Shown: positions 1-64,000 of the stretch, piece after piece | Position numbering within the stretch: position 1 is the stretch's first letter | Layout: each line of letters starts with the position of its first letter | Assembly: GCA_937925845.1 (NCBI GenBank) | Contig: CALAML010000150.1 | Location: forward strand, 8,235-72,234 | Reading direction: 5' to 3' | Length of the DNA stretch: 64,000 bases | Origin: an uncultured Acidimicrobiales bacterium | Lineage (GTDB): Bacteria > Actinomycetota > Acidimicrobiia > Acidimicrobiales > CALAML01 | Position numbers and translations under genes: made by a program | The notes under the pieces: generated by a model | Told to the model about the DNA's origin: nothing | Seen by the model: the letters and a program-made list of their open reading frames with translations, nothing else | Databases searched by the model: none

Positions 1-1721
1 CGGACCGCAGCCCCGCCACCACCACCGCCGACCAGGGGTTGTACCCCACCGCCACCACCAAGGGTCACGCCTCCGGTCGGGCTACACGTTCGCGTGGCCC
101 GACTGCCGTTACCGGCGACGGTCACCACGCGATAGCGGTAGGTACCGGCCCGTACGCCGGTGTTATTGAAGCTGGTGCCCGAGTTGGTGCCAGCCCACAG
201 GAAGGAGCCACCGTTGCGGGACCGCTCGACGATGAACCGCGAGGCGTTGTCGTTCCCCGCCCGGTTCCAGGTCACGTTGATTGCACTGCCACCGTTGGCC
301 GAGGCTGAGCAGCTCGCAGGAGCGACTGCGGCTCCGCCGCCACCACCGCCGCCGTTGTCGGGGCACTGGCGCACGAGGGCGTTCACTGACCGCCCTCCGG
401 CCTGGGTCATGTCACCGCCAAACCAGACACAGCCATCGGAAGCAGCCTTGATGGCCCACGGCCCGGCGCGGCCCCGAAACTCCGGCTGGTACGAGGCGTC
501 GTAGCGGGCGGTGGTGGCGTTGAAGGCCATCGCCAATCGAACCCGTTGGGACTGACCAGTAAACCCACCGGTGAAGGAACTCTTGATATCGACACCACAG
601 TGACAGCTGGCGTAGATGGTGTTGCCAACCCGTTCGATGGCCTGGAAGTCGCCGCCACCCGGACCGACCTGGGCAAACCCGGTGTAGTGCCAACCAAAGA
701 CTGACAAGTCGTTGGCGTTCAGCGTCCAGAGCGTGTGCTCCGAACCGGCCACCCACACGAAGTTCCCGGTAGCGAGTACGTCGTAGTGGAACGTGGTTTC
801 GAAGAGACCTTCGGGTGATGGGAGCGGGAACGGGTTGTTCACACCGTTGGTGGCGCCACCGCTGTGGTTGACCACCGCGAAGTTGGCGGTGTCAGCCGAA
901 CCATTCACGCTGTTGAAGAAGCCAACCAGGTACACGCGATTACGGCCAGCGTCGGCATCGATGCCTCGAACCGTTCCGCCCTGCACCCGCGGTCGCCACG
1001 AGCGGTCGATCACACCGCTGTTGGCCGACGCTCGCAATACGCTGCTCGCCGCGAACGACCCGGTGCTGTCGCTGGCGGTGGTAAAGAACCCGCCGAGATA
1101 CACAAAGCCATCACTGTCGACGTGAACATCGCGCACGGTTACCGCACTGCTGTTGCCGCCCACCTGCAACGAGTATCCGTTGCTGATGGCGCCGCTGCTG
1201 TTCAGGGCCACAAACGAGTTTCGGCTCTGGCCGTTCACCTGGGTGAACTTGCCACCAACCAACAACTGGTTGCCGTTCGGCGTGGCCTCGATCGACCAGA
1301 CCGGACCGTTCAGGTTGGGCCGAAACGAACTGATCCATTCGCCGGTGCTCGCGGAGAATGCGGCCAGGAACTGCTGGTTAACTTGGCTGCCGTTGGCCCG
1401 CACCACCTGCTGGAAGCGACCGCCGACATAGATTCGGTTTCCGATCTGTTCGATGGTCCACACCTCGGCGATGGGCGTGCCGGGTCCACTTTGTGAGTCG
1501 AGGCCAGCAACACCGTCGGCGTTCCTGGGAGCCGGGTTGAGCTGCGCGGCGGCTGGCGACAGGTTGCCGCCAACCAGCAACGCCATGGCGGCAACGACAA
1601 ACGCCACTACTACCTGGGCCAACAACCGCTGGCCACCGCGGCGCGAGGTGCGGTCAGGGGTGGAAACACCTGGTTTGGCATCTCGGCTGGTCTTCGGAGC
1701 TTTGGCAACGCGGAACAACAT
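1..1721 (-). CDS. secreted repeat protein (beta-propeller-like repeats, Gly-run linker, C-terminal FN3-like domain); 3' end runs off the window
   Basis: My own minus-strand translation from ATG 1721..1719 (GAGGTG just upstream) stays open to position 1. It is absent from the ORF track because no stop lies in the window. MLFRVAKAPK...RLLAQVVVAFVVAAMALLVGG is a signal/anchor. Recurring units such as 'VWSIEATPNGNQLLVGGKFTQVNGQSRNSFVALN' follow, then GGGGGGG, then 'INVTWNRAGNDNASRFIVERSRNGG...GTYRYRVVTV' (FN3-like). Confidence 0.75.
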   Translation of the reverse strand, partial: MLFRVAKAPKTSRDAKPGVSTPDRTSRRGGQRLLAQVVVAFVVAAMALLVGGNLSPAAAQLNPAPRNADGVAGLDSQSGPGTPIAEVWTIEQIGNRIYVGGRFQQVVRANGSQVNQQFLAAFSASTGEWISSFRPNLNGPVWSIEATPNGNQLLVGGKFTQVNGQSRNSFVALNSSGAISNGYSLQVGGNSSAVTVRDVHVDSDGFVYLGGFFTTASDSTGSFAASSVLRASANSGVIDRSWRPRVQGGTVRGIDADAGRNRVYLVGFFNSVNGSADTANFAVVNHSGGATNGVNNPFPLPSPEGLFETTFHYDVLATGNFVWVAGSEHTLWTLNANDLSVFGWHYTGFAQVGPGGGDFQAIERVGNTIYASCHCGVDIKSSFTGGFTGQSQRVRLAMAFNATTARYDASYQPEFRGRAGPWAIKAASDGCVWFGGDMTQAGGRSVNALVRQCPDNGGGGGGGAAVAPASCSASANGGSAINVTWNRAGNDNASRFIVERSRNGGSFLWAGTNSGTSFNNTGVRAGTYRYRVVTVAGNGSRATRTCSPTGGVTLGGGGGVQPLVGGGGGGAAV

Positions 1722-1939
1722 GGTTCACCTCGTTCGGGGGATGAATCGAGCGACCGAACACGCAAACAAGAGATCCGGATTCAAGCCGCCGAGCATGGAT
1801 CGATGGCGAGCCTCGCGAGGCTTGCCTAACGTCGTTCCGGACACTAGTCCGACATCCGATTGCAGGAAAGTCAGAACCGCGGCCGATGGCCACGCCTTAG
1901 GCAACGTTCCCAGGCCCCGCCTGCACCGGATCCCGGCCG

Positions 1940-2716
1940 CTACGGGCGCATCACATGGTTCACCATCTCGCCACCGTCTCGATGCAGGCGCTTTGGTGAG
2001 ACACCAGCAAAGTGCACCACCTCCCGAGTCAGGTGCGCCTGATCGGCCAAACCAAGCTCCGCGGCCAACACCGCCAACGGTGGTGCGCCGCGATGTCGCA
2101 TGGCCGAGACCGAACGGTTAAAGCGACAGACGCGTTCGTAGTGCTTCATACCCACCCCCACCGAACGACGGAAACTGGGCACCAAACGCCGACGGTCCAC
2201 CCCCAGCATCCCTGGTACCGCCACCGCCGCCGCCCCCAAGCGGATGGCGCGTTCGGCTTCGAAAATCGACGGAATCAAGGCGCGGGGGCCAGCCAACATC
2301 GGCGATGCTGACCCCGCGCGCCCCTTAAGGAGCGCAGTCTCAAGCTCAGCGAGACCAGCGGGGCCGGCCAGGCTCGAGAGGCGCTCGACCAGCGACCCAA
2401 ACGACCACACCGCTTCCAATGGCACCGTGTCGTCGGATGATTCGTCGCCACCAACGGCCAGAAGCACCGCGGCGGCCCCAGCCACCAACGACACACCCCA
2501 GGCCCGCTGGTCGGTGCGCCGCTCGATCAACTCGGCGCGCGTCTTCGGCCCAACAAAAAGGGACCGGTCTTCGCTCAGAATCAGCTGGGCCCGACAAGTA
2601 GGCAGGATCCACTCGCTAGCCACAGGGTGATCTCCAGGCTCGGGCTCAACCGACCAGAGACGATCAACCAAACCCGCTAACCGGGGATCCCGAGGGGCCC
2701 GCGAAACCAACCGCAT
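1940..2716 (-). CDS. AraC-family transcriptional regulator
   Basis: ORF 1940..2785. The C-terminal AraC HTH is 'LAAELGLADQAHLTREVVHFAGVSPKRL'. I prefer the start at Met24 (ATG 2716) because the 2785 start would sit back-to-back (CCATGG) with the divergent gene at 2784. Confidence 0.8.
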   Translation of the reverse strand: MRLVSRAPRDPRLAGLVDRLWSVEPEPGDHPVASEWILPTCRAQLILSEDRSLFVGPKTRAELIERRTDQRAWGVSLVAGAAAVLLAVGGDESSDDTVPLEAVWSFGSLVERLSSLAGPAGLAELETALLKGRAGSASPMLAGPRALIPSIFEAERAIRLGAAAVAVPGMLGVDRRRLVPSFRRSVGVGMKHYERVCRFNRSVSAMRHRGAPPLAVLAAELGLADQAHLTREVVHFAGVSPKRLHRDGGEMVNHVMRP

Positions 2717-2783
2717 CAACCCCACAGTACTGATCGGGCCGCTCCGGCGGGGATAACGGCGCGCCCGCAGGGTATTCTGGGCC

Positions 2784-3572
2784 ATGGTTCAGCTGATTGC
2801 GCAGCTCTCCGATGTGCACCTTGGCGGCAGGACAGCCGGTAGCGGCGAACGATTCTCCCAAGCCATCGACGAGATCAACTCGATGACCCGACCACCGCAG
2901 CTGGTGGTGATGACCGGCGACATCACCGAAGACGGCACCGACGAACAATGGGCCGAGTTTGAAGAACGGGTCGCCGCCCTCTCGGTGCCCTGGGAAGTCA
3001 TCGCCGGCAACCACGATCGTGCCGTCGACAATCTCCGCGGGCATCGGACCACCACGACGGGAACGCTTCGACTGATCCTGCTCGATACCAGCAGCGATGA
3101 GTTCACCGCAGACGACGCCGACTGGCTCGACGCCGAACTGGGCTCCGACGACTCCCGCACCGTGGTGGCTATCCATCAGCCACCCTTCGAAACCGGTCTC
3201 TGGTGGATGGACGCCGTCGGCCTGGCCGGAGGCGACCGCTTCGAAGCGGTCATCCGCCGCCACCCTCATGTGGAGCTGGTCATGTGCGGCCACGTCCACC
3301 GCCCCATCACCACGAACTGGGGAGGCTGCGCCGTGTTTGTGTGCCCCTCCACCGAGTCCGCAGCAGCGATCGACTTCGACCCCAAGCACGAACCCGCCAC
3401 CACCGCCGAAGCGCCAACCATCGCCATGCACGCCTTCACCGAAACCAGCGTGATCAGCCATATCCTGCCGATCGGACCAGCCGCCGACCGCTCCATGATC
3501 AGCCAGACCTCGCCCGACTTCGTCGAATGGGTCAGAGAAAAGAACCAAACCCGCCCGACCGACTTCAGCTAG
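2784..3572 (+). CDS. metallophosphoesterase (calcineurin-like, CpdA-type)
   Basis: Motifs SDVHLG, GDITEDG, GNHD and CGHVH occur in the canonical order. Confidence 0.85.
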   Translation: MVQLIAQLSDVHLGGRTAGSGERFSQAIDEINSMTRPPQLVVMTGDITEDGTDEQWAEFEERVAALSVPWEVIAGNHDRAVDNLRGHRTTTTGTLRLILLDTSSDEFTADDADWLDAELGSDDSRTVVAIHQPPFETGLWWMDAVGLAGGDRFEAVIRRHPHVELVMCGHVHRPITTNWGGCAVFVCPSTESAAAIDFDPKHEPATTAEAPTIAMHAFTETSVISHILPIGPAADRSMISQTSPDFVEWVREKNQTRPTDFS

Positions 3573-4345
3573 CGATCCAACACCAACGAGAACTCCATGA
3601 CCGCTTCGGTGGTATCGCCGATCGTGGCTCCGAAGTCTTCCAGCTCGATGTCGGACGAGCCGACAATGACCAACTGCTCGCCCACGATGGTGCCGTCGAG
3701 GTTGATGGTGAGCGGCTGGGTGACCTCCTTGACGGTGAGCTCGCCGGTGATCTCAAAGGCCACGAGGGCATCGGCCACCGGACCATCCTCGGGCAGGTCG
3801 AGATCGATCGGCTTGGTCAACACAAACGAGCTGTCGGGAAACCGGTCGGTCTCCAAGCCCTCGTCGCTCAGATGATCATCCCGCAAGGAGCTGTCGCTCT
3901 CGAGAGCAGCGAGATTGGCATCGATCGTCACCTCGGTCACCACCGACTCCTCGATGACCACCGAACCCTCGACCTCCGGCGACCGCCCCACGGCCAAACC
4001 CGCGGCGCTGTCGGCCCGATATCCAACAAAGGTCGATTCGGTCGGCGTCACCGTCCACACCCCATCGATCGAACCAACACCTTGGGTTGGGGCCTCGGAC
4101 GTCACCGTGGTCTCAGTGCTCTCACTTGTCTCGGTAGGAGCCGTGGTCTCGCTTGTCGTTGGCTCGCTTGTTGGCGCAGACTGCTCCTGCTCTTCGGCTA
4201 CCGCGGCTGCGGTCTCCTGCAGGCTGACCTCCTCGGGCTCAGCGGAGAACAACCCCAGCAGCCAGGCGACACCGGCGAGGGCAGCTACCACCACCACGGC
4301 TCCGACTCCTGCGAACCACCGGAGCTTTGAACGCCTAGCACTCAT
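3569..4345 (-). CDS. YceI-family protein with N-terminal membrane anchor and Thr/Glu/Ser-rich linker
   Basis: ORF 3569..4360. TM segment WFAGVGAVVVVAALAGVAWLLGLF. The C-terminal ~170 aa are YceI-like ('WTVTPTESTFVGYRA...FEITGELTVKEVTQPL'). AGGTGG lies 11 nt upstream of ATG 4345. Confidence 0.75.
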   Translation of the reverse strand: MSARRSKLRWFAGVGAVVVVAALAGVAWLLGLFSAEPEEVSLQETAAAVAEEQEQSAPTSEPTTSETTAPTETSESTETTVTSEAPTQGVGSIDGVWTVTPTESTFVGYRADSAAGLAVGRSPEVEGSVVIEESVVTEVTIDANLAALESDSSLRDDHLSDEGLETDRFPDSSFVLTKPIDLDLPEDGPVADALVAFEITGELTVKEVTQPLTINLDGTIVGEQLVIVGSSDIELEDFGATIGDTTEAVMEFSLVLDR

Positions 4346-4568
4346 GACGGCTTCAACCACCTGGGCCGCTTAGGTAGTCCCGGCCGGTAATTCGTTTGGC
4401 CGAAACGTTCGCCACCTCTACCTTCAGACGTGGCCCCGGTGGCGCCAGAGGCGGAAGGCACATGGTTGGCTACGGCGGTTCGACTCCGCCCTTGGACCCA
4501 CTCCTATCTGAGTAGTTCCGTCCCTCACATCGCTCGCCACTCCGGGGCCACCTTTCTTACCCAACAGC

Positions 4569-4624
4569 AATCCCGCACTATCAATCCCGCACTATCGATC
4601 CCGCACTATCAATCCCGCACTGCG
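4569..4624 (+). repeat. 14-bp direct tandem repeat (AATCCCGCACTATC), about 4 copies, in the SPFH gene leader
   Basis: Copies at 4569-4582, 4583-4596, 4597-4610 (G at first base) and 4611-4624 (diverged 3' end forming CCCGCACTGCGGG). The array ends 17 nt before ATG 4641 and abuts the GGGGAGGTG Shine-Dalgarno. Confidence 0.9.
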
Positions 4625-4640
4625 GGGAGGTGAAACCACC

Positions 4641-5507
4641 ATGACCACCACTACCCAGAACCCCAATGTCAAGAACCCCAATCGAGACGTCATCATCAGC
4701 GATACCCACCGCGGCCTTCGCTACGAGGACGGCCGACTGACCGATGTCCTTGAGGCCGGCCGCCACGGTCTGCCCCGCAAGCGGTGGTTCGGACCGACCC
4801 CGCTGGTGGAGATCCGCCTGGTCGACATGCGTGAGCGCGAGTTCACCATCAAGGGCCAGGAGATCCTGACGTCGGACAAGGTGGCGGTGCGAGTATCGAT
4901 CGTCACCCAGTTCCGGGTCACCGACCCGGTCGCCTGCTCGGAGCGCGTCGCCTCCTACGAAGACCGGCTCTACTCCGACGTGCAGCTGGCGGCCCGCCGG
5001 TCGCTGGCCACCATGACACTGGAGGCCATCCTCACCAACCGCAACCAGCTGTCGGAAGACATCCTGGCTGAGGTCACCGGTGTGGCCGCCGGATACGGCG
5101 TGGCGATCCTGCGTTCCGACGTGAAGGATCTCGTGTTTCCCGGCAACCTGCAGTCGATCATGAACCAGGTACTGTCGGCCGAGCGACTGGCTGAGGCGCA
5201 GCTGGTCGAAGCTCGAACCGCAGCCGAAAAGGCCAAAATCGAGTCCGAGGCCCAGCTCGAGACCCAGCTGGGGGCAATGCGGGTTCGCATCGAAGCCGAG
5301 AAGCTGGCGGCCGAGTCTGATGCCGAGATCGCCCGGCTCAAGGCCGAGGCCGACGCCGACGAGCTCCGACTGCGAGCCGAAGGCGCCGAGGCCTACGCCG
5401 AGAACCCGGCACTGCTGCGAATCCGTGAGCTCGAGGCCGTAGAGGCCCTGGGCACCAACGGAAACGCCCGCATCTACCTCGGCGTAGACCGCCACGCCGA
5501 CTCGTAA
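4641..5507 (+). CDS. SPFH/band-7 (slipin/prohibitin-like) domain protein with C-terminal coiled coil
   Basis: Band-7 core 'VRVSIVTQFRVTDP...ILRSDVKDLVFP', then an Ala/Glu-rich helical tail. Strong RBS GGGGAGGTG. Confidence 0.85.
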   Translation: MTTTTQNPNVKNPNRDVIISDTHRGLRYEDGRLTDVLEAGRHGLPRKRWFGPTPLVEIRLVDMREREFTIKGQEILTSDKVAVRVSIVTQFRVTDPVACSERVASYEDRLYSDVQLAARRSLATMTLEAILTNRNQLSEDILAEVTGVAAGYGVAILRSDVKDLVFPGNLQSIMNQVLSAERLAEAQLVEARTAAEKAKIESEAQLETQLGAMRVRIEAEKLAAESDAEIARLKAEADADELRLRAEGAEAYAENPALLRIRELEAVEALGTNGNARIYLGVDRHADS

Positions 5508-5514
5508 GGGTTGG

Positions 5515-5901
5515 CTAGTTGTAGCTGACGATCTCGTATTCGATGCCGTCGTGATCGTGGAAGTAATACCGGCGGCCGGGTTCGTAGTCCCCATGTGTAT
5601 GGGTCTCGTACCCGGCCGCCAGAATCTTCGCCTCGATGGCGTCGAGATCATCAACCAACAGGGCGATGTGGTTGAGGTTGCCGAGGCTGCCTCGTGGCGC
5701 CATCGGTTCCGGTTCGGAATCGGTGGTGTAAATCGCCAGGTAGTCATCGCCGTTCTCGGGCCCACCCACATGGATGGTGCGGCCACCGAGTAGCGACTCG
5801 CCCTTCCACCGAATAGTCCAGCCGAAAACATCGACCAGCATCGCAGCTGTCCGCTCGGGATCGGTCACGGTCACGTTTACGTGTTCAAGTGTTGTTGCCA
5901 T
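5515..5901 (-). CDS. VOC/glyoxalase-family protein, probable SoxR target
   Basis: ORF 5515..5922. 'LEHVNVTVTD...LNHIALLVDDLD...YFHDHDGIEYEIV' is a VOC fold signature. I place the start at Met8 (ATG 5901) because the SoxR-type promoter predicts a transcript beginning there. Confidence 0.8.
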   Translation of the reverse strand: MATTLEHVNVTVTDPERTAAMLVDVFGWTIRWKGESLLGGRTIHVGGPENGDDYLAIYTTDSEPEPMAPRGSLGNLNHIALLVDDLDAIEAKILAAGYETHTHGDYEPGRRYYFHDHDGIEYEIVSYN

Positions 5902-5916
5902 GACTCTGTTGTAATA

Positions 5917-5934
5917 TCTCAAGTAATGTTGAGG
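5917..5934. promoter_or_regulatory. SoxR box inside overlapping divergent promoters
   Basis: The minus strand reads gcTTGACCTCAAcattaCTTGAGatatTACAACagagtcATG. That is a -35 TTGACC fused to the inverted repeat CCTCAA-n6-TTGAGA, a 19-bp spacer and a -10-like TACAAC 6 nt before ATG 5901. On the plus strand, TAATAT (5912-5917) lies 8 nt before the soxR ATG at 5926. Confidence 0.75.
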
Positions 5935-6408
5935 TCAAGCGATTCTTCAAAATATTCACCGGAGCATCTGCTCACGATCGGGGCCGTCGCCGAGCGAACC
6001 GGCATGGCGGTGTCGGCCATCCGCTTTTACGAGGAGCAGGGCCTGGTCGAAGCGATCCGCGCCAAGTCGGGCCACCGCCGGTTCCGACGCAGCACCATCC
6101 GCCGACTGTCGTTTATTCGCGTCTGCCAGACACTCGGCTACACGTTGGGCGAGATCCGAGACCAACTCGACCACCTGCCAGAGGGCCGCACCCCAACCGA
6201 AGCCGACTGGTCGGCCATGGCCGAAGGCTTCCGCGGCGAAATCGATGAACGCATCCAGGGCCTGGAAGCACTCCGGGACCGCCTTGAGGGCTGCATCGGA
6301 TGCGGCTGCCTGTCACTCGAACTCTGCGCCATCCTCAACACCGAGGACGTTGCGGTCAACCTGGGCAGCGGCCCCCGATGGCTCCTCGGCGACACGCCCG
6401 AGATCTAG
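5926..6408 (+). CDS. soxR: redox-sensitive MerR-family activator SoxR
   Basis: MerR HTH 'LTIGAVAERTGMAVSAIRFYEEQGLV' plus the diagnostic [2Fe-2S] motif CIGCGCLSLELC near the C-terminus. The start is uncertain: the ORF opens at 5881, and ATG 5926 avoids overlapping the VOC gene. Confidence 0.9.
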   Translation: MLRSSDSSKYSPEHLLTIGAVAERTGMAVSAIRFYEEQGLVEAIRAKSGHRRFRRSTIRRLSFIRVCQTLGYTLGEIRDQLDHLPEGRTPTEADWSAMAEGFRGEIDERIQGLEALRDRLEGCIGCGCLSLELCAILNTEDVAVNLGSGPRWLLGDTPEI

Positions 6409-6542
6409 GAGTCTCCTAGGTTGGATCGCCCGCCGACCCATCGAAGATGGGTTGAAGCTTCTTGGCGGCCAAACCACTCAGGCCCAACGACGCCACCAGC
6501 GCAATCAAACGACGAATCGACATGGCTCAAGCCTAATGGTGA

Positions 6543-7358
6543 ATGATTGGCGCTATGGATGACGAGCCGGTTCTGGTTGCCAAACGGGACGATGGTGTGG
6601 CAGTGGTGTCGATCAACGACGATCCGCTTAACCGGATGTCTTTGGAGTTTGTTGACCGTATGGAAGAAGTGGTGGCCGACATCGCCAGCGACGATGCAGT
6701 GAGGGCCTTTGTGATCACGGCGGAGGGCACCACCAACTTTTCGGTGGGGATGAACCTCAAGCAGTTGGGTGCTGGCGTCGCCGCGGCGGGCGACATCGAT
6801 GCCTTCTTTGACCAGCGGCTGCGGCTGATCGGCGCCATCGAGACCATGGGCAAACCGTCGGTGGCCACCTTGTTCGGCTACTGCCTTGGCGGCGGGCTCG
6901 AACTCCCCCTCGGCTGCACTTTTCGCCTGGCGGCCACGGAAGGGGCCAGGATCGGCTTACCGGAAATGGACCTGGGCAGCGTTCCGGCCTGGGGCGGGAG
7001 CGCGCGCTTGGCCAAGTGCGTGGGCCGAGACGCGGCGCTCGACATGATCCTGCGGGCCAAGAAGATTAGCGGGCCGGAAGCACTCGCCATCGGCCTGGTG
7101 AGCGAGATTTGGCCGGTGGACGAACTCAAGGACAAAGCAATAGCCCTGGCCGCCGAACTTGCCGCTCAACCCCGGCTGGCGGTCGAGGCCATGCTCGACG
7201 CGCTGCATGACGCCGAAGACAAGACGCTCGCGGAACTCCTCGCCGCGGAACGGCGAGGAGTGCACAAAACGATGGGTACCCCGGACGCTACCGAGGGGAT
7301 GATGGCGTTTCTCGAAAAGCGGGATCCGGTGTTCAACCAAAACCCGGCTGATGACTAG
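6543..7358 (+). CDS. enoyl-CoA hydratase/isomerase (crotonase) family protein
   Basis: 'FVITAEGTTNFSVGMNL', 'GYCLGGGLELPLGC' and 'GLPEMDLGSVPAWGGSARL' are crotonase-fold oxyanion-hole signatures. Confidence 0.85.
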   Translation: MIGAMDDEPVLVAKRDDGVAVVSINDDPLNRMSLEFVDRMEEVVADIASDDAVRAFVITAEGTTNFSVGMNLKQLGAGVAAAGDIDAFFDQRLRLIGAIETMGKPSVATLFGYCLGGGLELPLGCTFRLAATEGARIGLPEMDLGSVPAWGGSARLAKCVGRDAALDMILRAKKISGPEALAIGLVSEIWPVDELKDKAIALAAELAAQPRLAVEAMLDALHDAEDKTLAELLAAERRGVHKTMGTPDATEGMMAFLEKRDPVFNQNPADD

Positions 7359-7765
7359 TCGTTCGTGCCCTGCAGATCGTGGTCGGAGTCGAGGCGAACC
7401 TCGGCCTGACTGCGGGCCACCTTGGCCATCACCTCGCTGACATCGACCGAGCCGGTAATGGCCTCCATCACGTCATCACTGTGGACCAGCTCATGGAAGT
7501 CCAGCAGATCGTCGTGATCGATCATCGGCCCGCTTGGGCGTTCCTTGATCTCTGCGGGCATATGCCACACCGTGGACTGGACTCCGGCCCGCACCAGCAT
7601 GTCGACGGTTCTGGAAGCCACCGGCTTCACCATCACCATTTCGCAGTGCGGACACCGGAAGTAATACGTACTCGTGTCGTCGGCAGACGAAGTGCGCACC
7701 TTCACATCTGCCACTGTCAGTTCCAGCTCGCCGCAGTCGATGCAGCTCGCTCGGATAATTGCCAC
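7355..7765 (-). CDS. hypothetical zinc-ribbon protein
   Basis: CIDC...(22 aa)...CPHC pairs. GGGAG RBS 6 nt upstream. Overlaps the crotonase stop by 4 nt. Confidence 0.6.
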   Translation of the reverse strand: MAIIRASCIDCGELELTVADVKVRTSSADDTSTYYFRCPHCEMVMVKPVASRTVDMLVRAGVQSTVWHMPAEIKERPSGPMIDHDDLLDFHELVHSDDVMEAITGSVDVSEVMAKVARSQAEVRLDSDHDLQGTND

Positions 7766-7968
7766 TGTTTGCTCCCGAGATCATCATTGAGGTTGTACAA
7801 GATTGCGCCTCCTCCGGCGCCGAACCACTCTGTCGGCTCCTCGCCAATTCAGTTGAGCCAATCGACAGAGAATCACCAAGAATTCCCGCGCTTGAGGGAA
7901 CCGAAGCCCCCACCACTGCGTCTCATGCGAGACACCTGCCGCGAACCAACCGACGAAGCGAGAGCAAT

Positions 7969-9435
7969 GTGAACACCACCACCCCCGGGCACCAACACCT
8001 CGGCCGCCGAACCCGGCTGCTTGTTCCGATGCTGGTAGTCGCCCTCATTGCCTCCATCACCGCCATCGCCACCGCGCTGAACCCCTCCCCGGCCGGCGCC
8101 ACCTCCTGTGCCCCACCCCAACCCGGCGACAGTGAGCTCGAACTCATCCTCATCGGCACCGTTGCCTCCCGCACCAGGTCCGGTGTGGACATCCCCTCGC
8201 TCGGGGCACCAGCCGACTTCTACACTCACCGACTCACCAACGTCCGAGTACTCAAGGGAGTGGTCCCGACCGACCTGCGTATCGTGGCTCCCGAACAAAA
8301 CGGCATCAACCTCGGCCTAACCCTCACCGAAGGCCGGCGCTACGGCTTTGCGTTCTATCGAGTCGACAGCAATCGGCTTGAAGTTGGCGTCTGCACCGCG
8401 CTCACGCCTGGTGAAGTTCGGGCCCTGGTCGCGGCACCGCCGGCGTGCACCATCACCGGAACGCCCGGCGATGATGTGCTCAAAGGAACCCCTGGCAACG
8501 ACGTGATCTGCGGCTACGGCGGAAACGACACTCTCCACGGGCTCGGCGGCAACGACATCCTTCGCGGCGGGGACGGCAACGACACCCTCCTTGGCGGCAC
8601 CGGCCGAGACATTCTGCTGGGCCACCGTGGCAACGACCTCCTTCGCGGCGGCAAGGGCGGCGACGCTCTACGCGGCGGACCCGGAACCGACCGCTGCTTC
8701 GACCCGGCCGCCGGCCGAACCGTCGGCTCGGCTTGCGAGAAGGGATCCGTAGCCATCGCCACCTCGCTGACCGCGGCCCGAGCCTGGTGGAACAACGCAG
8801 ACGTCGATGAGTTCGCCTACCAACTCACGGTCGAGTGCGAACAACTAGATGCCTGTTCCTTCTTCAGCGGCGTGGTTGTGGCCGACGGCGAAGTCCGCAC
8901 CGAGGACCCGTCGCTCACCGGCTTCGGACCCGAGGAACTCTTCGACATGGCGGCCGAGAGCATCGACAACAACGTTGCCGTTCGCTTCCATCCCCGTCTC
9001 GGGCTCCCCGTCGCCTTCGAAAACGCCGACGGCGAGGCGGTTCAGGTCCGGCGGCTCCAGAACCGCACGCTGATCCGCAACCGGGTCGAAAGGGCACAAC
9101 AACGGTGGCTGGATGCGGGCATCGACGATTACACCTTCGAGACCCAGACCAGCTGCTTTTGCGCCGGGGTTGGCTTCTCCCAAATCACAGTGGTCGACAA
9201 CTCAGTCATGGAGGTCACCCCGCTCGATGCGGATATCTTCGCTCCGCAGAACCCACCGACGATCCCCGGCCACTTCACTGAGATCACCGAGGCCCTCAAC
9301 GGCACGGTGGCCCAGGTTCAGGTGAGCTTCGACACCGAACTCGGCTACCCAACCGACTACTACATCGACGTGTCGGAACTGATCGCGGATGAGGAAGCGG
9401 GAGTCACCATCCGCAACCTGTCACCGACCGGCTAG
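7969..9435 (+). CDS. membrane-anchored protein with RTX-type calcium-binding nonapeptide repeats and two C-terminal Cys-containing domains
   Basis: ORF 7759..9435. I prefer the in-frame GTG 7969, which precedes the anchor 'LLVPMLVVALIASITAIATAL'. Repeats run 'GTPGNDVICGYGGNDTLHGLGGNDILRGGDGNDTLLGGTGRDILLGHRGNDLLRGGKGGDALRGGPGTD'. The C-terminal halves carry 'YQLTVECEQLDAC' and 'YTFETQTSCFCAG'. Confidence 0.7.
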   Translation: MNTTTPGHQHLGRRTRLLVPMLVVALIASITAIATALNPSPAGATSCAPPQPGDSELELILIGTVASRTRSGVDIPSLGAPADFYTHRLTNVRVLKGVVPTDLRIVAPEQNGINLGLTLTEGRRYGFAFYRVDSNRLEVGVCTALTPGEVRALVAAPPACTITGTPGDDVLKGTPGNDVICGYGGNDTLHGLGGNDILRGGDGNDTLLGGTGRDILLGHRGNDLLRGGKGGDALRGGPGTDRCFDPAAGRTVGSACEKGSVAIATSLTAARAWWNNADVDEFAYQLTVECEQLDACSFFSGVVVADGEVRTEDPSLTGFGPEELFDMAAESIDNNVAVRFHPRLGLPVAFENADGEAVQVRRLQNRTLIRNRVERAQQRWLDAGIDDYTFETQTSCFCAGVGFSQITVVDNSVMEVTPLDADIFAPQNPPTIPGHFTEITEALNGTVAQVQVSFDTELGYPTDYYIDVSELIADEEAGVTIRNLSPTG

Positions 9436-9489
9436 TCGACCGTCGTCGGCACGCGCCGGATCGCACCGGATCGGTGCGACACTAGCGCC

Positions 9490-9975
9490 ATGGAATCCCT
9501 CTTCTGGCTCGCCGGCACGCTGGCGGCCCACGCCATCTGGAGCGTGAGCGACGGCAGCCCCCTGGTGCCGATGATCGGCCACGACCTCCGCGACGGCAAG
9601 CAACACATGATGCGCCTCCTCGGCGACAACCTCGAAGATGGCGTGGCCCTCGGTCGCCAACGCCTCGAAACCAACGAAGACGACGCGGCCCGGGCCGTGC
9701 TGGTCTTTGATGCCTTCTTCACCGACGACAAGGGCGAAACCGAAGCGGTGATGCTGGATGGCCGCGACTACGACCACGGCGGCAACTTTGCCCTAGCCGT
9801 GCCCTACCGCAACGCTTCGACCCCGGAGGGTTTCGCCGTCCGACCACCCAAATTCCTGTCGTTCAGCGGCGGCGAAACCGAGCTCGAACCGTTGGCCGAA
9901 GTGTTCTTCCAGGGCGTCGACGCCCACACTGAAGCGGCCCAAGCCTGGCACCGCTACTGGTCCCCGAACGAGTGA
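9490..9975 (+). CDS. hypothetical protein
   Basis: Coding-like third-position GC. Stop overlaps the next gene start (GTGA). No motif recognised. Confidence 0.5.
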   Translation: MESLFWLAGTLAAHAIWSVSDGSPLVPMIGHDLRDGKQHMMRLLGDNLEDGVALGRQRLETNEDDAARAVLVFDAFFTDDKGETEAVMLDGRDYDHGGNFALAVPYRNASTPEGFAVRPPKFLSFSGGETELEPLAEVFFQGVDAHTEAAQAWHRYWSPNE

Positions 9976-10382
9976 CGGCGGCCCGGCGCCGTTACGCGGC
10001 AGCCTTTGTTGTCACCATCGTGGTCGGCGTCGCCAGCCGCATTTTCGTCACCGGCCTGCTGGTGTTCGACAAGTACCTGGGCGACGCCCTCTATGCCGTG
10101 GCCATCTACCTCGTACTGGCCATGGCCTTTCCCGAGCGACGCCCCGCCGAACGGGCCGCCCTCACCACAGTGGCAGTGTTGGCGGTCGAGTCGTTCCAGC
10201 TCACCGGATGGCCGGCCGACTGGCGCGCCGACGGGTCACCGGTACTCCGATTTATCTCGGTCGTGCTCGGCGCCAAGTTCGGCTGGTGGGACATCGTGGC
10301 CTACCTGGTCGGCATCGGCGCCATCACCGGCATCGACCGCTCTCGCCTCCATCAGGACTCCCGCTCGGAAAGCAATCGATGA
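9972..10382 (+). CDS. small integral membrane protein (DUF2809-like)
   Basis: Four hydrophobic segments. 'KYLGDALYAVAIYLVL' and 'FGWWDIVAYLVGIG' resemble the DUF2809 signature as I recall it. Confidence 0.6.
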   Translation: MTAARRRYAAAFVVTIVVGVASRIFVTGLLVFDKYLGDALYAVAIYLVLAMAFPERRPAERAALTTVAVLAVESFQLTGWPADWRADGSPVLRFISVVLGAKFGWWDIVAYLVGIGAITGIDRSRLHQDSRSESNR

Positions 10383-11602
10383 CCCGAACCCGACTCCGCG
10401 ATACCGAATTTGTCGCGTTTATGGCCCTGGTTAGTGCGATGGGGGCGTTGGCTATCGACATGTTGCTGCCGGCATTTTCGGATATGCGGCCCGACTTTGG
10501 CCTGGCCGAGGACTCCCCGGCGCTGGGGCTGACCCTCACGCTGTTCTTCATCGGGTCGGGGATCGGCCAACTGGTCCTGGGCCCACTCGCCGATGCTGTT
10601 GGCCGCAAGCCGGTGATGGTGGCATCGATGACGCTGTATGGCCTCGGGGCGCTGGCCAGCGCTCTGGCCCCCACCCTCGGGTTTCTTTACGCGGCCCGTT
10701 TCGCCTGGGGCGTAGCCGCGGCCGGGCCGCGGGTGCTGAGCCAGGCGATTGTCCGCGACCGCTACCAGGGCGACGACATGGCGCGGGTCATGTCGCTGAT
10801 CCAGGCCATCTTCTTCCTGGGCCCCGTGGTGGCCCCGATCATCGGCGCCGGCCTCGTGGCGGTCGGCTCCTGGCGCTGGGTAATGGCCTTTGGCGTAGCC
10901 AGCGCCGCCGTGGTGTTGGCCTGGTCGACCCGCCTCGAGGAGACGCTCAGCGACCAGAACCGGCGAGCGTTTCAGATCGATGCCATCACCTCCGGATTCT
11001 CCGCGGTGTTTCGCAACCGCACCACCACCCTCTATGCCTTGTCGGTGTCGTTTTCGTTCGCCTCGATCTTTGCCTTCCTCGGCAGCGTCGAGTTGATCGT
11101 TGACGACGTGTTCGACCGGGCCGGGATCTTCGTGCCGCTCTTTTCCGTCCTCGCCCTCGGACTCGGCTTAGTGGCCTTCACCACCAACCGGCTTTTGCAA
11201 CGCACCCCGGGTCGGGTCCTGGCCCTGCGGGCAGGCGTCGCCATGCTTGCAGCCTCGGCGGTGCTCGCCGCCATCGCCCTCGCAGGAGAAGGCGAACCCA
11301 ACTTCTGGCTGTGGATCATCGTGTTCGGCGCCTGCAACGGCGCAAACGTGGCCTATTTCCCGGTGGCCACCAGCCTGGCGATGGAGCCGATGGGCGAACA
11401 GGCCGGCACCGCCGCCGCAGTTATCGGTTTCATCAGCGCGGTCATCGGCTCGGTACTGGGCGGCCTTGTGGACCGGGCCTTCGATGGCTCGGTCACACCG
11501 CTCTCGCTGAGCTTTGTCGCCTTCACCGGCGTTTCACTGGTGCTGCAGCTGTGGGCTCGCAAAGAAATGGCGGAGGTGGACGGGAATCGAACCCGCCTGT
11601 GA
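10379..11602 (+). CDS. MFS transporter (Bcr/CflA-like drug-efflux subfamily)
   Basis: ORF 10208..11602. The start at ATG 10379 overlaps the upstream stop (ATGA). MFS motif A 'GPLADAVGRKPV'. About 12 hydrophobic helices. The last ~35 nt overlap tRNA-Sec on the opposite strand. Confidence 0.85.
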   Translation: MTRTRLRDTEFVAFMALVSAMGALAIDMLLPAFSDMRPDFGLAEDSPALGLTLTLFFIGSGIGQLVLGPLADAVGRKPVMVASMTLYGLGALASALAPTLGFLYAARFAWGVAAAGPRVLSQAIVRDRYQGDDMARVMSLIQAIFFLGPVVAPIIGAGLVAVGSWRWVMAFGVASAAVVLAWSTRLEETLSDQNRRAFQIDAITSGFSAVFRNRTTTLYALSVSFSFASIFAFLGSVELIVDDVFDRAGIFVPLFSVLALGLGLVAFTTNRLLQRTPGRVLALRAGVAMLAASAVLAAIALAGEGEPNFWLWIIVFGACNGANVAYFPVATSLAMEPMGEQAGTAAAVIGFISAVIGSVLGGLVDRAFDGSVTPLSLSFVAFTGVSLVLQLWARKEMAEVDGNRTRL

Positions 11603-11663
11603 AGGATCACTCCACACACCCGCTTTGAAGGCGGGGGAGCCCACCAGGTACTCAGACACCTCC
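11568..11663 (-). tRNA. selC: tRNA-Sec (anticodon UCA)
   Basis: The reverse complement reads GGAGGTGTCTGAGTACCTGGTGGGCTCCCCCGCCTTCAAAGCGGGTGTGTGGAGTGATCCTTCACAGGCGGGTTCGATTCCCGTCCACCTCCGCCA. Anticodon stem CCCGC/GCGGG with loop CTTCAAA gives UCA. The D stem is 6 bp with a small loop, the variable arm is a long 7-bp helix (TGTGGAG/CTTCACA), the T arm is GCGGG-TTCGATT-CCCGT, the discriminator is G and CCA is encoded. This is the same architecture as E. coli selC. Confidence 0.9.
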
Positions 11664-11696
11664 CAGACCCGAAATGGTATCTGGATCAGGCCCGTT

Positions 11697-11745
11697 TAAA
11701 CAGAAGTCTGATCAAACAGAGGTCTGATCAAACAGAGAGCAGATC
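11697..11745. repeat. 16-bp tandem repeat (AAACAGARGTCTGATC, about 2.5 copies) spanning the sigma-factor stop codon
   Basis: ttAAACAGAAGTCTGATCAAACAGAGGTCTGATCAAACAGAGAGCAGATC. It lies between the sigma gene stop (11728) and the 5' end of tRNA-Sec (11663). Confidence 0.8.
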
Positions 11746-12666
11746 CCGGGCGCCGGTATCGCTGGAGGGGTGGCGCAGCTTCGACATGGCCCGGGCTTCG
11801 ATCTGGCGAATGCGCTCACGGGTGAGGTTGAAGTGCTCGCCAACCTCTTCGAGGGTGCGAGGCTCGCCACGGTCGAGACCGAAACGCAGCTTCAGAATCT
11901 CACGCTCACGCTCGTCGAGCGGAGCCAGCAGCCGGGAAATCTCCTCGGGAAGCAGCGCGGTAGCGGCTACCTCAAAGGGAGACTCGGCCGAACGGTCTTC
12001 TACGACGTCGCCAAGTTCAGCATCGCCATCTTCTCGAAGCGGCTCCGACAGTGACAGCGGCTCAGCGGCAAAGCGCAGGGCCTCGGTCACCTTCTCTTCC
12101 GGCATTTCAACTTCGATCGAGAGCTCCGAAAGCGTCGCCGGACGGCCCAACTTCAGCTCGAGGCGAGCCCGAGCCTTTTGCAGCCGAGCCAAGGTGTCTC
12201 CGGCGTGAACCGGGAGACGGATGGTGCGGCCGGTGTTGGCGATACCGCGGGTGATGGCCTGACGGATCCACCAGGTGGCATAGGTCGAGAACTTGAAACC
12301 CTTACGCCAGTCGAACTTCTCGACCGCGTGCATCAGGCCCAGGTTGCCTTCCTGGATGAGATCGAGCAGCGGCAGGCCCGAAGCCTGGTACTTCTTGGCG
12401 ATCGAGACCACCAAACGAAGGTTGCTCTGTACGAAGGTGCGCTCGGCGTCTTCGCCTTCACGAAGGGCACGGCGCAACTCGCGCTTGCGGGCCGGGGTGG
12501 GGCTGGCGCCAGGGGCTTCCATCTCCGCCCGAGCAGCCGCTCCGGCCTCGATGGCCTGGGCCAAACGAACCTCGTCCTCTTTGGTCAGTAGCGGGTACTG
12601 TCCGATGTCGGTCAGGTAGAGCCGGACCAGATCCTCTTCATCCCGCTCAACTCTCTCCTTGGCCAA
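11728..12666 (-). CDS. RNA polymerase sigma-70 family factor, group 2 (SigB/Hrd-like)
   Basis: Region 2 'LIQEGNLGLMHAVEKFDWRKGFKFSTYATWWIRQAITR', region 3, and region 4.2 'LEEVGEHFNLTRERIRQIEARAMSKLR'. The ORF opens at 12792. I prefer TTG 12666, which has GGAAAGG 8 nt upstream and gives 312 aa. Confidence 0.9.
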   Translation of the reverse strand: MAKERVERDEEDLVRLYLTDIGQYPLLTKEDEVRLAQAIEAGAAARAEMEAPGASPTPARKRELRRALREGEDAERTFVQSNLRLVVSIAKKYQASGLPLLDLIQEGNLGLMHAVEKFDWRKGFKFSTYATWWIRQAITRGIANTGRTIRLPVHAGDTLARLQKARARLELKLGRPATLSELSIEVEMPEEKVTEALRFAAEPLSLSEPLREDGDAELGDVVEDRSAESPFEVAATALLPEEISRLLAPLDEREREILKLRFGLDRGEPRTLEEVGEHFNLTRERIRQIEARAMSKLRHPSSDTGARDLLSV

Positions 12667-12949
12667 CGTGCGACCTTTCCGCTGAAGTGGGGGACGGGTG
12701 AAAATCCGAATCGCCAGAAGCTTGACAATTCGATCTCTGGAGGTTACCGGCACAACTGGCAAACGGCTCCGACTTTTAAGATACAGAAGCAAAGAGCTTC
12801 TGAGTAGGGCTCAAGGGCACATTTCACTCAATTCGACCCATAAAGGGGTCAACCGACCTATCTGGCGGCTGGTCATGATGCGCCCTGTGACCCATGTCAG
12901 ACTACGGATGGGCCACACAGTCCTGTAGAACAACCCGTTTGGAGCCCCG

Positions 12950-13273
12950 GTGAGCAACGAAGTAGACGACATCGAAGTGGCCATGGTGACCATGACCTTC
13001 GATACCACCGACATGGAGACGCTTTTGGGCGTGTTGTCGAAGTACGTGGTGATCAGCCGCAGTCAGGATGGCTGTCGCAACATCGACCTGGGGGCGTCGA
13101 CCACCGTGGAGGGTCGGTTCATGATCGTGCAGAAATGGGAGTCGATCGAAGCCCAACAGGCCCACTTCGACTCACCGGCCATGATCGAAATGGCCGAATC
13201 CTGCCGTGGCATCCTGTCGAAAGCACCCACGATCGACCTGATCGAACCGATCACCGTTCACGACCTGAACTGA
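12950..13273 (+). CDS. antibiotic-biosynthesis-monooxygenase (ABM) domain protein
   Basis: At 107 aa it fits the ferredoxin-like ABM pattern: 'VTMTFDT...RSQDGCRNIDL...FMIVQKWESIEAQQAHFDSP'. GTG start. Confidence 0.7.
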   Translation: MSNEVDDIEVAMVTMTFDTTDMETLLGVLSKYVVISRSQDGCRNIDLGASTTVEGRFMIVQKWESIEAQQAHFDSPAMIEMAESCRGILSKAPTIDLIEPITVHDLN

Positions 13274-13292
13274 GTGAGAACGCTGACCTGCG

Positions 13293-13853
13293 TTAGACCG
13301 CGGCCTCCGGGCGAGCGGCGGCGGCGTCATCACTCAACGACACGATTTCGGCCCAGGTAAGGCTCTCTGCGGTCCACAGCCGGTCAAAGGCGGCGTCGCC
13401 GGTATCGGTAAAGCCGTGGCGGTTGCGGAAGTTATACAGCCGGCGCTGGCGCTGACTGCGAAAGCCGAGCCGATCGAGCCGGCCCACCACATAGGTGTTC
13501 CACGCGGTGGCGACCAGCAGCGAAATTTCCTCGTTGGGCGGAACCTCGCCGAAGTCCTCCGACCGCCGATCGGCAGCCATCAACAACAGCCGGCCCACGA
13601 TGGTGCGGGCGGCCTCAGGCTGGAACTGACGGATCCGCTTCGGATCCTCGAAGGCGCCACCCTCAACAAAGATCTCGACCGGGTCGATACCGCGGAGTTC
13701 GTTGCCGATCAGGGGAATGTCCTGATCGATCTCCACCGTGATATCGACACTCGCATCGTGGCCGACCGTCTCGGCCACTTCGGTCACCAACGCCAGAATT
13801 GTCCCGTGGTCGAACTCGACCATGGTGAACTCTTCCGGAGTAACGGTTATCAC
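13293..13853 (-). CDS. hypothetical protein, third gene of the ferritin-like operon
   Basis: Overlaps the upstream stop by 4 nt. The plus-strand ORF 13416..14480 looks like antisense noise (Arg/Pro/Ser-rich). Confidence 0.55.
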   Translation of the reverse strand: MITVTPEEFTMVEFDHGTILALVTEVAETVGHDASVDITVEIDQDIPLIGNELRGIDPVEIFVEGGAFEDPKRIRQFQPEAARTIVGRLLLMAADRRSEDFGEVPPNEEISLLVATAWNTYVVGRLDRLGFRSQRQRRLYNFRNRHGFTDTGDAAFDRLWTAESLTWAEIVSLSDDAAAARPEAAV

Positions 13854-14671
13854 GCAGATGCCCCCACGGACTCGACCGATGCGGTTTCGTTCTTCGCCTC
13901 GAGGGCGTCGGCAGCGATGGCGTCGATTTCTTCGTCGTCGAAGCCGGCCAACTCCCGGAAGCGGCGGGCCAGGCGAACCGGGCTGTCCTCGTCGTCGCCG
14001 CGCAAACCGTTAAAGGAAAACAGCTTGTCGACCACCCGCTGGAATTCGAGAGCCCGGGTGCGACGCTCGGGATCGTTGGCGGTGATCTTGCGTAGCCAAT
14101 CCGAACCCATCTTCACGTGGGTGACCTCATCGGCGAGCATCCAATCCTCACAGAAGGTAAGGACCGGGTCGCCGGCGATCTTGCCGAACTCCCGCATCGA
14201 GTTGAACACATCGATGGCCAGACCCTCGAGAGCCCGGTTTACCCCGGTCAGCCGCAGAATCGGATCCGGGTTGCAGGCGGCCCGATACAGAAAGGCCGAC
14301 TCGCCGAACTCGCCGATCTCGGTGCCCATATGCTCTGACAGCTTGATCGAGATCTCCACATGCCGGGACTCGTCCCAGCACTGGCGGGCCATGTCGAGCT
14401 TCAGCTCAAACGGCACCTGGTACTCATCGGATCCGGCCTCGAAATCCCAGCAGGTGCGACCGGCACCCTCCAACGCCTGAATCTCGCCGACAAAGATGCC
14501 GTGCATCATCGACCGAGCCCCGTCGGGACCACCACGCTGGCTCGGCTTCAGCCGGGCTGAACGCGGGTTTGAAGCCCCGTTCGAGCGCGGATCTTCAATC
14601 CGGGCCTCGGCCGGCACCCGCACGAACCGGTCGTCGCGGGCCAGATCCTCGGGTGGAAAGAGATTGCGCAT
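13850..14671 (-). CDS. ferritin-like di-iron protein (DUF455-like)
   Basis: Two E-x-x-H motifs, 'WDESRHVEISI' and 'LADEVTHVKMG', plus 'EIQALEGAGR' and 'LEGLAIDVF' helices. Confidence 0.7.
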   Translation of the reverse strand: MRNLFPPEDLARDDRFVRVPAEARIEDPRSNGASNPRSARLKPSQRGGPDGARSMMHGIFVGEIQALEGAGRTCWDFEAGSDEYQVPFELKLDMARQCWDESRHVEISIKLSEHMGTEIGEFGESAFLYRAACNPDPILRLTGVNRALEGLAIDVFNSMREFGKIAGDPVLTFCEDWMLADEVTHVKMGSDWLRKITANDPERRTRALEFQRVVDKLFSFNGLRGDDEDSPVRLARRFRELAGFDDEEIDAIAADALEAKNETASVESVGASA

Positions 14672-14695
14672 AGCTCGTACCTCTTGTTCAGAGTT

Positions 14696-15346
14696 CTACT
14701 GTTCCGGGATGTCGTAGGGGTCACCAATAGTGCCTGGCCCCGTAATTCCCCCTGCTTTCACCATAAGCTTTTCCAGCTCGGCTTGTCGGGCGGCGGCCCG
14801 ATCCACCTCTTCAGGGGTGGTGATGATCGATTGCAACATCATCTCGCCGTCGCGCCAGTCGGCGTACTCATCCTGGAGGATGAAGTCGATCGAGCGGATC
14901 GTTGGGGCGTCGGTGATCTCGCTCGTGTTGTTGCGGTGGTAGGTGTACGCGGCAATCTTGTGGGGGATCAGCACCCGGTAGACGCCAACCAGCTTCTCGA
15001 TGGTCTGCTCGGCCGCTTCGGGCTCGGTCATGGCATCGACAAAGGCCACCATCTCGTCGTTGGGTGGCTCGGTCAGACGCTCGGGGTTCATCTCCCGCAG
15101 CTCAGGCAGGCGCTTGTGCCACAGCTCGGCATGCCAGGCATGGTGATAACAGTGGGAACCGAGGCGCATCTTCACGTCGAGCTCCGGCACCGTGGCCACC
15201 CATCCGCCGAGCACCTCGAAGAGCCGCATTTCGATCCACTTGTAGTTGCCGACCCGACGGGCCGACTCCTCCACATCGAACGATCCCGGCAGCTGCCGGC
15301 GGTCCCACGGCGCAAACGCCGCTCTCGGCTTCTTCGGATCGGCCAC
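14696..15346 (-). CDS. hypothetical helical protein (His-rich 'HCYHHAWHAELWHKR' motif), first gene of the ferritin-like operon
   Basis: Clean 216-aa ORF with normal composition. The antisense ORF 14684..15349 was rejected. Confidence 0.6.
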   Translation of the reverse strand: MADPKKPRAAFAPWDRRQLPGSFDVEESARRVGNYKWIEMRLFEVLGGWVATVPELDVKMRLGSHCYHHAWHAELWHKRLPELREMNPERLTEPPNDEMVAFVDAMTEPEAAEQTIEKLVGVYRVLIPHKIAAYTYHRNNTSEITDAPTIRSIDFILQDEYADWRDGEMMLQSIITTPEEVDRAAARQAELEKLMVKAGGITGPGTIGDPYDIPEQ

Positions 15347-15430
15347 TAGCCCTCCCTCAAGTCAGGTTCCGCCAGCGTAGGCCCCAGCGGAAGAAATTGC
15401 CGAAATCCGGACAAAAGTTCGTTACGGCGA

Positions 15431-15976
15431 TTGGCCCCGGCTTGGGATGAAACCAGCGCCGACCGGGTTAGAAACAGCGTGCGACCACTCAACAACGACG
15501 ACTGGCTCTACGAATCCAACTGCTTTGTGTGCGAGGCAAAGAATTCGGCCGGACTCCAGATCCCGTTTCATGCCGACGACGACAACCAGCGCGTCGTCGC
15601 CGAGTTCGACCTGGATGACCGCTTCTCCGGAGCCCCAAGCCTGCTTCACGGCGGAGTCACGCTCGCCGTTCTCGATGAGGTTCAAGCCTGGGCCACCATC
15701 GCGCTGGCCCACCGCTTCGCCCTCACCGCCTCAACCCAATGCACCTTTGTGGAGCCGGTCTTTGTCGGCCACCGCTACCGGGCCATCGGCCGGATCGACC
15801 AGGTCACCGACACCGAGATCACCACCACCGGCGAGATCCGCGCCGTGGCCGACGACCGGTTGTGCACCAAGAGCACCTCGACATTCACCATTCTCTCCGA
15901 AGCCAAGATGCGCGAAGTACTCGCCGACGACGCCGAAGCCTCGGCCCCGGTCGAGCACCAGGACTATCTTCGCTGA
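15431..15976 (+). CDS. PaaI-family (hotdog-fold) thioesterase
   Basis: 'GAPSLLHGGVTLAVLDEVQAWA' is a hotdog signature. An N-terminal CFVC is also present. The start is uncertain (TTG 15431 or GTG ~15479). Confidence 0.7.
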   Translation: MAPAWDETSADRVRNSVRPLNNDDWLYESNCFVCEAKNSAGLQIPFHADDDNQRVVAEFDLDDRFSGAPSLLHGGVTLAVLDEVQAWATIALAHRFALTASTQCTFVEPVFVGHRYRAIGRIDQVTDTEITTTGEIRAVADDRLCTKSTSTFTILSEAKMREVLADDAEASAPVEHQDYLR

Positions 15977-16891
15977 ATGACCTCCTACCCAATCGGTATT
16001 GCCGGCCAACCCTGGGGCGCCGCGGAAAAGCAGGCCTGGTTCGAGTCACAATCGGTGCAGCGCAGCTACGCCGATGAAGTACTGACCAGGATCGACTCCC
16101 TCGACGACACCGCCGAGGTGATTCCCTACGGGTCGCTCCCGGTCGACCCTGAGCGCTACCCGCTGCGGGCGATCCGAATCGCCGCCAGTCGGCCCGACGC
16201 GCCCTGGGCGCTCATCACCGGCGGGGTGCACGGCTACGAAACCAGCGGAGTGCAGGGGGCGCTGGCGTTTGTGGCCGACCACGCCGCGGCCTACCGCGAC
16301 CGAGCCAACCTGCTGGTGGCCCCATGTGTCAGCCCGTGGGGATATGAAGTGATCCACCGTTGGAACCCGAACGCCCTCGACCCGAACCGTTCGTTTGTGG
16401 CCGACAGCCAGGCCGAAGAATCGTCGGCGCTGATGACCTTGGTTGCCGAGCTCGGCAACGACTTCGTGATGCACATGGACCTGCACGAAACAACCGACAC
16501 CGACGAAACCGAGTTTCGACCCGCCCTCGCGGCCCGCGATGGCAAGCCCCACGAGCCCGGCACCATTCCTGACGGCTTCTACACCGTCGGCGACACCAAC
16601 AACCCGCAACCCGAATTCCAGGCCGCGATCGTGGCTGGCGTCGAAGCGGTCACCCACATCGCCCCACCCGACGCCGCTGGCGAAATCATCGGCGAAACCC
16701 CAACCCAGCACGGCGTGATCAACTACCCGAACCGGCCATTGGGGCTCTGTGCTGGCATGACCGACGCCCGCTTCACCACTACCACTGAGGTCTACCCCGA
16801 CAGCCCCACCGCCTCACCGCAGATCTGCATCGACGCCCAGATCGCCGCGGTGAAAGCCGGGCTGGACTTTGCACTCGCTACCGTTTTGTAG
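15977..16891 (+). CDS. M14-family zinc carboxypeptidase / succinylglutamate-desuccinylase-like protein
   Basis: 'GGVHGYETSG' (H-x-x-E zinc ligands), 'DPNRSF' and 'MHMDLHET'. ATG immediately follows the upstream TGA. Confidence 0.75.
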   Translation: MTSYPIGIAGQPWGAAEKQAWFESQSVQRSYADEVLTRIDSLDDTAEVIPYGSLPVDPERYPLRAIRIAASRPDAPWALITGGVHGYETSGVQGALAFVADHAAAYRDRANLLVAPCVSPWGYEVIHRWNPNALDPNRSFVADSQAEESSALMTLVAELGNDFVMHMDLHETTDTDETEFRPALAARDGKPHEPGTIPDGFYTVGDTNNPQPEFQAAIVAGVEAVTHIAPPDAAGEIIGETPTQHGVINYPNRPLGLCAGMTDARFTTTTEVYPDSPTASPQICIDAQIAAVKAGLDFALATVL

Positions 16892-18013
16892 GTGCAGCTT
16901 CGATCCAGCCGACTCACCGTGCGCCTCGGGGCGCTGAAACGAAACTTCGCCCGTCTCGACCAGGAGTCGGGCGCCAGTCGAACCGGCGCCGCGGTGAAAG
17001 CCGACGGCTACGGGCTCGGCGCCACCACCGTGGTCCGCACCCTCTGGGATGCGGGTTGTCGGGAGTTCTTCGTGGCCAGCGTCGACGAAGGTATCGAAGT
17101 CCGCCAGGCCCTGACCGAAGTGGCCGCCGTCGGCTTCGACGACCCATCGGCCAACATCAACGTGTTTAACGGCGCTATGCCCGGCACCACCGACGAACTG
17201 GTGGCCCACGACCTGGTGCCGCTGGCGATCAGCCTCGAACAACTCGACGGCTGGCGGGCCGCGGCCGCCGCCGCGGGCCGAACCCTTCCCGTGGGCCTGC
17301 ACTTCGATACCGGCATGGGCCGCACCGGCTTCACCCAAAAGGAAACGTCGGAGCTCATCGACTCACCCCACCTGCTCGACGGCCTCGACGTCCGCCACGT
17401 GATGAGCCATATGGCATGTGCCGACGACCGCTTCTCAGCCCAACCCGAAGACCAACTCGAACGGTTCCGTCACCTGCGCACCCGATTCCCGGCAGGCATG
17501 GCCTCGCTGGCCAACTCGGCTGGCATCTTCCGCAGCCCCGACTACCACTTCGATCTGGTGCGACCCGGCATCTCGATCTACGGCGGCATGCCGATCGCCG
17601 AAGAACCCAACCCGATGGAACACACCATCGTGCTGGAGGCCCCGATACTCCAGATCAAAGAAGTCCGGCCCGGCGACAAGGTGGGCTACGGCGCCACCTA
17701 CGAGATCGACACCGACACCCGCCATGTGGTGGTGCCGGTGGGCTACGCCGACGGCTACCTGCGGTCGGCCTCCAACACCGGGAGCGTGGCCATCGGCGAC
17801 ACGATCTGCCCGATCGTGGGCCGGGTATCGATGGACCTGACCATCATCGACGCCTCGGCGGTGCCCGAAGACCAGCTCCACCTCGGAGCACCGGTGGAGA
17901 TGATCGGTTCGAGACGCAGCGTCGACGAGGTGGCGGCGGTGGCCGACACCATCGCCAACGAACTCCTCACCGAACTCGGTAGCCGCTACGAACGGGTCTA
18001 CACCCATGACTAG
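16892..18013 (+). CDS. alr: alanine racemase
   Basis: PLP-lysine motif 'AAVKADGYGLGA' at the expected N-terminal position. C-terminal 'VGYADGY...GRVSMD' motifs. 373 aa. Confidence 0.9.
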   Translation: MQLRSSRLTVRLGALKRNFARLDQESGASRTGAAVKADGYGLGATTVVRTLWDAGCREFFVASVDEGIEVRQALTEVAAVGFDDPSANINVFNGAMPGTTDELVAHDLVPLAISLEQLDGWRAAAAAAGRTLPVGLHFDTGMGRTGFTQKETSELIDSPHLLDGLDVRHVMSHMACADDRFSAQPEDQLERFRHLRTRFPAGMASLANSAGIFRSPDYHFDLVRPGISIYGGMPIAEEPNPMEHTIVLEAPILQIKEVRPGDKVGYGATYEIDTDTRHVVVPVGYADGYLRSASNTGSVAIGDTICPIVGRVSMDLTIIDASAVPEDQLHLGAPVEMIGSRRSVDEVAAVADTIANELLTELGSRYERVYTHD

Positions 18014-18144
18014 AACTCCCAAGCCCGCACCGTCCAACACCGCACCGTCCAGTACCGCCCCGCCGCCCCAACACCAGGCCCAGAAGCGCCGGGCTGAACA
18101 AGACCGAGCTGAACAACAGGCTCAGCAACAACAGTGATGGTCTG

Positions 18145-19200
18145 ATGCGGGTTGCCATCGAGGCGCCTTGGCTGGCTCGTCCCGCAGGTGGCATGACCGT
18201 GTTGTTCGCCTACGGCAACGGTCTGGTCGACCGAGGCCACCAAGTGGCGATGATCGCGACCCGGATGGGCCACGGCGTGCCCGATGGCGGGGAGAGCGTC
18301 GACGAGCTGCGGAGCCTCGACTGGTTGACGGTGGACGATCGACTCCAGCTGGTCGATGGCGGCGACGCAGCCGCAGTGGCCGCGCTCGAACCCGACGTGC
18401 TGATCCGCTTCAGCCCCGAACCGCTGGCCGGCCCTCCACCCTGGCGGGCCGCCGAGCTGGTGGTGATCCAGGCCCTCCGCGTGCTGCCCAATGAGTTCGA
18501 ACAGCCGCTGCTGTCGTATCCAGCCCCCAAGTTGGCGGTGGCCCGCTGGCTGGCGGACGCCGCTGATGCCCACCACCACGAACTTGGCCTCACCCAGCCG
18601 GTCTTCCATCTCCCCAACGGGATCGACCATCGCCGGTTCCGACCCCCGGCCGACTCGGAAGCGTCCGATGCCGAGCGGCCCATCGACGTGGCCATGATCT
18701 ATAACCCCGCGCCCAGCAAAGCGACGCCGGTTGGGGTTAAGGCCACCGAAGCGGTCCGAGCCACCCACCCGGCGCTGCGGGTGGAGATGTTTGGCGCCTA
18801 CCCCCGCCCCGACTGGCTCGAACCCCACATCACCTACCACGAACAACCGGCCCGCCAACAGCTAGTCGAGCTGTACCAGCAGTCGAAGGTGTTTCTGCTC
18901 AGCTCCGGAGTGGAAGGCTTCGGGCTGGCCTCACTCGAAGCCATGGCCTGTGGGGCGGCGCTGGTCACCACCAACAACGGCGGTTCGGCCGACTTCGCTG
19001 AAGCCGACCACAACGCCCTGGTCGCGGCCCCCGGCGACCCCGAAGCCCTCGCCGCCCACCTCCAGACCCTGCTTCGCGACCCGGCCCGGCGGGCGGAGAT
19101 CGCAGCAGCCGGCCTGGCCACCGCGCAACGATTCCGCTGGTCGACCACGATCGATGGCCTCGAAGCCCTTCTTCTGCAGATGGTCGACCCCCAAGGCTGA
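18145..19200 (+). CDS. GT4-family (GT-B) glycosyltransferase
   Basis: 'SSGVEGFGLASLEAMACGAALVTTNNGG' carries the E-x7-E retaining GT-B motif. Confidence 0.85.
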   Translation: MRVAIEAPWLARPAGGMTVLFAYGNGLVDRGHQVAMIATRMGHGVPDGGESVDELRSLDWLTVDDRLQLVDGGDAAAVAALEPDVLIRFSPEPLAGPPPWRAAELVVIQALRVLPNEFEQPLLSYPAPKLAVARWLADAADAHHHELGLTQPVFHLPNGIDHRRFRPPADSEASDAERPIDVAMIYNPAPSKATPVGVKATEAVRATHPALRVEMFGAYPRPDWLEPHITYHEQPARQQLVELYQQSKVFLLSSGVEGFGLASLEAMACGAALVTTNNGGSADFAEADHNALVAAPGDPEALAAHLQTLLRDPARRAEIAAAGLATAQRFRWSTTIDGLEALLLQMVDPQG

Positions 19201-19216
19201 CCGCTACTCTGGCCTC

Positions 19217-20038
19217 ATGGCGGAAGAGACGGCGGCGGGCTCGGGCTATCTCTACGCGGTGACCGGGGAACCCCATCGCCGCGAGGCCATCGCGTCGGCC
19301 ACCCAGCTCCGAGCCGTGGCGCCCAAAGCCTCGATCACCCTCGTATGCGACGGTGCTGACCTGGCGGAAAAGCTCGGCGATCAGAACCCGTTCAGCGAGA
19401 TCCGCTACCGGGCTCCGGCGCCACCGATCACCGACAACCCAATGACCGAAGGGTTCCGGTATGTGATCGAGACGCTGGCCGAAGGACTCCCCTACGCCCG
19501 TACCGTGTTCCTCGACAGCGACACCTGGGCCGCCTCCAACCCGGCGGCGTTGTTTGCCGTGGCCCGCTTCACCGACGTGGCCGCGGTGCTTGAACCCAAC
19601 GCCCACTTCGAAGGATCGGTGGTGGCCGACGACCGCCCGATCCACGCCGCCCCCCGCTACAACACCGGCGTGATCCTGCTCACCCGACGGCCGATCGTTG
19701 AGGCGATGCTCGCCGACTGGCGGGAGCGGTTCACCACCCGCTTCACCGAAGGCACCCACGGCTTCGAGACCGACCAGCGGACCTTCGCCGAAGCGGCTCT
19801 GGCATCGCGGGCCCGGGTGCTCCCGCTCGAGAACAACTGGAACTTTCGCACCCCCTTCTATATGACGGTCTCCGGCGCGGTCCGCATCCTCCACGGCCGC
19901 CACGTCGACCCGGCCGCTGCGGCAGCCACCCTCAACGCCAGCAACCTCAACCGGGTGTGGGACCCCTTCACCCACGAGGTCTCGCTGCTCGACCCGGAGC
20001 GGGTGGTCGAACACGGCTTCCACCTCCCGGCCTCATGA
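19217..20038 (+). CDS. putative GT-A-fold nucleotide-sugar transferase (GT8-like)
   Basis: ORF opens at 18950. I use ATG 19217, after the upstream stop. 'RTVFLDSDTW' (DxD) and 'YNTGVILL' resemble the GT8/LPS-glycosyltransferase core. Confidence 0.55.
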   Translation: MAEETAAGSGYLYAVTGEPHRREAIASATQLRAVAPKASITLVCDGADLAEKLGDQNPFSEIRYRAPAPPITDNPMTEGFRYVIETLAEGLPYARTVFLDSDTWAASNPAALFAVARFTDVAAVLEPNAHFEGSVVADDRPIHAAPRYNTGVILLTRRPIVEAMLADWRERFTTRFTEGTHGFETDQRTFAEAALASRARVLPLENNWNFRTPFYMTVSGAVRILHGRHVDPAAAAATLNASNLNRVWDPFTHEVSLLDPERVVEHGFHLPAS

Positions 20039-20051
20039 ACAGCCCGGCCTC

Positions 20052-20807
20052 ATGAGCCCGACCATCGATCGCGACTACCGCGTCAACGACGTGGATATCT
20101 CGCTGCGCTGCTTCCATACCGGGCCCAGCCAACTGGTGAGCCATCTGATCCTGACCGGCGAAACCTACGCCGTGCCGCCAATCGAGCAGTTGGTCACCGC
20201 CGGGGCCGCTCCGGTCATCGTCGACATCGGCGCCAACATCGGCGCCTCCAGCGTGTGGTTCGCGGCCAACTACCCCAGCGCGGTGATCCATGCCGTCGAA
20301 CCCTCGCCCGACTGCCTACCGCTGCTCACCCACAACCTCCAGCCTTGGCCCCACACCCAGATCCACCCGATCGGCCTCGGCGACCACGACCACACCGCTC
20401 CGCTCTACCACGGGGTCAAAGACCCGGTCACCGGCTCGCTGATCCCCAGCGCCCTCACCGCCGAGTCATCGGTGCCCGTGACCGTCCGTGGCGCAAGCGA
20501 CTGGCTGAACGAAACCGGCATCGACCACATCGACGTGTTGAAGCTCGACACCGAAGGATCCGAAGTGCCGATCCTTTCCCATCTCATCGCCTCCCACGCG
20601 GCGATGGTGGCCGACATCTCTCTTCTGCACCTCGAGTTCCACAGCGAAACCGACCGCCGCCGACTCGACGACCTGCTCCAACCAACCCACTCCCTGACCG
20701 CGGGCACCGTCTTTGACTCGCACCGCGGCGAAGTCACCTACTCGTCGCGACGCTTCCTTGAGCGCACCGGCGACCCCGATGGCCAACGCATTGCTCTTGA
20801 TCCATGA
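20052..20807 (+). CDS. FkbM-family SAM-dependent methyltransferase
   Basis: 'VIVDIGANIGASS' and 'IDVLKLDTEGSEVPIL' are FkbM hallmarks. Confidence 0.85.
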   Translation: MSPTIDRDYRVNDVDISLRCFHTGPSQLVSHLILTGETYAVPPIEQLVTAGAAPVIVDIGANIGASSVWFAANYPSAVIHAVEPSPDCLPLLTHNLQPWPHTQIHPIGLGDHDHTAPLYHGVKDPVTGSLIPSALTAESSVPVTVRGASDWLNETGIDHIDVLKLDTEGSEVPILSHLIASHAAMVADISLLHLEFHSETDRRRLDDLLQPTHSLTAGTVFDSHRGEVTYSSRRFLERTGDPDGQRIALDP

Positions 20808-21442
20808 CCCAGCTGCGGCCCACGCCCGAGATGCGGATCATCATGAACCAGCTCCACCAGGAGCGCCGCACCATGGTGAGCCGGCCCCGGCTGATCTCAC
20901 TGGCCCACCACTGCACCAACCTCGCCGGACAGGGCGCCTTAGTGGAGTGCGGCGTGGCCCGCGGCGGCTGCCTGGCCATGATGGCACTGATGGCCAAAGG
21001 GCGATCCGACGTGTGGGGGTTCGACTCGTTCGCTCCCATGCCCGAACAGACCCCTGAGGACGACGGCGTCGGCGAAGAATGGGTCGGCTGGCAGGCGGCC
21101 GATGTTGCCCAGGTCGACACCACCCTCTCGCTGTTTGAGCTCGACCGCAGCACCATTCACGTGGTGCCCGGCTGGTTCGAAGACACCCTCGAGGCCCAGC
21201 GCGACCAGATCGGCCCGATCGCGGTGCTCCGCCTCGACAACGACTGGTACCGCTCCACCCGGTACTGCCTCGAAACGCTCTATGACCAGGTGATACCCGG
21301 CGGCGCGGTGATCCTCGACGACTACTACGAGTTCCCCGGCTGCCGCCGAGCCACCGACGAGTTTCGAGCAAAGAACAACATCACCGCCGAGATCATCGAA
21401 ACCGAAGCCGGCACCGAGGGCTACTGGATCGTCCCTGCTTGA
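20804..21442 (+). CDS. TylF/MycF-family (macrocin-type) O-methyltransferase
   Basis: 'LVECGVARGG', 'AVLRLDNDWYRSTRYCLETLY' and 'PGGAVILDDYYEFPGCRRA'. ATGA overlap with the upstream gene. Confidence 0.85.
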   Translation: MTQLRPTPEMRIIMNQLHQERRTMVSRPRLISLAHHCTNLAGQGALVECGVARGGCLAMMALMAKGRSDVWGFDSFAPMPEQTPEDDGVGEEWVGWQAADVAQVDTTLSLFELDRSTIHVVPGWFEDTLEAQRDQIGPIAVLRLDNDWYRSTRYCLETLYDQVIPGGAVILDDYYEFPGCRRATDEFRAKNNITAEIIETEAGTEGYWIVPA

Positions 21443-21465
21443 AAAAGCAACAAGGCAACGGCCGA

Positions 21466-22764
21466 TCAGCTCAGCGCCGCTGCGCACCGCTGGCTGCGTT
21501 CCGAGACGAGGGCTACCAGCCGGTCGGGCAGATCGGTCGAGAGCTCACCGACGCCACCGTCACTAACGGCATGCTCAAACGCCGCAGGGGTTCGCTCCGC
21601 CAGGTCGAGTACTCGGGTGATGAGTCGACGGCGATCGAGTTTTAGCTCGTCGGCTGCGTGCTCCCAGGCGCGGCGTCGGTCGGTTCGGCGCAGGTCGTAG
21701 TCGTCACCGACTTTCATGGCGAGCTTCACCTTGTAACCGGACGTGTCGTCATAGGGCAGGATTGAGGCGATGTCATAGAGCGGCGCCAACCTGATCTGAT
21801 TGCCGGCGAGCAGGAGGCTGTAGTTCTTTGCATGGGCGTCGGTGCCCGCGATCAGCCAGTTGAACGCGAGGGCGTCGGTGAATCTCCATACGTCGGTCTC
21901 GGCGTCGCGTCCAGGGATGGTCGAGCGGATCAACTCGGCGATCTGGCCGGGCGTCGGCCCGCCATCGGACTGATACTTGCGCGCCGGCGAAACCGACAGG
22001 GCCTGACACAGATCCTCCTGATGCACCCGTACCAGCTCTCCGTTTCGGGTTGAGCGGTCGAACCGCTCCACGACGATGGCGCTCTCATCCTCGAACGTTT
22101 CGATACGCGTGTCGGCGGCCGGCAGACCAAGCGCCCTCGCGGCGGCAAGGCACAGGTGCTCGTTGATGTGCTGGTCCTGGAACCCCACCATCGCCGGTTT
22201 GAGGATGTGGGTAGTCGGAACCGAACCGGTCGGTGCTCCCCATCGGCCCCGTCCCGTGGCGGCCACATGGTGCAGGGCGGTCTTCGCCTGGGCACCGCCA
22301 AGGCTGAACTGGCCGGTGAATCCGGGGCCAAGCCAGCTGGTCGAGTCGGCCCGAAGCGTCCGCAGCCGGGACGCAATCTCAGCCTCGGAGAGCCACGTGA
22401 TGTCGCCAGGTCTATTGAGGAGATCGTCGGCGTGATCTGGTGTGCAGAACTGCACGGCCCCAGCACAGTCGTGACCGACGTGGGTGCCGAGCAACGGGAA
22501 CGGCGACGACACCGACACGCCAAAGTTGCGACCCCAACGGGTGAGCACGTCGGCATTGTCGGGCAAAAGACCCCACAACCACGGTGTGATCCGAGCGTCA
22601 CCGTGGAGTTCCTGCGCTGGCGGCATCGACGCCGACAACAGCGTCGCCGTCGACTCACCCCGGTACCCGTCGTTATAGCGAAGGCGAAGAGCACCGCTTG
22701 CCAGGCGTTCGACATTGCCGACCGGCTTCCCTTCGAGGAGGACGGTCAACACATCGGACGCCAT
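21466..22764 (-). CDS. hipA: HipA-family serine/threonine kinase toxin
   Basis: 'FSLGGAQAKTAL' and 'IAGTDAHAKNYSLLL' form the HipA catalytic core. 432 aa. Confidence 0.9.
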   Translation of the reverse strand: MASDVLTVLLEGKPVGNVERLASGALRLRYNDGYRGESTATLLSASMPPAQELHGDARITPWLWGLLPDNADVLTRWGRNFGVSVSSPFPLLGTHVGHDCAGAVQFCTPDHADDLLNRPGDITWLSEAEIASRLRTLRADSTSWLGPGFTGQFSLGGAQAKTALHHVAATGRGRWGAPTGSVPTTHILKPAMVGFQDQHINEHLCLAAARALGLPAADTRIETFEDESAIVVERFDRSTRNGELVRVHQEDLCQALSVSPARKYQSDGGPTPGQIAELIRSTIPGRDAETDVWRFTDALAFNWLIAGTDAHAKNYSLLLAGNQIRLAPLYDIASILPYDDTSGYKVKLAMKVGDDYDLRRTDRRRAWEHAADELKLDRRRLITRVLDLAERTPAAFEHAVSDGGVGELSTDLPDRLVALVSERSQRCAAALS

Positions 22765-23030
22765 CAGGAGCCGCCCTCGATGATCTGGCTGAGATCGACG
22801 GTCGCCCCGTCCGGGCCTGGCACGGCAACGAAGGTGATCGCCAGGTCAAGGGCGCTCAGCACCGACAACGCTCGACCCAGTTCGGCGGTTCGCTTTCCCG
22901 TCTCGAGCTCCGACAGCCAGGGCCGCCCGACACCAGCCTGTGCAGCAAGCTGGACTTGCGACAAACCCTGATCCTTGCGAGCCCGCCTCACCGCAGCCCC
23001 GAACCCTTTGGTTGTTTGGATTGGTCGCAT
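22764..23030 (-). CDS. hipB: XRE-family HTH antitoxin (HipB-like)
   Basis: HTH 'LSQVQLAAQAGVGRPWLSELETGK'. Its stop overlaps the hipA start by 1 nt. Confidence 0.85.
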   Translation of the reverse strand: MRPIQTTKGFGAAVRRARKDQGLSQVQLAAQAGVGRPWLSELETGKRTAELGRALSVLSALDLAITFVAVPGPDGATVDLSQIIEGGS

Positions 23031-23111
23031 AGCAGCAGGTCCCCTCCGGCCAAATCCTGTAGCCGTTCGGAGACACTGTACTCATGTCGCCGTTCGAAGA
23101 CAACAGCTTTC

Positions 23112-23129
23112 TGTCGCCGTACGGCGACA
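23112..23129. promoter_or_regulatory. 18-bp perfect palindrome TGTCGCCGTACGGCGACA: candidate HipB operator and/or terminator of the radical-SAM operon
   Basis: Perfect dyad 82-99 nt upstream of the hipB start and 14 nt after the stop at 23143. The half-site TGTCGCCGT recurs at 23085-23093, and GACA/TGTC words flank it. Confidence 0.5.
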
Positions 23130-23142
23130 CACTACGAGCCTG

Positions 23143-25764
23143 CTAGTCGAAGGCGGGTCGACGGATGGCGCTCTGTAGCTCCCAGGAACGGATCGTGGGG
23201 CCGACGGCCACGTTGCCGACCTGGGCCCGGTTTACCCCTCGAGGATCCTCCACCACCAGGGTCGCGGGACCCAGCTCGGCCAGCGCCGGAACATGGTCGA
23301 CCCAGTCGCCGGGCCCAAACCCGATCTTGGCGTCGCGAACCAGGGCGAACCACCCGGCGAAGTCGTGGTCGAGCTCCACGGTGTAGGGAAACTCACGGCC
23401 AAAGGCCGGCAGCACCGCCAACTGGGCCCGAATCGTGGTCTCCAAACCCGAATAATCGCCGTCGGGCCACTCGGCCCGCACCAGGTCCTCGACCTCCGCC
23501 ATCAGCTCGGGCCACGACACCGGCGGCACCATCAACAGATGGGTGAGCTCATAGGCGGTGGCCAGGTTGGGATAGGTGTCGGGCGACTCAAGGATCAGCG
23601 CCAGCATCCGGCGCATGGCATCCACCTCACGCACACCGGCATGGCGGCGCAGGTAACGCAACACGTGGCGAAACACGCCGAAGGTCTCCGACAGGATGTA
23701 CATCAACCGCAGCTGACCCATGTAGCGGTAGTCATCGCGGGTGAACGACGCCGACGACACCACCAGCTCCCGACGCTGAGGGGCGCCCTGGAGAATATTG
23801 AAATCGGAAACGATGGCTTCGGTGCCGATCTCGAAGCGCTGGCGATACTCCGGGTCGTTCATCGGACTGTTCAATAACAGCTCGGTCTCATACACATGAG
23901 CGGTGATCTCTCGGTCCATGCACTGCTGAAGGTCCTCCGCCATCGACTCCGGAGTCTGGCCCGGCAGGCCAATCATCAGATGCACGTTCACCGGCAGGTC
24001 GTGTTCACGAAACTCGGCGGTCAGCTCGTCGTACTTGGCGGTCTTGATGTTTGACCGCTCGATGGCGGCGAGGGTGGTCTCGTCCATCGACTGCAACGAA
24101 ACGGTTCCGGTGGTGAGGATGTCGACCTCGACCAGCACCTCGATGATCTCGCGGAGGTACTTCACCGTGTTCTTGGCGTAGTTGGTGGTGAACTCCCGGG
24201 GAAACCCAAACTCCCGCCGGGTATCGGCGATCTGTCTGGCGAAGTCGATGTCGCGTTTGCGAATACCGAAGTTGGCGTCGGCGATGAAGATGCCCCGCAA
24301 CTGGTTCTCACCCACAAAGCGGATCTCGCCGTTCACCCGCTCCTCGTCGTACATACGAATCCGCGAGTTGGTGGCTGAGCCCCAGTCGCAGAACGTGCAC
24401 TTGTACGGACAACCGCGGTTGGTCTCGATGATGGGACCGGCATAGGACGGCAGGATCGAATCAAAGACGCCACTGAGATACGGCGACGGCACCTCGTTGG
24501 GATCCTCCATGCGGTCGCGATCCGGACCCCGCGCCGCCGAGCCGTCGGCGCGCCGGTAGGCCAACCCGGCGACCGACTCCAGACAACTCACGTCGAAGGT
24601 GCCGCTCTCGCGATAGGCCTCGGCCAGCGTCGACATCAGGTCGGCGGCGGTCAGCTCGCCCTCGCCGATCACGGCCACATCCACGCTCGGATTGTCGGCG
24701 AAGAACCGGCGAGTATCGAGCGGATACTTCGGCACGTTCGGACCGCCGTGCACCATGATTGCTTCCGGGTTGCGAGCCTTGATGGCGGCGCAGACCGCCA
24801 ACAGCTCGTGGGTGTTCCACACGTAGTCGGAGAACAGGTACACCGCCGGCCCCGATGGCAGCTCGTCCAAATCCAACGACGGCTGGACGAAACGCGGGGT
24901 GAGATCAAACACCTCGGCTAAGGCGGGCCGGCCCAGGGCCTCCATCGCGCTGTAGACCAGGCCCAGAGCCAAGGGGATGTTCAACAGGTCATACCAAACC
25001 CCGAACACCGGAATCCGCCCGCCCGAATCAGCGGCGGCGGAGTCCAACCCACGCAGGGGCGACGGATGATCGGCATGAGGATTGCCGGTCAGCCGCAGCT
25101 GGTTGCGACTGTGGGCCTGACGGCGAGCCACGCGGTCGGCCTGCGGCTCCAACAACCCGGCGTCGAGGGCAAAGTTCACCAGAGCCCACGCCCGCTCGGG
25201 CTTGACCGGGCTGGCCTCGATCACCGGTGCCGGCTCGGTGGCCCGCCGGAACGACGCCAGCAGCTGCACCTCAAAGGGCCGAAGCAGCACGGCATCGGTG
25301 GCTCGCCCATCGAGTCGACCGGCGAGGAGGAAACCGCCCGGTCGGGGCGACAGGAGCACCGGCGTGTCGAGCACTAAACGCGCGTGATCGGAGGGTTCGG
25401 CCGCTTCAGTCTCGCCGGCATCACCACCGAGGCTGCGCTCGCGGACCGAGCGGGGATCGGCGGCATCCGCGGAGCCGGGTGCCTCATCGACCAGCAACCC
25501 GTCGTCGAGGAGATGGTCGAGCAACTCCACCAGCTTCGGCCCATCAAAACGGGCCCGCAACCCGTCATCGGACAGGTCGGTGCCGGCGGCGAGAAAGGTG
25601 AGCAGGGCCAGACCCCGCGGGGTGATCGGTTGCCACTCAAGGGTGTCGACCCCTGAAGCCCCATCGGTGGCGAGGCGGGTCCGCGGGATCCCCAACCCGG
25701 TACCGGTGATGCCCACCACCACGCGAGGCGAAAGCCAGCGCGCTGAGTCCCCTCCCGATTTCAT
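23143..25764 (-). CDS. B12-binding-domain radical SAM enzyme with large N- and C-terminal extensions
   Basis: ORF 23143..25809. I use ATG 25764, 7 nt after the upstream stop. Cobalamin-domain pattern 'AAIKARNPEAIMVHGGPNVP...VDVAVIGEGE'. Radical-SAM cluster 'NRGCPYKCTFCDWG' (CxxxCxxC). About 270 aa precede and about 300 aa follow the core. Confidence 0.85.
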   Translation of the reverse strand: MKSGGDSARWLSPRVVVGITGTGLGIPRTRLATDGASGVDTLEWQPITPRGLALLTFLAAGTDLSDDGLRARFDGPKLVELLDHLLDDGLLVDEAPGSADAADPRSVRERSLGGDAGETEAAEPSDHARLVLDTPVLLSPRPGGFLLAGRLDGRATDAVLLRPFEVQLLASFRRATEPAPVIEASPVKPERAWALVNFALDAGLLEPQADRVARRQAHSRNQLRLTGNPHADHPSPLRGLDSAAADSGGRIPVFGVWYDLLNIPLALGLVYSAMEALGRPALAEVFDLTPRFVQPSLDLDELPSGPAVYLFSDYVWNTHELLAVCAAIKARNPEAIMVHGGPNVPKYPLDTRRFFADNPSVDVAVIGEGELTAADLMSTLAEAYRESGTFDVSCLESVAGLAYRRADGSAARGPDRDRMEDPNEVPSPYLSGVFDSILPSYAGPIIETNRGCPYKCTFCDWGSATNSRIRMYDEERVNGEIRFVGENQLRGIFIADANFGIRKRDIDFARQIADTRREFGFPREFTTNYAKNTVKYLREIIEVLVEVDILTTGTVSLQSMDETTLAAIERSNIKTAKYDELTAEFREHDLPVNVHLMIGLPGQTPESMAEDLQQCMDREITAHVYETELLLNSPMNDPEYRQRFEIGTEAIVSDFNILQGAPQRRELVVSSASFTRDDYRYMGQLRLMYILSETFGVFRHVLRYLRRHAGVREVDAMRRMLALILESPDTYPNLATAYELTHLLMVPPVSWPELMAEVEDLVRAEWPDGDYSGLETTIRAQLAVLPAFGREFPYTVELDHDFAGWFALVRDAKIGFGPGDWVDHVPALAELGPATLVVEDPRGVNRAQVGNVAVGPTIRSWELQSAIRRPAFD

Positions 25765-25771
25765 AGCGGCT

Positions 25772-26809
25772 CTAGCCTTCGCCGCCTTCTGCGGCCTCGG
25801 CGCCCTCAACCACTTCGTCGGGATAGAACTCCCACGACGCCTTCAGGTGCTTGCGGGTGTACGCGGTTGAGCGAGGCAGCTGAAGCGGCGTCCAGCTGGC
25901 GCCGAACGGGCCGGGAAAAAACTCACCCAACTGCACACCGGTGCCCGCACCCATAAGCCCAGGCGGCTCCCGGTTGAAGTGGGTGCGCCAGTACTTCTCC
26001 GAGAAGAACAGCGCACACTTGTCGAGCTTGATGTAGTCGTCGGTGAAGAGGAACCCGGTCATGGTGAGGTGGCGCCAGAGATGGCGGACACAATCATCGA
26101 GGCTCGACTGGAAGTCGACGTCGAGAAACAGCAGGGCGATCTCTTCGGTGTGATCGGGAAGGGTGTCGCTGAACCAGCCCTTGCGGAACTCGCACACCTC
26201 AAGCACGCCACCCTCGGCCACATTGGCCTTGACCTCGTCGAGGGTGCCGCAGAAAGCACCCTTGGCCATCTTCGGTGCGTACTGGTCGCCCTCCACGGGA
26301 GCCGGAAGCCCCTCGAAGGAGTCGTACACGATCAGATCCCGGCCGACGATGTCACAGGCCAACGACAGGTTGGCCGTCGAGGCCCCCTTAAAGGCGCCAC
26401 ACTCCACCACCACACCCGGAGCATCCGGCTTGAGCTCCATCAGCTTGGCCGCCATCAACAGATGGCTCTTGAAGCTGCTGGCGCTCTTCATCTTCTTCCA
26501 GTTGCTGTACATGCGATAGCTCAGCTTGAACTTCTTGAACCACGTCATCCCGTAGTCGGGGTGAATCCGCGAATTGTTCAACAAGAAGATTGCGGCGAGG
26601 GGCCACGATGCCGCCTCGTGGGTGCGAAGCATCAGCCGCAGAGCCCAGTCGTCGCTCTCGGACTTGCGGGTCTTCTGGCTCTTGACCGGCCCGCCGGTAC
26701 GGCCCGGCTTGCGGCCATCGGCAAACTCCGGCCCGGCACCGGACCTACCGTTGCCGCCCCGGCGCAACACCTGCTCAGCGTCAGCCGTGTTCGAGACGCT
26801 GCCGTTCAT
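25772..26809 (-). CDS. TylF-family O-methyltransferase with basic N-terminal extension
   Basis: 'VVECGAFKGAST', 'LLFLDVDFQSSL' and 'GFLFTDDY'. The start is uncertain: Met33 at 26809 overlaps the esterase 3' end by 29 nt, and an alternative GTG lies at 26770. Confidence 0.75.
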   Translation of the reverse strand: MNGSVSNTADAEQVLRRGGNGRSGAGPEFADGRKPGRTGGPVKSQKTRKSESDDWALRLMLRTHEAASWPLAAIFLLNNSRIHPDYGMTWFKKFKLSYRMYSNWKKMKSASSFKSHLLMAAKLMELKPDAPGVVVECGAFKGASTANLSLACDIVGRDLIVYDSFEGLPAPVEGDQYAPKMAKGAFCGTLDEVKANVAEGGVLEVCEFRKGWFSDTLPDHTEEIALLFLDVDFQSSLDDCVRHLWRHLTMTGFLFTDDYIKLDKCALFFSEKYWRTHFNREPPGLMGAGTGVQLGEFFPGPFGASWTPLQLPRSTAYTRKHLKASWEFYPDEVVEGAEAAEGGEG

Positions 26810-28361
26810 TTTGGTCGCTTTCGCCGCCACCGCCGTCCTTCCCATCGCCAAAAACTCGATCCAGAGCGAGGTCCGGGTTCTCAACCAGAGCCCGTACCCC
26901 GTCAAACCACATTGTCACACGCTTCTCCCTGAAGGGAAACCACGGAGGGAGACCGTCGTGCGACGGATTGCCACTACGGAGGAATGACAGAAGGGCCTGA
27001 TGCATGTCGCGGGCCATACCCCGCACCGTCGGAGACTGGGTGGCGCTGTTGTTAAAGACGTGGCGCAACTGGGCCGCATGGGCGGCGCCGTTGCCGCGGC
27101 CGCGATGGGCAAACAGGTACCGATATGCCGGCGCTTCGTAGTGATGGTCGCGGGTTGCGGCCAGCCGCGCCGCCGGCAGCCGGTAGAGCCAGTCGCTGCG
27201 GAAGGTGTCCCACGCTTCAACCGGATCGGTGTCGCCCTGAAGATAGAACGAGATGACGTCTTCGGCCCGGTCGGCCAGCGCCGGGTGGGCCGCCATTCGC
27301 CGAACCATCTCGTCCCGCTCCAGCACCGGCTTCTTGCCCGCCATCACAAACGGCACCCGAAGCTCATCGAGGTTGCTGCCAACCAGCAGCGGGATGTCGG
27401 GTGAGTCTCCCCGAGCGATCACCCCGAGCGGTGGCTCGCGCACCACCGTCGCATCGATCGTCGGACCAAGAAACAGGTGAGTGTCCTCCCGAATATTGGC
27501 CCGCTCCTCCAACCGCAGCTTCCACCACACCGCGCCCTGAGCCCGCACCAACTCTGCCGGCGGAAGCTCACGCAACCGGTGCGGGTCGTCGACCTTGAGG
27601 AACTCCATCACCCGCTCGGTGATCTCGACCGCCCGCTCGGTCGACCGCACCGTCTCGGCGGCACCACTCATCAACACCGCACCGGCCACACCATCGAGGG
27701 CCCCGGGAACCGACAACATCGTGGCGGTGGCCATGGCCCCGGCGGACTGACCCACCACCGTGATGCGTGCCGGATCGCCACCGAATTGCGCCACGTTCTC
27801 GCGCACCCACCGCAGCGCTTGCATCTGATCGGTGAGGCCGGCGTTACCCGAGGCGGCAAAGCTGTCATCGAGGTGTTCCAGATGAAGCCACCCCAGCGCC
27901 CCCAGCCGGTAGTTGATGGAGACCACCACCGCCGGACCGTTGCGAGCCACCCTCCGGGCTCCCGGGCTCACCGGCCGCTTCAGACCCCGAAGCCGGCCGA
28001 TCCCGGCGTTGTCCATGCGGGCCGAACCACCCACAAACGCCCCGCCGTGAATCCACACCAGCACCGGAAGGTCGGCGACCTCGAGGTTGGGCGAGATCAC
28101 GTTGAGGTTCAGACAGTCCTCGCTCGGGTCATAACCCTCCGGGAGCGGATCGGTCGGCGGGGACTGGGGCGAACTCTCGCCAAAGCGGGTGGCATCGAGG
28201 GTGCCACTCCAACCCGGATGAGCCACCGCCGGAGCGAAACGAGCGGCGCCCACCGGTGGCGCGGCATAGGGAATTCCGTGGAAGTGGTAAAGACCACGAT
28301 GCCGGAAGCCTTCGACCCGCCCGGTGGCGGTCGTGACGATCGTGGTGGAGTCGGTGGTCAC
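26781..28361 (-). CDS. type-B carboxylesterase/lipase family protein
   Basis: 'FHGIPYAAPPVG', 'VWIHGGAFVGGS' and nucleophile elbow 'GQSAGA'. Confidence 0.9.
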   Translation of the reverse strand: MTTDSTTIVTTATGRVEGFRHRGLYHFHGIPYAAPPVGAARFAPAVAHPGWSGTLDATRFGESSPQSPPTDPLPEGYDPSEDCLNLNVISPNLEVADLPVLVWIHGGAFVGGSARMDNAGIGRLRGLKRPVSPGARRVARNGPAVVVSINYRLGALGWLHLEHLDDSFAASGNAGLTDQMQALRWVRENVAQFGGDPARITVVGQSAGAMATATMLSVPGALDGVAGAVLMSGAAETVRSTERAVEITERVMEFLKVDDPHRLRELPPAELVRAQGAVWWKLRLEERANIREDTHLFLGPTIDATVVREPPLGVIARGDSPDIPLLVGSNLDELRVPFVMAGKKPVLERDEMVRRMAAHPALADRAEDVISFYLQGDTDPVEAWDTFRSDWLYRLPAARLAATRDHHYEAPAYRYLFAHRGRGNGAAHAAQLRHVFNNSATQSPTVRGMARDMHQALLSFLRSGNPSHDGLPPWFPFREKRVTMWFDGVRALVENPDLALDRVFGDGKDGGGGESDQNERQRLEHG

Positions 28362-28518
28362 GCTGTGCTCTACAACCCGCCTGAGTCTGCGAAACTACGG
28401 TGCCTCTAGCTTACCTTAAAGCGCCCACCGCGTAGAACGGTAAGCTATGGAAAGCTACGGGGTGCGGTTCGCCTGGGAACCGTCTCAGACCTGTCCGAGG
28501 AGACGAGAGGAGCCAAGC

Positions 28519-29625
28519 ATGTTTCGCCTGCCGTTCTTCCGAGTCGACGTTGAGCCCACCAACCGCTGCAACGCGGACTGCTCGTTCTGCCCGCGACACA
28601 TGACCCCGCACGAGGGCCTGATGGCGGCGCCGGTATTCGACCAGGCCCTGAAACGCGTCGTCGAGTTTCGCAACGTAGTCGATGATTACCTCGACATGGA
28701 TGTTGGGGTATCGATGTGTGGCCTCGGAGAACCGTTGCTGCATCCGCAGTTGGCCGAATGGGTCGAGCGGGTCCGCCAGGAAGACCTCCTCTGCACCGTG
28801 AGTTCAAACGGGGCGGTACTCGATGAACGGCGTGGCGAAGCCCTGCTGGCGGCCGGACTCCAGGAGATCTACCTCAACGTCGGAGCCCGGGACGAGAGCT
28901 ACGAGGAGATCTACGACCTGCCCTGGGAACGCACCCGCGACAACGTCCTTGCCTTCGCCGAACGAGCCGCGGCTCACCCGATCGGCTGCGAGGTCCACAT
29001 GGTGCTGGTCGACCATCAGGGAGACGGCGACTCGGTACGAGCCGAGATGGACTTCTGGCGCAGCCACGGCATCACCAACTTTCTCGGCTTCGGCCTGATG
29101 AACCGGGGCGGTGCCCTCGAGACCGATCACAACCACTACGACGACTACCCGGGTCGCGCCGAGGCCACCGAGATGTTCGAAGGCGAGGGTGGACTGCCCC
29201 GCTGCAACGTTCCGGCCATGCTGCCCTTCATCGGCTACGACGGCCTCTACTACCTGTGCTGTTCCGACTGGGTCAAGGAAGCATCGTTTGGCCATGTCGA
29301 CGACCTGGCGATCCACGACCTGTTGGTGGCCAAGGCCCGCCACGTCGATCGGCGAGCGGCACCGTGCGCCACCTGCAGCAACGATCCTCTCAACCACCTC
29401 ACGATGGTGGTCGGCGACGAGCTGACCGACCCCAACCCCGAAACCACCCAGCGCAGCAAGGACTCGGCAGCCTGGCTCAGCCAGTTTGTCGACGCCGGCA
29501 AACAGTATTCCGAAGTCATCAAAGCCCTGGCGCCAGCGATGCACCCACTGTTGGCCAAAGGACCGTCCTCCGAAGCGCCGGTTTCGAGCACGGGACGAAG
29601 GCTGATCCCCGTGACCGGACGCTGA
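28519..29625 (+). CDS. radical SAM enzyme with twitch/partial-SPASM C-terminal domain (paralog A)
   Basis: ATG 28519 is preceded by GAGGAGACGAGAGGAG. 'EPTNRCNADCSFCPR' (CxxxCxxC), 'CGLGEPLLHP' and 'VSSNG'. Auxiliary motif 'CNVPAMLPFIGYDGLYYLCC' (C-x12-G-x4-C), then 'PCATC'. Confidence 0.85.
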   Translation: MFRLPFFRVDVEPTNRCNADCSFCPRHMTPHEGLMAAPVFDQALKRVVEFRNVVDDYLDMDVGVSMCGLGEPLLHPQLAEWVERVRQEDLLCTVSSNGAVLDERRGEALLAAGLQEIYLNVGARDESYEEIYDLPWERTRDNVLAFAERAAAHPIGCEVHMVLVDHQGDGDSVRAEMDFWRSHGITNFLGFGLMNRGGALETDHNHYDDYPGRAEATEMFEGEGGLPRCNVPAMLPFIGYDGLYYLCCSDWVKEASFGHVDDLAIHDLLVAKARHVDRRAAPCATCSNDPLNHLTMVVGDELTDPNPETTQRSKDSAAWLSQFVDAGKQYSEVIKALAPAMHPLLAKGPSSEAPVSSTGRRLIPVTGR

Positions 29626-30698
29626 TGCGGTTCCCCCACGTTCGGGTCGATATCGAGCCCACCAACCGGTGCAACGCCTCGTGTTCGTTCTGCCCACGCG
29701 ACATGACGCCACACGTGGGCCTGATGACCGAAGACATCTTCGAAGCGACGCTGGCCCACACCGTGCGTCTCCACGAACAGGTCACCACCAAGCTCGGCCT
29801 CACCCTCGGAGTTTCGCTGTGCGGTTTGGGCGAACCGCTGATCAACCCACTCACCCCGGAGTGGATCGCGGCGATCCGCAGCGAGGGCCTCGACGTCTCG
29901 GTCACCAGCAACGGGGCACTGCTCGACCAGGCCCGGGGCGACGCCCTCCTCGACGCCGGGTTAAGCGAAATCATGATCAACGTCGGAGAACGCGACGCCG
30001 AGTACGAGGCGGTGTACGGATTGCCGTGGGAACGCACCCGGGACCGGGTGATCCGCTTCGCCCAGGATGCCGAGGACCGCTGCGACATCACCATGGTGCT
30101 GGTCGACCACCGCCGCGACCCCGACCACATCGAAGCCCAGAAGACGTTCTGGCGCAGCCACGGCGTCACTCGCTTCGTGAGCTACGAAGTCATGAACCGG
30201 GGCGGCTCGCTGTTTGTGGACCACATGCGCTTCGCCGACTACCCCGAACAAACCCAGGCCGAGGCCATGTTCGCCGAACGGGGTGGCACCCCACCTTGTC
30301 TGGCGCCGTTTGTGTTCCCCTTTGTCGGCTACGACGGCTACTACTACCTCTGCTGCTCCGACTGGAAGAAGGAAGCGGCGACCGGCCACGTTCTCAAGCA
30401 CTCGTTCGCCGACGCGCTCGCGGCCAAACTCGACCACGTCACCGCCCGCCAAGCCCCGTGTCAGACCTGCAACGTTGACCCACTCAACCGCCTCACCTCG
30501 GAGCTGCGGGCTGCGGCCGAGGGCCACACGCTGGAGGAGCCACCCGACGAGCTGGCCGACAAGCTGGTGGGCTGGGGCCACCAGGTGGTCGAGATCGCCG
30601 AAACCCTGGCGCCGTTTGCGGCCAACCCCGCCGCGGCCTCGGAAACACCCGCTCCCGGACCGGTGCCGGTGACGCTCGGACCAGCACCGCCGTCATGA
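29625..30698 (+). CDS. radical SAM enzyme with twitch/partial-SPASM C-terminal domain (paralog B)
   Basis: ORF opens at 29256. ATG 29625 overlaps the upstream stop (TGATG). 'EPTNRCNASCSFCPR', 'CLAPFVFPFVGYDGYYYLCC' and 'PCQTC'. Roughly 55-60% identity to paralog A by eye. Confidence 0.85.
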   Translation: MRFPHVRVDIEPTNRCNASCSFCPRDMTPHVGLMTEDIFEATLAHTVRLHEQVTTKLGLTLGVSLCGLGEPLINPLTPEWIAAIRSEGLDVSVTSNGALLDQARGDALLDAGLSEIMINVGERDAEYEAVYGLPWERTRDRVIRFAQDAEDRCDITMVLVDHRRDPDHIEAQKTFWRSHGVTRFVSYEVMNRGGSLFVDHMRFADYPEQTQAEAMFAERGGTPPCLAPFVFPFVGYDGYYYLCCSDWKKEAATGHVLKHSFADALAAKLDHVTARQAPCQTCNVDPLNRLTSELRAAAEGHTLEEPPDELADKLVGWGHQVVEIAETLAPFAANPAAASETPAPGPVPVTLGPAPPS

Positions 30699-31408
30699 CC
30701 ACCGGCATCGCCACCGGGCCAACACTCACCGAGGCCCAGGTCGAGTTCTTCAACACCTTCGGCTACCTGGTCCTGCCCGGATGGTTCGCCGCCGAAATCG
30801 ACGACATCACCCGGGCCTTCGAAGCCAAGTTTGCGGCCAGCGAACCGGTTCTGATGGACGCGGCCAACCCCTATCACGTCGCCACCGACCCGGCCTACGC
30901 CGAACACCTGCGAGAGATCGTGGTGCCCTTTGTCGAAGGCGACGACGGGCTCGAGTGGCTGGTGACCGACCCCCGCCTCACCGGTGTGGTCGAGGCGCTC
31001 CTTGGCGACGCCGAGTTCCGGGGCAGCGATGGCAACCGCTTCAACTGCGACGTCCACTACCACGCCGATGTGTACCTTTCGCCGCTGCGCACCCGAAACG
31101 TGAAGGTCTACTTCTACCTTGAGGACCTCACCGCCGAGACCGGTGCGCTGCGTATGATCCCGGGCACCAACTTCCACCTCAGCCCCTTCGCTCGGGCCCT
31201 CCAGCGGGACCTGCAGTCGCCGGATCACACCGAGTCGACCTTTGGGCTTCATGGCCGTGAGGTACCGGCGGTGACACTGCCCACCCAGCCCGGCGACATC
31301 GTGGTCGGTGACTTCCGCACCCTGCACGGAAGCTTCGGCGGGGCGCCGGGGCGCCGGCTCTTCACCCTCAACTGGCGCAAGATCGAACCGGACGCGGCCG
31401 CGGAATGA
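30695..31408 (+). CDS. PhyH-family Fe(II)/2-oxoglutarate dioxygenase (paralog 1)
   Basis: 'QVEFFNTFGYLVLPG' is a PhyH N-terminal signature. 'HYHAD' (HxD), 'GALRMIPGTN' and 'RTLHGS' (distal His). ATGA overlap upstream. Confidence 0.8.
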   Translation: MTTGIATGPTLTEAQVEFFNTFGYLVLPGWFAAEIDDITRAFEAKFAASEPVLMDAANPYHVATDPAYAEHLREIVVPFVEGDDGLEWLVTDPRLTGVVEALLGDAEFRGSDGNRFNCDVHYHADVYLSPLRTRNVKVYFYLEDLTAETGALRMIPGTNFHLSPFARALQRDLQSPDHTESTFGLHGREVPAVTLPTQPGDIVVGDFRTLHGSFGGAPGRRLFTLNWRKIEPDAAAE

Positions 31409-32196
31409 CCACCGGTCTCACCGCCCACCAGGTGGCCCACTTCGACACCTTCGGGTACGTGGCCCTGCCCGGGCTGTTTCTGGACGAGATCACCAACCTC
31501 GACACCGCCTTCGAAGAAGCCTTCGCCGCCGCCGCAGCCCTCGACCCGCCGGAGGTGCTCGAGTTTGAAGGGGACCTCCACCTCAACCAAACCCGCCGCA
31601 TCCTGATGTCGATCGCCGACCGTCACCCGGCAATCGGGGCGGTGCGAGCCGACCCCCGACTGCAAACCATCGCCGGGCAGATTCTTGGCGACCGGTTCGA
31701 GGAAGCTGGCAGCGACGGCAGCATCTTTTCCTGCGAGAGCTCCTGGCACGCCGACACGTTCCACGCCCCGCTGCGACAACGACACATCAAGTTCTCGTTC
31801 TACCTCGACTCCCTCGGTGGCGAGAGCGGTGCCATCCGCATGATCCCGGGCACCAACCACCACCAGACCCGGTTCGCCCGCACCCTGCGTCGCACCCTTC
31901 GGGACCCGGCCGAAATCGAAACCGCCTTCGGTGTCGACCCCGGCTCGGTGCCTTCGGTGGTGGTGCCCAGCGAACCTGGCGACGTGATCCTGTGGGATTA
32001 CCGCACCATCCACGGCAGCTTCCGCGGCGGCGATCGGCGCCGGCTGTTCTCCATCAGCTTCCGCGAGATCCTCGACGAAGCTGACGAGCAGTCTGGCGCC
32101 AACGAGCTCTCGGCGTCGTCGGGCTGGCTCGGCGACAACAGCGACGTGCCAGAGGGCGGGCTGTCGCAGGCCATCACCCACGGGTCCGGCAGCTGA
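31405..32196 (+). CDS. PhyH-family Fe(II)/2-oxoglutarate dioxygenase (paralog 2)
   Basis: 'QVAHFDTFGYVALPG', 'SWHAD', 'GAIRMIPGTN' and 'RTIHGS'. ATGA overlap upstream. Confidence 0.8.
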   Translation: MTTGLTAHQVAHFDTFGYVALPGLFLDEITNLDTAFEEAFAAAAALDPPEVLEFEGDLHLNQTRRILMSIADRHPAIGAVRADPRLQTIAGQILGDRFEEAGSDGSIFSCESSWHADTFHAPLRQRHIKFSFYLDSLGGESGAIRMIPGTNHHQTRFARTLRRTLRDPAEIETAFGVDPGSVPSVVVPSEPGDVILWDYRTIHGSFRGGDRRRLFSISFREILDEADEQSGANELSASSGWLGDNSDVPEGGLSQAITHGSGS

Positions 32197-32239
32197 CCCC
32201 GCTCAGGAACCTTCGATGGATCTTCGCTACTCTTGAGCT

Positions 32240-32977
32240 ATGACGAATCACCTGAACGGCTCCGGGCAGTCGCAGTACCGGGCCGACCCCGATGCTGAGG
32301 CTCCGAGCCCCACGGCCGCGGTAGCGGAGGCTGCGTCCGGCGCCGGGAACCGCGTCCGTTCGATGGTTCGCGGTCGACGCGAGACACCAGCACCGGGATC
32401 CGACCCCAAGGCCGAACTGATGGCCGACGTGCGCCGCCGCCACCCCGGGTTCTGGGAAGCGGTGCGGGCCGACGCCGAGATCACCGCCGCCAACCGCGGC
32501 GAACGACACCAGTTCACCTCCGAACTCGATGCGGTTCGGGAAGCGATCCGCCTGGCGACGGTCAGCGATGCCTTTCTCGGTCAGGTCTACTACCGGGCCA
32601 AGGCGGCGATGCAGGCCAAGGGCATCCCGCTGCTGCCACGAATCGCCCACCGCAAAGCCATGTCGAGTGCCCAGGTGTGTATCGGTGACCCGGTGGTGAT
32701 GGCACCCGGCGTCTACCTGGCCCACGGCCAGGTCGTGATCGACGGCATCACCGAGATCGAAGCGGGCGTCACCATCTTCCCGTGGGTCACCATCGGGCTT
32801 CGCCCGCCCGATGTGCAGGGTCCCACCATCAAGGCCCGAGCCAAGATCGGCAGTGGCTCGAAGGTGCTCGGCGCGGTCACCATCGGCAAATTCGCCAAGG
32901 TTGGCGCCAACGCCGTGGTGCTTGTTGATATACCCAACAACAAGACGGCGATCGGGATCCCAGCGACCGTTCGCTGA
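32240..32977 (+). CDS. hexapeptide-repeat acetyltransferase (serine O-acetyltransferase/CysE-like)
   Basis: Left-handed beta-helix repeats 'IGDPVVMAPGVYLAHGQVVIDGITEIEAGVTIFPWVTIG...AKIGSGSKVLGAVTIGKFAKVGANAVVL'. The helical N-terminal region resembles the SATase N-terminal domain. Confidence 0.8.
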   Translation: MTNHLNGSGQSQYRADPDAEAPSPTAAVAEAASGAGNRVRSMVRGRRETPAPGSDPKAELMADVRRRHPGFWEAVRADAEITAANRGERHQFTSELDAVREAIRLATVSDAFLGQVYYRAKAAMQAKGIPLLPRIAHRKAMSSAQVCIGDPVVMAPGVYLAHGQVVIDGITEIEAGVTIFPWVTIGLRPPDVQGPTIKARAKIGSGSKVLGAVTIGKFAKVGANAVVLVDIPNNKTAIGIPATVR

Positions 32978-33050
32978 GCCCGCATAGACCCGGGGCGACC
33001 ACTCGGAGTATTGTTGTCCACCAGAGAAGCGTTAGGGGAAGGCGGCGGCG

Positions 33051-34070
33051 ATGAGCCTGACAGAGAGCGAAGTTCCACCAACGGCCGAAGTAGGCCTCGA
33101 AGAAGCGCTTGAGCGCATCGATCGGCTGATGAGCCAGATCGGCAAGAGCAACAACGGGCGACCCCGACTCGAAGCGGAGCTGGTACAGGCCCGCTACGAG
33201 GCGTTTGCCCCGCTCAAGGCTGCGGCCGACACCAAGCCGACGGTGCTGCCACCGGTCGCCGACGGCGACCCGCTACCGACCCACGGCGGCATCCCGATCG
33301 TCGACGCCTCAGAGATGACCGGCGCCCTGATCCGCAAGGGCATCCTCCAGGGTGGCGCCACGATGGTACGCGGGCTCTTCGACCCCGAGACCATCGAGAG
33401 CATCCGCGGCGGAATCGACAAGTCGCTTGGGGCCATGGCCAAAGAGCCCCGAGAGCCCCGCAACTCGTGGTATCAGCCGTACTCGCCCGAGCAGGAGTTC
33501 GAACTCAACGTCCAGCGCCACTGGGCCGTCGACTGCGGCGCCATGCTGGCCTCCGACTCACCCCGGGTGCTCTTTGAGGTACTCGCGGCATACGAGCGCA
33601 GCGGCGTGGTGCGGGTGATCAACGAATACCTCGGCGAGCGGCCGGCCATCTCAATGAAGAAGACCGTGCTGCGCCGGGTCGATGTCGACATCCCGGCCGA
33701 CTGGCACCAGGACGGCGCCTTTATGGGCGACAGCCTCTTCAGCCTCAACGTCTGGACCACACTTACCGACTGCGGCAAGGATGCCCCCGGCCTCGACCTG
33801 GTCCCGGCCCGCCTCGACGCCCTGGTGGAAACCGGCACCGAAGGGGCCCACTTCGACTGGTCGGTAGCCCCGGCCGCAGTGGTTGACGCCGCCGGCGACA
33901 CGCCGTTGGCCCGGCCCGATTTCAAGGCCGGGGACGTGGTGTTCTTCGACGAATTCTGCATGCACCGCACCGGCGCCGACGCCGCCATGACGGACCGGCG
34001 CTACGCGGTAGAAATGTGGAGCTTCGCCCCATCGCGATACCCGGGCACCCAGATCCCCCTGGTGATCTGA
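33051..34070 (+). CDS. PhyH-like Fe(II)/2-oxoglutarate dioxygenase with ~95-aa N-terminal helical extension
   Basis: 'ADWHQDG' (HxD), 'GLDLVPARL' and 'FCMHRT' (distal His). Confidence 0.7.
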   Translation: MSLTESEVPPTAEVGLEEALERIDRLMSQIGKSNNGRPRLEAELVQARYEAFAPLKAAADTKPTVLPPVADGDPLPTHGGIPIVDASEMTGALIRKGILQGGATMVRGLFDPETIESIRGGIDKSLGAMAKEPREPRNSWYQPYSPEQEFELNVQRHWAVDCGAMLASDSPRVLFEVLAAYERSGVVRVINEYLGERPAISMKKTVLRRVDVDIPADWHQDGAFMGDSLFSLNVWTTLTDCGKDAPGLDLVPARLDALVETGTEGAHFDWSVAPAAVVDAAGDTPLARPDFKAGDVVFFDEFCMHRTGADAAMTDRRYAVEMWSFAPSRYPGTQIPLVI

Positions 34071-34083
34071 GCGCCCAGCTCGC

Positions 34084-37000
34084 TTACTGGCTAATCCGCT
34101 GGAGCACGCCGCCCTTGATGAAGCCGGCCTCCCGGCGATCGAGGTGGGTTTCTCGCACGAAGTCCTCACGGCTGCCCACGATGGCATCCACCGCCTCGGC
34201 CGGGCCGGCACCATAACCACTCCACACCGGGTGACCGTTCACGATCGTGTCCTCGAACACGGCGAACTGGTTCAGCCCAACCAGATGCGAATACTCGCCG
34301 AACAGTCGGAGAAGCTGGCCCATGTTGTGGCGGCTCAGCATCAACATGGCGTTCGGGTCGTCGCCCATCACCGACCGCAACCGATCGATGGTCTCCGGCG
34401 CCGTCGGATCGAGCGTCAACGTGGTGAGCCGCTCATGGGTCGGCTCGTCCCCGCCTGACCCAGCGTCGCCACCATCACCGTTACCCCCACCATCACCGGC
34501 ATCGGGAGACACCACCGACAGCACCTGACCGTGTCCGATCAGCTCGCAGATCGTGGCCAGGAACCAGGCTCGCTCCGGATCACCGATGTCGATCACGTAG
34601 TCGGGACGCGACGTTGACATCAGCTCCTGATAGGCCATCAGGTCGGCACTCGGCCGTCCGATGGTGCGACCCAACCATTCGGTGCGCTCCCAACTCATCG
34701 AGTTGTACAGCGCGTGGGTAAAGCCGTCCCGAAGCTCTTCGGGAATCGGTACCGCCTGCTCCGGCCGGCCATCGGCGCCGGTGGGGTTGGCCTTGACGAA
34801 GTAGGCCGGAGCCAGCAGCCGCCGCGGTCGGGTCCGCTTGGCCTGATTGCCCATCGAACCAACAAAGTGCAGCGGCTTCTTGGTGGCCCGGAAGGTGACG
34901 CCTCGCAGATCCTCGTAGTGATCACGATAGGAAACCAAGCGCCGCGTCCGCTCGCCAACGTCGGGCATGTTGGTGGTGGTGCCGCCGTGGACCTGATGGA
35001 ACGATGCCTCGCCGAGGGTCGTCACCACCTTCACATCGGGCCGCGACGTATGACGCTCGTAGAAGTCGAGGTTGGCATAGCCACCCCCGGCCATCGAGAA
35101 CGCCTCGTCCATCGAGCCGCACTGCTCCAACAGCGACCGAGGTAGGAAGATGCAGTTGCTCTCGATCATGGGATCGAGCCAGTCGCGATCGCCGATGAAG
35201 TGGCCGATGTTAAACAGCCGGTAACCGTCCTCGGGCCAGTTCACCTCCTTGAACAGACGATCCTCAAAGCGCTGGTTGTAGCCGCCCTGCATGGCCTCGC
35301 TCTGCTGACCCGGCCCCACAAACCATTGCTGGGTGGTGATCACGGCCGGCGGATAGGTGGCGATACCGGTCAGCGCCGCCGACAACACGCCCGGGGTCAG
35401 CACATGGGCCCCGTCGATCATGAAGCCGATGTTGTCGCCCCGCGACTTCTCGACGCCGAAGTTCAAGGCGTTCACCGGACTCGGGGCCGCTTCGTCGCCG
35501 AGGTCGAAGTAGCGGAACTCGGGCCCAAACGAGCGCACGTAGTCCTCGCCCAACGCCTCTTCCGGCTTCGAGCCGTTCTCGACCACAAGCACCTCGTAGT
35601 CGACGTCCTCCAGACCCAATTGGTACGAGCGGCTCAACGAATGCAGGGTGCGAGCGGCCTCGCGCTTCATGTTGTAGAAGACCACCACAACCGACAGGTC
35701 ACACGTTTTGGCCTGGCGCCGGAGATCGGGGATGGGTGCGGCCCGAACCACCGGCTCGTCGGAAGCATCCACCGACTCGGCCTCGGCCTCCTTCTCCCAG
35801 GTGACGCTGACCGAATCGATCCGCTCCAGCACCTCGGTGATCCCGGCCTCCGACCGGAACTCCTGCAACGCCTCTTCGATGTCGGGTTCGGTGCCGCGCT
35901 CGATGATGATCTGCCCGCCCTTGGAGACGCGAGGGTAGAGCTGGGTCAGCGTGCTCACCACATGCTTGGCCTCAACGTTGAGCCGCAACAGCGCCAGCTC
36001 GCCGATCGGGTTCGACGGCAGGGTCACCTCCAAGTCGCCCTGGAGGAAGTGGACCCGATCATCCAGAAGGTCGTAGCGGGCAAAGACCTCCCGCACCTCG
36101 TTCAGATCGGTCGGCGCCACTGAGTCGTCTTCGAGACGGAACTGGTCGGCCACCCACACATGGCGGGCCTCGTCCTCCCAGGCCTCGAGGTAGCCGCGCA
36201 GAAACACCGACTCGCCGCCGCCATCGGTACCCACCACCATGAAGTCGCCCTCGACCTCGCGCTCACGCAGCGAATCGAGCTGACCCCGCAGATGGTCGAG
36301 GCGGTAGTCACCCATCCGGGCATAAGGCAGGAAAGCGGTGCGGTCGGCCACGTTGGTGCGAGGCGGGAAGCCGCTACGACGCTTGGCCTCAAGCTCGCGG
36401 CCCTTCCACAACAGCGCCCGCATCGGGTCCCGAAGGGTGCTGCGATCGGGGGTGGTGCCCCGACGGGCACACATCAACAGATGCTCCATCCGCAGCTCGT
36501 TCTCGATGTAGAAGGCGTTGAGCAACGACTTCTTCAAGATGTTGAGGTAGCGGTCAGCGGAGCGTTCCTGGGCCTTGTTGGCCACCGACACGCCGTAGTT
36601 GTGGTGGTACTCGATATCGGTGAGGCGAAGATCCTCGGTCATCTCGAGCAGCTGCTTGCGGGTGTGGGTCCGCTCCAGCTTGTCGAGGGCATGGGCCAGC
36701 CGCGGCCGCTTCTCCAGATACTCCTCCTCGACCATGATCAACAGGCCGAAGTAGACCGGGAGGAGCACCCGGCGAATCTTCTTCGGGTGCTCCTTCTGGA
36801 AGTCGTCGATGGCGGTCATCACACCGTTGCGCTTGCCGCCCTCAACCACCGCGTTGGCCAGCTGGGAGTTCACGCCGAAACCGGCGCGCGGATGAAGCCG
36901 ACGCCGTCCGCGAACGATGCCGCGCCGCATCCACGGCTGGCGGAACTCGTCGGGAATCTGCTCCGGTGCGTAGTAGAGGTCGCGGCGACCATAAGGCCAC

Positions 37001-37374
37001 AGCACGTCGTGGCAGATCATCACCGGCATCGGTTTGTCGTTGCGGGTGGTCACCTCCGTCAGCGCCTTGAGCTCGTGATACACGGTGAACCAGTTGTGGT
37101 CACCGTCGACCAGAGCGACGTCCATCGGCGGCAGGTCATCCAACACATCGAGGCTCAGGGCCCGATGGAAGATGTACTTGCCCGGGAACGCTGCGGCCTG
37201 TTCATCGGGGTCGAACTGCGGCAGTGGATCGATCACGTGGAGCTCGGCCCTGGGGCCGAGGGCGTTGACCATCAGCTCGGTGGTCTCACCGCGCAAGGCC
37301 CCAATCTCCACCATACGGTTGGCGCCAGCGGCGCGGATTACGGGTTCGATGGCAATTTCCCAGAACGGAAACAC
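34084..37374 (-). CDS. 1096-aa four-domain enzyme: class-I methyltransferase, degenerate TylF-like domain, GT2-like glycosyltransferase, CmcI-like methyltransferase
   Basis: N-terminus 'MVEIGALRGETT...LVDGDHNW'. Middle 'DRYLNILKKSLLNAFYIENE...GDFMVVGTDGGGESVFLRGYL...VWVADQF...LLRLNVEAK...GGQIII'. GT2-like 'LSVVVVFYNMKREAARTLHSLS...YEVLVVENGS...FMIDGAH...FHQVHGGTTTN'. C-terminus 'WLGRTIGRPSADLMAYQELMSTSRPDYVIDIG'. Confidence 0.8.
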   Translation of the reverse strand: MFPFWEIAIEPVIRAAGANRMVEIGALRGETTELMVNALGPRAELHVIDPLPQFDPDEQAAAFPGKYIFHRALSLDVLDDLPPMDVALVDGDHNWFTVYHELKALTEVTTRNDKPMPVMICHDVLWPYGRRDLYYAPEQIPDEFRQPWMRRGIVRGRRRLHPRAGFGVNSQLANAVVEGGKRNGVMTAIDDFQKEHPKKIRRVLLPVYFGLLIMVEEEYLEKRPRLAHALDKLERTHTRKQLLEMTEDLRLTDIEYHHNYGVSVANKAQERSADRYLNILKKSLLNAFYIENELRMEHLLMCARRGTTPDRSTLRDPMRALLWKGRELEAKRRSGFPPRTNVADRTAFLPYARMGDYRLDHLRGQLDSLREREVEGDFMVVGTDGGGESVFLRGYLEAWEDEARHVWVADQFRLEDDSVAPTDLNEVREVFARYDLLDDRVHFLQGDLEVTLPSNPIGELALLRLNVEAKHVVSTLTQLYPRVSKGGQIIIERGTEPDIEEALQEFRSEAGITEVLERIDSVSVTWEKEAEAESVDASDEPVVRAAPIPDLRRQAKTCDLSVVVVFYNMKREAARTLHSLSRSYQLGLEDVDYEVLVVENGSKPEEALGEDYVRSFGPEFRYFDLGDEAAPSPVNALNFGVEKSRGDNIGFMIDGAHVLTPGVLSAALTGIATYPPAVITTQQWFVGPGQQSEAMQGGYNQRFEDRLFKEVNWPEDGYRLFNIGHFIGDRDWLDPMIESNCIFLPRSLLEQCGSMDEAFSMAGGGYANLDFYERHTSRPDVKVVTTLGEASFHQVHGGTTTNMPDVGERTRRLVSYRDHYEDLRGVTFRATKKPLHFVGSMGNQAKRTRPRRLLAPAYFVKANPTGADGRPEQAVPIPEELRDGFTHALYNSMSWERTEWLGRTIGRPSADLMAYQELMSTSRPDYVIDIGDPERAWFLATICELIGHGQVLSVVSPDAGDGGGNGDGGDAGSGGDEPTHERLTTLTLDPTAPETIDRLRSVMGDDPNAMLMLSRHNMGQLLRLFGEYSHLVGLNQFAVFEDTIVNGHPVWSGYGAGPAEAVDAIVGSREDFVRETHLDRREAGFIKGGVLQRISQ

Positions 37375-38145
37375 TTAGGGTCCTCCAGCGGAGAGAGTGG
37401 GAGAGGGAACACCGGAAGAACTTCCGGCGCTTGGGGTGCGGGCGGCAACCAGGTTCTGGGCGAACTGGTAGAGCTCTACGTCGGCAGCGTTATCGCGGGC
37501 GATCCGTTGCCGAAGATCATCATCCACGGGCTCGGCCCGGGTGGCGTTGGCGGTGAGTTCGGGGCCAAGATCGATCCCGAAGCGTTGGGTCAGCTCGGCG
37601 CAGAAGTCGTCGAAGGTCTCCTGCAACCCGACCACATCAATCAGCTCAAGCTCGCGCTTGGCTGTCTCCAGCCGCTCGTTGTCGATCGGCTGCACGGTAA
37701 GCATGCCCGCCGGCTGAATCTCATCAACCGTCAGCGAGAACATCTTGGTCATGTGGTTGTGGATCATGCCGTCGAAACGAAACGGATCTTCGTAGATCTC
37801 TTCGAGGCTGAGGTGGGCGTCCGCGGGAAAGAACATCTTGTGATAGCGCAGATACGACAGCGTGCGCTCCACCGGATCCCGCAACACCGTGAAGGTGGTG
37901 AAGTCGGCGTCGAGCAGTTCGACGGTGGCGAGGGGGAAGTGACCGGCCACCACCTTGATGTCGTCGCCGCGCTGATGCCAACGATCAACCAGATGGTCGA
38001 CCATGATCGTCCGCTGGTCGCGGGCACCATCGAGTTCGTCGCAGGGATAGACCGCGGTATCTCCAAAGGCATGACGCAACCGCATCAGCAGGCTGGTGCC
38101 CGCCGTCTTTTGCAGATGCACATAGAAGAACCGCTCGTCGGTCAT
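37375..38145 (-). CDS. sulfotransferase (Sulfotransfer_2-like, paralog 1)
   Basis: N-terminal 'FFYVHLQKTAGTSL' matches the FxHIPKTGGTS PAPS-binding loop. 'TVLRDPVERTLSYL' matches the 3'-phosphate-binding RDPxxR(x)xS motif. Confidence 0.75.
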   Translation of the reverse strand: MTDERFFYVHLQKTAGTSLLMRLRHAFGDTAVYPCDELDGARDQRTIMVDHLVDRWHQRGDDIKVVAGHFPLATVELLDADFTTFTVLRDPVERTLSYLRYHKMFFPADAHLSLEEIYEDPFRFDGMIHNHMTKMFSLTVDEIQPAGMLTVQPIDNERLETAKRELELIDVVGLQETFDDFCAELTQRFGIDLGPELTANATRAEPVDDDLRQRIARDNAADVELYQFAQNLVAARTPSAGSSSGVPSPTLSAGGP

Positions 38146-38147
38146 GG

Positions 38148-38882
38148 TTATGCGCCACCACCATTGGTCGATTCCCGGTGGTAGCGGGCGCGCGCTGCTT
38201 CGTAAAACGCAATGTCCGCCGCATTGTCCACGGTGATTCGTTCCCTCAATCCCGCCGGCAGGTCGAATGGGTCACTTACATGAATGTTCGGCACTTCATC
38301 GAAGGACCAGCCATAGAGATCGGTCATGGTCTGCATCAGGAAGCCGAGATCATCAGTGAACCCAACGTGGTCGACCTCGTCAAGATGAACCAGCGCGGTT
38401 TGCACCCGGGCCTCGTCCACGTCGATCACATCCATGTACGACTCGAGCTTGTCGGAGCGGTCCATGGCGAAGATCTTCACCTGGTGGTTGTGCATGAAGC
38501 ACTTGAAGTAGAACTCGTCGTCGTAGATCTCGTCGAGTGGCATGTTGGCGTGCTGGGCGTGGGTGACGCTGGCGTGCTTCAGATAGGAGATGATGCGGTC
38601 GACCGGGTCTCGCAGGATCGTGAAGGTGATCGGCTTGCGGGGCAGCATCTGGCTGGCGATATACGGGAAGTGCCCGGTGTAGGCACGGGTTCCGGCGTGT
38701 TGCTCCTCGGAGCGGCCCAGCAGGTACTGGATCGACGTGTTGGCGTGGAACATGTCGTCCACCCGCTTGATCGGGTAGACCTCGCCGTCGGCGAAGTTGT
38801 TGTACACGTGCTGGCGGAACGTCGCCCCGGCGGTCTTCATCACGTGGACAAAAAAGAATGGCTGATCAGTCGGTTCGCTCAC
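38148..38882 (-). CDS. sulfotransferase (Sulfotransfer_2-like, paralog 2)
   Basis: 'FFFVHVMKTAGATF' and 'TILRDPVDRIISYL'. Paralogous to 37375..38145. Confidence 0.75.
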   Translation of the reverse strand: MSEPTDQPFFFVHVMKTAGATFRQHVYNNFADGEVYPIKRVDDMFHANTSIQYLLGRSEEQHAGTRAYTGHFPYIASQMLPRKPITFTILRDPVDRIISYLKHASVTHAQHANMPLDEIYDDEFYFKCFMHNHQVKIFAMDRSDKLESYMDVIDVDEARVQTALVHLDEVDHVGFTDDLGFLMQTMTDLYGWSFDEVPNIHVSDPFDLPAGLRERITVDNAADIAFYEAARARYHRESTNGGGA

Positions 38883-40426
38883 GCGGGTACTTCCGTCGGT
38901 TGGTGTGCGGCAGGTGGATGGATGCGCTCCCAGACTCCCTGGGCCACGGCGTCGGGTAGCCAGGTCAGCGTGCGGAGGCGTTCTTCGGTGAGCTCGGCCA
39001 AGCCGGCCGGCCCCCCAACTTCGTCGAGCAGGCGGGCCCGGCGCTTGGTGCCCAGTCCGGCGATGCCCGATAGATCGGGTTCAGACAGGTCGGATTCAGA
39101 CAGATCGGATTCAGACAGAGCGGGCTCGGACAGATCGATGACCGATTCGGCCGGCTGTGCTGGCTCTGCTGGCTCGGCCTCATCGATAGCTTCGACCTCA
39201 GCGAGTTCTTCGAGTTCTTCGAGTTCTTCGAGCTCATCGGCCTCTTCGGCGGGGCCGGTGGCCAGGAGTTCGGCATGGGCCTGGATCCTCTCGAACACCA
39301 CTTCGGCCACGTCAGCGCCGAGCCAGTCCAGCTCGGCCAGGTGCTCCCGGGTTGCGGTCGACACGCCCGACACCCCGCCCAGTTCCTCGACCAGCCGTTT
39401 GCGCTTCGTGGGGCCGAGACCATCGATGTCGTCGAAGAGTTCGCGCTTGCGGGCCCGGGACCGAGCCGTTGGGTTGGCGTCGGCCCAGCGCTCCTCCAGG
39501 CGGTGCTGGTACACCTTTTGTTCCAGCACATTGGCGTCGGCGATGGTGACGTTGTCGAATCGATTCGGGTCGAACGGAACGACGGTGAACCGCTTGCGCT
39601 TCCAGTAGTACTGGTAGGCCGTTCCCTCCCACCCCTCGTAGATCTCTTCCCAGCTCAAACGGCCGAAGTGGGGCTCCAGCACCAGATCGGTGAGCTCCTC
39701 GCGCTCGGGCTGGAATCGGAAGTCGACCGAGAGCCGCATCTGATCGCGGGTGGAGTTGTTGAGCGCAGCGTGCATGGTGTGCGAGCTAAACAGCAGCAGG
39801 TCGCCGACCCGATATTCGGCGGTGAGCCAATGGAGCTTGCGCAGCTCCGGCGACAGCGAACCCCTCCGGTTGCCGGACCCGAGCGAGAACTCGAGGGGCT
39901 GAACCCCGTGAAGATGCGAGCCCGGCAGCACGGCCAGGCCGCCGAGCGAATGGGGTACGTCGCTCAGCGGCACCCACGCGGTGGTCAACAACGCGGTGCC
40001 CTGGTTGTTCGGATAGTCCTGGTGGGGCGGTGTCGAGATCTCCCAGTTGTTGGGGAACACCAAGCGGGCCACCTTCAAGGGATGGGGAAACGCCGACGGC
40101 CCCACCACGTCGCGCATCACGTTCATCAGCGGGCGGCTGTGAGCCAGGCTGTGAAAGGTCTCCAAGCGCTGGATGTCGTCGTACACCCGCAGGTATTCCT
40201 CGTCACCCTCGCGCACCGGTCGGATCGCCGCGCTCGACCGCCTCAGCCAACCGTGGTGGCGAAGCACCTTGGTCATCTCGCGGTGCACCGTGCGCACCCG
40301 GCCGGGCCGCAAAACCTCGCGGAAGAACAGGTAGCCGTCGGTGAGCATCCGATGGCGCAACAGGTTTGGTTCGCCCAGCAAGTCGTTCGACTCGACCAGG
40401 TCGCCAAAAGCCCAGACGTTATTCAC
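38879..40426 (-). CDS. PhyH-family dioxygenase fused to two UvrC-like helix-hairpin-helix modules separated by an acidic repeat linker
   Basis: N-terminus 'PPHQDYP' (HxD), 'GGLAVLPGSH' and 'SHTMHAA'. C-terminus 'IDGLGPTKRKRLVEELGGVSGVSTATREHLAELDWLGADVAEVVFERI' and 'IAGLGTKRRARLLDEVGGPAGLAELTEERLRTLTWLPDAVAQGVWERI'. Confidence 0.8.
   Translation of the reverse strand: MNNVWAFGDLVESNDLLGEPNLLRHRMLTDGYLFFREVLRPGRVRTVHREMTKVLRHHGWLRRSSAAIRPVREGDEEYLRVYDDIQRLETFHSLAHSRPLMNVMRDVVGPSAFPHPLKVARLVFPNNWEISTPPHQDYPNNQGTALLTTAWVPLSDVPHSLGGLAVLPGSHLHGVQPLEFSLGSGNRRGSLSPELRKLHWLTAEYRVGDLLLFSSHTMHAALNNSTRDQMRLSVDFRFQPEREELTDLVLEPHFGRLSWEEIYEGWEGTAYQYYWKRKRFTVVPFDPNRFDNVTIADANVLEQKVYQHRLEERWADANPTARSRARKRELFDDIDGLGPTKRKRLVEELGGVSGVSTATREHLAELDWLGADVAEVVFERIQAHAELLATGPAEEADELEELEELEELAEVEAIDEAEPAEPAQPAESVIDLSEPALSESDLSESDLSEPDLSGIAGLGTKRRARLLDEVGGPAGLAELTEERLRTLTWLPDAVAQGVWERIHPPAAHQPTEVPA
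39076..39238 (-). repeat. in-frame coding microsatellites in the PhyH-HhH linker (15-bp x4 encoding (D/A)LSE(S/P); 9-bp x4 encoding ELE)
   Basis: 15-bp units at 39076-39135 (cggRttcagacagRt). 9-bp gagttcttc units at 39203-39238. Degenerate gctggctc units lie between them. All periods are multiples of 3. Confidence 0.85.
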
Positions 40427-40438
40427 CCCGACCTCCCC

Positions 40439-42340
40439 TCACCGCAACCGCCCCCGCACCCGTTGGGCCACATCGCGGATCAAACCCGGCTGAATCAGGC
40501 CGGGGACCCGATCAGCGCCAGCGCCCCCACGAGCAACATCCTCAGCAGCAGTATCCTCAGCAGTAATGCCGTGGATCTCGCCCCGGGCCTGACCCTGATA
40601 GTGAGCCAGCAGGGCGGCGCGTGACTTGGCCAGGGCCGCGGTGAAGTCGGCCGAGAACGACGCGGCCCCGACCGCCGCCGGATGAAGATGGCCCATCACC
40701 AACGGGGCGCGCGCCGGCGCGGCGTAGGGCGCGCCGCGGATGTGTTCATACTGCAACCGATACCGGTCGACCTTGGCCGCCCGGTCGCTGCGGGTGGTGT
40801 TCGTCGTGGTTCCCCCATGAGCCTGATGAAAAGTACCCTCCCCCATGATGGTCACATAACACCCACCGGGCAACATCGTCGACCGGTGAAAGAGATCCAA
40901 ATTTAGAAAACCACCGGCCGGATCGTCGAATCGAGCATCGACGCCGCCCATGGCATCCCACATCTCGCGGGTCAGGGAGAGGAAGTTGGTCTCGAACAGC
41001 TCATCGAACCAACCGGCCCCGGAGTCGCCAACAAAAACGGCGGCCTCAAAGAGTCGGTAGCCATCGTCGAGCCAACCGATCCGATCCAGCAAGGGTCCGT
41101 GATCGAGCCCAGCTTCCGCAGCTGCGAAGGCATCAACCTGCTGGCGATCCCCCAGGAAGAACCGATGGAACGCCACCACGGCAGCCGGTTCGGTCGCAGC
41201 AGCCCGCAGACACCAGCTCACCACTCGCGGCGAGAGGAGATGGGCGCCATCGATCATGATCGCCAGACGGTCGGCGGTCGATGCGGCCACCCCCCGTTCG
41301 ATGGCCTCCGCCAGGCTGGCCTCCCCCACATCGAGTCGCACCAGGCGCACCGACTCGTCGTCGGCCAGATCCGGTGGCAACACCAAAGGAGTGGGCGAAC
41401 CGTTGTCGACGGCCACCACTTCGATTTGGCCCGGCTCAACGCCGCGCTGGTAGGGCGCCAACGCACTCCGGATCGACCGGACCGCTTGGTCAGCCATGTC
41501 GAAGCTGATGTGGACGATGCTCAACGCCGGCGACGGTGCCGGGTCGGCTGTTTCTGTTGCGGCTGTTGTTGCAGACCGACCGGGCCCGAACCGCTGATGG
41601 TCGGCCTCGAGCAGGCGGGCCGACAATTCGTCGACCTGGCGAGCCAAGCGCCCGATCCGCTGGCGGGCCGCTTCAGCGCCGGCATCTCGAGCCTCAAGCG
41701 TGGTGTTGCGGAGGGCAGCTCGGACTGCAGAGTCGGCGACAACCGGTGCGCACCGATCGATGATCGTCGACCGAAGTTGATCGATCGACGGGTGGGCCGA
41801 CGCCCGCACCAACACCCGGAACCCGCCACCACCGGGCACCTCAAAGCCATCCCAACCAGGCGCACCGGAAAGCGAGTCGGCTACCGCCGCAGCCACGGTG
41901 AACGGCCCGACGTCGTCGCGCCACCGCAACTCAGGTCGAGCCCCATGGGCCACCAGGTCGCCGGTGAAGGGATGAACACCAACATCGTCGGACGGCTCGG
42001 ACGGGTCGACCCGATCTGCCGCCCGCACGTCGAAGGGGAACCCGACGTTGCCGATGATCAGGGTGTCGAAGCGATCAGCGGCCAGCACCCTGCGAGCGAT
42101 GGTAGCCACCTCCTCGCCGCTCACCGGATCCCAGATGATCACGGCTCGACCCTCGCTGGCGTTCGGGTCATCCCACTCGCGGGCCCACCCGCGGGCGTGA
42201 GTCCAGCTGCTCAGCCCCCCAGGCGTGCTCTCCCAGGCGACCCACGACGCCGGGTGCACCACAATCCCAGCGGCGTGACCAAGGCTCTCGGCGATGATCG
42301 CCGCCACCTCGGATGCGACAAAATGCTCGAGCGGCCCCAC
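40439..42340 (-). CDS. 633-aa protein: unknown N-terminal ~270 aa plus GT2-like domain paralogous to the one in the 1096-aa enzyme
   Basis: 'LSIVHISFDMADQAVRSIRS...IEVVAVDNGS...IMIDGAHLL...DDGYRLFEAAVF...FHQAHGGTTTN' aligns motif for motif with 34084..37374. Confidence 0.7.
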   Translation of the reverse strand: MGPLEHFVASEVAAIIAESLGHAAGIVVHPASWVAWESTPGGLSSWTHARGWAREWDDPNASEGRAVIIWDPVSGEEVATIARRVLAADRFDTLIIGNVGFPFDVRAADRVDPSEPSDDVGVHPFTGDLVAHGARPELRWRDDVGPFTVAAAVADSLSGAPGWDGFEVPGGGGFRVLVRASAHPSIDQLRSTIIDRCAPVVADSAVRAALRNTTLEARDAGAEAARQRIGRLARQVDELSARLLEADHQRFGPGRSATTAATETADPAPSPALSIVHISFDMADQAVRSIRSALAPYQRGVEPGQIEVVAVDNGSPTPLVLPPDLADDESVRLVRLDVGEASLAEAIERGVAASTADRLAIMIDGAHLLSPRVVSWCLRAAATEPAAVVAFHRFFLGDRQQVDAFAAAEAGLDHGPLLDRIGWLDDGYRLFEAAVFVGDSGAGWFDELFETNFLSLTREMWDAMGGVDARFDDPAGGFLNLDLFHRSTMLPGGCYVTIMGEGTFHQAHGGTTTNTTRSDRAAKVDRYRLQYEHIRGAPYAAPARAPLVMGHLHPAAVGAASFSADFTAALAKSRAALLAHYQGQARGEIHGITAEDTAAEDVARGGAGADRVPGLIQPGLIRDVAQRVRGRLR

Positions 42341-42502
42341 CCGTGGAGAGAGTACCGGACGCCCAGATTTTCTTCCTCTTATGAACCCTTCTCATGCTTT
42401 GAATAGGGCTCACGATGGCTCCGAATTTGTCAAACGCCGTTTCCGCGTAGATCCTTGTGTTTCAGCACACGCTTTTCTTGATGCCCAGATGTCGAGGTTT
42501 GG

Positions 42503-45500
42503 GTGACTGCAGCGAGGGATGGGAGCGCGGACGTGTATCTGGTTTTAGGGGCGCATCGGAGTGGAACATCGGCTGTTGCCGGTGCGCTCGCGGAGTTGGG
42601 CCTGGATGTTGGGGAGCCCTTGCTGGCCGCGAACTCGGCTAACCCCACGGGCTACTACGAGCTTGAGAGTCTGGTCGACTTCCACGAGTCGGCCCTGCGA
42701 ACGATGAACCGATCCTGGGACGACCCGCGCCCGATCCGGTTGCGTTCGCTGGCTCCAGCCGATCGTGAGACGGCCAAGCGCAAGGCTGGCACCCTGTTGG
42801 CCAACACCTTCGGCGACGACACCACCAAAGCCCTGATCAAGGACCCGCGGCAGTGTCGCCTGCTCGGACTGTGGGACAAGGCCCTGGAGGCCCACGACCC
42901 CCACTACATCCTGGTGCATCGGCCCGCCGCCGAGGTGGCTGGCTCGATGGCCAAGCAGTGGGGTACCTCGCCCGAGCGAGCTGGCCTGCTGTGGCTGGTC
43001 CACGTGCTCGATGCCGAGGCTTCGACACGAGGCCAGACCCGAGCGCTGCTCTCCTATGACCAGCTGCTGCGCCAACCTCTCGACACCCTCAAGCATCTCG
43101 GCCGGTCCCTCGGAACCACCTGGCCCATCCCCCCGGCGGCAGCCAAAGATGCTCTCACCACCTTCCTGCAGCCCAAGATGCGCCACCACCGAAGCAACAA
43201 GCCGGACTTCGGCGACCTGGCACCCATCATCGACCAACTCGAGGCCGCCCTGGACCGAGGCAGCGACGACGACACCTTCCACGCGGTGGTCGACCGCTGC
43301 CGAGCCAAGACCGCGGTGCAGCTGGCCAAGCTTGACGATGCCGCCTTCGAGCACGCCAACTCCCTGGCGCGACGCAACGCCGACGAGATCATCCGGATGG
43401 ACGGCCGACTCGATGAACAGTCGGGCTGGCTGAAAACCCTCAGCGGCCAAGTCGAAGACATTGAAGGAAAACTCGCCGGCCAAGGCAACGCCAGCAACGG
43501 AAACGGCAACGCCGGAGGTGGCGGCAACAGCTCATCGTCGGACGAGCCGAGCGAGATCGCCAAGCTGGCTTTCAAGGTTGACGACGCCGCATCGAAGACC
43601 GCCAAGTTCGAGATGCGACTTCGTGAGCTGGCCACCCGCAAGGAAGTCCGCCAGCTCGCCGGCAAAGTCGACAAGCTGACCAAAGCGGCGGCCGACACAC
43701 CAGAGCCAGCGCAGGTTCAACCCGGCAAGAACAACGGAGCGGGCCAGAACAAGGGAGCCGGCAACGGCGCATCGGGACCGAACAAAGCGGCTCCGATGAA
43801 CCTGGTACGCAAGGTGCAACAGCAGCTCAACATCCTCGGCGACCGAGTCGAGTCACTCGAGGCCGCAGGGCGGGTGCGGGCCAACCGATCGGCGGCCGCA
43901 GGCTCGACCGCCGACCTCCAACGCGAGCTCGACGAAGCCCACCGGCTTCTTGGCGAGCACCAGAAATGGCTCCAGCAGCTGGCTAAGGACGTGCGCGAGC
44001 TGCGAGCCGCGGACGTTGAGCAGCAAAAGTGGCTCAAACAGATCTCCCACGACGCGGGCGAGAACTCCGGCCACATCGTGCGAATCCAGCGGGAAATTAC
44101 GCCGACAGCCCCGGCCCCGCTCGTTCGCCGGGTCGCGGCCCGCACCTCAAGAGTGCCCCGGGCCCAAGTAAAGAGATGGCGGGTCAACCGCATGAGAGAT
44201 TTGGCGCCGGCAAACCCTACGATCGGCCAGGAGACAATGGGCAGACTCCTGGCCGGTACCCAACCCAAAGAGCCGACAACACCCCTTCGTGATCTGTCGT
44301 TCGGTCGTTCCGACGAACCGACCCTCTCGATCGTCATCGCCGCCTACAACCAGTTCGACCTGACAGCCCGGGCTCTCGCTTCGATCTTCGAAAACCCAGC
44401 CAGCGCCGAAGTCGAGATCATCCTCGCCGATGACGGCAGCACCGACCCCAACATGGCGCGGTTCAACGACGTACCGGGGCTCACCGTGGTGCGTTCCGAG
44501 GAGAACCGTGGCTTTCTCAAGACGGTCAACGCGGCCGCAGCCGAAGCCAGAGGCGACTACCTCCTGCTGTTGAACAACGACGCCTTCGTAACGCCGGGTT
44601 GCCTCGACGCGATGCTGATGACCTTTGTCGACCAGCGCAACGTGGGTGTGGTCGGCGCCAAGCTCCTGAACCCGAGCGGTTCGGTCCAAGAGGCCGGCGG
44701 CATCGTCTGGGCCGATGGTTCGGCCTGGAACTACGGCCGAGGGCTCCACCCGGAAGAACCGGTTCTGAACTACAGCCGCACCGTCGACTACGTCTCGGGC
44801 GCGGCGCTGATGATCGTGCGTGAGATCTGGGATTCACTGTCCGGTTTCGACCCAGCCTATGCCCCGGCGTACTACGAAGACACCGACCTCTGTATGCGGG
44901 TTAACCAGCTCGACCTGCGGGTGGTTTATCAGTCGGCGGCTGCGGTGGTACACAACGAGGGTTCTTCCTACGGCACCGATGAGACCTTCGACGGCAAGCG
45001 CTACCAGACCGTGAACCAGGCCACCTTCATCGAGCGCTGGGGCAAGGAGCTGAGCAATCGGAGGTCCAACGGTGAGGCTCCGGAGCTCGAAAAGGAGCGC
45101 TCGGTCAACCACCGCACGCTGGTGATCGACGCCCGGATGCTCTACCCCGACCGCGACTCGGGCTCGCTGCGGATGCAGCGCCTGCTGCGAGAGATTGGGC
45201 GTTGCGGATCGAAGCCAACCTTCCTGCCGCTGAACCTCAAAATCGAGGAACCCTATGCCACCGACCTCGGCGCCCTCGGTGTTGAGGTGTGGGGCGATCC
45301 CTTCGTGAAGTCAGTTGAGGAGTACCTGGTTGAGCGCGGTCACCTCTATGACCGCATCGTGCTCAGCCGGGTTGAGGTGGCTGACGCCTGTCTCGAGAAG
45401 GTGCGCCAGCACTGCCCTAACGCCACGGTCGTCTTCGACACGGTCGACCTGCACTTCCTACGGCTCGAACGAGAACTGAACGTACGGGGCTCGCTGGCGG

Positions 45501-46210
45501 GAGGTTTCGACCTCGAACAGATCACCCGGGACGAACTGGCCGCCATCAACGGCGCCGACGTCACCTGGGTGTGCAGCAGCGTCGAACGCGACCTGCTGGC
45601 CGAACGGGCTCCCGATGCCATCGTCGAAGTGGTGTCGAACATCCACGACGAAGAGATCACCGAGACCGAGGTCGAGGGCCGAAAGGACCTGTTGTTTGTC
45701 GGCGGTTTCGAACACCCGCCCAACCTCGATGGCATCCGCTGGTTTGTCGAAGAAGTGTTCCCGGCGATTCGCGCCGATGCCCCGGGCATCACCCTGCACA
45801 TTGTTGGCAGCAGCACCAACGACGAAGTGGTCCAACTCGAAGGCGACGGCATCGTCGTCCATGGCCACGTCGCCGACCTCCGCTCGCTCTACGAGCGCTG
45901 CCGGGTGGTGGTGGCACCGCTCCGCTACGGCGCGGGGGTAAAAGGCAAAGTGACCCAGGCCATGGCCCTCGGAGTGCCGGTGGTGGCCACCTCGATGGCG
46001 GCCGAAGGCCTCGATGCCCAGGATGAGGAACACCTTTTGATCGCTGATGACTCCAGCCTGTTCGCCATGCGGGTCCTGCGGCTCCTGACCGAAGACGATC
46101 TCTGGGTCTGGGTCAGAACCTGCGGCCGCAAGCTGGTCGCCGACCAGTTCAGCCCCGACGCAACCCACGGCGCATTGGACCCCGCGGTAGTGGTAGCCCA
46201 GCAACGGTGA
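42503..46210 (+). CDS. 1235-aa fusion: N-terminal sulfotransferase, ~260-aa coiled-coil/low-complexity spacer, GT2 domain, C-terminal GT4-like (GT-B) domain
   Basis: ST domain 'VYLVLGAHRSGTSAVAGAL' (5'-PSB loop). Spacer with recurring 'QSGWLKTLSGQV / HQKWLQQLAKDV / QQKWLKQISHDA' and Asn/Gly runs. GT2 'LSIVIAAYNQFDLTARAL...IILADDGSTD...LLLLNNDAF'. GT-B 'LLFVGGFEHPPNLDGIRWF...LRYGAGVKGKVTQAMALGVPVVAT'. GTG start at 42503 is tentative. Confidence 0.85.
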   Translation: MTAARDGSADVYLVLGAHRSGTSAVAGALAELGLDVGEPLLAANSANPTGYYELESLVDFHESALRTMNRSWDDPRPIRLRSLAPADRETAKRKAGTLLANTFGDDTTKALIKDPRQCRLLGLWDKALEAHDPHYILVHRPAAEVAGSMAKQWGTSPERAGLLWLVHVLDAEASTRGQTRALLSYDQLLRQPLDTLKHLGRSLGTTWPIPPAAAKDALTTFLQPKMRHHRSNKPDFGDLAPIIDQLEAALDRGSDDDTFHAVVDRCRAKTAVQLAKLDDAAFEHANSLARRNADEIIRMDGRLDEQSGWLKTLSGQVEDIEGKLAGQGNASNGNGNAGGGGNSSSSDEPSEIAKLAFKVDDAASKTAKFEMRLRELATRKEVRQLAGKVDKLTKAAADTPEPAQVQPGKNNGAGQNKGAGNGASGPNKAAPMNLVRKVQQQLNILGDRVESLEAAGRVRANRSAAAGSTADLQRELDEAHRLLGEHQKWLQQLAKDVRELRAADVEQQKWLKQISHDAGENSGHIVRIQREITPTAPAPLVRRVAARTSRVPRAQVKRWRVNRMRDLAPANPTIGQETMGRLLAGTQPKEPTTPLRDLSFGRSDEPTLSIVIAAYNQFDLTARALASIFENPASAEVEIILADDGSTDPNMARFNDVPGLTVVRSEENRGFLKTVNAAAAEARGDYLLLLNNDAFVTPGCLDAMLMTFVDQRNVGVVGAKLLNPSGSVQEAGGIVWADGSAWNYGRGLHPEEPVLNYSRTVDYVSGAALMIVREIWDSLSGFDPAYAPAYYEDTDLCMRVNQLDLRVVYQSAAAVVHNEGSSYGTDETFDGKRYQTVNQATFIERWGKELSNRRSNGEAPELEKERSVNHRTLVIDARMLYPDRDSGSLRMQRLLREIGRCGSKPTFLPLNLKIEEPYATDLGALGVEVWGDPFVKSVEEYLVERGHLYDRIVLSRVEVADACLEKVRQHCPNATVVFDTVDLHFLRLERELNVRGSLAGGFDLEQITRDELAAINGADVTWVCSSVERDLLAERAPDAIVEVVSNIHDEEITETEVEGRKDLLFVGGFEHPPNLDGIRWFVEEVFPAIRADAPGITLHIVGSSTNDEVVQLEGDGIVVHGHVADLRSLYERCRVVVAPLRYGAGVKGKVTQAMALGVPVVATSMAAEGLDAQDEEHLLIADDSSLFAMRVLRLLTEDDLWVWVRTCGRKLVADQFSPDATHGALDPAVVVAQQR

Positions 46211-47001
46211 AGCACAACGTCGTCGACCGGCCCATCTTTGTTGTGGGCTGCCCGCGCTCGGGTACGTCGATGATGCAGTGGGCGCTGCGCACCCACCCCA
46301 ACCTCTGGGGCAGCGCCGAAAGCGACTTCCTGTTACCTCTGCTCGACGGTGCCAACTCGGCCTACAAGGTAGGAACCGCGAGGGGCAAGCTGCACTGGTT
46401 GCCCCGACAGTGGGTGAGCCGTGAGGAGTTCCTGGGTTGGATCGGCGTGGGAATCAACGCCATGTACACCAACCGCTCGAACGGCCAGACCTGGGTGGAG
46501 CAGACGCCGCAGTACACCCTCCACCTCGCCGACCTGGCCATGATGTTCCCCGGCACCCGCTTCGTCGGCATGATTCGCGACGGCCGCGATGTGGTGGCAT
46601 CACTGCGCAACTTCGTAGCCCCGATGAGCCACGGTCAGGCGTGTCGGACCTGGGTGGCCCACACCGAAGCGCTGCTGGCGCACCACGCCGACCATCCGGG
46701 CACTGTCTTGTTGGCCCGCTACGAAGAAGTGGTAGCCAATACCGAAACGATACTTGGCGACCTCTTCCGTGATCTTGACGAAACGCCATCGGATGAAGCG
46801 GTGCACTTTGTCCGCAACGAGCCGCCCATCAACTCCTCATTCGACACCCCGGTTGGAGACCAACCGCGGTGGTCAGACTGGACCGCCGCCGAGCGGGCCG
46901 CCTTCGTCGAGATTGCTGGCGAGCTCCTGGTGAAGCTGCGTTACGAATCCGACCAGACCTGGGTCGACCTCGCTTTGCCCGCAACCGCTGAGTCACACTG
47001 A
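46207..47001 (+). CDS. sulfotransferase (P-loop type)
   Basis: 'IFVVGCPRSGTSMMQWAL' (5'-PSB) and 'MIRDGRDVVASL' (3'-PB). GTGA overlap with the upstream gene. Confidence 0.85.
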   Translation: MKHNVVDRPIFVVGCPRSGTSMMQWALRTHPNLWGSAESDFLLPLLDGANSAYKVGTARGKLHWLPRQWVSREEFLGWIGVGINAMYTNRSNGQTWVEQTPQYTLHLADLAMMFPGTRFVGMIRDGRDVVASLRNFVAPMSHGQACRTWVAHTEALLAHHADHPGTVLLARYEEVVANTETILGDLFRDLDETPSDEAVHFVRNEPPINSSFDTPVGDQPRWSDWTAAERAAFVEIAGELLVKLRYESDQTWVDLALPATAESH

Positions 47002-47111
47002 GCGGTCTGAAGCCAACCCTCGGCGACAGCGTTACGACAAGACGCTTGCCTTCATCGGCCATCGTTCGTACCGTCGGAGTAGTCCCACTCTCTCCAGTCC
47101 ATCTCGGGGCC

Positions 47112-47507
47112 ATGAAAATCTCTCCCTCTCCACCGATACCCTGCCGGGTCGGTTTCCAGCTACCAGACTGGTTTTCCGACCTCGTCTCCCTGCTGGTAGA
47201 CGAACGCGGCCTGGACCCACTCACCCTTGCCACCAGCCGGGTAGCCGCCGGCGGCTTCCTCGCGGTTTCGGTGCTCGCGCCCCAGAGCGTCTTCTTCGCC
47301 TTTGTCCCCAAACACCAGGACGAAGTAGAGATCCGTGAAGTCCGCTGGTCGAATGCCGTTTCGTTCCACCCGCCGTCGGCCGCGGTGGCCTTTGGCCGAA
47401 CCTGGTTTCAATTTATTGACCTCGACCGTGGCGAACTGCAGAGCTTTTGTTCGTCGGTCAAGCAGTACCCGGAGCAGTCCGACCGAACCACCCGCCGCGC
47501 CAAGTAG
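47112..47507 (+). CDS. hypothetical protein
   Basis: ORF 47046..47507, internal ATG 47112. Third-position GC is moderate, no motif or clear RBS. It is kept only because it fills the operon gap. Confidence 0.4.
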   Translation: MKISPSPPIPCRVGFQLPDWFSDLVSLLVDERGLDPLTLATSRVAAGGFLAVSVLAPQSVFFAFVPKHQDEVEIREVRWSNAVSFHPPSAAVAFGRTWFQFIDLDRGELQSFCSSVKQYPEQSDRTTRRAK

Positions 47508-47559
47508 CAGTCTCCGAGACAGATCAGGCTTTGGTCGATCCTCCGGCCTCCACTAATCT

Positions 47560-48627
47560 GTGAAGATGGGCGGCGGCGAGATTGAAGAGGGCGAAGACGC
47601 GCAACCCTTTGAGGGCTCCCAGCAGTCCAGGCTGCCCTTTGCCATCGGTGGCCTGGTGGGCCACCTGAGTCGGGGCGAGGGGCATCGAGATCCGGCGCCG
47701 GACGCCGGATCGATCGACACGCTGGTGGAAAAAGAGGACATCCCCGACGACCAGCTGACCGAGCTGAACTTTCGTCCGGTTTCCGAACTCAACACCAGCC
47801 TCTCGATGTTTGTCTGGCGAGCCACCGCGGTGCTGCGGTATCAGCCGTCGCTGGTGCGCCAGATGTTCAAGCGGGACTTCACCGCGGTCTACCGCAGTTC
47901 CAAACTCGGACTCTTCTGGCTGGTGCTCACGCCGCTGGCCACCATGTCCTCGTGGCTGCTGCTTCGCTACAGCGGCGTGGTGCTCGACTCGACCACGGCC
48001 GGAGCTGGAGGAGGCTCCACCGCCGACTTCATCCTGTTGCTGTTGGTGAACATCACCCTGTGGAGCGGTTTCCGCACCGTGATCGGCACGTTGCGCAACT
48101 CAATGCGTCGATCCTCACTGCTGCTTCAGGTTCGCTTCCCTCACGAGGCGGTGCTGTTGCAGAACCTCCTGACCTCCGCAGTGCAGATGGTCATCCCGGT
48201 GATCCTGCTGCTGATCTTCGTGGTGTTGTCGGGCAACGCCGGAGGGCTTGTGGGAGCGCTCCTGTTCCCCCTTGCCGTGATCCCGCTGTACATTGCGGCC
48301 ACCGCCGTGGGCCTCGTGGCCGCCCCGCTGTCGGTGGTGTTCCCCGATGTGACACGGGCCATCGACGTGGTGCTGGGCTTTATGTTTGTGGCCACCCCGA
48401 TCATCTACCAGCGCGAGATCATCGCCGACAAAGAGTTCGTGAACACCGCAGTCGGGTGGAACCCACTCACCCACCTGCTCGGCTGGCCCCGTGACCTCCT
48501 CCTTGGCGAAACCACCACATCGTTGTTGCCGCTACTCGGCAGCATCGGCGGATCCGTCGTGCTGCTGCTCTTTGCCATCCGGCTCTTTTCCGTCGGCTCC
48601 CGGCTCGTGGCTGAGCGGCTGGTCTGA
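47560..48627 (+). CDS. ABC-2-type polysaccharide export permease (Wzm/TagG/KpsM-like)
   Basis: 'FKRDFTAVYRSSKLGLFWLVLTPL' is the ABC-2 N-terminal signature, followed by about 6 hydrophobic helices. The start is uncertain: 47560 (GTG) gives an 82-aa acidic extension, while ATG 47806 gives a typical 273-aa permease. Confidence 0.8.
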   Translation: MKMGGGEIEEGEDAQPFEGSQQSRLPFAIGGLVGHLSRGEGHRDPAPDAGSIDTLVEKEDIPDDQLTELNFRPVSELNTSLSMFVWRATAVLRYQPSLVRQMFKRDFTAVYRSSKLGLFWLVLTPLATMSSWLLLRYSGVVLDSTTAGAGGGSTADFILLLLVNITLWSGFRTVIGTLRNSMRRSSLLLQVRFPHEAVLLQNLLTSAVQMVIPVILLLIFVVLSGNAGGLVGALLFPLAVIPLYIAATAVGLVAAPLSVVFPDVTRAIDVVLGFMFVATPIIYQREIIADKEFVNTAVGWNPLTHLLGWPRDLLLGETTTSLLPLLGSIGGSVVLLLFAIRLFSVGSRLVAERLV

Positions 48628-49841
48628 TGAGCGATCCGGCCATGCCCCTCGACGACACCTCCATTGATGACACCGCCGGTGCGGCGCCCATCGGGCGCAT
48701 GTCGAAATACCGGTCCGACCGCAGCGCACTGGTCGTCGCCCGCCGAGCCCGGGTCGAGGCTCTCGCGGCATCGCGCCAAGCCAAAGCGGAGCACGCCGAA
48801 CTCAAAGCCAGCAAAGCCAGCGCCAAGGCCATTCGCGAGTCACGAAGCCGGCTCGATGCCCGGGTCGCGGAGTACTACCAGGCCCAATCCGAACTGAACC
48901 GGCTTCGGGCCGACACCCAGGAGGGCGAACGAAACCTGGTTGAACTCCAGGAACAACTCGACGATGACGAGTTCACCGAACGCGACCTGGTGGTGGCGCC
49001 GGGCCCGGCGGAAGCCCGGCTCGCCACTATCGACCTCCGCGACGAAGCCGCTCCCACCCCGGCCGCCGAGACGACGACGCCCCTCCTCGAGGCCACCGAC
49101 GTCTCAAAGAAGTTCGCCACCAACCTCGACCAAAGCCTCCGCTATGGGCTGGCCGATCTCGGCCGTCTCGCCATCGGCCGTAAGCCAAAATTCCACGCGC
49201 TTCGCGACGAGGAGTTCTGGGCGGTACGAGACATCAACCTCAAGCTCAACCGGGGCGACAGCCTCGGGATCCTGGGCTCCAACGGTTCCGGCAAGTCAAC
49301 CCTGGTCAAGATTCTGGCCGGCATCCTCGCACCCGATGAAGGCGAGGTAACGGTTCGCGGCCGGCTCACCTCGGTGGTGAGCGTTGGCGCCGGATTTCAT
49401 CCCCACCTCAGCGGGTTGGAGAACATCCGAGTCAACGCCGCGGTGCTCGGTATCGAACCCGACGAGCTCGATCAACTCGAACCCGAGATCATCGCCTTCT
49501 CCGGCCTCGGTGAGCGGCTCTACAAGCCGGTCGGGATGTACTCATCGGGCATGCGTATGCGGCTCGGCTTTGCCGTGGCTACCGCGGTCGATCCCGACGT
49601 CATGATCTTCGATGAGGTGCTGGCCGTCGGAGACCAGCGGTTCAGGAACCGCTGCATCGAACGGATGGCGGAACTGCGCGAAGGGGCAGCGACCGTAATG
49701 GTCTCGCAGTCGCCGGTGATGCTCGGCAACTACTGCTCGCAGGCCATCTGGCTCGATGGTGGTGAAGTTCGCGGGTTCGGCTCGATCGACGACGTCGGCG
49801 ATGCCTACCTCGAAGCCTCAGAGCTCGGCACGGTCCACTAG
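48627..49841 (+). CDS. ABC exporter ATP-binding protein (Wzt/TagH/KpsT-like) with ~155-aa N-terminal coiled-coil extension
   Basis: Walker A 'GSNGSGKST', signature 'YSSGMRMRLGFA' and Walker B 'VMIFDEVLAVGD'. ATGA overlap with the permease gene. Confidence 0.9.
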   Translation: MSDPAMPLDDTSIDDTAGAAPIGRMSKYRSDRSALVVARRARVEALAASRQAKAEHAELKASKASAKAIRESRSRLDARVAEYYQAQSELNRLRADTQEGERNLVELQEQLDDDEFTERDLVVAPGPAEARLATIDLRDEAAPTPAAETTTPLLEATDVSKKFATNLDQSLRYGLADLGRLAIGRKPKFHALRDEEFWAVRDINLKLNRGDSLGILGSNGSGKSTLVKILAGILAPDEGEVTVRGRLTSVVSVGAGFHPHLSGLENIRVNAAVLGIEPDELDQLEPEIIAFSGLGERLYKPVGMYSSGMRMRLGFAVATAVDPDVMIFDEVLAVGDQRFRNRCIERMAELREGAATVMVSQSPVMLGNYCSQAIWLDGGEVRGFGSIDDVGDAYLEASELGTVH

Positions 49842-49851
49842 AAGAAGGCCG

Positions 49852-50877
49852 CTAGTTCTCTGGACGGGGAAGCGGATTTACCTCGCCGGACTCGGAGTAG
49901 CCAAAGGCCTCCAAGCGGGACTTCGCCAACTTCCACGCCGCCCGCTTCTGCCGCGACGAGAGGCTGGTCTGCCACTCACCCACCGCCCCTTTGCGGACCA
50001 CACCCACCCCTTCAGAACCGCGGGGACGGCCGGTGACCCGTTCGAAATCGGTGAGGGCCTCGATGTCGTCGAGCACCGACTGGTCGTCCCGCACGCCAAG
50101 CCAGCTCAACAGGGCCCCCAGAGTGGCGCTGAAGTCATTGGTCAGATCCTCGTAGCGGAGCAGATACAGGTTCGAGTCACGGTGATGGCGGTCGACGATC
50201 TTGGCGACCGATACCCAGTCGCGAAGCAGCTCCTGAAACGGCTTGTGGCCACCGAACCAGGGCATATCCTCCATCAGCTTCTTGTATTGCTGGGCGCTGA
50301 TCGACGCATCGCGACCATCCCTGGTGATCACCACCACGCGGGCGTCAGGGCGCCACTGATGGATCACATCAACAAAGCCAGCCTGGTTCGCCGACTTCAG
50401 TACCACCGCCTGGGTTCCGGGCGACCGGGTGCGAATCAGCGCCAGGAAGTCATCCATCAAGGCATAGGGCGAGCTGGCCGCTTGGCAGCGTCGATAGAAG
50501 CGCCGAACCTCGGCGGGCGGCAGATCGGCGATGCTCAATGGCCGCCGCAGGTCGACCTCAGCACTGTCATCCTCACGGGCGAGGGTGCGCTCCAGCGCAT
50601 TGCCATGGGACCACGCACTCGACTGGAACAGCAGTCGGTTCCGGACCTCTATCTCGGTGAGCGACACCGACTCCCCGCCGCGGTCACAGCAGGCCTGAAG
50701 CAGGCCCAGCTCGCGCACGCCGAGCAGTTCGGGGTGGGCCGAGAGCGCGGCGAGCAGCCACGAGGTCCCACACTTGTACTGACCCACAATGCAGATGGGA
50801 AGTGGGTTGTCGGTGGAGGCTTCCAAGTGAACAGTCGCAGCTAGTGGGGGGACGAACGGTGAACCGCGGCGGCTCAC
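49852..50877 (-). CDS. sulfotransferase (P-loop type)
   Basis: 'ICIVGQYKCGTSWLLAAL' (5'-PSB) and 'VITRDGRDASISA' (3'-PB). Confidence 0.85.
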   Translation of the reverse strand: MSRRGSPFVPPLAATVHLEASTDNPLPICIVGQYKCGTSWLLAALSAHPELLGVRELGLLQACCDRGGESVSLTEIEVRNRLLFQSSAWSHGNALERTLAREDDSAEVDLRRPLSIADLPPAEVRRFYRRCQAASSPYALMDDFLALIRTRSPGTQAVVLKSANQAGFVDVIHQWRPDARVVVITRDGRDASISAQQYKKLMEDMPWFGGHKPFQELLRDWVSVAKIVDRHHRDSNLYLLRYEDLTNDFSATLGALLSWLGVRDDQSVLDDIEALTDFERVTGRPRGSEGVGVVRKGAVGEWQTSLSSRQKRAAWKLAKSRLEAFGYSESGEVNPLPRPEN

Positions 50878-50889
50878 GTCCGGCCGAGG

Positions 50890-52299
50890 CTACCTGGTCT
50901 GGTTTGTGAAGCGCCGCAACTTGCGGTCGAGGGTGCGGGCGGTACGGGTAAACCTCGGCCGGCCGATCAGGTTGTTGCACTCCGATGGGTCGGCGGTGAG
51001 GTCATAGAGTTCCCGCCCACCACCGGCATAGAGGGTGTAGCGCCAGTTGCGCCACCGGATCGAGTGGTTGCCCTCCCAGTGCATGATCGCCGGGCGGGCG
51101 TCGGCCTCCTGGCGGGTGATGCCGACCAGACTCTCACCCTCAAACCCAGCGAAGGTGTTGCTTCCGGCGACATCAAGAATGGTGGGGGCCACGTCGACCA
51201 GGCTCACCGGCTTGGCGAACCGGCCACCGGCCTTCAGCCCCGGCGCTCGAACCAGCAACGGCACCCGAGTGGCCTGGTTCCACAGAGTCGACTTCCGCCA
51301 GTGGAGCTTCTCACCGAGGTGGTAGCCGTGATCGGAGACCAACACGACCGAAGTGTTGTCGTTGTGGGGCGAGGACGCCAGGCTGTCCATGATCTGGCCG
51401 ACCATGGCATCGGTATGGGTGATAGCGGCCAGGTAGGCCTGGACCAGTCGGCGTTGGGCCCGCTGCCGCGTGACCTGTTCGTGCTGGGTTCGGCCGCCGA
51501 AGAGAATCGGCCGTTGGGCCAGTACCCGACCCATACGGGGGACATCGGCCAGGTCGTTCGGGCAGTTGGGCTGAGGGAGCTCAACGCTGCTGATCGGATG
51601 CTGATCGAAAGCCCACTGAGGCACCCGCCACGGCACATGGGGCTGATAGAGGCCCACGGCCATAAAGAACGGGAGGCGAGGGTTGGCGATATGGCGGGAA
51701 AACCAGTTGGCGGTCCGCTGATCCTCATGGACCTCCGAAGGCGGCATGACGCCGACCTCGAAGAACGTCTTTTGGAAGCTCGGATTACTTCGGTTGGCGA
51801 TCTCAGGAAGTTCCCGGTAGTTGCCGGCCACCGTCCAGCGATCGGGGAGGGCGTCATGAAACACCTTGCCCCGGTTGTAGGTGACCCAACCGCGCGATCC
51901 CAACACCTCGGGAATAGTGAGGCGGCCGGAGTTCTGGAGACTGCGGTAGCTCTGGAAGCTCCCGACACCAGTCGACTCAACCCCTGTGGTTTGCGGCGAG
52001 ACGCCCCACATCATCGATGCCCTCGATCCAATGCATGTCGGCACGCTGCAGTAGGCGTTGTCGAACGAGAACGACTCGGCCCGCAGCGCGTCGATGTTTG
52101 GGGTCTTTACGCCCGGATGGCTGTCGAGGTAGCCCACCCAGTCGCGGAGATCGTCGATATAGAGCATCAGCACATTGCGCCGACCCCCACGTCGACCCTG
52201 AGCGCTGGCCTGGCCCGCTTGGCCCAGCGTGACCCCACCCAGGGATCCCGCGGCGGTCGCCGCTGCGGCTCCCCCAATGAACGTCCGCCTGTTAAGCAT
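50890..52299 (-). CDS. Tat-exported sulfatase (iduronate-2-sulfatase-like) with a C-x-G-S-R active-site motif
   Basis: Twin-arginine signal 'MLNRRTFIGGAAAATAAG...ASAQ'. 'NVLMLYIDDLRDW' (metal-binding DD) and 'KTPNIDAL'. Active-site segment 'CIGSRASMMWG' sits where sulfatases have CxPSRxxxxTG. GAAGGTGGAAG RBS. Confidence 0.85.
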   Translation of the reverse strand: MLNRRTFIGGAAAATAAGSLGGVTLGQAGQASAQGRRGGRRNVLMLYIDDLRDWVGYLDSHPGVKTPNIDALRAESFSFDNAYCSVPTCIGSRASMMWGVSPQTTGVESTGVGSFQSYRSLQNSGRLTIPEVLGSRGWVTYNRGKVFHDALPDRWTVAGNYRELPEIANRSNPSFQKTFFEVGVMPPSEVHEDQRTANWFSRHIANPRLPFFMAVGLYQPHVPWRVPQWAFDQHPISSVELPQPNCPNDLADVPRMGRVLAQRPILFGGRTQHEQVTRQRAQRRLVQAYLAAITHTDAMVGQIMDSLASSPHNDNTSVVLVSDHGYHLGEKLHWRKSTLWNQATRVPLLVRAPGLKAGGRFAKPVSLVDVAPTILDVAGSNTFAGFEGESLVGITRQEADARPAIMHWEGNHSIRWRNWRYTLYAGGGRELYDLTADPSECNNLIGRPRFTRTARTLDRKLRRFTNQTR

Positions 52300-52401
52300 C
52301 CACTTCCACCTTCGTCAGCTAATTTGATGTATTCCTGCTGTTCTTTGGGCCAACGTAGTGTAGTCAGCCCCGCAAGCGCATGCGAGATGATGACGTTGCC
52401 G

Positions 52402-53844
52402 TCAGGCTTGCGACAACAAATTCTGCAAGGTGTTCAGGGTTGAGGCGTAGGCCGGATCACCACTCAAGTTGGTGCACTCCGACGGATCGGCCGACAGGTC
52501 GTAGAGTTCTTCGCCCCCCGCCACGTAGGTGGTATAGCGCCACCGGCGCCAGCGAATCGAGCGGTTGCCCTGCCACTGCATCACCGCGGGACGAGCATCG
52601 GCCTGGGCCGTGGTCAGGCCCAGCAGCGTTTGGCCTTCAAAGCCGGGGTGCGGCGATGCGCCGGCGGCATCAAGCACCGTTGGGGCGACATCGATCAGGC
52701 TGACCGGACGACCGGACACCCCGCCCGGAGCCAGGCCCGGACTGCGAACCAACAGCGGGGTGCGGGTGGCCTGCTCCCAGAGCGTCGACTTGCGCCAGTG
52801 CAGCTTCTCACCGAGGTGATAGCCGTGGTCGGAAACCAGCAGCACCGAGGTGTCGTCGCCGTGGGGCGAGTCGGCGAGAGCGTTGAGGAGCTGACCAATC
52901 ATGGCATCGGTGTGGGTGATCGACGCCAGATATGCCTGAACCAGGGCCCGACGCTGACCACTGGCTTCGATCAGATCCTCGTTGGTGGTGCCAAAGAGCC
53001 GGGGTCGGGCGGCCAACTCCACCGCCGTCGGCGGCACATCGGCGAGATCATCGACACAGTTCGGTTGTGGCACCACCACGCCACCGATCGGGTGCTGATC
53101 GTATGCCCACTGCGGCACCCGCCAAGGCACGTGCGGCTGATAGAGCCCGACGGCCATAAAGAACGGCAGCTCCGGCGACTGCAACTGCTGGATGAACCAG
53201 TTCACCGTGGCCTGATCGGTGTGCACCTCGCCGCTCGGCAGCACCCCGTAGTCGAACAGGGTTTGCCAGAAGGTGGGGTTGGAGGTGTCGAGCAACTCCT
53301 GAATTTCGGGGTACGGCGCAGCCACATCCCACCGGTCGGGCAGAGCGTTGTGGAACACCTTGCCGCGGTTGTAGGTGGTCCAGCCCCGATTGGATAACAC
53401 CTCCGGGATGGTGCGGGCCGCCGATGCCACCAGCGGACCGTAGGCCCGGTCGCCTTCGGCAATGGTGGTGTCGACACCGGTAGTGGAGGGGCGAAGGCCC
53501 CACATGGTCGAAGCTCGGGAGCCCAGACAGCTCGGGACGGCACAGAACGCTCGATTAAAGGCAAACGATTCGGCCCGCAGCGCGTCAATATTTGGCGTCT
53601 TTACCCCCGGGTGGCTGCCCATATAGCCGACCCAGTCCCGCAGGTCATCGACGTAGATCATCATGACGTTGCGAGCTGAGGATGGCGTGCAGGCGCTGAG
53701 CACCGGGCCCAAGCCCAACGCCGCAGTGGCTGCGACCGTTCCCCCGAGGAACCGCCGCCGGCTGAGTGCCGGACCAGTTGCGGTGGGTGCGGTCGACCCG
53801 GCCGACGCAAGTATCGATGCCTGGCTGCCTGTTTCGTCCGCCAT
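52402..53844 (-). CDS. Tat-exported sulfatase paralog with a C-x-G-S-R active-site motif
   Basis: 'LSRRRFLGGTVAATAALGL', 'NVMMIYVDDLRDW' and 'CLGSRASTMWG'. About 60% identical to 50890..52299 by eye. Confidence 0.85.
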   Translation of the reverse strand: MADETGSQASILASAGSTAPTATGPALSRRRFLGGTVAATAALGLGPVLSACTPSSARNVMMIYVDDLRDWVGYMGSHPGVKTPNIDALRAESFAFNRAFCAVPSCLGSRASTMWGLRPSTTGVDTTIAEGDRAYGPLVASAARTIPEVLSNRGWTTYNRGKVFHNALPDRWDVAAPYPEIQELLDTSNPTFWQTLFDYGVLPSGEVHTDQATVNWFIQQLQSPELPFFMAVGLYQPHVPWRVPQWAYDQHPIGGVVVPQPNCVDDLADVPPTAVELAARPRLFGTTNEDLIEASGQRRALVQAYLASITHTDAMIGQLLNALADSPHGDDTSVLLVSDHGYHLGEKLHWRKSTLWEQATRTPLLVRSPGLAPGGVSGRPVSLIDVAPTVLDAAGASPHPGFEGQTLLGLTTAQADARPAVMQWQGNRSIRWRRWRYTTYVAGGEELYDLSADPSECTNLSGDPAYASTLNTLQNLLSQA

Positions 53845-53998
53845 GTCCGAATTCCCGCCCTTTCTTCCCGCTCGCGATACTACAACCCGAACCGGCGCAG
53901 ATCAGTGCGGTTATGAATCTTCACGTCATATACACTCATTTCAATCCATGGTGAACGCAGATGCTGCCGGCGGCGTGCCGGTGATCAAACGGGGCTAA

Positions 53999-55066
53999 GT
54001 GGCCACCATCGTGCCCTGCCTGGCCCCGATCGGCCCGCTTGATCCGGAGCCCGAAGCCGCCGATAACACCGGTTCCGGCGTCTTACGACCCGCGCCCGGC
54101 CAAGCCACCATCACCATCTTGTTGTCGACCCACAACGGTGACCGTCATCTTGGCGCGCAGCTGCAGAGCATTGCGGACCAGACCGACCGGGACTGGCGGT
54201 TGCTGGTGCACGACGACGGTTCGACCGACGGGACCAGAGCGGTTGCGGCCCGGTTCTGCGCCAGCGACGAACGCATCGAGATCCTCCCCCGCCTCACCAA
54301 CACGACCAACACCGGCTCGGTGGCCGAGATCTACCTCCGCCTTCTCGCCGTGGTCGAAACTCCCTTCTTCGCCTTCGCCGATCAGGACGACGTCTGGCTG
54401 CCCGACAAACTCGCCAACCAACGGGCCCACCTCAAGGCCGCGGGCCTCGCCGACGGCAACCGGGTGGCCATGGTGGCCTGCGATGCCCAACCCGTTGATG
54501 ACCGACTGCGGCCCAGCGGCGCCACGGTCCGGCGGCGCCAGTCCTATCGCTCGTTCGCCGAAGTCACCCTGGCCCGGCTGTTGATGGCCAACCCGATCCC
54601 CGGCAACACCATCATGGGCACCCGGGCCTTGGCCCAGATGGCCACCGCCGGAGCCGGTCGGGCCCCCATGCACGACTGGTGGGTGACTCTTTGTGCCGCG
54701 GCCCACGATGGCCTGATCGGCATCGAGAGCACCGGCGTGCTCTACCGCCAGCACGATGCCAACGCCTTCGGCACCCCGCCGGGTCTGGCCGATCGCGTGC
54801 GCAACCTGAACCGTCGACCCCTGGTTGAGCGCACCGCAGCGATCCTCAAACCGGTGGCCGCTCAGGCCGCGCTGGCGCGGTCGGTCTGGCCCACGCCACT
54901 GGTTGAGCGCCACGACAAACTGCTCGCCGCGGTAGCGGCTTGTGGGGATGAGGCCACCGACCTGCGCCGGGCCCTCATGACCTGTTGGCTACTTGGCGCT
55001 CAGCTACGGCCCTGGCCCAGCCACCTGGCCCTGATCAACGGGGCCAAAGACGGTTCAGACGCCTGA
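53999..55066 (+). CDS. GT2-family glycosyltransferase (rhamnosyltransferase-like)
   Basis: 'ITILLSTHNGDRHLGAQLQSIADQT...LLVHDDGSTDGT' and 'FAFADQDDVWLPDK' (DxD). Confidence 0.85.
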   Translation: MATIVPCLAPIGPLDPEPEAADNTGSGVLRPAPGQATITILLSTHNGDRHLGAQLQSIADQTDRDWRLLVHDDGSTDGTRAVAARFCASDERIEILPRLTNTTNTGSVAEIYLRLLAVVETPFFAFADQDDVWLPDKLANQRAHLKAAGLADGNRVAMVACDAQPVDDRLRPSGATVRRRQSYRSFAEVTLARLLMANPIPGNTIMGTRALAQMATAGAGRAPMHDWWVTLCAAAHDGLIGIESTGVLYRQHDANAFGTPPGLADRVRNLNRRPLVERTAAILKPVAAQAALARSVWPTPLVERHDKLLAAVAACGDEATDLRRALMTCWLLGAQLRPWPSHLALINGAKDGSDA

Positions 55067-55429
55067 GGCCGCGGCTTCGACAGCCACGTCAAACTCCAAC
55101 AGGGTTGCGCCCATACTGACCGGGCCACCCTCGCTCGGCTTATCCTCGCCGCCGTCGCCCTTTTCAGCGTCGGCCTTTTCGCCCTCGGAAGGTCCGGCAT
55201 GGGCGTTACGGGCCCCTTCGCCGTCCCGCCAGGCGGCGTAGGCCTCTTCGTCGGACCAGCGGGTGTAGACAAACCAGCGGGTCTCCGCCTCGCCGGTGGG
55301 GCGGAGCAACTCAAACCCCTCGAAGCCGGCGACGTCGGCCAGGCCGTCGGCCCGAGCGGCAAACCGCTTGGCGATCTCATCGCCAGCCTGGGGTGGAACA
55401 TTTAGCGCGTTGATTCTCACGATGCTCAT
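55055..55429 (-). CDS. ABM-domain (antibiotic biosynthesis monooxygenase / IsdG-like) protein with acidic tail
   Basis: C-terminal part of ORF 55055..55939, beginning at ATG 55429: 'MSIVRINALNVPPQAGDEIAKRFA...GFEGFELLRP...WFVYTRWSDEEAYAAW'. The upstream part of that ORF is antisense to the NTF2 gene. Confidence 0.75.
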   Translation of the reverse strand: MSIVRINALNVPPQAGDEIAKRFAARADGLADVAGFEGFELLRPTGEAETRWFVYTRWSDEEAYAAWRDGEGARNAHAGPSEGEKADAEKGDGGEDKPSEGGPVSMGATLLEFDVAVEAAASGV

Positions 55430-55447
55430 CAGAAGTAGAGTAACCCC

Positions 55448-56377
55448 ATGGGGGACTACAGCAACGACGAAGTGGCAGCCGCATTTGCCGAGTATCGGCG
55501 TCTCGGGGTGGGAGAACACGACTGGCCCGGCTGGGCCAACCTGTTCACCGAAGAGGCGACCTACATCGAGCATTTCCTGGGCAACTACACCGGACGGGAC
55601 CAGATCCGCGAGTGGATCGTTTCGTGTATGGACGAATACGCCAACATGAGCCTGTGGATGGACTGGTGGGTTGTCGAAGACGACCGGGTCGCCCTCTACA
55701 TCTGGAACAACCTCCCCGACCCGACCGGCACCGGAAAGCGCTACGGCTTCCCCAACACCACCGTGTTGCACTACGCCGGAGAACGTCAGTGGGACTACGA
55801 AGAGGACTTCTACAACCCCGCCGACGCCACCCGGGTCTGGACCGAATGGTTCAACGACGGCGGCCGGCCCGATACCCCGATCGACCGAAGCCTGCAAGGC
55901 ATCGACGACTGGGCCCCCGCGGTGCCGACCACTCCCCATTCACGCGACGAGGTCGAAACAGAGTTCCACGCCTACGCCGCCCGCGGCGCGCTGGCGGTAA
56001 AGACCGGCGACTGGCATCAATGGGCCGATCAGTTCACCGACGATGCCCGCTACCGCGAGCACCACTACGGCACGTTTAACGGCCAGGGCGAAATTCGCAA
56101 GTGGATCACCGAAACCATGGGCCCCTTCCCCGAGATGTTCTTCCCTGTCGACCACTACCTGATCGACGGCAACCGGGTGGTGGCGGCGATCCCCAACAAA
56201 CTGCCTGACCCCACCGGCGGCGACACCGAATACGCCTTCAACGTGCATGTGATCCTGCACTACGCCGGAAACGGGAAGTGGAGCTACGAAGAAGACGTGT
56301 ACAACCCCAAAGAAGCCCACAACTGCGTGGGCTCCTGGGTGAAAGCCGGCGGCACCCCACCGGGCGCGGCCTCCTAA
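55448..56377 (+). CDS. tandem SnoaL/NTF2-like domain protein
   Basis: Two ~150-aa halves with the same pattern: 'ATYIEHFLGNYTGRDQIREWI...PDPTGTGKRYGFPNTTVLHYAGERQWDYEEDFYNP' and 'ARYREHHYGTFNGQGEIRKWI...PDPTGGDTEYAFNVHVILHYAGNGKWSYEEDVYNP'. Confidence 0.7.
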   Translation: MGDYSNDEVAAAFAEYRRLGVGEHDWPGWANLFTEEATYIEHFLGNYTGRDQIREWIVSCMDEYANMSLWMDWWVVEDDRVALYIWNNLPDPTGTGKRYGFPNTTVLHYAGERQWDYEEDFYNPADATRVWTEWFNDGGRPDTPIDRSLQGIDDWAPAVPTTPHSRDEVETEFHAYAARGALAVKTGDWHQWADQFTDDARYREHHYGTFNGQGEIRKWITETMGPFPEMFFPVDHYLIDGNRVVAAIPNKLPDPTGGDTEYAFNVHVILHYAGNGKWSYEEDVYNPKEAHNCVGSWVKAGGTPPGAAS

Positions 56378-56443
56378 CGAAGGCGCAGCGCTACTACCTC
56401 ACTGCAACTGCACTGCGCTACAACTGCACTGCTACTGCTGCGG

Positions 56444-58162
56444 CTAGCGGTAGCCGTTGGTGATGGGCAGGCGCCGGTCCTTGCCGAAGGCCTTCGGGGT
56501 GATCCGGGCCCCGGGCGGGCTCTGGCGACGCTTGTACTCAGCCCGGTCGATCAGGCCGGTGATGCGGCGGACCGTATCGGGATCGAACCCGGCATCGATC
56601 AGTTCATCGATGGTGCCGTCGCCCTCCACGTAAGCCTCGATAATCGGGTCGAGTTCGTCGTAGGGCGGCAGGCTCTGATCGTCGCGCTGGTCGGGCCGCA
56701 GCTCCGCTGATGGTGGCTTGTCGATCACGCCGTTCGGGATGATCTCCTTGCCAGCCCGGCGGTTGTAGTCGCGACACAACTCGTAGACGACGGTCTTGGG
56801 CACATCCTTGATGCAGGCGTACCCGCCGGCGGTGTCGCCATACAACGTTGAATAGCCGACCGCGGTCTCGCTCTTGTTGCCGGTGGTCAACACCATCCAA
56901 CCCAACTTGTTCGACAGCGCCATCAACAACACGCCCCGGATCCGGCTCTGCAGATTCTCCTCGGTGACGTCTTCTTCCTTGCCCTCAAAGGACGGGGCCA
57001 GCATCGACTCGAACGCTTTGTGGGCATCCTCGATGGCGATGGTGCGGAAGTCGATACCCAAGTTGTCGCACAACAGCTCGGCGTCGCTCTTGGAGTGGTC
57101 GCTCGAGTAACGCGACGGCATCGAAACGCCGTGGACGTTCTCCGGGCCGAGCGCATCAGCGGCAATCACCGCACAAATCGTGGAGTCGATGCCGCCCGAC
57201 ATACCGATCACGACCTCGCTGAATCCGTTCTTGCGCACGTAATCCCGGGTGGCCAACACCAAGGCCTCCCACAGCTCCTGGGGTTCCGGAATGGCCGGGG
57301 TGACGGTCAGGGGATAGTCGCCAGCGGGATGATCGTCGCGGCGACCGGTGATCGCCAACACCTCCAGAGCGTCGCTGGCCGAGCGGTGGCGAGGATCGTA
57401 CAGCGGGCTGGTGAGCGACGGCCGCAGCGGCAGGTCAACAATCATCACCTGCTCCTCAAACTGGGCGGCGCGAGCCACAAGATCGCCGGCGGAGTCAAAC
57501 ACCATCGACGTACCGTCGTAGATCACCTCGTCCTGACCGCCCACGATGTTCACGTACACCACCGCGCTGGCGGCGTCGGCGGCCCGGGTAGCCAAGGTGC
57601 GCTCCCGCAGCTCAAGCTTGTCCCGGTGATAGGGCGACCCGTTGATACTCACGATCAGCTCGGCGCCACCCGCGGCCAGGTCGACGATCGGACCATGGGG
57701 GACCCAGGCGTCCTCGCAAACGATCATGCCGGTGCGCACCCCCGCCACCTCAAAGAGCTGAAGGTCGCCGTGGCCAGGGGTGAAGTAGCGCTCCTCATCA
57801 AAGACCGCATAGTTGGGAAGGGCCCGCTTCTGGTAGGTGCCGATCACCTTGCCCTGGGCACACATCGCGGCCGAGTTGAACAGGCCATCGGCCCGCTCGA
57901 CAAAGCCGGTCACCGCGGCGCAACGCATATCGGCGGTGGCGGCGGCGAACCGTTCGAGGGCGGCGATGTTGTCGTCGACAAAGCCGTGCTTGAGGACCAG
58001 GTCCTCCGGCGCGTAGCCGCAGGCTCCGAGTTCGCTGAACACGGCCAGGTCGGCACCCGCGGCTTCGGCCTCGCGCAACGCCTCGATGGCGCGGTCGGTG
58101 TTGGCCTCGAGGGCACCGACTTTGAAGTTGAGCTGACAGAGGGCGATCCGAATGTTCTTCAC
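56444..58162 (-). CDS. nadE: glutamine-dependent NAD+ synthetase
   Basis: N-terminal CN-hydrolase domain ('IALCQLN...VFSEL...IVCEDAW') plus C-terminal PP-loop 'VIGMSGGIDS'. 572 aa. Confidence 0.9.
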   Translation of the reverse strand: MKNIRIALCQLNFKVGALEANTDRAIEALREAEAAGADLAVFSELGACGYAPEDLVLKHGFVDDNIAALERFAAATADMRCAAVTGFVERADGLFNSAAMCAQGKVIGTYQKRALPNYAVFDEERYFTPGHGDLQLFEVAGVRTGMIVCEDAWVPHGPIVDLAAGGAELIVSINGSPYHRDKLELRERTLATRAADAASAVVYVNIVGGQDEVIYDGTSMVFDSAGDLVARAAQFEEQVMIVDLPLRPSLTSPLYDPRHRSASDALEVLAITGRRDDHPAGDYPLTVTPAIPEPQELWEALVLATRDYVRKNGFSEVVIGMSGGIDSTICAVIAADALGPENVHGVSMPSRYSSDHSKSDAELLCDNLGIDFRTIAIEDAHKAFESMLAPSFEGKEEDVTEENLQSRIRGVLLMALSNKLGWMVLTTGNKSETAVGYSTLYGDTAGGYACIKDVPKTVVYELCRDYNRRAGKEIIPNGVIDKPPSAELRPDQRDDQSLPPYDELDPIIEAYVEGDGTIDELIDAGFDPDTVRRITGLIDRAEYKRRQSPPGARITPKAFGKDRRLPITNGYR

Positions 58163-58213
58163 CCGTTCAGCGTATCCAGCTACGGGTTTTGATGGCTCGG
58201 CCCGACGGCTCGA

Positions 58214-59224
58214 CTACCAGCTGACCTCGTGACACCCGGTGTGATCGTTCGGCTCCACCTGGAAGGTGGCGTGGTCGATGCCGTAGCCGGCACCCACCAA
58301 CTCGCGAGCCCGATCCAGCACCTGATGATGATCAACCCCGGCATCACACATCAGGTGCGCCGACATCGCTTCCATCTCCGAGGTGAGGGTCCACACATGC
58401 AGGTCGTGGACCTCGACCACACCCGGTAGCTCAGCCAGTTCCTGGTGCAGGGCATCGAGGTCGACCGAGGCCGGGGCCGCCTGCAACAACACCCGCACCG
58501 CCTCGCCGCCAAGCTTCCAGGACCGCGGCAGAATCCACACGCCGATGGCTACGGCCACCACCGGATCAACCCACGACCAGCCAAACAGCTGAAGGGCAAC
58601 ACCGGCGATGATCACCCCGACCGAACCGATCGCGTCGGCCAACACCTCAAGATACGCACCCTGCATGTTGAGCGAATCCTTCGAACCCTCCCGCAGCAGG
58701 GCGAAGGCCACCCCGTTGGCGGCCAAACCCAGCACCGCCACCACCAGCATCGGCCCAGCTACCACCTCCGACTCACCGCCGAAGAGGCGGCCGACGGCCT
58801 CGATCATCACGTAGATGGCGACCCCGAACAGCAACAGCGAGTTCACGAAGGCGGCGAGGATCTCCAGGCGATAAAGGCCAAAGGTGTTGCGGGTCGTTTC
58901 CCCGGCTGCTTTGCGCTGCTCATGACGGTTGGCCAGGGTGATGGCGGCCAGAGCCATGCCCAGACCGATGACATCGGTGAGCATGTGACCGGCATCGGAG
59001 AGCAATGCCAGCGAGTTGGTCCACAGCCCGGCGACGGCTTCGACCACAAAGAACACGCCGATGATGACAAACGCGTAGGTGAGCGGGCGGATATGGCGAG
59101 CCCCGGCCCGGGCCAGGCTCGGCCCATGGCTGTGCCCATGACCGCCGTGGCTATGTTCACTACCGCCATGGCTGTGCCCACTACCGCTGTGGTCGTGGTT
59201 GTGTTCGCCGTGGCTGTGCGCCAC
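58214..59224 (-). CDS. cation-diffusion-facilitator metal exporter (CzcD/ZitB-like) with His-rich N-terminus
   Basis: 'MAHSHGEHNHDHSGSGHSHGGSEHSHGGHGHSHG'. TM helices with 'LLSDAGHMLTDV' (HxxxD) and 'EVLADAIGSVGV'. The C-terminal cytoplasmic domain carries 'VHDLHVW'. Confidence 0.85.
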   Translation of the reverse strand: MAHSHGEHNHDHSGSGHSHGGSEHSHGGHGHSHGPSLARAGARHIRPLTYAFVIIGVFFVVEAVAGLWTNSLALLSDAGHMLTDVIGLGMALAAITLANRHEQRKAAGETTRNTFGLYRLEILAAFVNSLLLFGVAIYVMIEAVGRLFGGESEVVAGPMLVVAVLGLAANGVAFALLREGSKDSLNMQGAYLEVLADAIGSVGVIIAGVALQLFGWSWVDPVVAVAIGVWILPRSWKLGGEAVRVLLQAAPASVDLDALHQELAELPGVVEVHDLHVWTLTSEMEAMSAHLMCDAGVDHHQVLDRARELVGAGYGIDHATFQVEPNDHTGCHEVSW

Positions 59225-59369
59225 TGTCAGCTCGCTTCGTTGATCATTGGGTTCTCTCTACAGAGTTTCGACGTTTTGGGCGCCGGGCTGAACCTCCGAG
59301 GTACCACGCAGTCTACGAGGCTCCTGTCAGGGGCTGGTTCGGTGGCCGCCAAATTGAACCCAGCGCGGG

Positions 59370-59407
59370 TTAACACAGCGTTCACAGAGGGGCAACGGTT
59401 CGGAAAT
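59370..59407 (+). promoter_or_regulatory. candidate GlnR operator: four pentamers at exact 11-bp spacing
   Basis: TTAAC(59370)-n6-TTCAC(59381)-n6-GCAAC(59392)-n6-GAAAT(59403), 104-141 nt upstream of the glnII GTG. It resembles the actinomycete GlnR box gTnAC-n6-GaAAC-n6-GtnAC-n6-GAAAC. Confidence 0.5.
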
Positions 59408-59510
59408 CCGTGGAGCCCAGACTTTTCAGACCACCCGAACCGCCAGTAGGTTCGACGGTTGCGCCCCTTCTGCGGCGCTACCCCCAGACACAGAAGTTGG
59501 AGAAACCAAC

Positions 59511-60530
59511 GTGGCATACCGCGCTGAATACATCTGGATCGATGGCACCGAGCCGACGGCGGAAGTTCGCTCGAAGACCAAGATCATCGACGGGCCGGTC
59601 GTAAAGACCCCGGCCAAGCTCTCGATCTGGGGCTTTGACGGCTCCAGCACCAACCAGGCGACCGGTGACAACTCCGATGTTGTCCTCAAGCCGGTCTTCG
59701 TCTGCCCCGACCCGATCCGCGGCGGCGACAACATCCTGGTGCTTTGCGAGACGCTGCTCACCGAAGACTTGAGCCCGCACCCAACCAACACCCGCGCCGC
59801 CGCCGTCGCCGCTCTCAAGAAGCACAAGAAGCACGAGCCCTGGTTCGGCCTCGAGCAGGAATACACCCTGATGAAGGGCGGATGGCCCTACGGCTTCCCG
59901 ACCCAGGGTTTCCCCGGCCCCCAGGGCCCCTACTACTGCGGCGTCGGCGCGGTGAAGATCGTCGGCCGTGAACTGGTCGAGCGCCACACCACCGCCTGCA
60001 TGGAAGCTGGCCTCAAGATCGCCGGAACCAACGCCGAAGTCATGCCCGGCCAGTGGGAATTCCAGATCGGCCCTGCCGACACCGTCGAGGTTGGCGACCA
60101 CCTGTGGATGGCCCGCTACCTGCTCTACCGCATCGCCGAAGAATACGGCGTTGAAGTCTCCATCGAAGCCAAGCCGATGAAGGGCGACTGGAACGGTGCC
60201 GGCATGCACACCAACTTCAGCACCAAGAAGATGCGCTCGAACTACGACGCCATCGAAACCGCAGCCAAGTCCCTCGGCGGCAAAGCCAAGATCAAGGAAC
60301 ACCTTGCGGGCTACGGCCAGGGCATCGAGGACCGCCTGACCGGCGACCACGAAACCCAGCGCTTCGACAAGTACAGCTACGGCGTGTCCGACCGCGGCGC
60401 CTCGGTGCGCATCCCGTGGCAGGTCCACCAGGACCAGAAGGGCTACATCGAAGATCGTCGCCCCAACGCCAACGCCGACCCGTACGTGGTGGCTACCCTC
60501 ATCACCAACACCGTCTGCGAAGCGCTCTAA
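59511..60530 (+). CDS. glnII: glutamine synthetase type II
   Basis: 'AYRAEYIWIDGTEPTAEVRSKTKII' is the GSII N-terminus seen in Streptomyces/Frankia GlnII. 339 aa. GGAGAAACCAAC precedes the GTG start. Confidence 0.9.
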   Translation: MAYRAEYIWIDGTEPTAEVRSKTKIIDGPVVKTPAKLSIWGFDGSSTNQATGDNSDVVLKPVFVCPDPIRGGDNILVLCETLLTEDLSPHPTNTRAAAVAALKKHKKHEPWFGLEQEYTLMKGGWPYGFPTQGFPGPQGPYYCGVGAVKIVGRELVERHTTACMEAGLKIAGTNAEVMPGQWEFQIGPADTVEVGDHLWMARYLLYRIAEEYGVEVSIEAKPMKGDWNGAGMHTNFSTKKMRSNYDAIETAAKSLGGKAKIKEHLAGYGQGIEDRLTGDHETQRFDKYSYGVSDRGASVRIPWQVHQDQKGYIEDRRPNANADPYVVATLITNTVCEAL

Positions 60531-60565
60531 CAACCCTCGCTTCTGCACGATTGAGACTCGATATC

Positions 60566-60595
60566 GGGGGAGGCGCTTGAGAGAGTGCCTCCCCC
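60566..60595 (+). terminator. stem-loop terminator after glnII
   Basis: GGGGGAGGC-gcttgagagagt-GCCTCCCCC forms a 9-bp GC stem starting 36 nt after the glnII stop. No strong U-tract follows, which is common in high-GC actinobacteria. Confidence 0.6.
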
Positions 60596-60679
60596 GAGTC
60601 GCGTTCGAAACAGCAGCATTTTTGCCGATAGAAGCTCTATCAAAAGAGCGATGGGCCCCGCCAAGAAAGGCCACCGCCG

Positions 60680-62032
60680 GTGACACGTGAAACAAAGAGG
60701 GAGACCGACTACGTTCTCCGCAAAGTTGAAGAGCGTGGCGTACGGCTCGTTCGCCTGTGGTTCACCGACGTGCTCGGTCAACTCAAATCCGTGGCCATCT
60801 CCCCGGCCGAACTCGAGAACGCCCTCGAAGAGGGCATGCAGGTCGACGGCTCCGCCATCGATGGCTTCAGCCGCATCCAGGAAAGCGATGTGCTGCTGAA
60901 GCCCGACCCCGAAACCTTCGAAACACTGCCCTGGGGCGACCCCAACGAGGTGTCGGCCCGCATGTTCTGCGACGTGTTGACCCCAACCGGCAACCCGTTC
61001 GAAGGCGATCCCCGTCAAGTGCTGCGCCGCAACCTCGACCGGGCCCACGACCTCGGCTACAGCTTCCTCGTAGCCCCGGAGATGGAGTACTTCTACTTCG
61101 CCAACGGCGACCCCACCAGCCCGCCCCAACCCCTCGACAGCGGCTCCTACTTCGACCTCACCACCCTCGACGTCGCCGACGACATCCGCAAACGCACCCT
61201 CGGCATGCTCGAGGCGATGGGCATTCCGGTCGAATACTCCTTCCACGAAGACGCCCCCAGCCAGCACGAGATCGACCTGCGTTACACCGACGCTCTCACC
61301 ATGGCCGACAACGTGATGACCTTCCGGCTCACCGTTCGCGAAATCGCCTACGAGCGCGGGGCCTACGCCACCTTCATGCCCAAGCCCCTCTCAGGCGTGC
61401 AGGGCTCCGGCATGCACACCCACCTGTCGCTCTTCGACACCACCGGTGAAAACAACGCCTTCCATGACCCCAGCACCGAGCTTGGCCTCTCGACCGTTGG
61501 CCGCCAGTTCATCGCCGGCCTCCTGGTCCACGCCCCCGAAATCACCGCTGTCACCAACCAACTAGTCAACTCCTACAAGCGGCTGATCGTCGGCTACGAA
61601 GCACCCACCTACGTGAGTTGGGCCCGCAACAACCGATCGGCTCTGGTGCGAGTACCGATCACCAAGCCCGAAAAGTCGACCTCCACCCGCATCGAATACC
61701 GAGCCCCCGACCCAGCATGCAACCCCTACCTGGCCTTCTCCTGCATGCTTGCCGCCGGCCTCAAAGGCATCGAAGAGGGCTACGAACTCGGGCCCGAATC
61801 ATCGAACAACGTCTTCGAGATGAGCGACTCCGAGCGCCGCGACGCTGGCATCGAACCACTGCCCCAGTCGCTCGATGCCGCGCTGCGAGCCATGGAAGGC
61901 TCCAGCCTCGTGGCCGAAACCCTCGGGGAACACATCTTTGAATGGTTCCTGCGAAACAAGAGGGCCGAGTGGCGCGACTACAAAGCCCATGTGAGCCAGT
62001 TCGAACTCGATCGCTACCTCCAGGCCTGGTAG
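60680..62032 (+). CDS. glnA: glutamine synthetase type I (GlnA/GlnA2-like)
   Basis: 'VRLWFTDVLGQLKSVAI', 'VDGSAIDGF', 'FHEDAPSQHEIDL' and 'GSGMHTHLSL'. 450 aa. Confidence 0.9.
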   Translation: MTRETKRETDYVLRKVEERGVRLVRLWFTDVLGQLKSVAISPAELENALEEGMQVDGSAIDGFSRIQESDVLLKPDPETFETLPWGDPNEVSARMFCDVLTPTGNPFEGDPRQVLRRNLDRAHDLGYSFLVAPEMEYFYFANGDPTSPPQPLDSGSYFDLTTLDVADDIRKRTLGMLEAMGIPVEYSFHEDAPSQHEIDLRYTDALTMADNVMTFRLTVREIAYERGAYATFMPKPLSGVQGSGMHTHLSLFDTTGENNAFHDPSTELGLSTVGRQFIAGLLVHAPEITAVTNQLVNSYKRLIVGYEAPTYVSWARNNRSALVRVPITKPEKSTSTRIEYRAPDPACNPYLAFSCMLAAGLKGIEEGYELGPESSNNVFEMSDSERRDAGIEPLPQSLDAALRAMEGSSLVAETLGEHIFEWFLRNKRAEWRDYKAHVSQFELDRYLQAW

Positions 62033-62706
62033 TGGACCCCCTGCTCGTCTACCCCGACCCGCCGCCGCGGGAGCTGGTCCAAACCCTGGACCTGGCCGGC
62101 TACGCCTGGGAACCCCTGGGCGGCGACGGCAGCGACGTGGTTGGCGACAGCTGGGCCGGCGCCATCGTGTGCGCCAATGAAGACCCCGAAGGGGCCTGGG
62201 CGGTGTGTCGAGCCCTGCGAAAAAGAGAGGTTCCCATCGAGCCGCTTCTGCTGCTGGTGGCCGGCACCCAACTCGACGAACTCGACCTCCGCAACGAGCT
62301 CTTCGACGACTTCTGCCTGGCCCCGTTCCACCCGCGAGAACTCGAAGCCCGCATGCGACACCTGTCGTGGCGCACCGGCCAGGAGACCCGACCCGACACC
62401 GTCGAATACGGCCCCCTCGCCCTCAACCTCGAGACCTACCAGGCCGCCCTCGACGGTGAACCGCTCGACCTCACCTACATGGAATACGAGCTGCTCACCT
62501 TCCTCGCCTCCAACCCCGGCAAAGTCTTCAGCCGCGACACGCTGCTAAGCCGCGTGTGGGGTTATGAGTACTACGGCGGCGCCAGAACCGTCGACGTTCA
62601 CATCCGCCGCCTCCGCGCCAAACTCGGCGAAAAACACTCCGGCCTCATCAACACCGTCCGCTCCGTCGGCTACAGCTTCGGCCAATCCCGCTGGGGAGGG
62701 CTCTAA
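62032..62706 (+). CDS. glnR: OmpR-family orphan response regulator GlnR (global nitrogen regulator)
   Basis: ORF opens at 61942 inside glnA. The in-frame GTG 62032 overlaps the glnA stop by 1 nt. The winged helix 'LDLTYMEYELLTFLASNPGKVFSRDTLLSRVWGYEYYGGARTVDVHIRRLRAKLG...TVRSVGYSF' closely resembles Streptomyces GlnR as I recall it. The location next to glnA fits. Confidence 0.85.
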   Translation: MDPLLVYPDPPPRELVQTLDLAGYAWEPLGGDGSDVVGDSWAGAIVCANEDPEGAWAVCRALRKREVPIEPLLLLVAGTQLDELDLRNELFDDFCLAPFHPRELEARMRHLSWRTGQETRPDTVEYGPLALNLETYQAALDGEPLDLTYMEYELLTFLASNPGKVFSRDTLLSRVWGYEYYGGARTVDVHIRRLRAKLGEKHSGLINTVRSVGYSFGQSRWGGL

Positions 62707-62721
62707 CTGCCCTCCGGGCCA

Positions 62722-62811
62722 GCCGTTGCACGGAGCTTTTGGCTGGCCTTTGGGCCTTACTTACACTTTGGCGCTTTGGGTTACGCCTTACGCCGCGCCT
62801 GGCAGCTGCGC
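62722..62811 (+). repeat. short (internally deleted) copy of the ~230-bp structured intergenic repeat
   Basis: Contains GGAGCTTTTGGCTGGCCTTTGG joined directly to CCTTACTTACACTTTGGCGCTTTGGGTTACGCCTTACGCCGC and the TGGCAGCTGCGC boundary word. Confidence 0.8.
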
Positions 62812-63040
62812 CTCACGTCGTCTCGCCGTTGCACTGTGCTCCGCACGGCCAGGAACCCCAGAGGCACCCCAGGCGCCGACGGGTTCCCTTGCACAGGAGC
62901 TTTTGGCTGGCCTTTGGGGCCCCGTCCCACTCGCCGGACGGGGTGCCTTTGCCCGTCGGCCAGCCAGCCTTACTTGGCTCACGCTCTACCTACACTTTGG
63001 CGCTTTGGGTTACGCCTTACGCCGCCTTTGGCAGTTGGTT
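62812..63040 (+). repeat. full-length copy A of the ~230-bp structured intergenic repeat
   Basis: The copy runs CGTCGTCTCGCCGTTGCACTGTGCTCCGCACGGCCAGGAACCCCAGAGGCACCCCAGGCGCCGACGGGTTCCCTTGCACAGGAGCTTTTGGCTGGCCTTTGG...CACTTTGGCGCTTTGGGTTACGCCTTACGCCGCCTTTGGCAG. Internal stems are GGAACCC/GGGTTCC and CCCCGTCC/GGACGGGG. Confidence 0.85.
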
Positions 63041-63638
63041 AGGCGGCTTCTCCGCAGGTCACTCCTGGGTTGGTTCCGTGGACGTGGTTGTGGCCGTCGT
63101 CGGCTACTTCTTCTTCCATGGCTTCGTCTTCTTCCATTTCCATTTCTTCCATGGCGTCGTCCTCCTCCATCTCCATGGCGCCCTCTTCTTCGCCGTCTTC
63201 GGCTTCTAGGGTTTCTCCCATTCCTACGGCGTGGACCATTACGTAGGTTCCTTCTCGCAGGGTTCCCTCGGCGGCTTCGATGCTTACGTCGGCTTTGACG
63301 TTGCCGTCGGCGTCGGCTTCGAGATCGGGGAAGTCGATCAGATGGTTGCTGGTCCGATCTTCCTCGGCACAACCAAAAGTGCCCTCCGCTTCGCCGTGGA
63401 GATGCATGGCGTGGGCGGTGTTGGGCTCGAAGCCCGAGAGCTCAATGGAGCCGGTCACCTGGTCGCCGTCCTGTGAGAGTTCGGCCGAACCGGTCACCCC
63501 GGAGTCTTCGAGGGCGCTCAAGGTGAAGGTGTGGCTGGCGGCACCCTCTTCGCTGCTATCGCCACACGCCGCGGCGATCAGCGCAAACGGCGCAGCGGCA
63601 AGGAAGGCAAGTCGAGCAGGGGTAAGACGGCTTCGCAT
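63039..63638 (-). CDS. Cu/Zn-superoxide-dismutase-like lipoprotein with Met/Glu/His-rich C-terminal tail
   Basis: Part of ORF 63039..63983. I use ATG 63638, which has GGGGAG immediately upstream. Lipobox 'LIAAAC'. 'HAMHLHGEAEGTFGC' resembles the SodC 'HGFHxHxxGxC' motif, and 'YVMVHAVG' is also present. The tail reads 'GAMEMEEDDAMEEMEMEEDEAMEEEVADDGHNHVHG'. Confidence 0.7.
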   Translation of the reverse strand: MRSRLTPARLAFLAAAPFALIAAACGDSSEEGAASHTFTLSALEDSGVTGSAELSQDGDQVTGSIELSGFEPNTAHAMHLHGEAEGTFGCAEEDRTSNHLIDFPDLEADADGNVKADVSIEAAEGTLREGTYVMVHAVGMGETLEAEDGEEEGAMEMEEDDAMEEMEMEEDEAMEEEVADDGHNHVHGTNPGVTCGEAA

Positions 63639-63726
63639 CTCCCCAACCTTAGAATCTGTCCCCAAGACCGCTTGGTCAGAAGCTCCGCCCAGCCAGTGAA
63701 CATCGTCACACCGACCCGCCACCAAC

Positions 63727-63990
63727 GACGCAACGCGCAGCTGCCAACGACGCAACGCGCAGCTGCCAAACGCGGCGAAAAACGTAACCCAAAGCGCCAA
63801 AGAGTAAGTATGACGCAAGCCAAGAGGACGGCTGGCCGACGTGCGGAGGCACCCACGTGGGCGCCGAGGGACAGGGCACCAAAGGCCAGCCAAAAGCTCC
63901 TGTGCAAGGGAACCCGTCGACGCCTGGGGCGCCTCTGGGGTTCCTGGCCGTGCGGAGCACAGTGGTACGGCGAGACGACGCAAGCCGCAG
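63727..63990 (-). repeat. full-length copy B of the ~230-bp repeat, inverted relative to copy A, with a duplicated 22-bp boundary word
   Basis: The reverse complement of 63790-63990 aligns to copy A at roughly 85% identity by eye (GTCGTCTCGCCGTACCACTGTGCTCCGCACGGCCAGGAACCCCAGAGGCGCCCCAGGCGTCGACGGGTTCCCTTGCACAGGAGCTTTTGGCTGGCCTTTGG...). ACGACGCAACGCGCAGCTGCCA occurs twice in tandem at 63727-63770. Confidence 0.85.
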
Positions 63991-64000
63991 GTCCCAAACG

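Follow-up and report, generated by a model that had tools for sequence, protein, structure and literature searches.

The ~37-kb Acidimicrobiia locus described here is best read, with a probability of roughly 0.7 and judging from sequence alone, as a cluster for the biosynthesis and export of a sulfated, methylated cell-envelope glycan. Within the window (the whole stretch of 64,000 nucleotides that was analysed), profile and fold searches identified five PAPS-type sulfotransferase domains, six verified glycosyltransferase domains and six SAM methyltransferase domains. Profile searches also identified an exporter of the TagH/Wzt type and two Tat-exported sulfatases of the carbohydrate type, along with further tailoring enzymes: a B12-radical-SAM C-methyltransferase, a pair of radical-SAM/SPASM enzymes, an O-acetyltransferase and four PhyH dioxygenases, all intact. 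Since the same kinds of genes recur together in dozens of related loci, this content is not a chance assembly. The original prediction of a sulfated-glycan pathway was supported by its sulfotransferases, by the ABC-2 type of its exporter and by this recurrence, and no known cluster for a non-sulfated polymer turned up as a match. Sulfation of the exported glycan, its polymer backbone and its final acceptor are all inferred, with no chemistry behind them.

Gene content of the locus

Every domain call rests on a Pfam, NCBIfam, PDB or fold search, with the coordinates listed in Table 1. The genes are tightly packed, with the ATGA, GTGA and TGATG stop/start overlaps that had been predicted, but they form seven strand blocks, each with separate promoter regions, rather than six alternating operons. 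The original gene inventory overlooked a HipBA pair (21466..23030), which lies inside the cluster and probably outside the pathway. It correctly noted the absence of a priming phosphoglycosyltransferase and of PAPS-synthesis and nucleotide-sugar genes, none of which was found among the scanned gene-like ORFs of the window; the window also lacks a ligase gene. The ORF at 47046-47507 is not gene-like.

Table 1. Features of the locus, with the matches on which each call rests
Feature	Coordinates	Strand	Evidence
GT4 glycosyltransferase	18145..19200	+	Glycos_transf_1 E 2.8e-22; left operon gene 1
Protein without assigned function	19217..20038	+	coding-type GC3 0.86
FkbM-type methyltransferase	20052..20807	+	Methyltransf_21 E 1.5e-12
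TylF-type sugar O-methyltransferase	20804..21442	+	TylF E 9e-40; ATGA overlap with FkbM gene
HipA toxin	21466-22764	-	HipA_C E 1e-52; Couple_hipA
HipB HTH antitoxin, 88-aa ORF	22764-23030	-	HTH_31; HTH_3
B12-binding radical-SAM C-methyltransferase, KedN5-like	23143..25809	-	Radical_SAM; B12-binding; NF033712 KedN5 family, 251 bits
TylF-like methyltransferase	25772..26905	-	TylF E 1e-19; start codon uncertain, alternative starts exist
Carboxylesterase (type B)	26781..28361	-	COesterase E 1e-87
Radical-SAM/SPASM enzyme 1	28447..29625	+	Radical_SAM E 1.5e-15; weak SPASM
Radical-SAM/SPASM enzyme 2	29625..30698	+	Radical_SAM; weak SPASM
PhyH-family Fe(II)/2-oxoglutarate dioxygenase 1	30695..31408	+	PhyH E 3e-11
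PhyH-family dioxygenase 2	31405..32196	+	PhyH E 3e-14
Hexapeptide-repeat O-acetyltransferase, EpsC/CysE-like	32240..32977	+	Hexapep; NF041874 EpsC E 2.7e-28, below cut-off
PhyH-family dioxygenase 3	33051..34070	+	PhyH E 1.3e-7
1096-aa protein: Methyltransf_24, TylF, GT2, CmcI/rhamnosyl O-methyltransferase	34084..37374	-	four domains, Pfam
Small sulfotransferase ST2a, heparan-sulfate 6-O-sulfotransferase-like	37375..38145	-	Sulfotransfer_2 22.5 bits, borderline
Small sulfotransferase ST2b, ST2a paralogue	38148..38882	-	Sulfotransfer_2 21.6 bits, borderline; motifs present
PhyH dioxygenase 4	38879..40426	-	PhyH E 7e-19; C-terminal helix-hairpin-helix region, weak HHH_5
633-aa protein, C-terminal GT2 domain	40439..42340	-	Glycos_transf_2 E 4.7e-5, weak
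1235-aa protein	42503..46210	+	sulfotransferase 1-256, spacer ~257-600, GT2 606-822, GT4 1057-1219
Sulfotransferase ST3a	46207..47001	+	Sulfotransfer_3 E 1.7e-23; weak NoeE match
Wzm ABC-2 permease	47560..48627	+	ABC2_membrane; galactan-export Wzm model weak; ~95-aa N-terminal extension
Wzt/TagH-type ATPase	48627..49841	+	ABC_tran; nucleotide-binding domain residues 193-395
Sulfotransferase ST3b	49852..50877	-	Sulfotransfer_3 E 1e-16; Sulfotransfer_1 E 3.7e-14
Tat-exported S1-type sulfatase 1	50890..52299	-	Sulfatase E 3.5e-41; SGSH_C; TAT_signal; CIGSR formylglycine site
Tat-exported S1-type sulfatase 2	52402..53844	-	Sulfatase E 9e-41; SGSH_C; RRRFLGG signal; CLGSR
GT2 glycosyltransferase, right cluster edge	53999..55066	+	Glycos_transf_2 E 3.7e-14

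The five predicted sulfotransferase domains were all recovered, and both PAPS-binding motifs are intact in each. ST2a carries the motifs FYVHLQKTAGTS and LRDPVERTLS. ST2a and ST2b score close to the Sulfotransfer_2 cut-off of 22 bits; their family profile matches heparan-sulfate 6-O-sulfotransferase 5T03 with an E value of 8e-14, covering the 5'-PSB, 3'-PB and C-terminal regions. Every PDB match of ST3a and ST3b is a sulfotransferase, and the ST3a gene is translationally coupled (GTGA) to that of the 1235-aa protein. The N-terminal domain of the latter gave a full-length but weak Sulfotransfer_3 match (E 0.003), and its homologues carry PF13469. Its AF2 model has a pLDDT of 89.7, the top 20 Foldseek PDB matches of the model are all PAPS sulfotransferases, and the motifs HRSGTS, KDPR and R..S are invariant.

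Six of the seven glycosyltransferase domains originally listed stood (18145, 34084, 40439, two in 42503, and 53999). The seventh, at 19217, had no match in Pfam, NCBIfam or PDB and only three homologues, and its AF2 model reached a pLDDT of 42. Homologues of the GT4 gene at 18145 occur in 5-7 related loci (31-37% identity). The GT2 at the right edge shares 53% identity with the gene that adjoins the anchor gene, that of the 1096-aa protein, in L085, the closest related locus. The GT2 domain of the 633-aa protein, whose N-terminal 270 aa have no assigned function, is a paralogue of the GT2 in the 1096-aa protein; in related loci, tblastn cross-matched the 633-aa protein to the GT2 of the anchor gene and to a neighbouring GT2 gene (34-40% identity).

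The tailoring genes were likewise as predicted. Pfam supported all six methyltransferase domains (FkbM, two TylF genes, and Methyltransf_24, TylF and CmcI in the 1096-aa protein), and the TylF domain of the 1096-aa protein matched MycF and NovP in PDB. Profile matches also bore out the hexapeptide acetyltransferase, the carboxylesterase, the Wzm/Wzt pair, both radical-SAM enzymes and the B12-radical-SAM enzyme, in which a ~300-aa N-terminal region has no assigned function. An identification of radical-SAM/SPASM enzyme 1 as an anSME was rejected by NCBIfam. For enzyme 2, start analysis placed the real start at an ATG, codon 124 of the listed ORF 29256-30698, and a 357-aa gene is called at this position on the identical contig L084. 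The HxD...H triad is intact in all four PhyH proteins. The radical-SAM/SPASM, PhyH and esterase genes have no assigned role in the pathway, and hydroxylation is only inferred.

Both sulfatases have RR Tat signals, and sulfatase 2 has a possible lipobox (LSAC). The best PDB matches of sulfatase 1 are carbohydrate sulfatases (6HHM, iduronate-2-sulfatase), with its Cys aligned to the formylglycine Cys. The formylglycine site of both is CxGxR and not the canonical CxPxR, and the enzymes could be inactive or act on another substrate. That the locus instead serves the uptake and breakdown of external sulfated polysaccharides, with the sulfatases as key enzymes and the sulfotransferases incidental, is very improbable. 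In its favour, the sulfatases most closely resemble those for algal polysaccharides and glycosaminoglycans, and BNR_4 and alginate-lyase genes occur in the related loci L082 and L083. Against it, the window has no glycoside hydrolase, polysaccharide lyase, solute-binding protein or importer, and its ABC system is of the ABC-2 exporter type; biosynthetic transferases or tailoring enzymes account for 24 of the ~27 cluster genes, and PAPS-synthesis genes adjoin the relative in L166.

Recurrence in related loci and the case for one pathway

The 1096-aa protein has at least 954 full-length homologues at ~50% identity, and its gene is the conserved anchor of an Acidimicrobiia cluster family. The named homologues are all from Acidimicrobiia or Actinomycetota, and a GlnR-type regulator adjoins glnA; both observations support the actinobacterial host assumed earlier. 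We counted gene kinds in 24 related loci anchored on this gene, each at least 12 kb long. ST2-like genes and PhyH3-like genes were each found in 12 loci, hexapeptide transferases in 8 (46-61% identity to the gene here), radical-SAM genes and sulfatases in 6 each, and B12-radical-SAM genes in 3 (L094, L095 and L123). In 12 of the 24, the anchor gene has an ST2a homologue beside it. The synteny proposed as a check was found: Acidimicrobiia loci repeatedly keep together the central operons, with radical-SAM/SPASM, PhyH, acetyltransferase, two small sulfotransferases and the 1096-aa protein. Homologues of radical-SAM/SPASM enzyme 1 (40-54% identity) adjoin PhyH genes in L082, L083, L092, L095, L112, L122 and L164. 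By these comparisons the cluster type is widespread and uncharacterised, its variants are common in the Acidimicrobiia lineage, and the present locus is one member of a large family and not a one-off.

The main alternative is a mosaic of at least two adjacent pathways. The conserved module at ~28.4-42.3 kb (radical-SAM/SPASM, PhyH, acetyltransferase, ST2a/b, the 1096-aa protein and the GT2 protein) would then have its own sulfated, methylated product, for example a glycolipid or short oligosaccharide. The operon at 42.5-49.8 kb would make a different exported polymer, and the left operon and the sulfatases would again stand on their own. We consider this unlikely, although several observations agree with it. 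In only 2 of the 24 loci does a Wzt gene occur no more than 10 kb from the anchor gene, and thus the central module is tied less firmly to the exporter than its own genes are to one another. Most anchor loci lack an adjacent full ST-spacer-GT2-GT4 protein, and the region here is interrupted by the HipBA pair and split among separately promoted strand blocks.

Against a mosaic stand loci in which the two parts are joined. In L164, an ST-GT2-GT4 gene is immediately preceded by radical-SAM/SPASM and PhyH genes, and after it come a sulfotransferase, a further PhyH and Wzm/Wzt. In L116, a Wzt with a Wzt_C module, Wzm, ST-linker-GT2 and GT2-GT4 proteins are all within 8 kb of the anchor gene. In both L082 and L083, ST2-like genes immediately precede the anchor, and PhyH, radical-SAM/SPASM, more sulfotransferases and giant multi-GT proteins are encoded as well; in L082, the genes just upstream of the ST2-like and anchor genes encode a sulfotransferase-plus-zipper protein and a multi-GT protein of 1274 aa. 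The polymerase type occurs together with two ST2-like genes in another phylum (L165), and at least 11 of the 24 anchor loci contain a sulfotransferase domain of the N-terminal type. The comparison supports a single pathway for the locus.

A second alternative, less probable than the mosaic, is that the product is no polymer but a small glycosylated natural product or sulfoglycolipid with antibiotic-type tailoring (by the TylF, FkbM and KedN5-like enzymes and the nearby SnoaL and ABM proteins) and DrrAB-like ABC-2 export. In structure, the TylF domain comes closest to the sugar O-methyltransferases of macrolides and novobiocin, KedN5 is the best NCBIfam family for the B12-radical-SAM enzyme, SnoaL and ABM genes lie just right of the cluster, and the DrrA model also scores on the ATPase (E 1e-27). 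The ATPase, however, matches the TagH model (E 1.6e-54) and the galactan Wzt model (E 2.5e-48) far better. Scaffold genes, whether PKS, NRPS, terpene or other, are absent from the window, and its six verified glycosyltransferase domains exceed the usual need of small glycosides. The family of the 1235-aa GT2-GT4 protein has more than 9000 proteins, and the two members with inspected loci lie in O-antigen-like clusters with Wzm/Wzt and either heptose genes (L001) or the dTDP-rhamnose genes rmlABCD (L164).

Proposed assembly and comparison with known systems

For the single sulfated-glycan pathway we propose the following steps. A primer enzyme encoded elsewhere would start the chain on polyprenyl phosphate, and the single-domain glycosyltransferases would supply side branches or an adaptor. 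Polymerisation of a repeat would fall to the GT2 and GT4 modules of the 1235-aa protein. Rhamnose or another deoxyhexose may be abundant in this repeat, given the rml genes in L164 and, in the present locus, the methyltransferases of the TylF and CmcI types. The 1096-aa protein would add a sugar and then O-methylate it. The HS6ST-like and Sulfotransfer_3/1 enzymes would O-sulfate the glycan with cytoplasmic PAPS, and the other tailoring enzymes would C-methylate, hydroxylate and acetylate it. After assembly and decoration on the cytoplasmic face, the finished chain would leave via Wzm/Wzt, and beyond the membrane the Tat sulfatases would remodel sulfate esters or recycle them.

We propose that the 1235-aa protein is a polymerase with a distal sulfotransferase. 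The ST-spacer-GT2-GT4 layout was present in 96 of the top 149 cluster representatives, with spacers of 113-1078 aa, and it recurs across phyla beside Wzm/Wzt, rml and PAPS-synthesis genes. For example, cysNC and cysD adjoin an ST-GT protein and Wzm in L166, and a Wzt bearing Wzt_C adjoins ST-linker-GT proteins in L001 and L116. In L003, L027, L030, L036 and L164, a polymerase of this kind has an ST3a homologue downstream. The spacer here is segmented, helical and coiled-coil-like; the coiled-coil call rests only on a crude heptad score and weak Pfam matches, including one to ATG16. In 5 of 28 homologues a methyltransferase, a known terminator chemistry, stands where the N-terminal sulfotransferase is here. 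The spacer-held sulfotransferase may cap the non-reducing end with sulfate and stop growth at a set length, a step that is unproven and that we hold only tentatively, at somewhat under even odds. Besides the weak basis of the coiled-coil call and the lack of sequence homology to WbbB or WbdD, two features speak against it: two Gly/Asn-rich breaks interrupt the spacer, and the Wzt here, which has a charged, helical N-terminal extension of ~190 aa with coding-type GC3, lacks the cap-binding C-terminal Wzt_C module by Pfam.

The original list of known bacterial sulfated glycans was incomplete. It omitted the structurally proven sulfated capsule of Cobetia marina, whose cluster has a Kps ABC transporter (PMC11766843), and wps-1 of Actinoplanes missouriensis, a predicted sulfated EPS cluster (PMC13390465). 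The combination of terminator, coiled-coil ruler and polymerase has also been published, including the single-polypeptide WbbB (PMC11231755). The 1235-aa protein parallels such single-polypeptide terminator-ruler-polymerase enzymes in its domain layout only.

Gene content and limits of the cluster

GC3-based gene calling and scans against Pfam and NCBIfam resolved about 27 genes in seven strand blocks between positions 18145 and 55066, with frequent stop/start overlaps (ATGA, GTGA and TGATG) across the cluster. Nearly all of the gene and domain calls made for this stretch in the original prediction were reproduced (see table). The boundaries drawn there are also reasonable, since housekeeping genes lie on both flanks: alr, nadE, a gene for a cation-efflux (CDF) transporter, two copies of glnA and a GlnR-type regulator. 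Genes for a primer transferase, PAPS synthesis and nucleotide-sugar synthesis, which had been listed as missing, were indeed absent from the scanned ORFs of the window. The protein encoded at 19217-20038, which had been taken for a glycosyltransferase, has no support as such: it matched neither a profile nor a PDB entry, its AF2 model (pLDDT 42) was too poor for a fold search, and only three homologues were found among 5.8 billion proteins.

Features of the cluster and its surroundings in the window
Feature	Position (strand)	Evidence or remark
558-aa protein	7759-9435 (+)	four RTX calcium-binding repeats, two DUF6174 domains
MFS transporter ORF	10208-11602	
Selenocysteine tRNA gene	11572-11663 (-)	anticodon TCA; ARAGORN; Rfam RF01852, 66.5 bits
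GT4 glycosyltransferase	18145	Pfam/NCBIfam scans
Unassigned protein	19217-20038	
FkbM methyltransferase	20052	Pfam/NCBIfam scans
TylF methyltransferase	20804	Pfam/NCBIfam scans
HipA and HipB genes	21466-23030 (-)	
B12-radical-SAM C-methyltransferase, KedN5-like	23143-25809	NCBIfam, 251 bits
Second TylF-like gene and carboxylesterase gene		Pfam/NCBIfam scans
Radical-SAM/SPASM genes (two)		Pfam/NCBIfam scans
PhyH dioxygenases (four)		iron triad HxD...H kept in all four
Hexapeptide acetyltransferase, EpsC/CysE-like		Pfam/NCBIfam scans
1096-aa protein	34084-37374 (-)	order Methyltransf_24-TylF-GT2-CmcI
Sulfotransferase ST2a	37375-38145 (-)	
Sulfotransferase ST2b	38148-38882 (-)	
GT2	40439	weak match
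1235-aa protein	42503-46210 (+)	carries GT2 and GT4 modules
Sulfotransferase ST3a	46207-47001 (+)	
Gap between ST3a and wzm	47002-47559	
ORF with TTG start	47046-47507	
Wzm, permease of TagH/Wzt-type ABC-2 exporter	47560-48627 (+)	N-terminal extension 47560-47850
Wzt, ATPase of the same exporter	48627-49841 (+)	N-terminal extension 48627-49200
Sulfotransferase ST3b	49852-50877 (-)	
S1 sulfatases 1 and 2	50890-52299, 52402-53844 (-)	twin-arginine signals
Terminal GT2	cluster end	Pfam/NCBIfam scans
Small ABM monooxygenase	within 55055-56377 (-)	domain ~55195-55420
Protein with two SnoaL-like domains	55448-56377	
Two glutamine synthetase genes, then GlnR-like OmpR-family regulator	59511-62706 (+)	one synthetase divergent or short

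A HipA kinase toxin and a HipB HTH antitoxin, encoded by a pair with a stop/start overlap, lie between two operons. The ORF with a TTG start had no matches and only a weak coding signal, and is probably not a gene. The genes of this operon are otherwise closely packed, and the 558-bp gap upstream of wzm may contain an internal promoter or some regulatory element. Origin of the cluster as a genomic island was considered and is not supported by composition (GC 0.63-0.68 throughout).

Other observations concern the surroundings. The MFS transporter ORF, at its listed 3' end, extends into the selenocysteine tRNA gene, whose presence means that the host probably uses selenoproteins. The 558-aa RTX/DUF6174 protein is probably secreted or located at the surface. 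Just right of the cluster, the ABM monooxygenase and the SnoaL-like protein are tailoring-type enzymes whose relation to the glycan pathway is unknown. The order of the glutamine synthetase and GlnR-like genes is an actinobacterial nitrogen-control arrangement.

Sulfotransferases, sulfatases and exporter

The five predicted sulfotransferase domains with PAPS motifs were upheld by Pfam, family-profile, fold and PDB evidence. The domains come from three families, and all five carry both the 5'-phosphosulfate-binding loop and the 3'-phosphate-binding R...S motif; the family alignments (A2 and A6) show no variation in the PAPS motifs. For ST3a and ST3b, on either side of the exporter genes, Pfam matches were clear and PDB sequence matches were sulfotransferases only. 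The small pair ST2a and ST2b was borderline in Pfam. Homologues of this pair in related loci yielded a 16-member alignment in which FxHxxKxxG and RxxxxRxxS are invariant, and the ST2 family profile matched heparan-sulfate 6-O-sulfotransferase (HS6ST; PDB 5T03) with an E-value of 8e-14 in all three conserved regions.

The N-terminal domain of the 1235-aa protein was resolved only by family profile and fold search: residues 1-256 had no significant Pfam match in the full-length scan, and the domain as a single sequence found no match in the PDB. Its homologues carry PF13469, and G-x-H-R-x-G-T-S, K-D-P-R and R...S are invariant in a 13-sequence alignment of its family. The AlphaFold model of the domain is confident (pLDDT 89.7). 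Its best 20 PDB neighbours in Foldseek were all PAPS sulfotransferases, and the neighbours include TPST, the sulfotransferase domains of CurM and OLS, and mycobacterial Stf1, Stf9 and Stf0. Since Pfam, family-profile, motif and fold evidence agree, the assignment of all five predicted domains as PAPS-dependent sulfotransferases is credible; transfer of the sulfate to a glycan is inferred.

The two Tat sulfatases were confirmed as S1 sulfatases with twin-arginine signals. Their domain match is strong (E 1e-41), they resemble carbohydrate sulfatases and recur in related loci, and in sulfatase 2 the Tat signal is followed by a possible lipobox (LSAC). In their formylglycine sites, CIGSR and CLGSR (window 50890-53844, minus strand), Gly stands where Pro or Ala is usual (C/S-x-P/A-x-R); in the alignment with arylsulfatase 6HHM, the motif Cys falls on the catalytic residue that becomes formylglycine. 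No FGE gene was found in the window. Because the motif is odd, the two radical-SAM/SPASM enzymes were considered as anaerobic sulfatase-maturating enzymes. This was rejected: no anSME model was among the NCBIfam matches listed, the best matches were generic SPASM maturases far below their cut-offs, and the genes travel with PhyH and the polymerase, not with the sulfatases.

The Wzm/Wzt call was borne out by profile matches. The adjacent permease and ATPase genes, joined by a TGATG overlap, matched ABC2_membrane and ABC_tran, and Wzt matched TagH (E 1.6e-54) and galactan Wzt (E 2.5e-48). Cytoplasmic polymerising glycosyltransferases are represented by the multi-GT 1235-aa protein and four other verified GT domains. 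Neither Wzx flippase nor Wzy polymerase families were matched in the scanned ORFs of the window, nor was a polyprenyl-phosphate priming transferase of the WecA/WbaP type found in them; the latter may be encoded elsewhere in the genome, as is common. The window's Wzt gave no Wzt_C match and ends 9 residues past the nucleotide-binding domain. Two relatives likewise lack this cap-reading module, and it is present in the Wzt of two others, loci L001 (E 1e-30) and L116 (E 3e-8). Both exporter proteins have N-terminal extensions with coding-type GC3 and no family match, hydrophilic and about 95 aa long in Wzm, charged, helix-rich and about 190 aa long in Wzt. The Wzt extension might stand in for the absent C-terminal binding module or contact the polymerase spacer.

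Related loci, proposed pathway and chain termination

When synteny was searched via the 1235-aa protein alone, 0 of 80 loci had more than two window genes in common; a conserved neighbourhood emerged with the 1096-aa protein as the anchor instead. The latter has at least 954 full-length homologues at about 50% identity. Because all of the named ones come from Acidimicrobiia, Acidimicrobiales or Actinomycetota MAGs, the host is placed in Acidimicrobiia and the 1096-aa gene is, by these assignments, a lineage-typical marker. Neighbourhoods were counted in 24 related loci of at least 12 kb, the majority obtained from a metagenome scan that took this gene as its anchor. ST2-like genes, in up to six copies, were present in 12 of the 24 and PhyH3-like genes likewise in 12; 8 loci had a hexapeptide transferase and 6 had radical-SAM/SPASM with PhyH1/2. 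When every locus retrieved with the 1096-aa gene is counted, N-terminal-type sulfotransferase domains were present in at least 11, sulfatases in 6, B12-radical-SAM in 3 and Wzt in 2. In L082 (a 4.7-Mb genome) and L083 (a 41-kb contig), one or two ST2-like genes lie directly upstream of the 1096-aa gene, which is surrounded by PhyH, radical-SAM/SPASM, further methyltransferases and sulfotransferases, and giant multi-GT proteins. The original prediction was thus strengthened by synteny, in that the central operons recur in loci anchored on the 1096-aa gene; because their gene kinds recur, these operons are a recurrent functional unit and not chance neighbours.

The polymerase and exporter genes appear in varied company. 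L116, an Acidimicrobiia-type locus that contains the anchor gene, encodes Wzt with Wzt_C, a sulfotransferase-linker-GT2 protein and a GT2-GT4 protein; L001 combines heptose genes with Wzm and a Wzt in which Wzt_C matches strongly. L082 encodes a 903-aa protein with a sulfotransferase and a zipper-like region, followed by a separate 1274-aa GT4-GT2-GT2 protein, a pair that resembles the WbdD/WbdA split. In L164, radical-SAM/SPASM, PhyH, a sulfotransferase-GT2-GT4 protein, a sulfotransferase, another PhyH, Wzt and Wzm occur together, with rmlABCD near; in L166, cysNC and cysD adjoin the sulfotransferase-GT protein and Wzm. In L165, which comes from a low-GC organism, a polymerase of this type is accompanied by two ST2-like genes and by genes for MBOAT/AlgX acetylation. 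As in the window, the polymerase of verrucomicrobial loci has an ST3a-like gene on its downstream side.

Two further observations were made in related loci. In two metagenome loci (L113, L118), the 1096-aa gene is surrounded by four to six genes for the small HS6ST-like sulfotransferase, and a second, partial copy of the four-domain gene occurs in two others (L123, L108); these extra copies suggest that sulfation patterns diversify rapidly. BNR_4 (sialidase-like) and alginate-lyase genes lie inside the clusters of L082 (7861-8505) and L083 (2432-5524) and may serve turnover of the cell's own polymer.

The best-supported reading of the cluster is an ABC-transporter-dependent pathway for a sulfated, methylated envelope glycan. 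We place the probability that the locus makes and exports such a glycan at roughly 0.7, and the original prediction to this effect is supported within the limits of sequence and comparative data. In the ABC-transporter-dependent route, glycan chains are completed on the cytoplasmic side. Completion there fits the cluster, because its tailoring enzymes depend on PAPS, SAM, 2-oxoglutarate and acetyl-CoA and none is annotated with a signal peptide. The 1096-aa protein, which combines a GT2 with three methyltransferase domains, would add a residue and then methylate it several times. The Tat sulfatases are inferred to edit or recycle the exported polymer; with a CxGxR site, they may or may not be active. 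Three features point, as inference only, to a backbone of deoxyhexose (rhamnose): the rml genes of L164, the TylF and CmcI/rhamnosyl-O-methyltransferase domains, and the GT2 of YYEDxDL type.

How the chain would end depends on the reading of the 1235-aa protein. A search of all 1.84 billion cluster representatives returned 9224 matches to it at E <=1e-30, and 96 of the best 149 of these have the N-terminal sulfotransferase family followed by GT2-GT4. Five of 28 homologues without the sulfotransferase have a class-I methyltransferase at the N-terminus. The closest relative in a collection of species-representative genomes, which does not include the window's own, belongs to an Acidimicrobiales MAG and is 47% identical. 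In the window's protein, a helix-favouring spacer of about 340 residues separates the sulfotransferase from GT2 and then GT4; in 92 homologues, the spacer measures 113-1078 residues (median 268). A heptad heuristic was positive at residues 255-320, 345-395 and 430-520, AF2 places a helix at residues 257-294, and a match of the spacer to ATG16 was weak. Two Gly/Asn-rich stretches break the spacer.

In the assembly of capped O-polysaccharides, a coiled-coil ruler has the terminating enzyme at its far end and the polymerase modules at the opposite one, and in WbbB of serotype O12 terminator, ruler and polymerase are all in one polypeptide (PMC11231755). Because the 1235-aa layout matches this logic with a sulfotransferase in the terminator position, the N-terminal domain may sulfate the non-reducing end and stop the chain. 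The terminating activity is inferred by analogy, and we regard it as a serious possibility that falls somewhat short of even odds. Three points count against termination: the spacer is segmented, the Wzt of the window and of two relatives lacks a cap-reading module, and neither WbbB nor WbdD is a homologue by sequence. No chain of either was returned when the PDB was searched by sequence and by profile, and the likeness to WbbB and WbdD-WbdA is one of predicted architecture only. Alternatively, the domain would merely sulfate the growing backbone.

Termination by sulfate can be extended to a broader, joint reading, which we consider doubtful. Here sulfate would be an unrecognised chain-terminating cap, with a sulfotransferase on the polymerase's helical ruler setting the length, and this design would be spread over Acidimicrobiia, Verrucomicrobiota and other phyla. 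As part of the same reading, the Acidimicrobiia polymer would be a lineage-wide, glycosaminoglycan-like wall polymer, densely sulfated and methylated, with HS6ST-like writers and Tat sulfatases that edit it outside the cell.

Novelty and comparison with known systems

To our knowledge, bacterial sulfated polysaccharides are regarded as rare, and some recent papers confine them to cyanobacteria, a view that the locus and its many relatives call into question. The cluster is new in the number and variety of its sulfotransferases (five domains, three families), in the HS6ST-like pair ST2a/ST2b and the fusion proteins, and in being a type of cluster found lineage-wide in a class that is abundant and poorly cultured. 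Acidimicrobiia, which are globally abundant, may routinely make sulfated, methylated envelope glycans via the ABC-transporter route. If true, this would change the picture of their cell surface, add a bacterial source to marine and soil sulfated-glycan pools, and supply compact bacterial HS6ST-like sulfotransferases for glycoengineering; sulfate may also join the short list of chain-terminating caps (methyl, phospho-methyl, Kdo). The sulfate-cap question can be tested directly on the 1235-aa protein, as a single-polypeptide system. No report of sulfotransferases as chain terminators, or of Acidimicrobiia sulfotransferases, was found in the literature searched; the terminator census of Mann et al. 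2019 (Glycobiology) may already have predicted such terminators.

With Klebsiella pneumoniae O12/Raoultella terrigena WbbB and E. coli O9a WbdA-WbdD, the proposed pathway has cytoplasmic assembly and Wzm/Wzt export in common. As in WbbB, a long helical spacer holds a modifying enzyme on the N-terminal side apart from two polymerising GT modules on the C-terminal side, and the Wzt_C carbohydrate-binding module of these systems also occurs in the relatives L001 and L116. However, the distal enzyme here is a sulfotransferase instead of a Kdo transferase or kinase/methyltransferase, Gly/Asn-rich segments interrupt the spacer, and the window's Wzt has a 190-aa N-terminal extension and no C-terminal module. 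Since the host is presumably an actinobacterium with a single membrane, lipid A-core would not be the acceptor.

The S-layer glycan of Geobacillus stearothermophilus is a Gram-positive, ABC-transporter-dependent rhamnan made by WsaE together with Wzm/Wzt. WsaE is a multidomain protein with methyltransferase and rhamnosyltransferase modules that caps the chain with an O-methyl group, whereas the cap proposed for the window is sulfate. An O-oligosaccharyltransferase, absent from the window, moves the Geobacillus product to the S-layer protein.

Export of a sulfated polysaccharide by an ABC transporter is not new in itself. Cobetia marina KMM 1449 has a structurally proven sulfated capsule, and its cluster contains glycosyltransferases, a sulfotransferase and an ABC transporter; because both are combined there, the ABC-dependent route is compatible with cytoplasmic sulfation (PMC11766843). 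Unlike the window, this gammaproteobacterium has a KpsMTED group III capsule exporter, a KpsSC Kdo linker, and PAPS and rml/man genes within the cluster. It has fewer sulfotransferases and no radical-SAM, PhyH or multi-methyltransferase proteins. Synechan of Synechocystis (xss), the model sulfated EPS (PMC8205485), and wps-1 of the actinomycete Actinoplanes missouriensis, which includes a methyltransferase and whose sulfated EPS is predicted and unverified (PMC13390465), also come from bacterial polysaccharide clusters with dedicated sulfotransferases. Both follow the Wzx/Wzy route and not an ABC-2 exporter, with two or so sulfotransferases each in contrast to five.

Mycobacterial glycopeptidolipid and phenolic glycolipid systems have in common with the cluster that they concern actinobacterial envelope glycoconjugates with O-methylated deoxyhexoses and sometimes sulfate. 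The window contains a domain of the CmcI/RMNT family of mycobacterial rhamnosyl/fucosyl O-methyltransferases, Stf1, Stf9 and Stf0 are structural neighbours of its N-terminal sulfotransferase domain, and its Wzm and Wzt match, weakly, models of the mycobacterial galactan exporter. In contrast, the window has no lipid or peptide core genes, and the enzymes are only remotely related. As far as we know, three methyltransferases and a GT2 in one 1096-aa protein are not a mycobacterial feature.

The animal heparan-sulfate system differs in that the window's ST2 proteins are bacterial, small (~250 aa) and soluble, and in that no glycosaminoglycan synthase-type polymerase is found in the window. Nevertheless, the ST2a/b family profile matches the animal 6-O-sulfotransferase (5T03), both PAPS motifs included, and the window's sulfatases match iduronate-2-sulfatase and carry the SGSH_C domain. 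Judged from sequence alone, the HS6ST-like and sulfatase genes would amount to a glycosaminoglycan-like write-and-erase enzyme set.

Follow-up and report, generated by a model that had tools for sequence, protein, structure and literature searches.

A four-gene cassette and its surroundings

The window, a 64,000-nucleotide stretch from an uncultured Acidimicrobiales bacterium, contains four co-directional genes that encode two radical-SAM proteins, rSAM-A and rSAM-B, followed by two dioxygenases, PhyH-1 and PhyH-2 (Table 1). At the rSAM-A/rSAM-B junction (TGATG) the last base of the stop codon TGA (29623-29625) is also the first base of the start codon ATG (29625), and the rSAM-B/PhyH-1 and PhyH-1/PhyH-2 junctions both read ATGA (30695-30698 and 31405-31408, respectively). 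The rSAM-A start at 28519 was preferred to that of a longer ORF from 28447, because AGGAG lies 6 nt upstream of this ATG and because alignments with homologues begin at residues 1-9.

The two radical-SAM proteins are 54% identical (E 8e-119) and the two dioxygenases 41% identical (E 3e-55). As two real paralogue pairs share one operon, the pattern is far beyond chance; the initial annotation's description of the cassette (gene direction, junctions, pairing and quoted motifs) was thus confirmed. Its proposal of a duplicated two-step module held for the existence of two paralogue pairs, but not for their history: neighbour joining pairs rSAM-A directly with rSAM-B, whereas PhyH-1 and PhyH-2 fall into two older subtypes, the nearest relative of PhyH-1 being found in a related locus (L007). 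The AABB order therefore did not arise simply by copying a pair of genes.

An O-acyltransferase gene on the same strand, 43 bp after PhyH-2, is probably part of the cassette operon, and the third PhyH-family gene ends the co-directional block. The 1096-aa multidomain protein is of a type that recurs beside the radical-SAM gene in actinobacterial loci. Sulfotransfer_2-like protein a carries a PAPS 5'-phosphosulfate motif (KTAGTS) and a 3'-phosphate motif (RDPVERTLS). Two radical-SAM, two PhyH and two Sulfotransfer_2-like genes (2:2:2) lie within a cluster of about 36 kb (about 18.1-55 kb), which also holds GT2/GT4 glycosyltransferases, TylF/FkbM/CmcI methyltransferases, three further sulfotransferases, and an ABC-2 permease with its ATPase; the genes at 40439..49841 form its assembly and export part. 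The carbohydrate context noticed earlier is real, and the gene content suggests that an ABC-transporter-dependent cluster produces a cell-surface glycan carrying methyl and sulfate groups. The two sulfatases, 19 kb from the cassette and past the ABC transporter, have a non-canonical C-x-G-S-R motif (CIGSR/CLGSR).

Table 1. Genes of the cassette and of the surrounding cluster
Position	Strand	Feature	Evidence or remark
18145..21442	+	GT4 glycosyltransferase, unknown ORF, FkbM methyltransferase, TylF methyltransferase	left part of glycan cluster
23143..25809	-	B12-binding radical SAM C-methyltransferase-like protein, KedN5-like, 888 aa	
25772..28361	-	TylF-type methyltransferase and carboxylesterase	divergent from cassette
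28519..29625	+	rSAM-A, twitch-type radical SAM enzyme, 368 aa	Pfam, motifs, AF2 model, PDB fold match
29625..30698	+	rSAM-B, paralogue of rSAM-A, 357 aa	Pfam, motifs, identity, tree
30695..31408	+	PhyH-1, Fe(II)/2-oxoglutarate dioxygenase, P1 subtype, 237 aa	Pfam PhyH, HxD...H
31405..32196	+	PhyH-2, Fe(II)/2-oxoglutarate dioxygenase, P2 subtype, 263 aa	Pfam PhyH, AF2 model, folds
32240..32977	+	hexapeptide-repeat O-acyltransferase, EpsC/CysE-like	annotation; homologues in 21 related loci
33051..34070	+	third PhyH-family dioxygenase, different subfamily, 339 aa	homologues in 26 related loci
34084..37374	-	multidomain protein, 1096 aa: Methyltransf_24, TylF, GT2, CmcI/rhamnosyl-O-methyltransferase domains	
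37375..38145	-	Sulfotransfer_2-like protein a, 256 aa	Pfam 22.5 bits, cut-off 22
38148..38882	-	Sulfotransfer_2-like protein b, 244 aa	31% identical to a
38879..40426	-	fourth PhyH dioxygenase, fused to C-terminal helix-hairpin-helix region	
40439..49841	.	GT2 (633 aa), GT2+GT4 (1235 aa), Sulfotransfer_3, ABC-2 permease, ABC ATPase	
49852..55066	.	sulfotransferase, two sulfatases, GT2	right edge of cluster

Motifs and folds of the cassette proteins

Both radical-SAM proteins contain EPTNRCNA(D/S)CSFCPR, and combine a CX3CX2C core with an auxiliary C-x17-CC...CxxC arrangement (C229-x12-G-x4-C247-C248 and C283-x2-C286). No other auxiliary cysteine is conserved, and these five do not vary among 44 aligned homologues; at the CX5C position, where SPASM has its third cysteine, there is an invariant Asn (N292). 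Pfam scores are 58 bits (rSAM-A) and 42 bits (rSAM-B) for Radical_SAM, and borderline for SPASM (19.6 and 22.3 bits, cut-off 21.5). The earlier view that these proteins are twitch-like, lacking the CX2CX5CX3C segment of full SPASM domains, is borne out by this motif census and by the fold search, in which the AF2 model of rSAM-A (pLDDT 88) had BtrN as its best PDB match (4m7t, E 1.2e-11, TM 0.69 normalised to BtrN). Among the five top-ranking distinct PDB matches, four have sugar or nucleotide substrates (BtrN, DesII, BlsE, MoaA); these and SuiB rank before anSMEcpe, which comes only 17th. The proteins thus show the sequence hallmarks of a SAM-cleaving [4Fe-4S] site and of one auxiliary cluster of the twitch type, in a predicted BtrN-like fold. 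NCBIfam models matched only far below their cut-offs.

BtrN, like SpeY, is a twitch radical-SAM dehydrogenase of aminoglycoside biosynthesis that shares the single-auxiliary-cluster cysteine logic (C...C...CxxC) with rSAM-A and rSAM-B, is likewise without a peptide-recognition domain, and acts on a carbohydrate-like ring. However, identity is only 18% and the sequence E-value just 0.009; unlike BtrN, the family has an extra invariant cysteine (CC), a helical C-terminal extension of about 75 residues and a conserved RRxIPV tail, and its genomic partners (PhyH, sulfotransferase) differ from those in the butirosin cluster. The tail is present in rSAM-A (GRRLIPV) and missing from rSAM-B. The family is compact, with 528 close matches and, among 1.84 billion, 156 representatives that reach E<=1e-30, and is found in Acidimicrobiia, Halieaceae and Binatia.

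PhyH-1 and PhyH-2 score 44.5 and 54.2 bits with Pfam PhyH (cut-off 22) and belong to a subfamily with 327 matches, found on many contigs equal in length to those with radical-SAM matches. As first noted, both keep the HxD...H facial triad; H115-x-D117...H203, together with R212/R213, is invariant in 41 homologues, so that both proteins retain the sequence of an Fe(II)/2-oxoglutarate site. The PhyH-2 model (AF2, pLDDT 89.5) has the sugar-acting enzymes SnoK/SnoN, EvdO1/EvdO2/EvdMO1, AviO1 and HygX among its fold neighbours, but the amino-acid hydroxylases GriE, EctD and proline hydroxylase score as well, and these matches indicate superfamily only (TM 0.5-0.7, 12-25% identity). Judged by eye, no export signal was noticed in the four cassette proteins.

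Recurrence in related loci

Across 76 related loci from Acidimicrobiia, Halieaceae and Binatia, a dedicated PhyH subfamily lies beside the radical-SAM gene in 59. Next in conservation come a Sulfotransfer_2-like gene with intact PAPS-binding motifs, conserved across that family (46 loci), and FkbM methyltransferases (36 loci). In Halieaceae loci with full flanks the figures are 22/23 for PhyH, 22/23 for FkbM and 21/23 for the sulfotransferase-like gene. The radical-SAM family therefore co-occurs across phyla with the PhyH subfamily, PAPS-type sulfotransferase-like proteins and O-methyltransferases. Several actinobacterial loci (L026, L030, L047, L074) have the radical-SAM gene without any of these neighbours.

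The Halieaceae version is a compact set of about 10 kb: PhyH, two FkbM methyltransferases, a sulfatase, rSAM, SnoaL_4, rSAM, a sulfotransferase-like gene and an aldolase-II/SDR fusion. The sulfatase, the SnoaL-like protein and the aldolase-II/SDR fusion are conserved partners there; together with the rarity of adjacent glycosyltransferases, they also fit a small-molecule or lipid pathway.

Linkage of PhyH-family dioxygenases to sulfotransferases, CmcI-like methyltransferases and acetyltransferases was described by Iyer, Abhiman, de Souza and Aravind (2010; PMC2938197), who proposed hydroxylation followed by sulfation or methylation. The module shares the PhyH-sulfotransferase-methyltransferase linkage, but those neighbourhoods are not defined by a twitch radical-SAM partner, and their predicted substrates are collagen-like or tail-collar proteins or peptides, none of which is encoded in the window. 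A precedent is avilamycin biosynthesis, where AviO1-3 oxygenases work alongside AviX12, a radical-SAM enzyme that epimerises a sugar, and numerous O-methyltransferases (PMC8234114). Like the module, the orthosomycin systems (AviO1-3, EvdO1/O2/EvdMO1, HygX) use PhyH-type 2-oxoglutarate oxygenases, which in those systems abstract hydrogen from sugar carbons, and have a radical-SAM enzyme (AviX12, acting on a sugar residue and likened here by its described role), several O-methyltransferases (AviG), glycosyltransferases and ABC transporters (PMC8234114). The likeness of their oxygenases to PhyH-2 is not specific, because GriE and EctD score equally, and unlike the module these systems have no sulfotransferases; their product, formed in Streptomyces and Micromonospora, is an oligosaccharide antibiotic.

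Predicted role of the module

We give about even weight to the reading that the four genes form the centre of a conserved but uncharacterised module for oxidative tailoring, whose substrate contains carbohydrate, inside a methylated and sulfated glycan cluster. The four proteins would be cytoplasmic, with a nucleotide sugar or, before export, the lipid-linked glycan as substrate. Each radical-SAM enzyme would abstract hydrogen from a sugar carbon, leading either to dehydrogenation of the BtrN/DesII type or to epimerisation of the AviX12/NeoN type, for which an extra conserved cysteine (C67, C157, or C247/C248) is a candidate hydrogen donor. Each PhyH enzyme would oxidise another C-H, and hydroxyls that are newly made or re-oriented could then be sulfated by the Sulfotransfer_2-like enzymes, or methylated, and the two copies of each enzyme might serve two positions or two residues. 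Later sulfation or methylation of PhyH-derived hydroxyls had been suggested from the cassette itself, and the recurrence of sulfotransferase-like and FkbM genes lends it indirect support, but hydroxylation of a normal sugar carbon is no obvious route to a sulfation site, which counts against this explanation, as do the actinobacterial loci that have the radical-SAM gene with none of the recurrent neighbours.

It is rather unlikely, yet deserves weight, that the compound made or modified by the module is a non-polymeric metabolite or a lipid instead of a polysaccharide, such as a sulfated methylated sugar, a cyclitol or a glycolipid head group, the glycan cluster being one host among several. 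Most of the compact Halieaceae loci have no adjacent glycosyltransferase (PAP2 and GT occur in only nine), the aldolase-II/SDR fusion also follows the radical-SAM gene in actinobacterial loci L003/L012, and BtrN acts on a free cyclitol. However, the Actinomycetota module is embedded among GT2/GT4 enzymes, Wzz/Wzy, ABC-2 transporters and the 1100-aa methyltransferase-GT protein, polytopic membrane proteins also being present in related actinobacterial loci, and the window annotation shows no genes of PKS, NRPS or terpene type.

The initial annotation had also proposed that the radical-SAM pair matures the two window sulfatases. In its general form, in which anSME-like enzymes convert the active-site cysteine of co-clustered sulfatases, the C-x-G-S-R pair included, to formylglycine, we regard this as improbable. 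BtrN-type enzymes and anSMEs catalyse two-electron oxidations of the same kind, and anSMEs (AtsB, anSMEcpe, ChuR) share with rSAM-A/B a radical-SAM core and a C-terminal Fe-S domain with a C-x9-15-G-x4-C start. FGE needs Pro, so the CIGSR/CLGSR motifs might not be accepted by it, and the first window sulfatase (RRTF twin-arginine motif, Pfam TAT-signal match below cut-off) may undergo maturation in the cytoplasm. In 21/23 Halieaceae loci the gene immediately upstream of the radical-SAM gene encodes a canonical CTPSR sulfatase, and the subfamily of this first window sulfatase has homologues close to the module at Halioglobus loci L050, L069 and L076. However, none of 22 actinobacterial loci with full flanks has a sulfatase within 5 kb, and this difference makes maturation a minority explanation. 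PhyH and sulfotransferase-like proteins, neither of which a maturase needs, are more conserved partners than any sulfatase. Both CX2CX5CX3C and the second auxiliary cluster of all known anSMEs are missing from rSAM-A/B, the structural match is weaker than that to BtrN, and the anSME model is absent from the 25 best NCBIfam matches. Many Halieaceae loci have two radical-SAM genes for one sulfatase, and the two-to-two stoichiometry invoked for the window is better explained by the two Sulfotransfer_2-like genes (37375-38882). Given the distance of the window sulfatases, their maturation by the pair is a weak proposal.

Known SPASM/twitch enzymes are mostly peptide maturases. Modification of a ribosomal peptide or protein, by RiPP maturation or by hydroxylation and sulfation of a structural protein, is nevertheless very unlikely here. 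In its favour, SuiB, CteB and SkfB are among the fold matches of rSAM-A, more distant relatives (P0248, P0258, P0268) have an N-terminal extension of about 80 aa that by eye resembles a peptide-recognition element, and protein substrates were predicted for dioxygenase-sulfotransferase operons (Iyer et al., 2010; PMC2938197), but members of the family itself have only about 10 residues ahead of CX3CX2C and so no recognition domain, the gaps around the cassette (157, 43 and 73 bp) cannot accommodate a small ORF, the 76 loci share no conserved one (the sole recurring small ORFs are translations of rRNA genes), and no protease, leader-processing, collagen-like or tail-collar genes were seen in the annotated neighbourhoods. 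The earlier failure to find a precursor-like ORF beside the cassette is thereby upheld.

In conclusion, the four genes encode members of an unnamed group of enzymes, found repeatedly in Acidimicrobiia and in marine Halieaceae beside sulfotransferase-like genes; its position here, in a large gene cluster for a cell-surface sugar polymer, indicates that the module most likely modifies sugars.

Organization of the cassette and of the surrounding cluster

The window has a G+C content of about 64-65%, with a strong third-position bias. The four genes of the cassette overlap one another and form one operon, which is probably translationally coupled; the arrangement proposed in the initial annotation (two pairs of paralogues, with overlaps and characteristic motifs) was recovered in every detail. 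The two radical-SAM proteins, rSAM-A and rSAM-B, share 54% identity (E 8e-119), and the two dioxygenases, PhyH-1 and PhyH-2, share 41% (E 3e-55). The rSAM-A start was favoured over an upstream ATG at 28447 because AGGAG lies 6 nt upstream of the chosen ATG and because rSAM-A homologues align from their first residues. Downstream of PhyH-2, on the same strand, a 43 bp gap is followed by a hexapeptide O-acyltransferase gene (EpsC/CysE-like) and a 73 bp gap by a third PhyH gene; with these two the co-directional block comprises six genes. No promoter or terminator exceeding shuffle expectation was found between 28.2 and 34.3 kb.

Features of the window and of related loci (window coordinates unless a locus handle, L0xx, is given)
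Feature	Position	Strand	Remarks
RTX protein	7759-9435	+	558 aa; four calcium-binding repeats, C-terminal DUF6174; outside the glycan cluster
GT4			glycan cluster flank
FkbM and TylF methyltransferases			glycan cluster flank
HipA-type toxin kinase	21466-22764	-	HipA_C + Couple_hipA; in mid-glycan cluster, between TylF methyltransferase and B12 radical-SAM genes
88-aa ORF	22764-23030	-	directly upstream of the HipA-type kinase gene
B12-binding radical-SAM protein	23143-25809	-	888 aa; KedN5-like C-methyltransferase relative, 251 bits (cut-off 700)
Second TylF methyltransferase, carboxylesterase			glycan cluster flank
Co-directional block	28519-34070	+	six genes
rSAM-A	28519-29625	+	368 aa
rSAM-A C-terminal tail	29560-29625	+	GRRLIPV
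rSAM-B	29625-30698	+	357 aa; ATG overlaps the preceding TGA by its A
PhyH-1	30695-31408	+	237 aa; ATGA overlap
PhyH-2	31405-32196	+	263 aa; ATGA overlap
Third PhyH	33051-34070	+	339 aa
1096-aa protein	34084-37374	-	Methyltransf_24, TylF, GT2 and CmcI/rhamnosyl-O-methyltransferase domains
Two Sulfotransfer_2-like genes (ST2_a, ST2_b)	37375-38882	-
PhyH fused to C-terminal UvrC-like helix-hairpin-helix region	38879-40426	-	515 aa
633-aa GT2; 1235-aa GT2+GT4			glycan cluster flank
Sulfotransfer_3, ABC-2 permease, ABC ATPase			glycan cluster flank
Further sulfotransferase, then the two sulfatases, then GT2			glycan cluster flank
Sulfatase 1	50890-52299	-	C-I-G-S-R; RRTF twin-arginine motif, Pfam TAT-signal match below cut-off
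Sulfatase 2	52402-53844	-	C-L-G-S-R; paralogue of sulfatase 1
Double-SnoaL protein	55448-56377	+	309 aa; two SnoaL-like domains; just outside the glycan cluster, on its right side
Polytopic membrane proteins	L002 7170-8810, 13615-15249, 15523-17454; L003 11166-12770
Sulfatase 1 subfamily, Halioglobus	L050 16554-18044
Sulfatase 1 subfamily, Acidimicrobiia	L020 1264-2919
Cluster on Halioglobus chromosome OZ245784.1	L081 7024-20437		PAP2, GT, PhyH, FkbM, FkbM, sulfatase, rSAM, SnoaL_4, rSAM, sulfotransferase-like, aldolase/SDR

The cassette lies in the middle of what looks like a glycan cluster of about 36 kb (about 18-55 kb), resembling an ABC-transporter-dependent pathway whose glycan is heavily methylated and sulfated; the genes on either side of these limits are unrelated housekeeping or miscellaneous genes. 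The 1096-aa protein may be a chain-modifying or chain-terminating glycan enzyme; its orthologues (1093-1134 aa) adjoin the rSAM gene in the actinobacterial loci L002, L003 and L004. The two Sulfotransfer_2-like proteins scored 22.5 and 21.6 bits with Pfam PF03567 (cut-off 22), over their N-terminal 100 residues only, and had no NCBIfam match. The 888-aa B12 radical-SAM protein carries an N-terminal extension of about 320 aa that has no Pfam match, and genes of this type often accompany a P1-type PhyH gene in related loci (L003, L015, L019, L020 and L059). The fusion of PhyH with a helix-hairpin-helix region is odd for a small-molecule oxygenase, and has homologues in about 12 related loci.

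The cassette had been described as a duplicated module. This holds as far as gene numbers go (two rSAM and two PhyH genes, plus two sulfotransferase-like genes), but these do not derive from a single duplication of one unit. By neighbour joining, rSAM-A groups with rSAM-B as its sister, and the tandem rSAM pairs of loci L005 and L018 are lineage-specific too; the Halieaceae sequences form two old clades. PhyH-1 and PhyH-2 are older, separate subtypes, as are ST2_a and ST2_b (31% identity), and simple co-duplication of the rSAM/PhyH/sulfotransferase triad was therefore ruled out.

Twitch-type radical-SAM proteins and 2-oxoglutarate oxygenases

Both rSAM proteins exceeded the Pfam Radical_SAM cut-off (PF04055; 58.4 bits for rSAM-A and 42.5 for rSAM-B, cut-off 29.5). 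The CX3CX2C motif is C17-x3-C21-x2-C24 in rSAM-A and C16/C20/C23 in rSAM-B, and the GGE-like SAM-binding motif, GLGEP, is invariant in the family. Matches to Pfam SPASM were borderline (19.6 and 22.3 bits for rSAM-A and rSAM-B, respectively, cut-off 21.5). Apart from the CX3CX2C triad, only five cysteines (C229, C247, C248, C283 and C286, rSAM-A family alignment) are fully conserved in an alignment of 44 homologues; C67 and C157 are almost invariant too. The seven-cysteine SPASM motif (C-x9-15-G-x4-C...C-x2-C-x5-C-x3-C...C) was not found in these homologues, which lack the second auxiliary cluster motif, and an invariant asparagine, N292, replaces the third cysteine of CX2CX5CX3C. The initial reading of these proteins as twitch-like, with no full SPASM domain, was thus supported. 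By sequence and predicted fold, rSAM-A and rSAM-B fit the twitch definition (BtrN-like; C...C...CxxC), the conserved residues providing four cysteine ligands for one predicted auxiliary cluster, with a fifth cysteine left over in the CC pair. The AlphaFold model of rSAM-A (pLDDT 88) had BtrN as its best fold match (E 1.2e-11, TM 0.69 on BtrN), followed by DesII, SuiB, BlsE and MoaA; anSMEcpe ranked 17th.

A sequence search of the PDB returned only weak radical-SAM-core matches (E>=1e-4). The comparison with NCBIfam models suggested in the initial annotation was carried out, and none of the models approached its cut-off with the rSAM proteins, their distant relatives, PhyH-1/2 or the sulfotransferase-like proteins; the best match of the rSAM proteins was W_rSAM_matur, a tungsten-cofactor maturase model (59.5 bits, cut-off 380). 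As judged from sequence, the family is outside every named radical-SAM equivalog. Its C-terminal tail, [RK][RK]x[IVL]P[VIL], follows a variable, low-confidence linker and is kept in 95 of 117 full-length homologues (P0001-P0120); rSAM-B and its orthologue P0006 are devoid of it. This tail may be a docking motif.

PhyH-1 and PhyH-2 were recognized by Pfam PhyH (PF05721; 44.5 and 54.2 bits, cut-off 22), and neither had a match in NCBIfam. H115, D117, H203 and R212/R213 (PhyH family alignment) are invariant in 41 homologues and correspond to the facial triad and the basic residue for 2-oxoglutarate. Because HxD is kept, these proteins are oxygenases, and a halogenase identity was ruled out. The AlphaFold model of PhyH-2 (pLDDT 89.5) adopts a double-stranded beta-helix fold and matched about equally well GriE, SnoK/SnoN, EvdMO1/EvdO1/EvdO2, EctD, proline hydroxylase, HygX and AviO1. 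The likeness to the orthosomycin oxygenases (AviO/EvdO/HygX) is at fold level only, with E values of about 1e-12, the same as for amino-acid hydroxylases. In the PDB, sequence comparison gave only a weak match, to EctD.

The initial annotation had found no precursor-like small ORF beside the cassette, and a wider search gave the same result. The intergenic gaps around the cassette (157, 43 and 73 bp) leave no room for a small gene, and no conserved small ORF (25-110 aa, outside long ORFs) was present in 76 related loci, where the recurring clusters (at most nine loci) were rRNA operon translations. No peptide-recognition domain (RRE/PqqD-like) was detected, and the rSAM family has no N-terminal extension. 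On these three grounds a RiPP maturase identity was rejected. More distant relatives (P0242, P0248, P0258 and P0268; 130-137 bits against the family profile) keep CC(S/N/H)D and CxxC. Three distant relatives bear an N-terminal extension of about 80 aa resembling an element for peptide recognition. P0242 has a C-terminal GT4 fragment ahead of its rSAM domain, owing either to a fusion or to a run-on of the gene call.

Conserved partners in two phyla

The rSAM family is compact, with 528 close matches among 5.8 billion clustered proteins, mostly at 43-53% identity, and only 156 representatives at E<=1e-30 among 1.84 billion, many of them fragments. The PhyH-1/2 subfamily is equally compact (327 matches), and many of its members are on contigs that equal rSAM-bearing contigs in length. 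No fusion of rSAM to PhyH or to a sulfotransferase was found in the 150 best representatives. Genome matches fell into three groups: Acidimicrobiia (Microthrixaceae, Iamiaceae, Acidimicrobiales), the gammaproteobacterial family Halieaceae (Halioglobus and Haliea, including the cultured H. japonicus and Halioglobus sp. Uisw_031, complete genome NZ_CP159826.1) and Binatia.

In 76 loci, every ORF within 10 kb of the rSAM gene on either side was clustered without prior labels, shadow ORFs being set aside. The commonest families besides rSAM itself (76 loci) were the PhyH-1/2 subfamily (59), Sulfotransfer_2-like proteins (46) and FkbM (36), followed by a 650-700-aa sulfatase (29), an aldolase-II/SDR fusion (28), SnoaL_4 (27), the subfamily of the third window PhyH (PhyH-339; 26), hexapeptide transferase (21) and the large methyltransferase-GT protein of the 1096-aa type (17).

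For the comparison of phyla, only loci extending 5 kb or more beyond the rSAM gene on both sides were used. The 23 Halieaceae loci contained PhyH, FkbM and aldolase/SDR genes in 22 cases each, sulfotransferase-like and sulfatase genes in 21 each, and SnoaL_4 in 19. In the 22 loci from Actinomycetota, PhyH of the PhyH-1/2 type was present in 14, PhyH-339 in 10, sulfotransferase-like and large methyltransferase-GT proteins in eight each, GT4 in seven and sulfatase in none. Only PhyH, the sulfotransferase-like protein, which keeps its PAPS-binding loops (h..KTaGTS and lRdPv.RtlSyL), and O-methyltransferases are common to both phyla. The rSAM and PhyH families are co-distributed, and PAPS-type sulfotransferase-like proteins and O-methyltransferases are their other conserved partners.

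In the actinobacterial locus L004 the order is PhyH, rSAM, rSAM, sulfotransferase-like, with GTs, Wzz and Wzy adjoining; in L002, rSAM then PhyH lie amid TylF, hexapeptide transferase and large methyltransferase-GT genes. Actinobacterial loci also encode unannotated membrane proteins of about 534-643 aa, with 8-11 hydrophobic segments, a soluble C-terminal domain and no Pfam match; by eye these resemble GT-C-type glycosyltransferases or polymerases. The aldolase-II/SDR fusion follows the rSAM gene in actinobacterial L003/L012 as well. The compact, conserved Halieaceae cluster of L081, found also in L053 (H. japonicus), includes a divergent gene for a secreted 360-aa unknown protein. The double-SnoaL protein of the window may be functionally related to the Halieaceae SnoaL_4 protein encoded between two rSAM genes.

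Candidate substrates and significance

A single operon within a glycan assembly and export cluster encodes two twitch-type radical-SAM proteins plus two Fe/2-oxoglutarate oxygenases, and this genomic context makes a carbohydrate the most likely class of substrate. In an ABC-transporter-dependent pathway the glycan would be completed in the cytoplasm, where SAM, reductant, Fe/2-oxoglutarate and PAPS are present, and the module could therefore tailor a nucleotide sugar or a lipid-linked polymer ahead of its export. The rSAM enzymes would abstract hydrogen from a sugar, leading to oxidation as with BtrN and DesII or to epimerization as with AviX12 and NeoN; speculatively, one of the extra conserved cysteines might serve as a thiol hydrogen donor. 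The PhyH enzymes would oxidize another C-H, the resulting hydroxyls would be capped by the sulfotransferases and methyltransferases, and the exported sulfatases might remodel or recycle the product extracellularly.

The compact Halieaceae cluster is mostly devoid of GTs, so that a non-polymeric product, from a small-molecule or lipid pathway, is plausible there, though we give this reading a fairly low probability.

The initial annotation also raised the possibility that the rSAM proteins mature the two unusual sulfatases, by forming formylglycine in co-clustered enzymes. These sulfatases are real, and have C-I-G-S-R and C-L-G-S-R where the motif C-x-P-x-R is expected. Elsewhere the sulfatase 1 subfamily (YC(S/N)VPxC...) has C-Q-A-S-R in Halioglobus L050 and the canonical C-Q-P-A-R in Acidimicrobiia L020; the proline position is therefore variable. 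A role in maturation is favoured by these odd motifs, by the twin-arginine features of sulfatase 1, by the sulfatase (canonical CTPSR) adjoining the rSAM gene in 21 of the 23 Halieaceae loci, and by homologues of the sulfatase 1 subfamily that three Halioglobus loci encode within a few kb of the module, CQASR being intact in L050. However, the window sulfatases are 19 kb from the rSAM genes, none of the 22 actinobacterial loci has a sulfatase within 5 kb, PhyH and the sulfotransferase-like gene are more strongly conserved neighbours, and many loci have two rSAM genes per sulfatase. Furthermore, the second auxiliary cluster motif is missing, sequence and fold are closer to BtrN than to anSME, and the rSAM proteins have neither the full SPASM domain nor the NCBIfam equivalog match that define anSME, whose model was outside their 25 best NCBIfam matches. 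Taken together, these observations make a maturase improbable. Oxygen-dependent FGE may refuse non-canonical C-x-G/A-x-R motifs; a third kind of sulfatase-maturating enzyme, with a single auxiliary cluster, occurring in aerobes and also serving such sulfatases, with PhyH and sulfotransferase in the same sulfate-ester cycle, is in our opinion improbable as well.

For carbohydrate tailoring, the nearest documented analogue is that of the orthosomycins, which combines oxygenases (AviO/EvdO/HygX), a radical-SAM epimerase (AviX12) and numerous O-methyltransferases (PMC8234114). Operons of dioxygenase, sulfotransferase and methyltransferase genes with a hydroxylate-then-sulfate logic were described by Iyer et al. 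2010 (PMC2938197), but these have predicted protein substrates and do not contain the twitch rSAM family. Only these two articles were relevant in a full-text search for radical SAM/PhyH/sulfotransferase glycan modules, and no account of the rSAM-PhyH-sulfotransferase module was found. In conclusion, this three-enzyme association is real, conserved and unnamed, and the known kind to which it most likely belongs is carbohydrate tailoring by radical-SAM and 2-oxoglutarate enzymes.

If carbohydrate tailoring is correct, a phylogenetically compact group of enzymes (radical SAM, 2-oxoglutarate oxygenase and PAPS sulfotransferase) would decorate bacterial surface glycoconjugates by C-H chemistry. 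To our knowledge, there is hardly any documentation of radical-SAM enzymes acting on glycans of the cell surface rather than on antibiotics, and little is known to us of bacterial routes to sulfated glycans. Should the proteins be maturases, they would be relevant to a long-standing problem, sulfatase maturation outside FGE and anSME. The hosts are abundant and little-studied bacteria, Acidimicrobiia/Microthrixaceae of soils and activated sludge and marine Halieaceae, and the cultured Halioglobus carriers (H. japonicus and Halioglobus sp. Uisw_031), unlike the uncultured source of the window, make the function of the module accessible to genetics and biochemistry.
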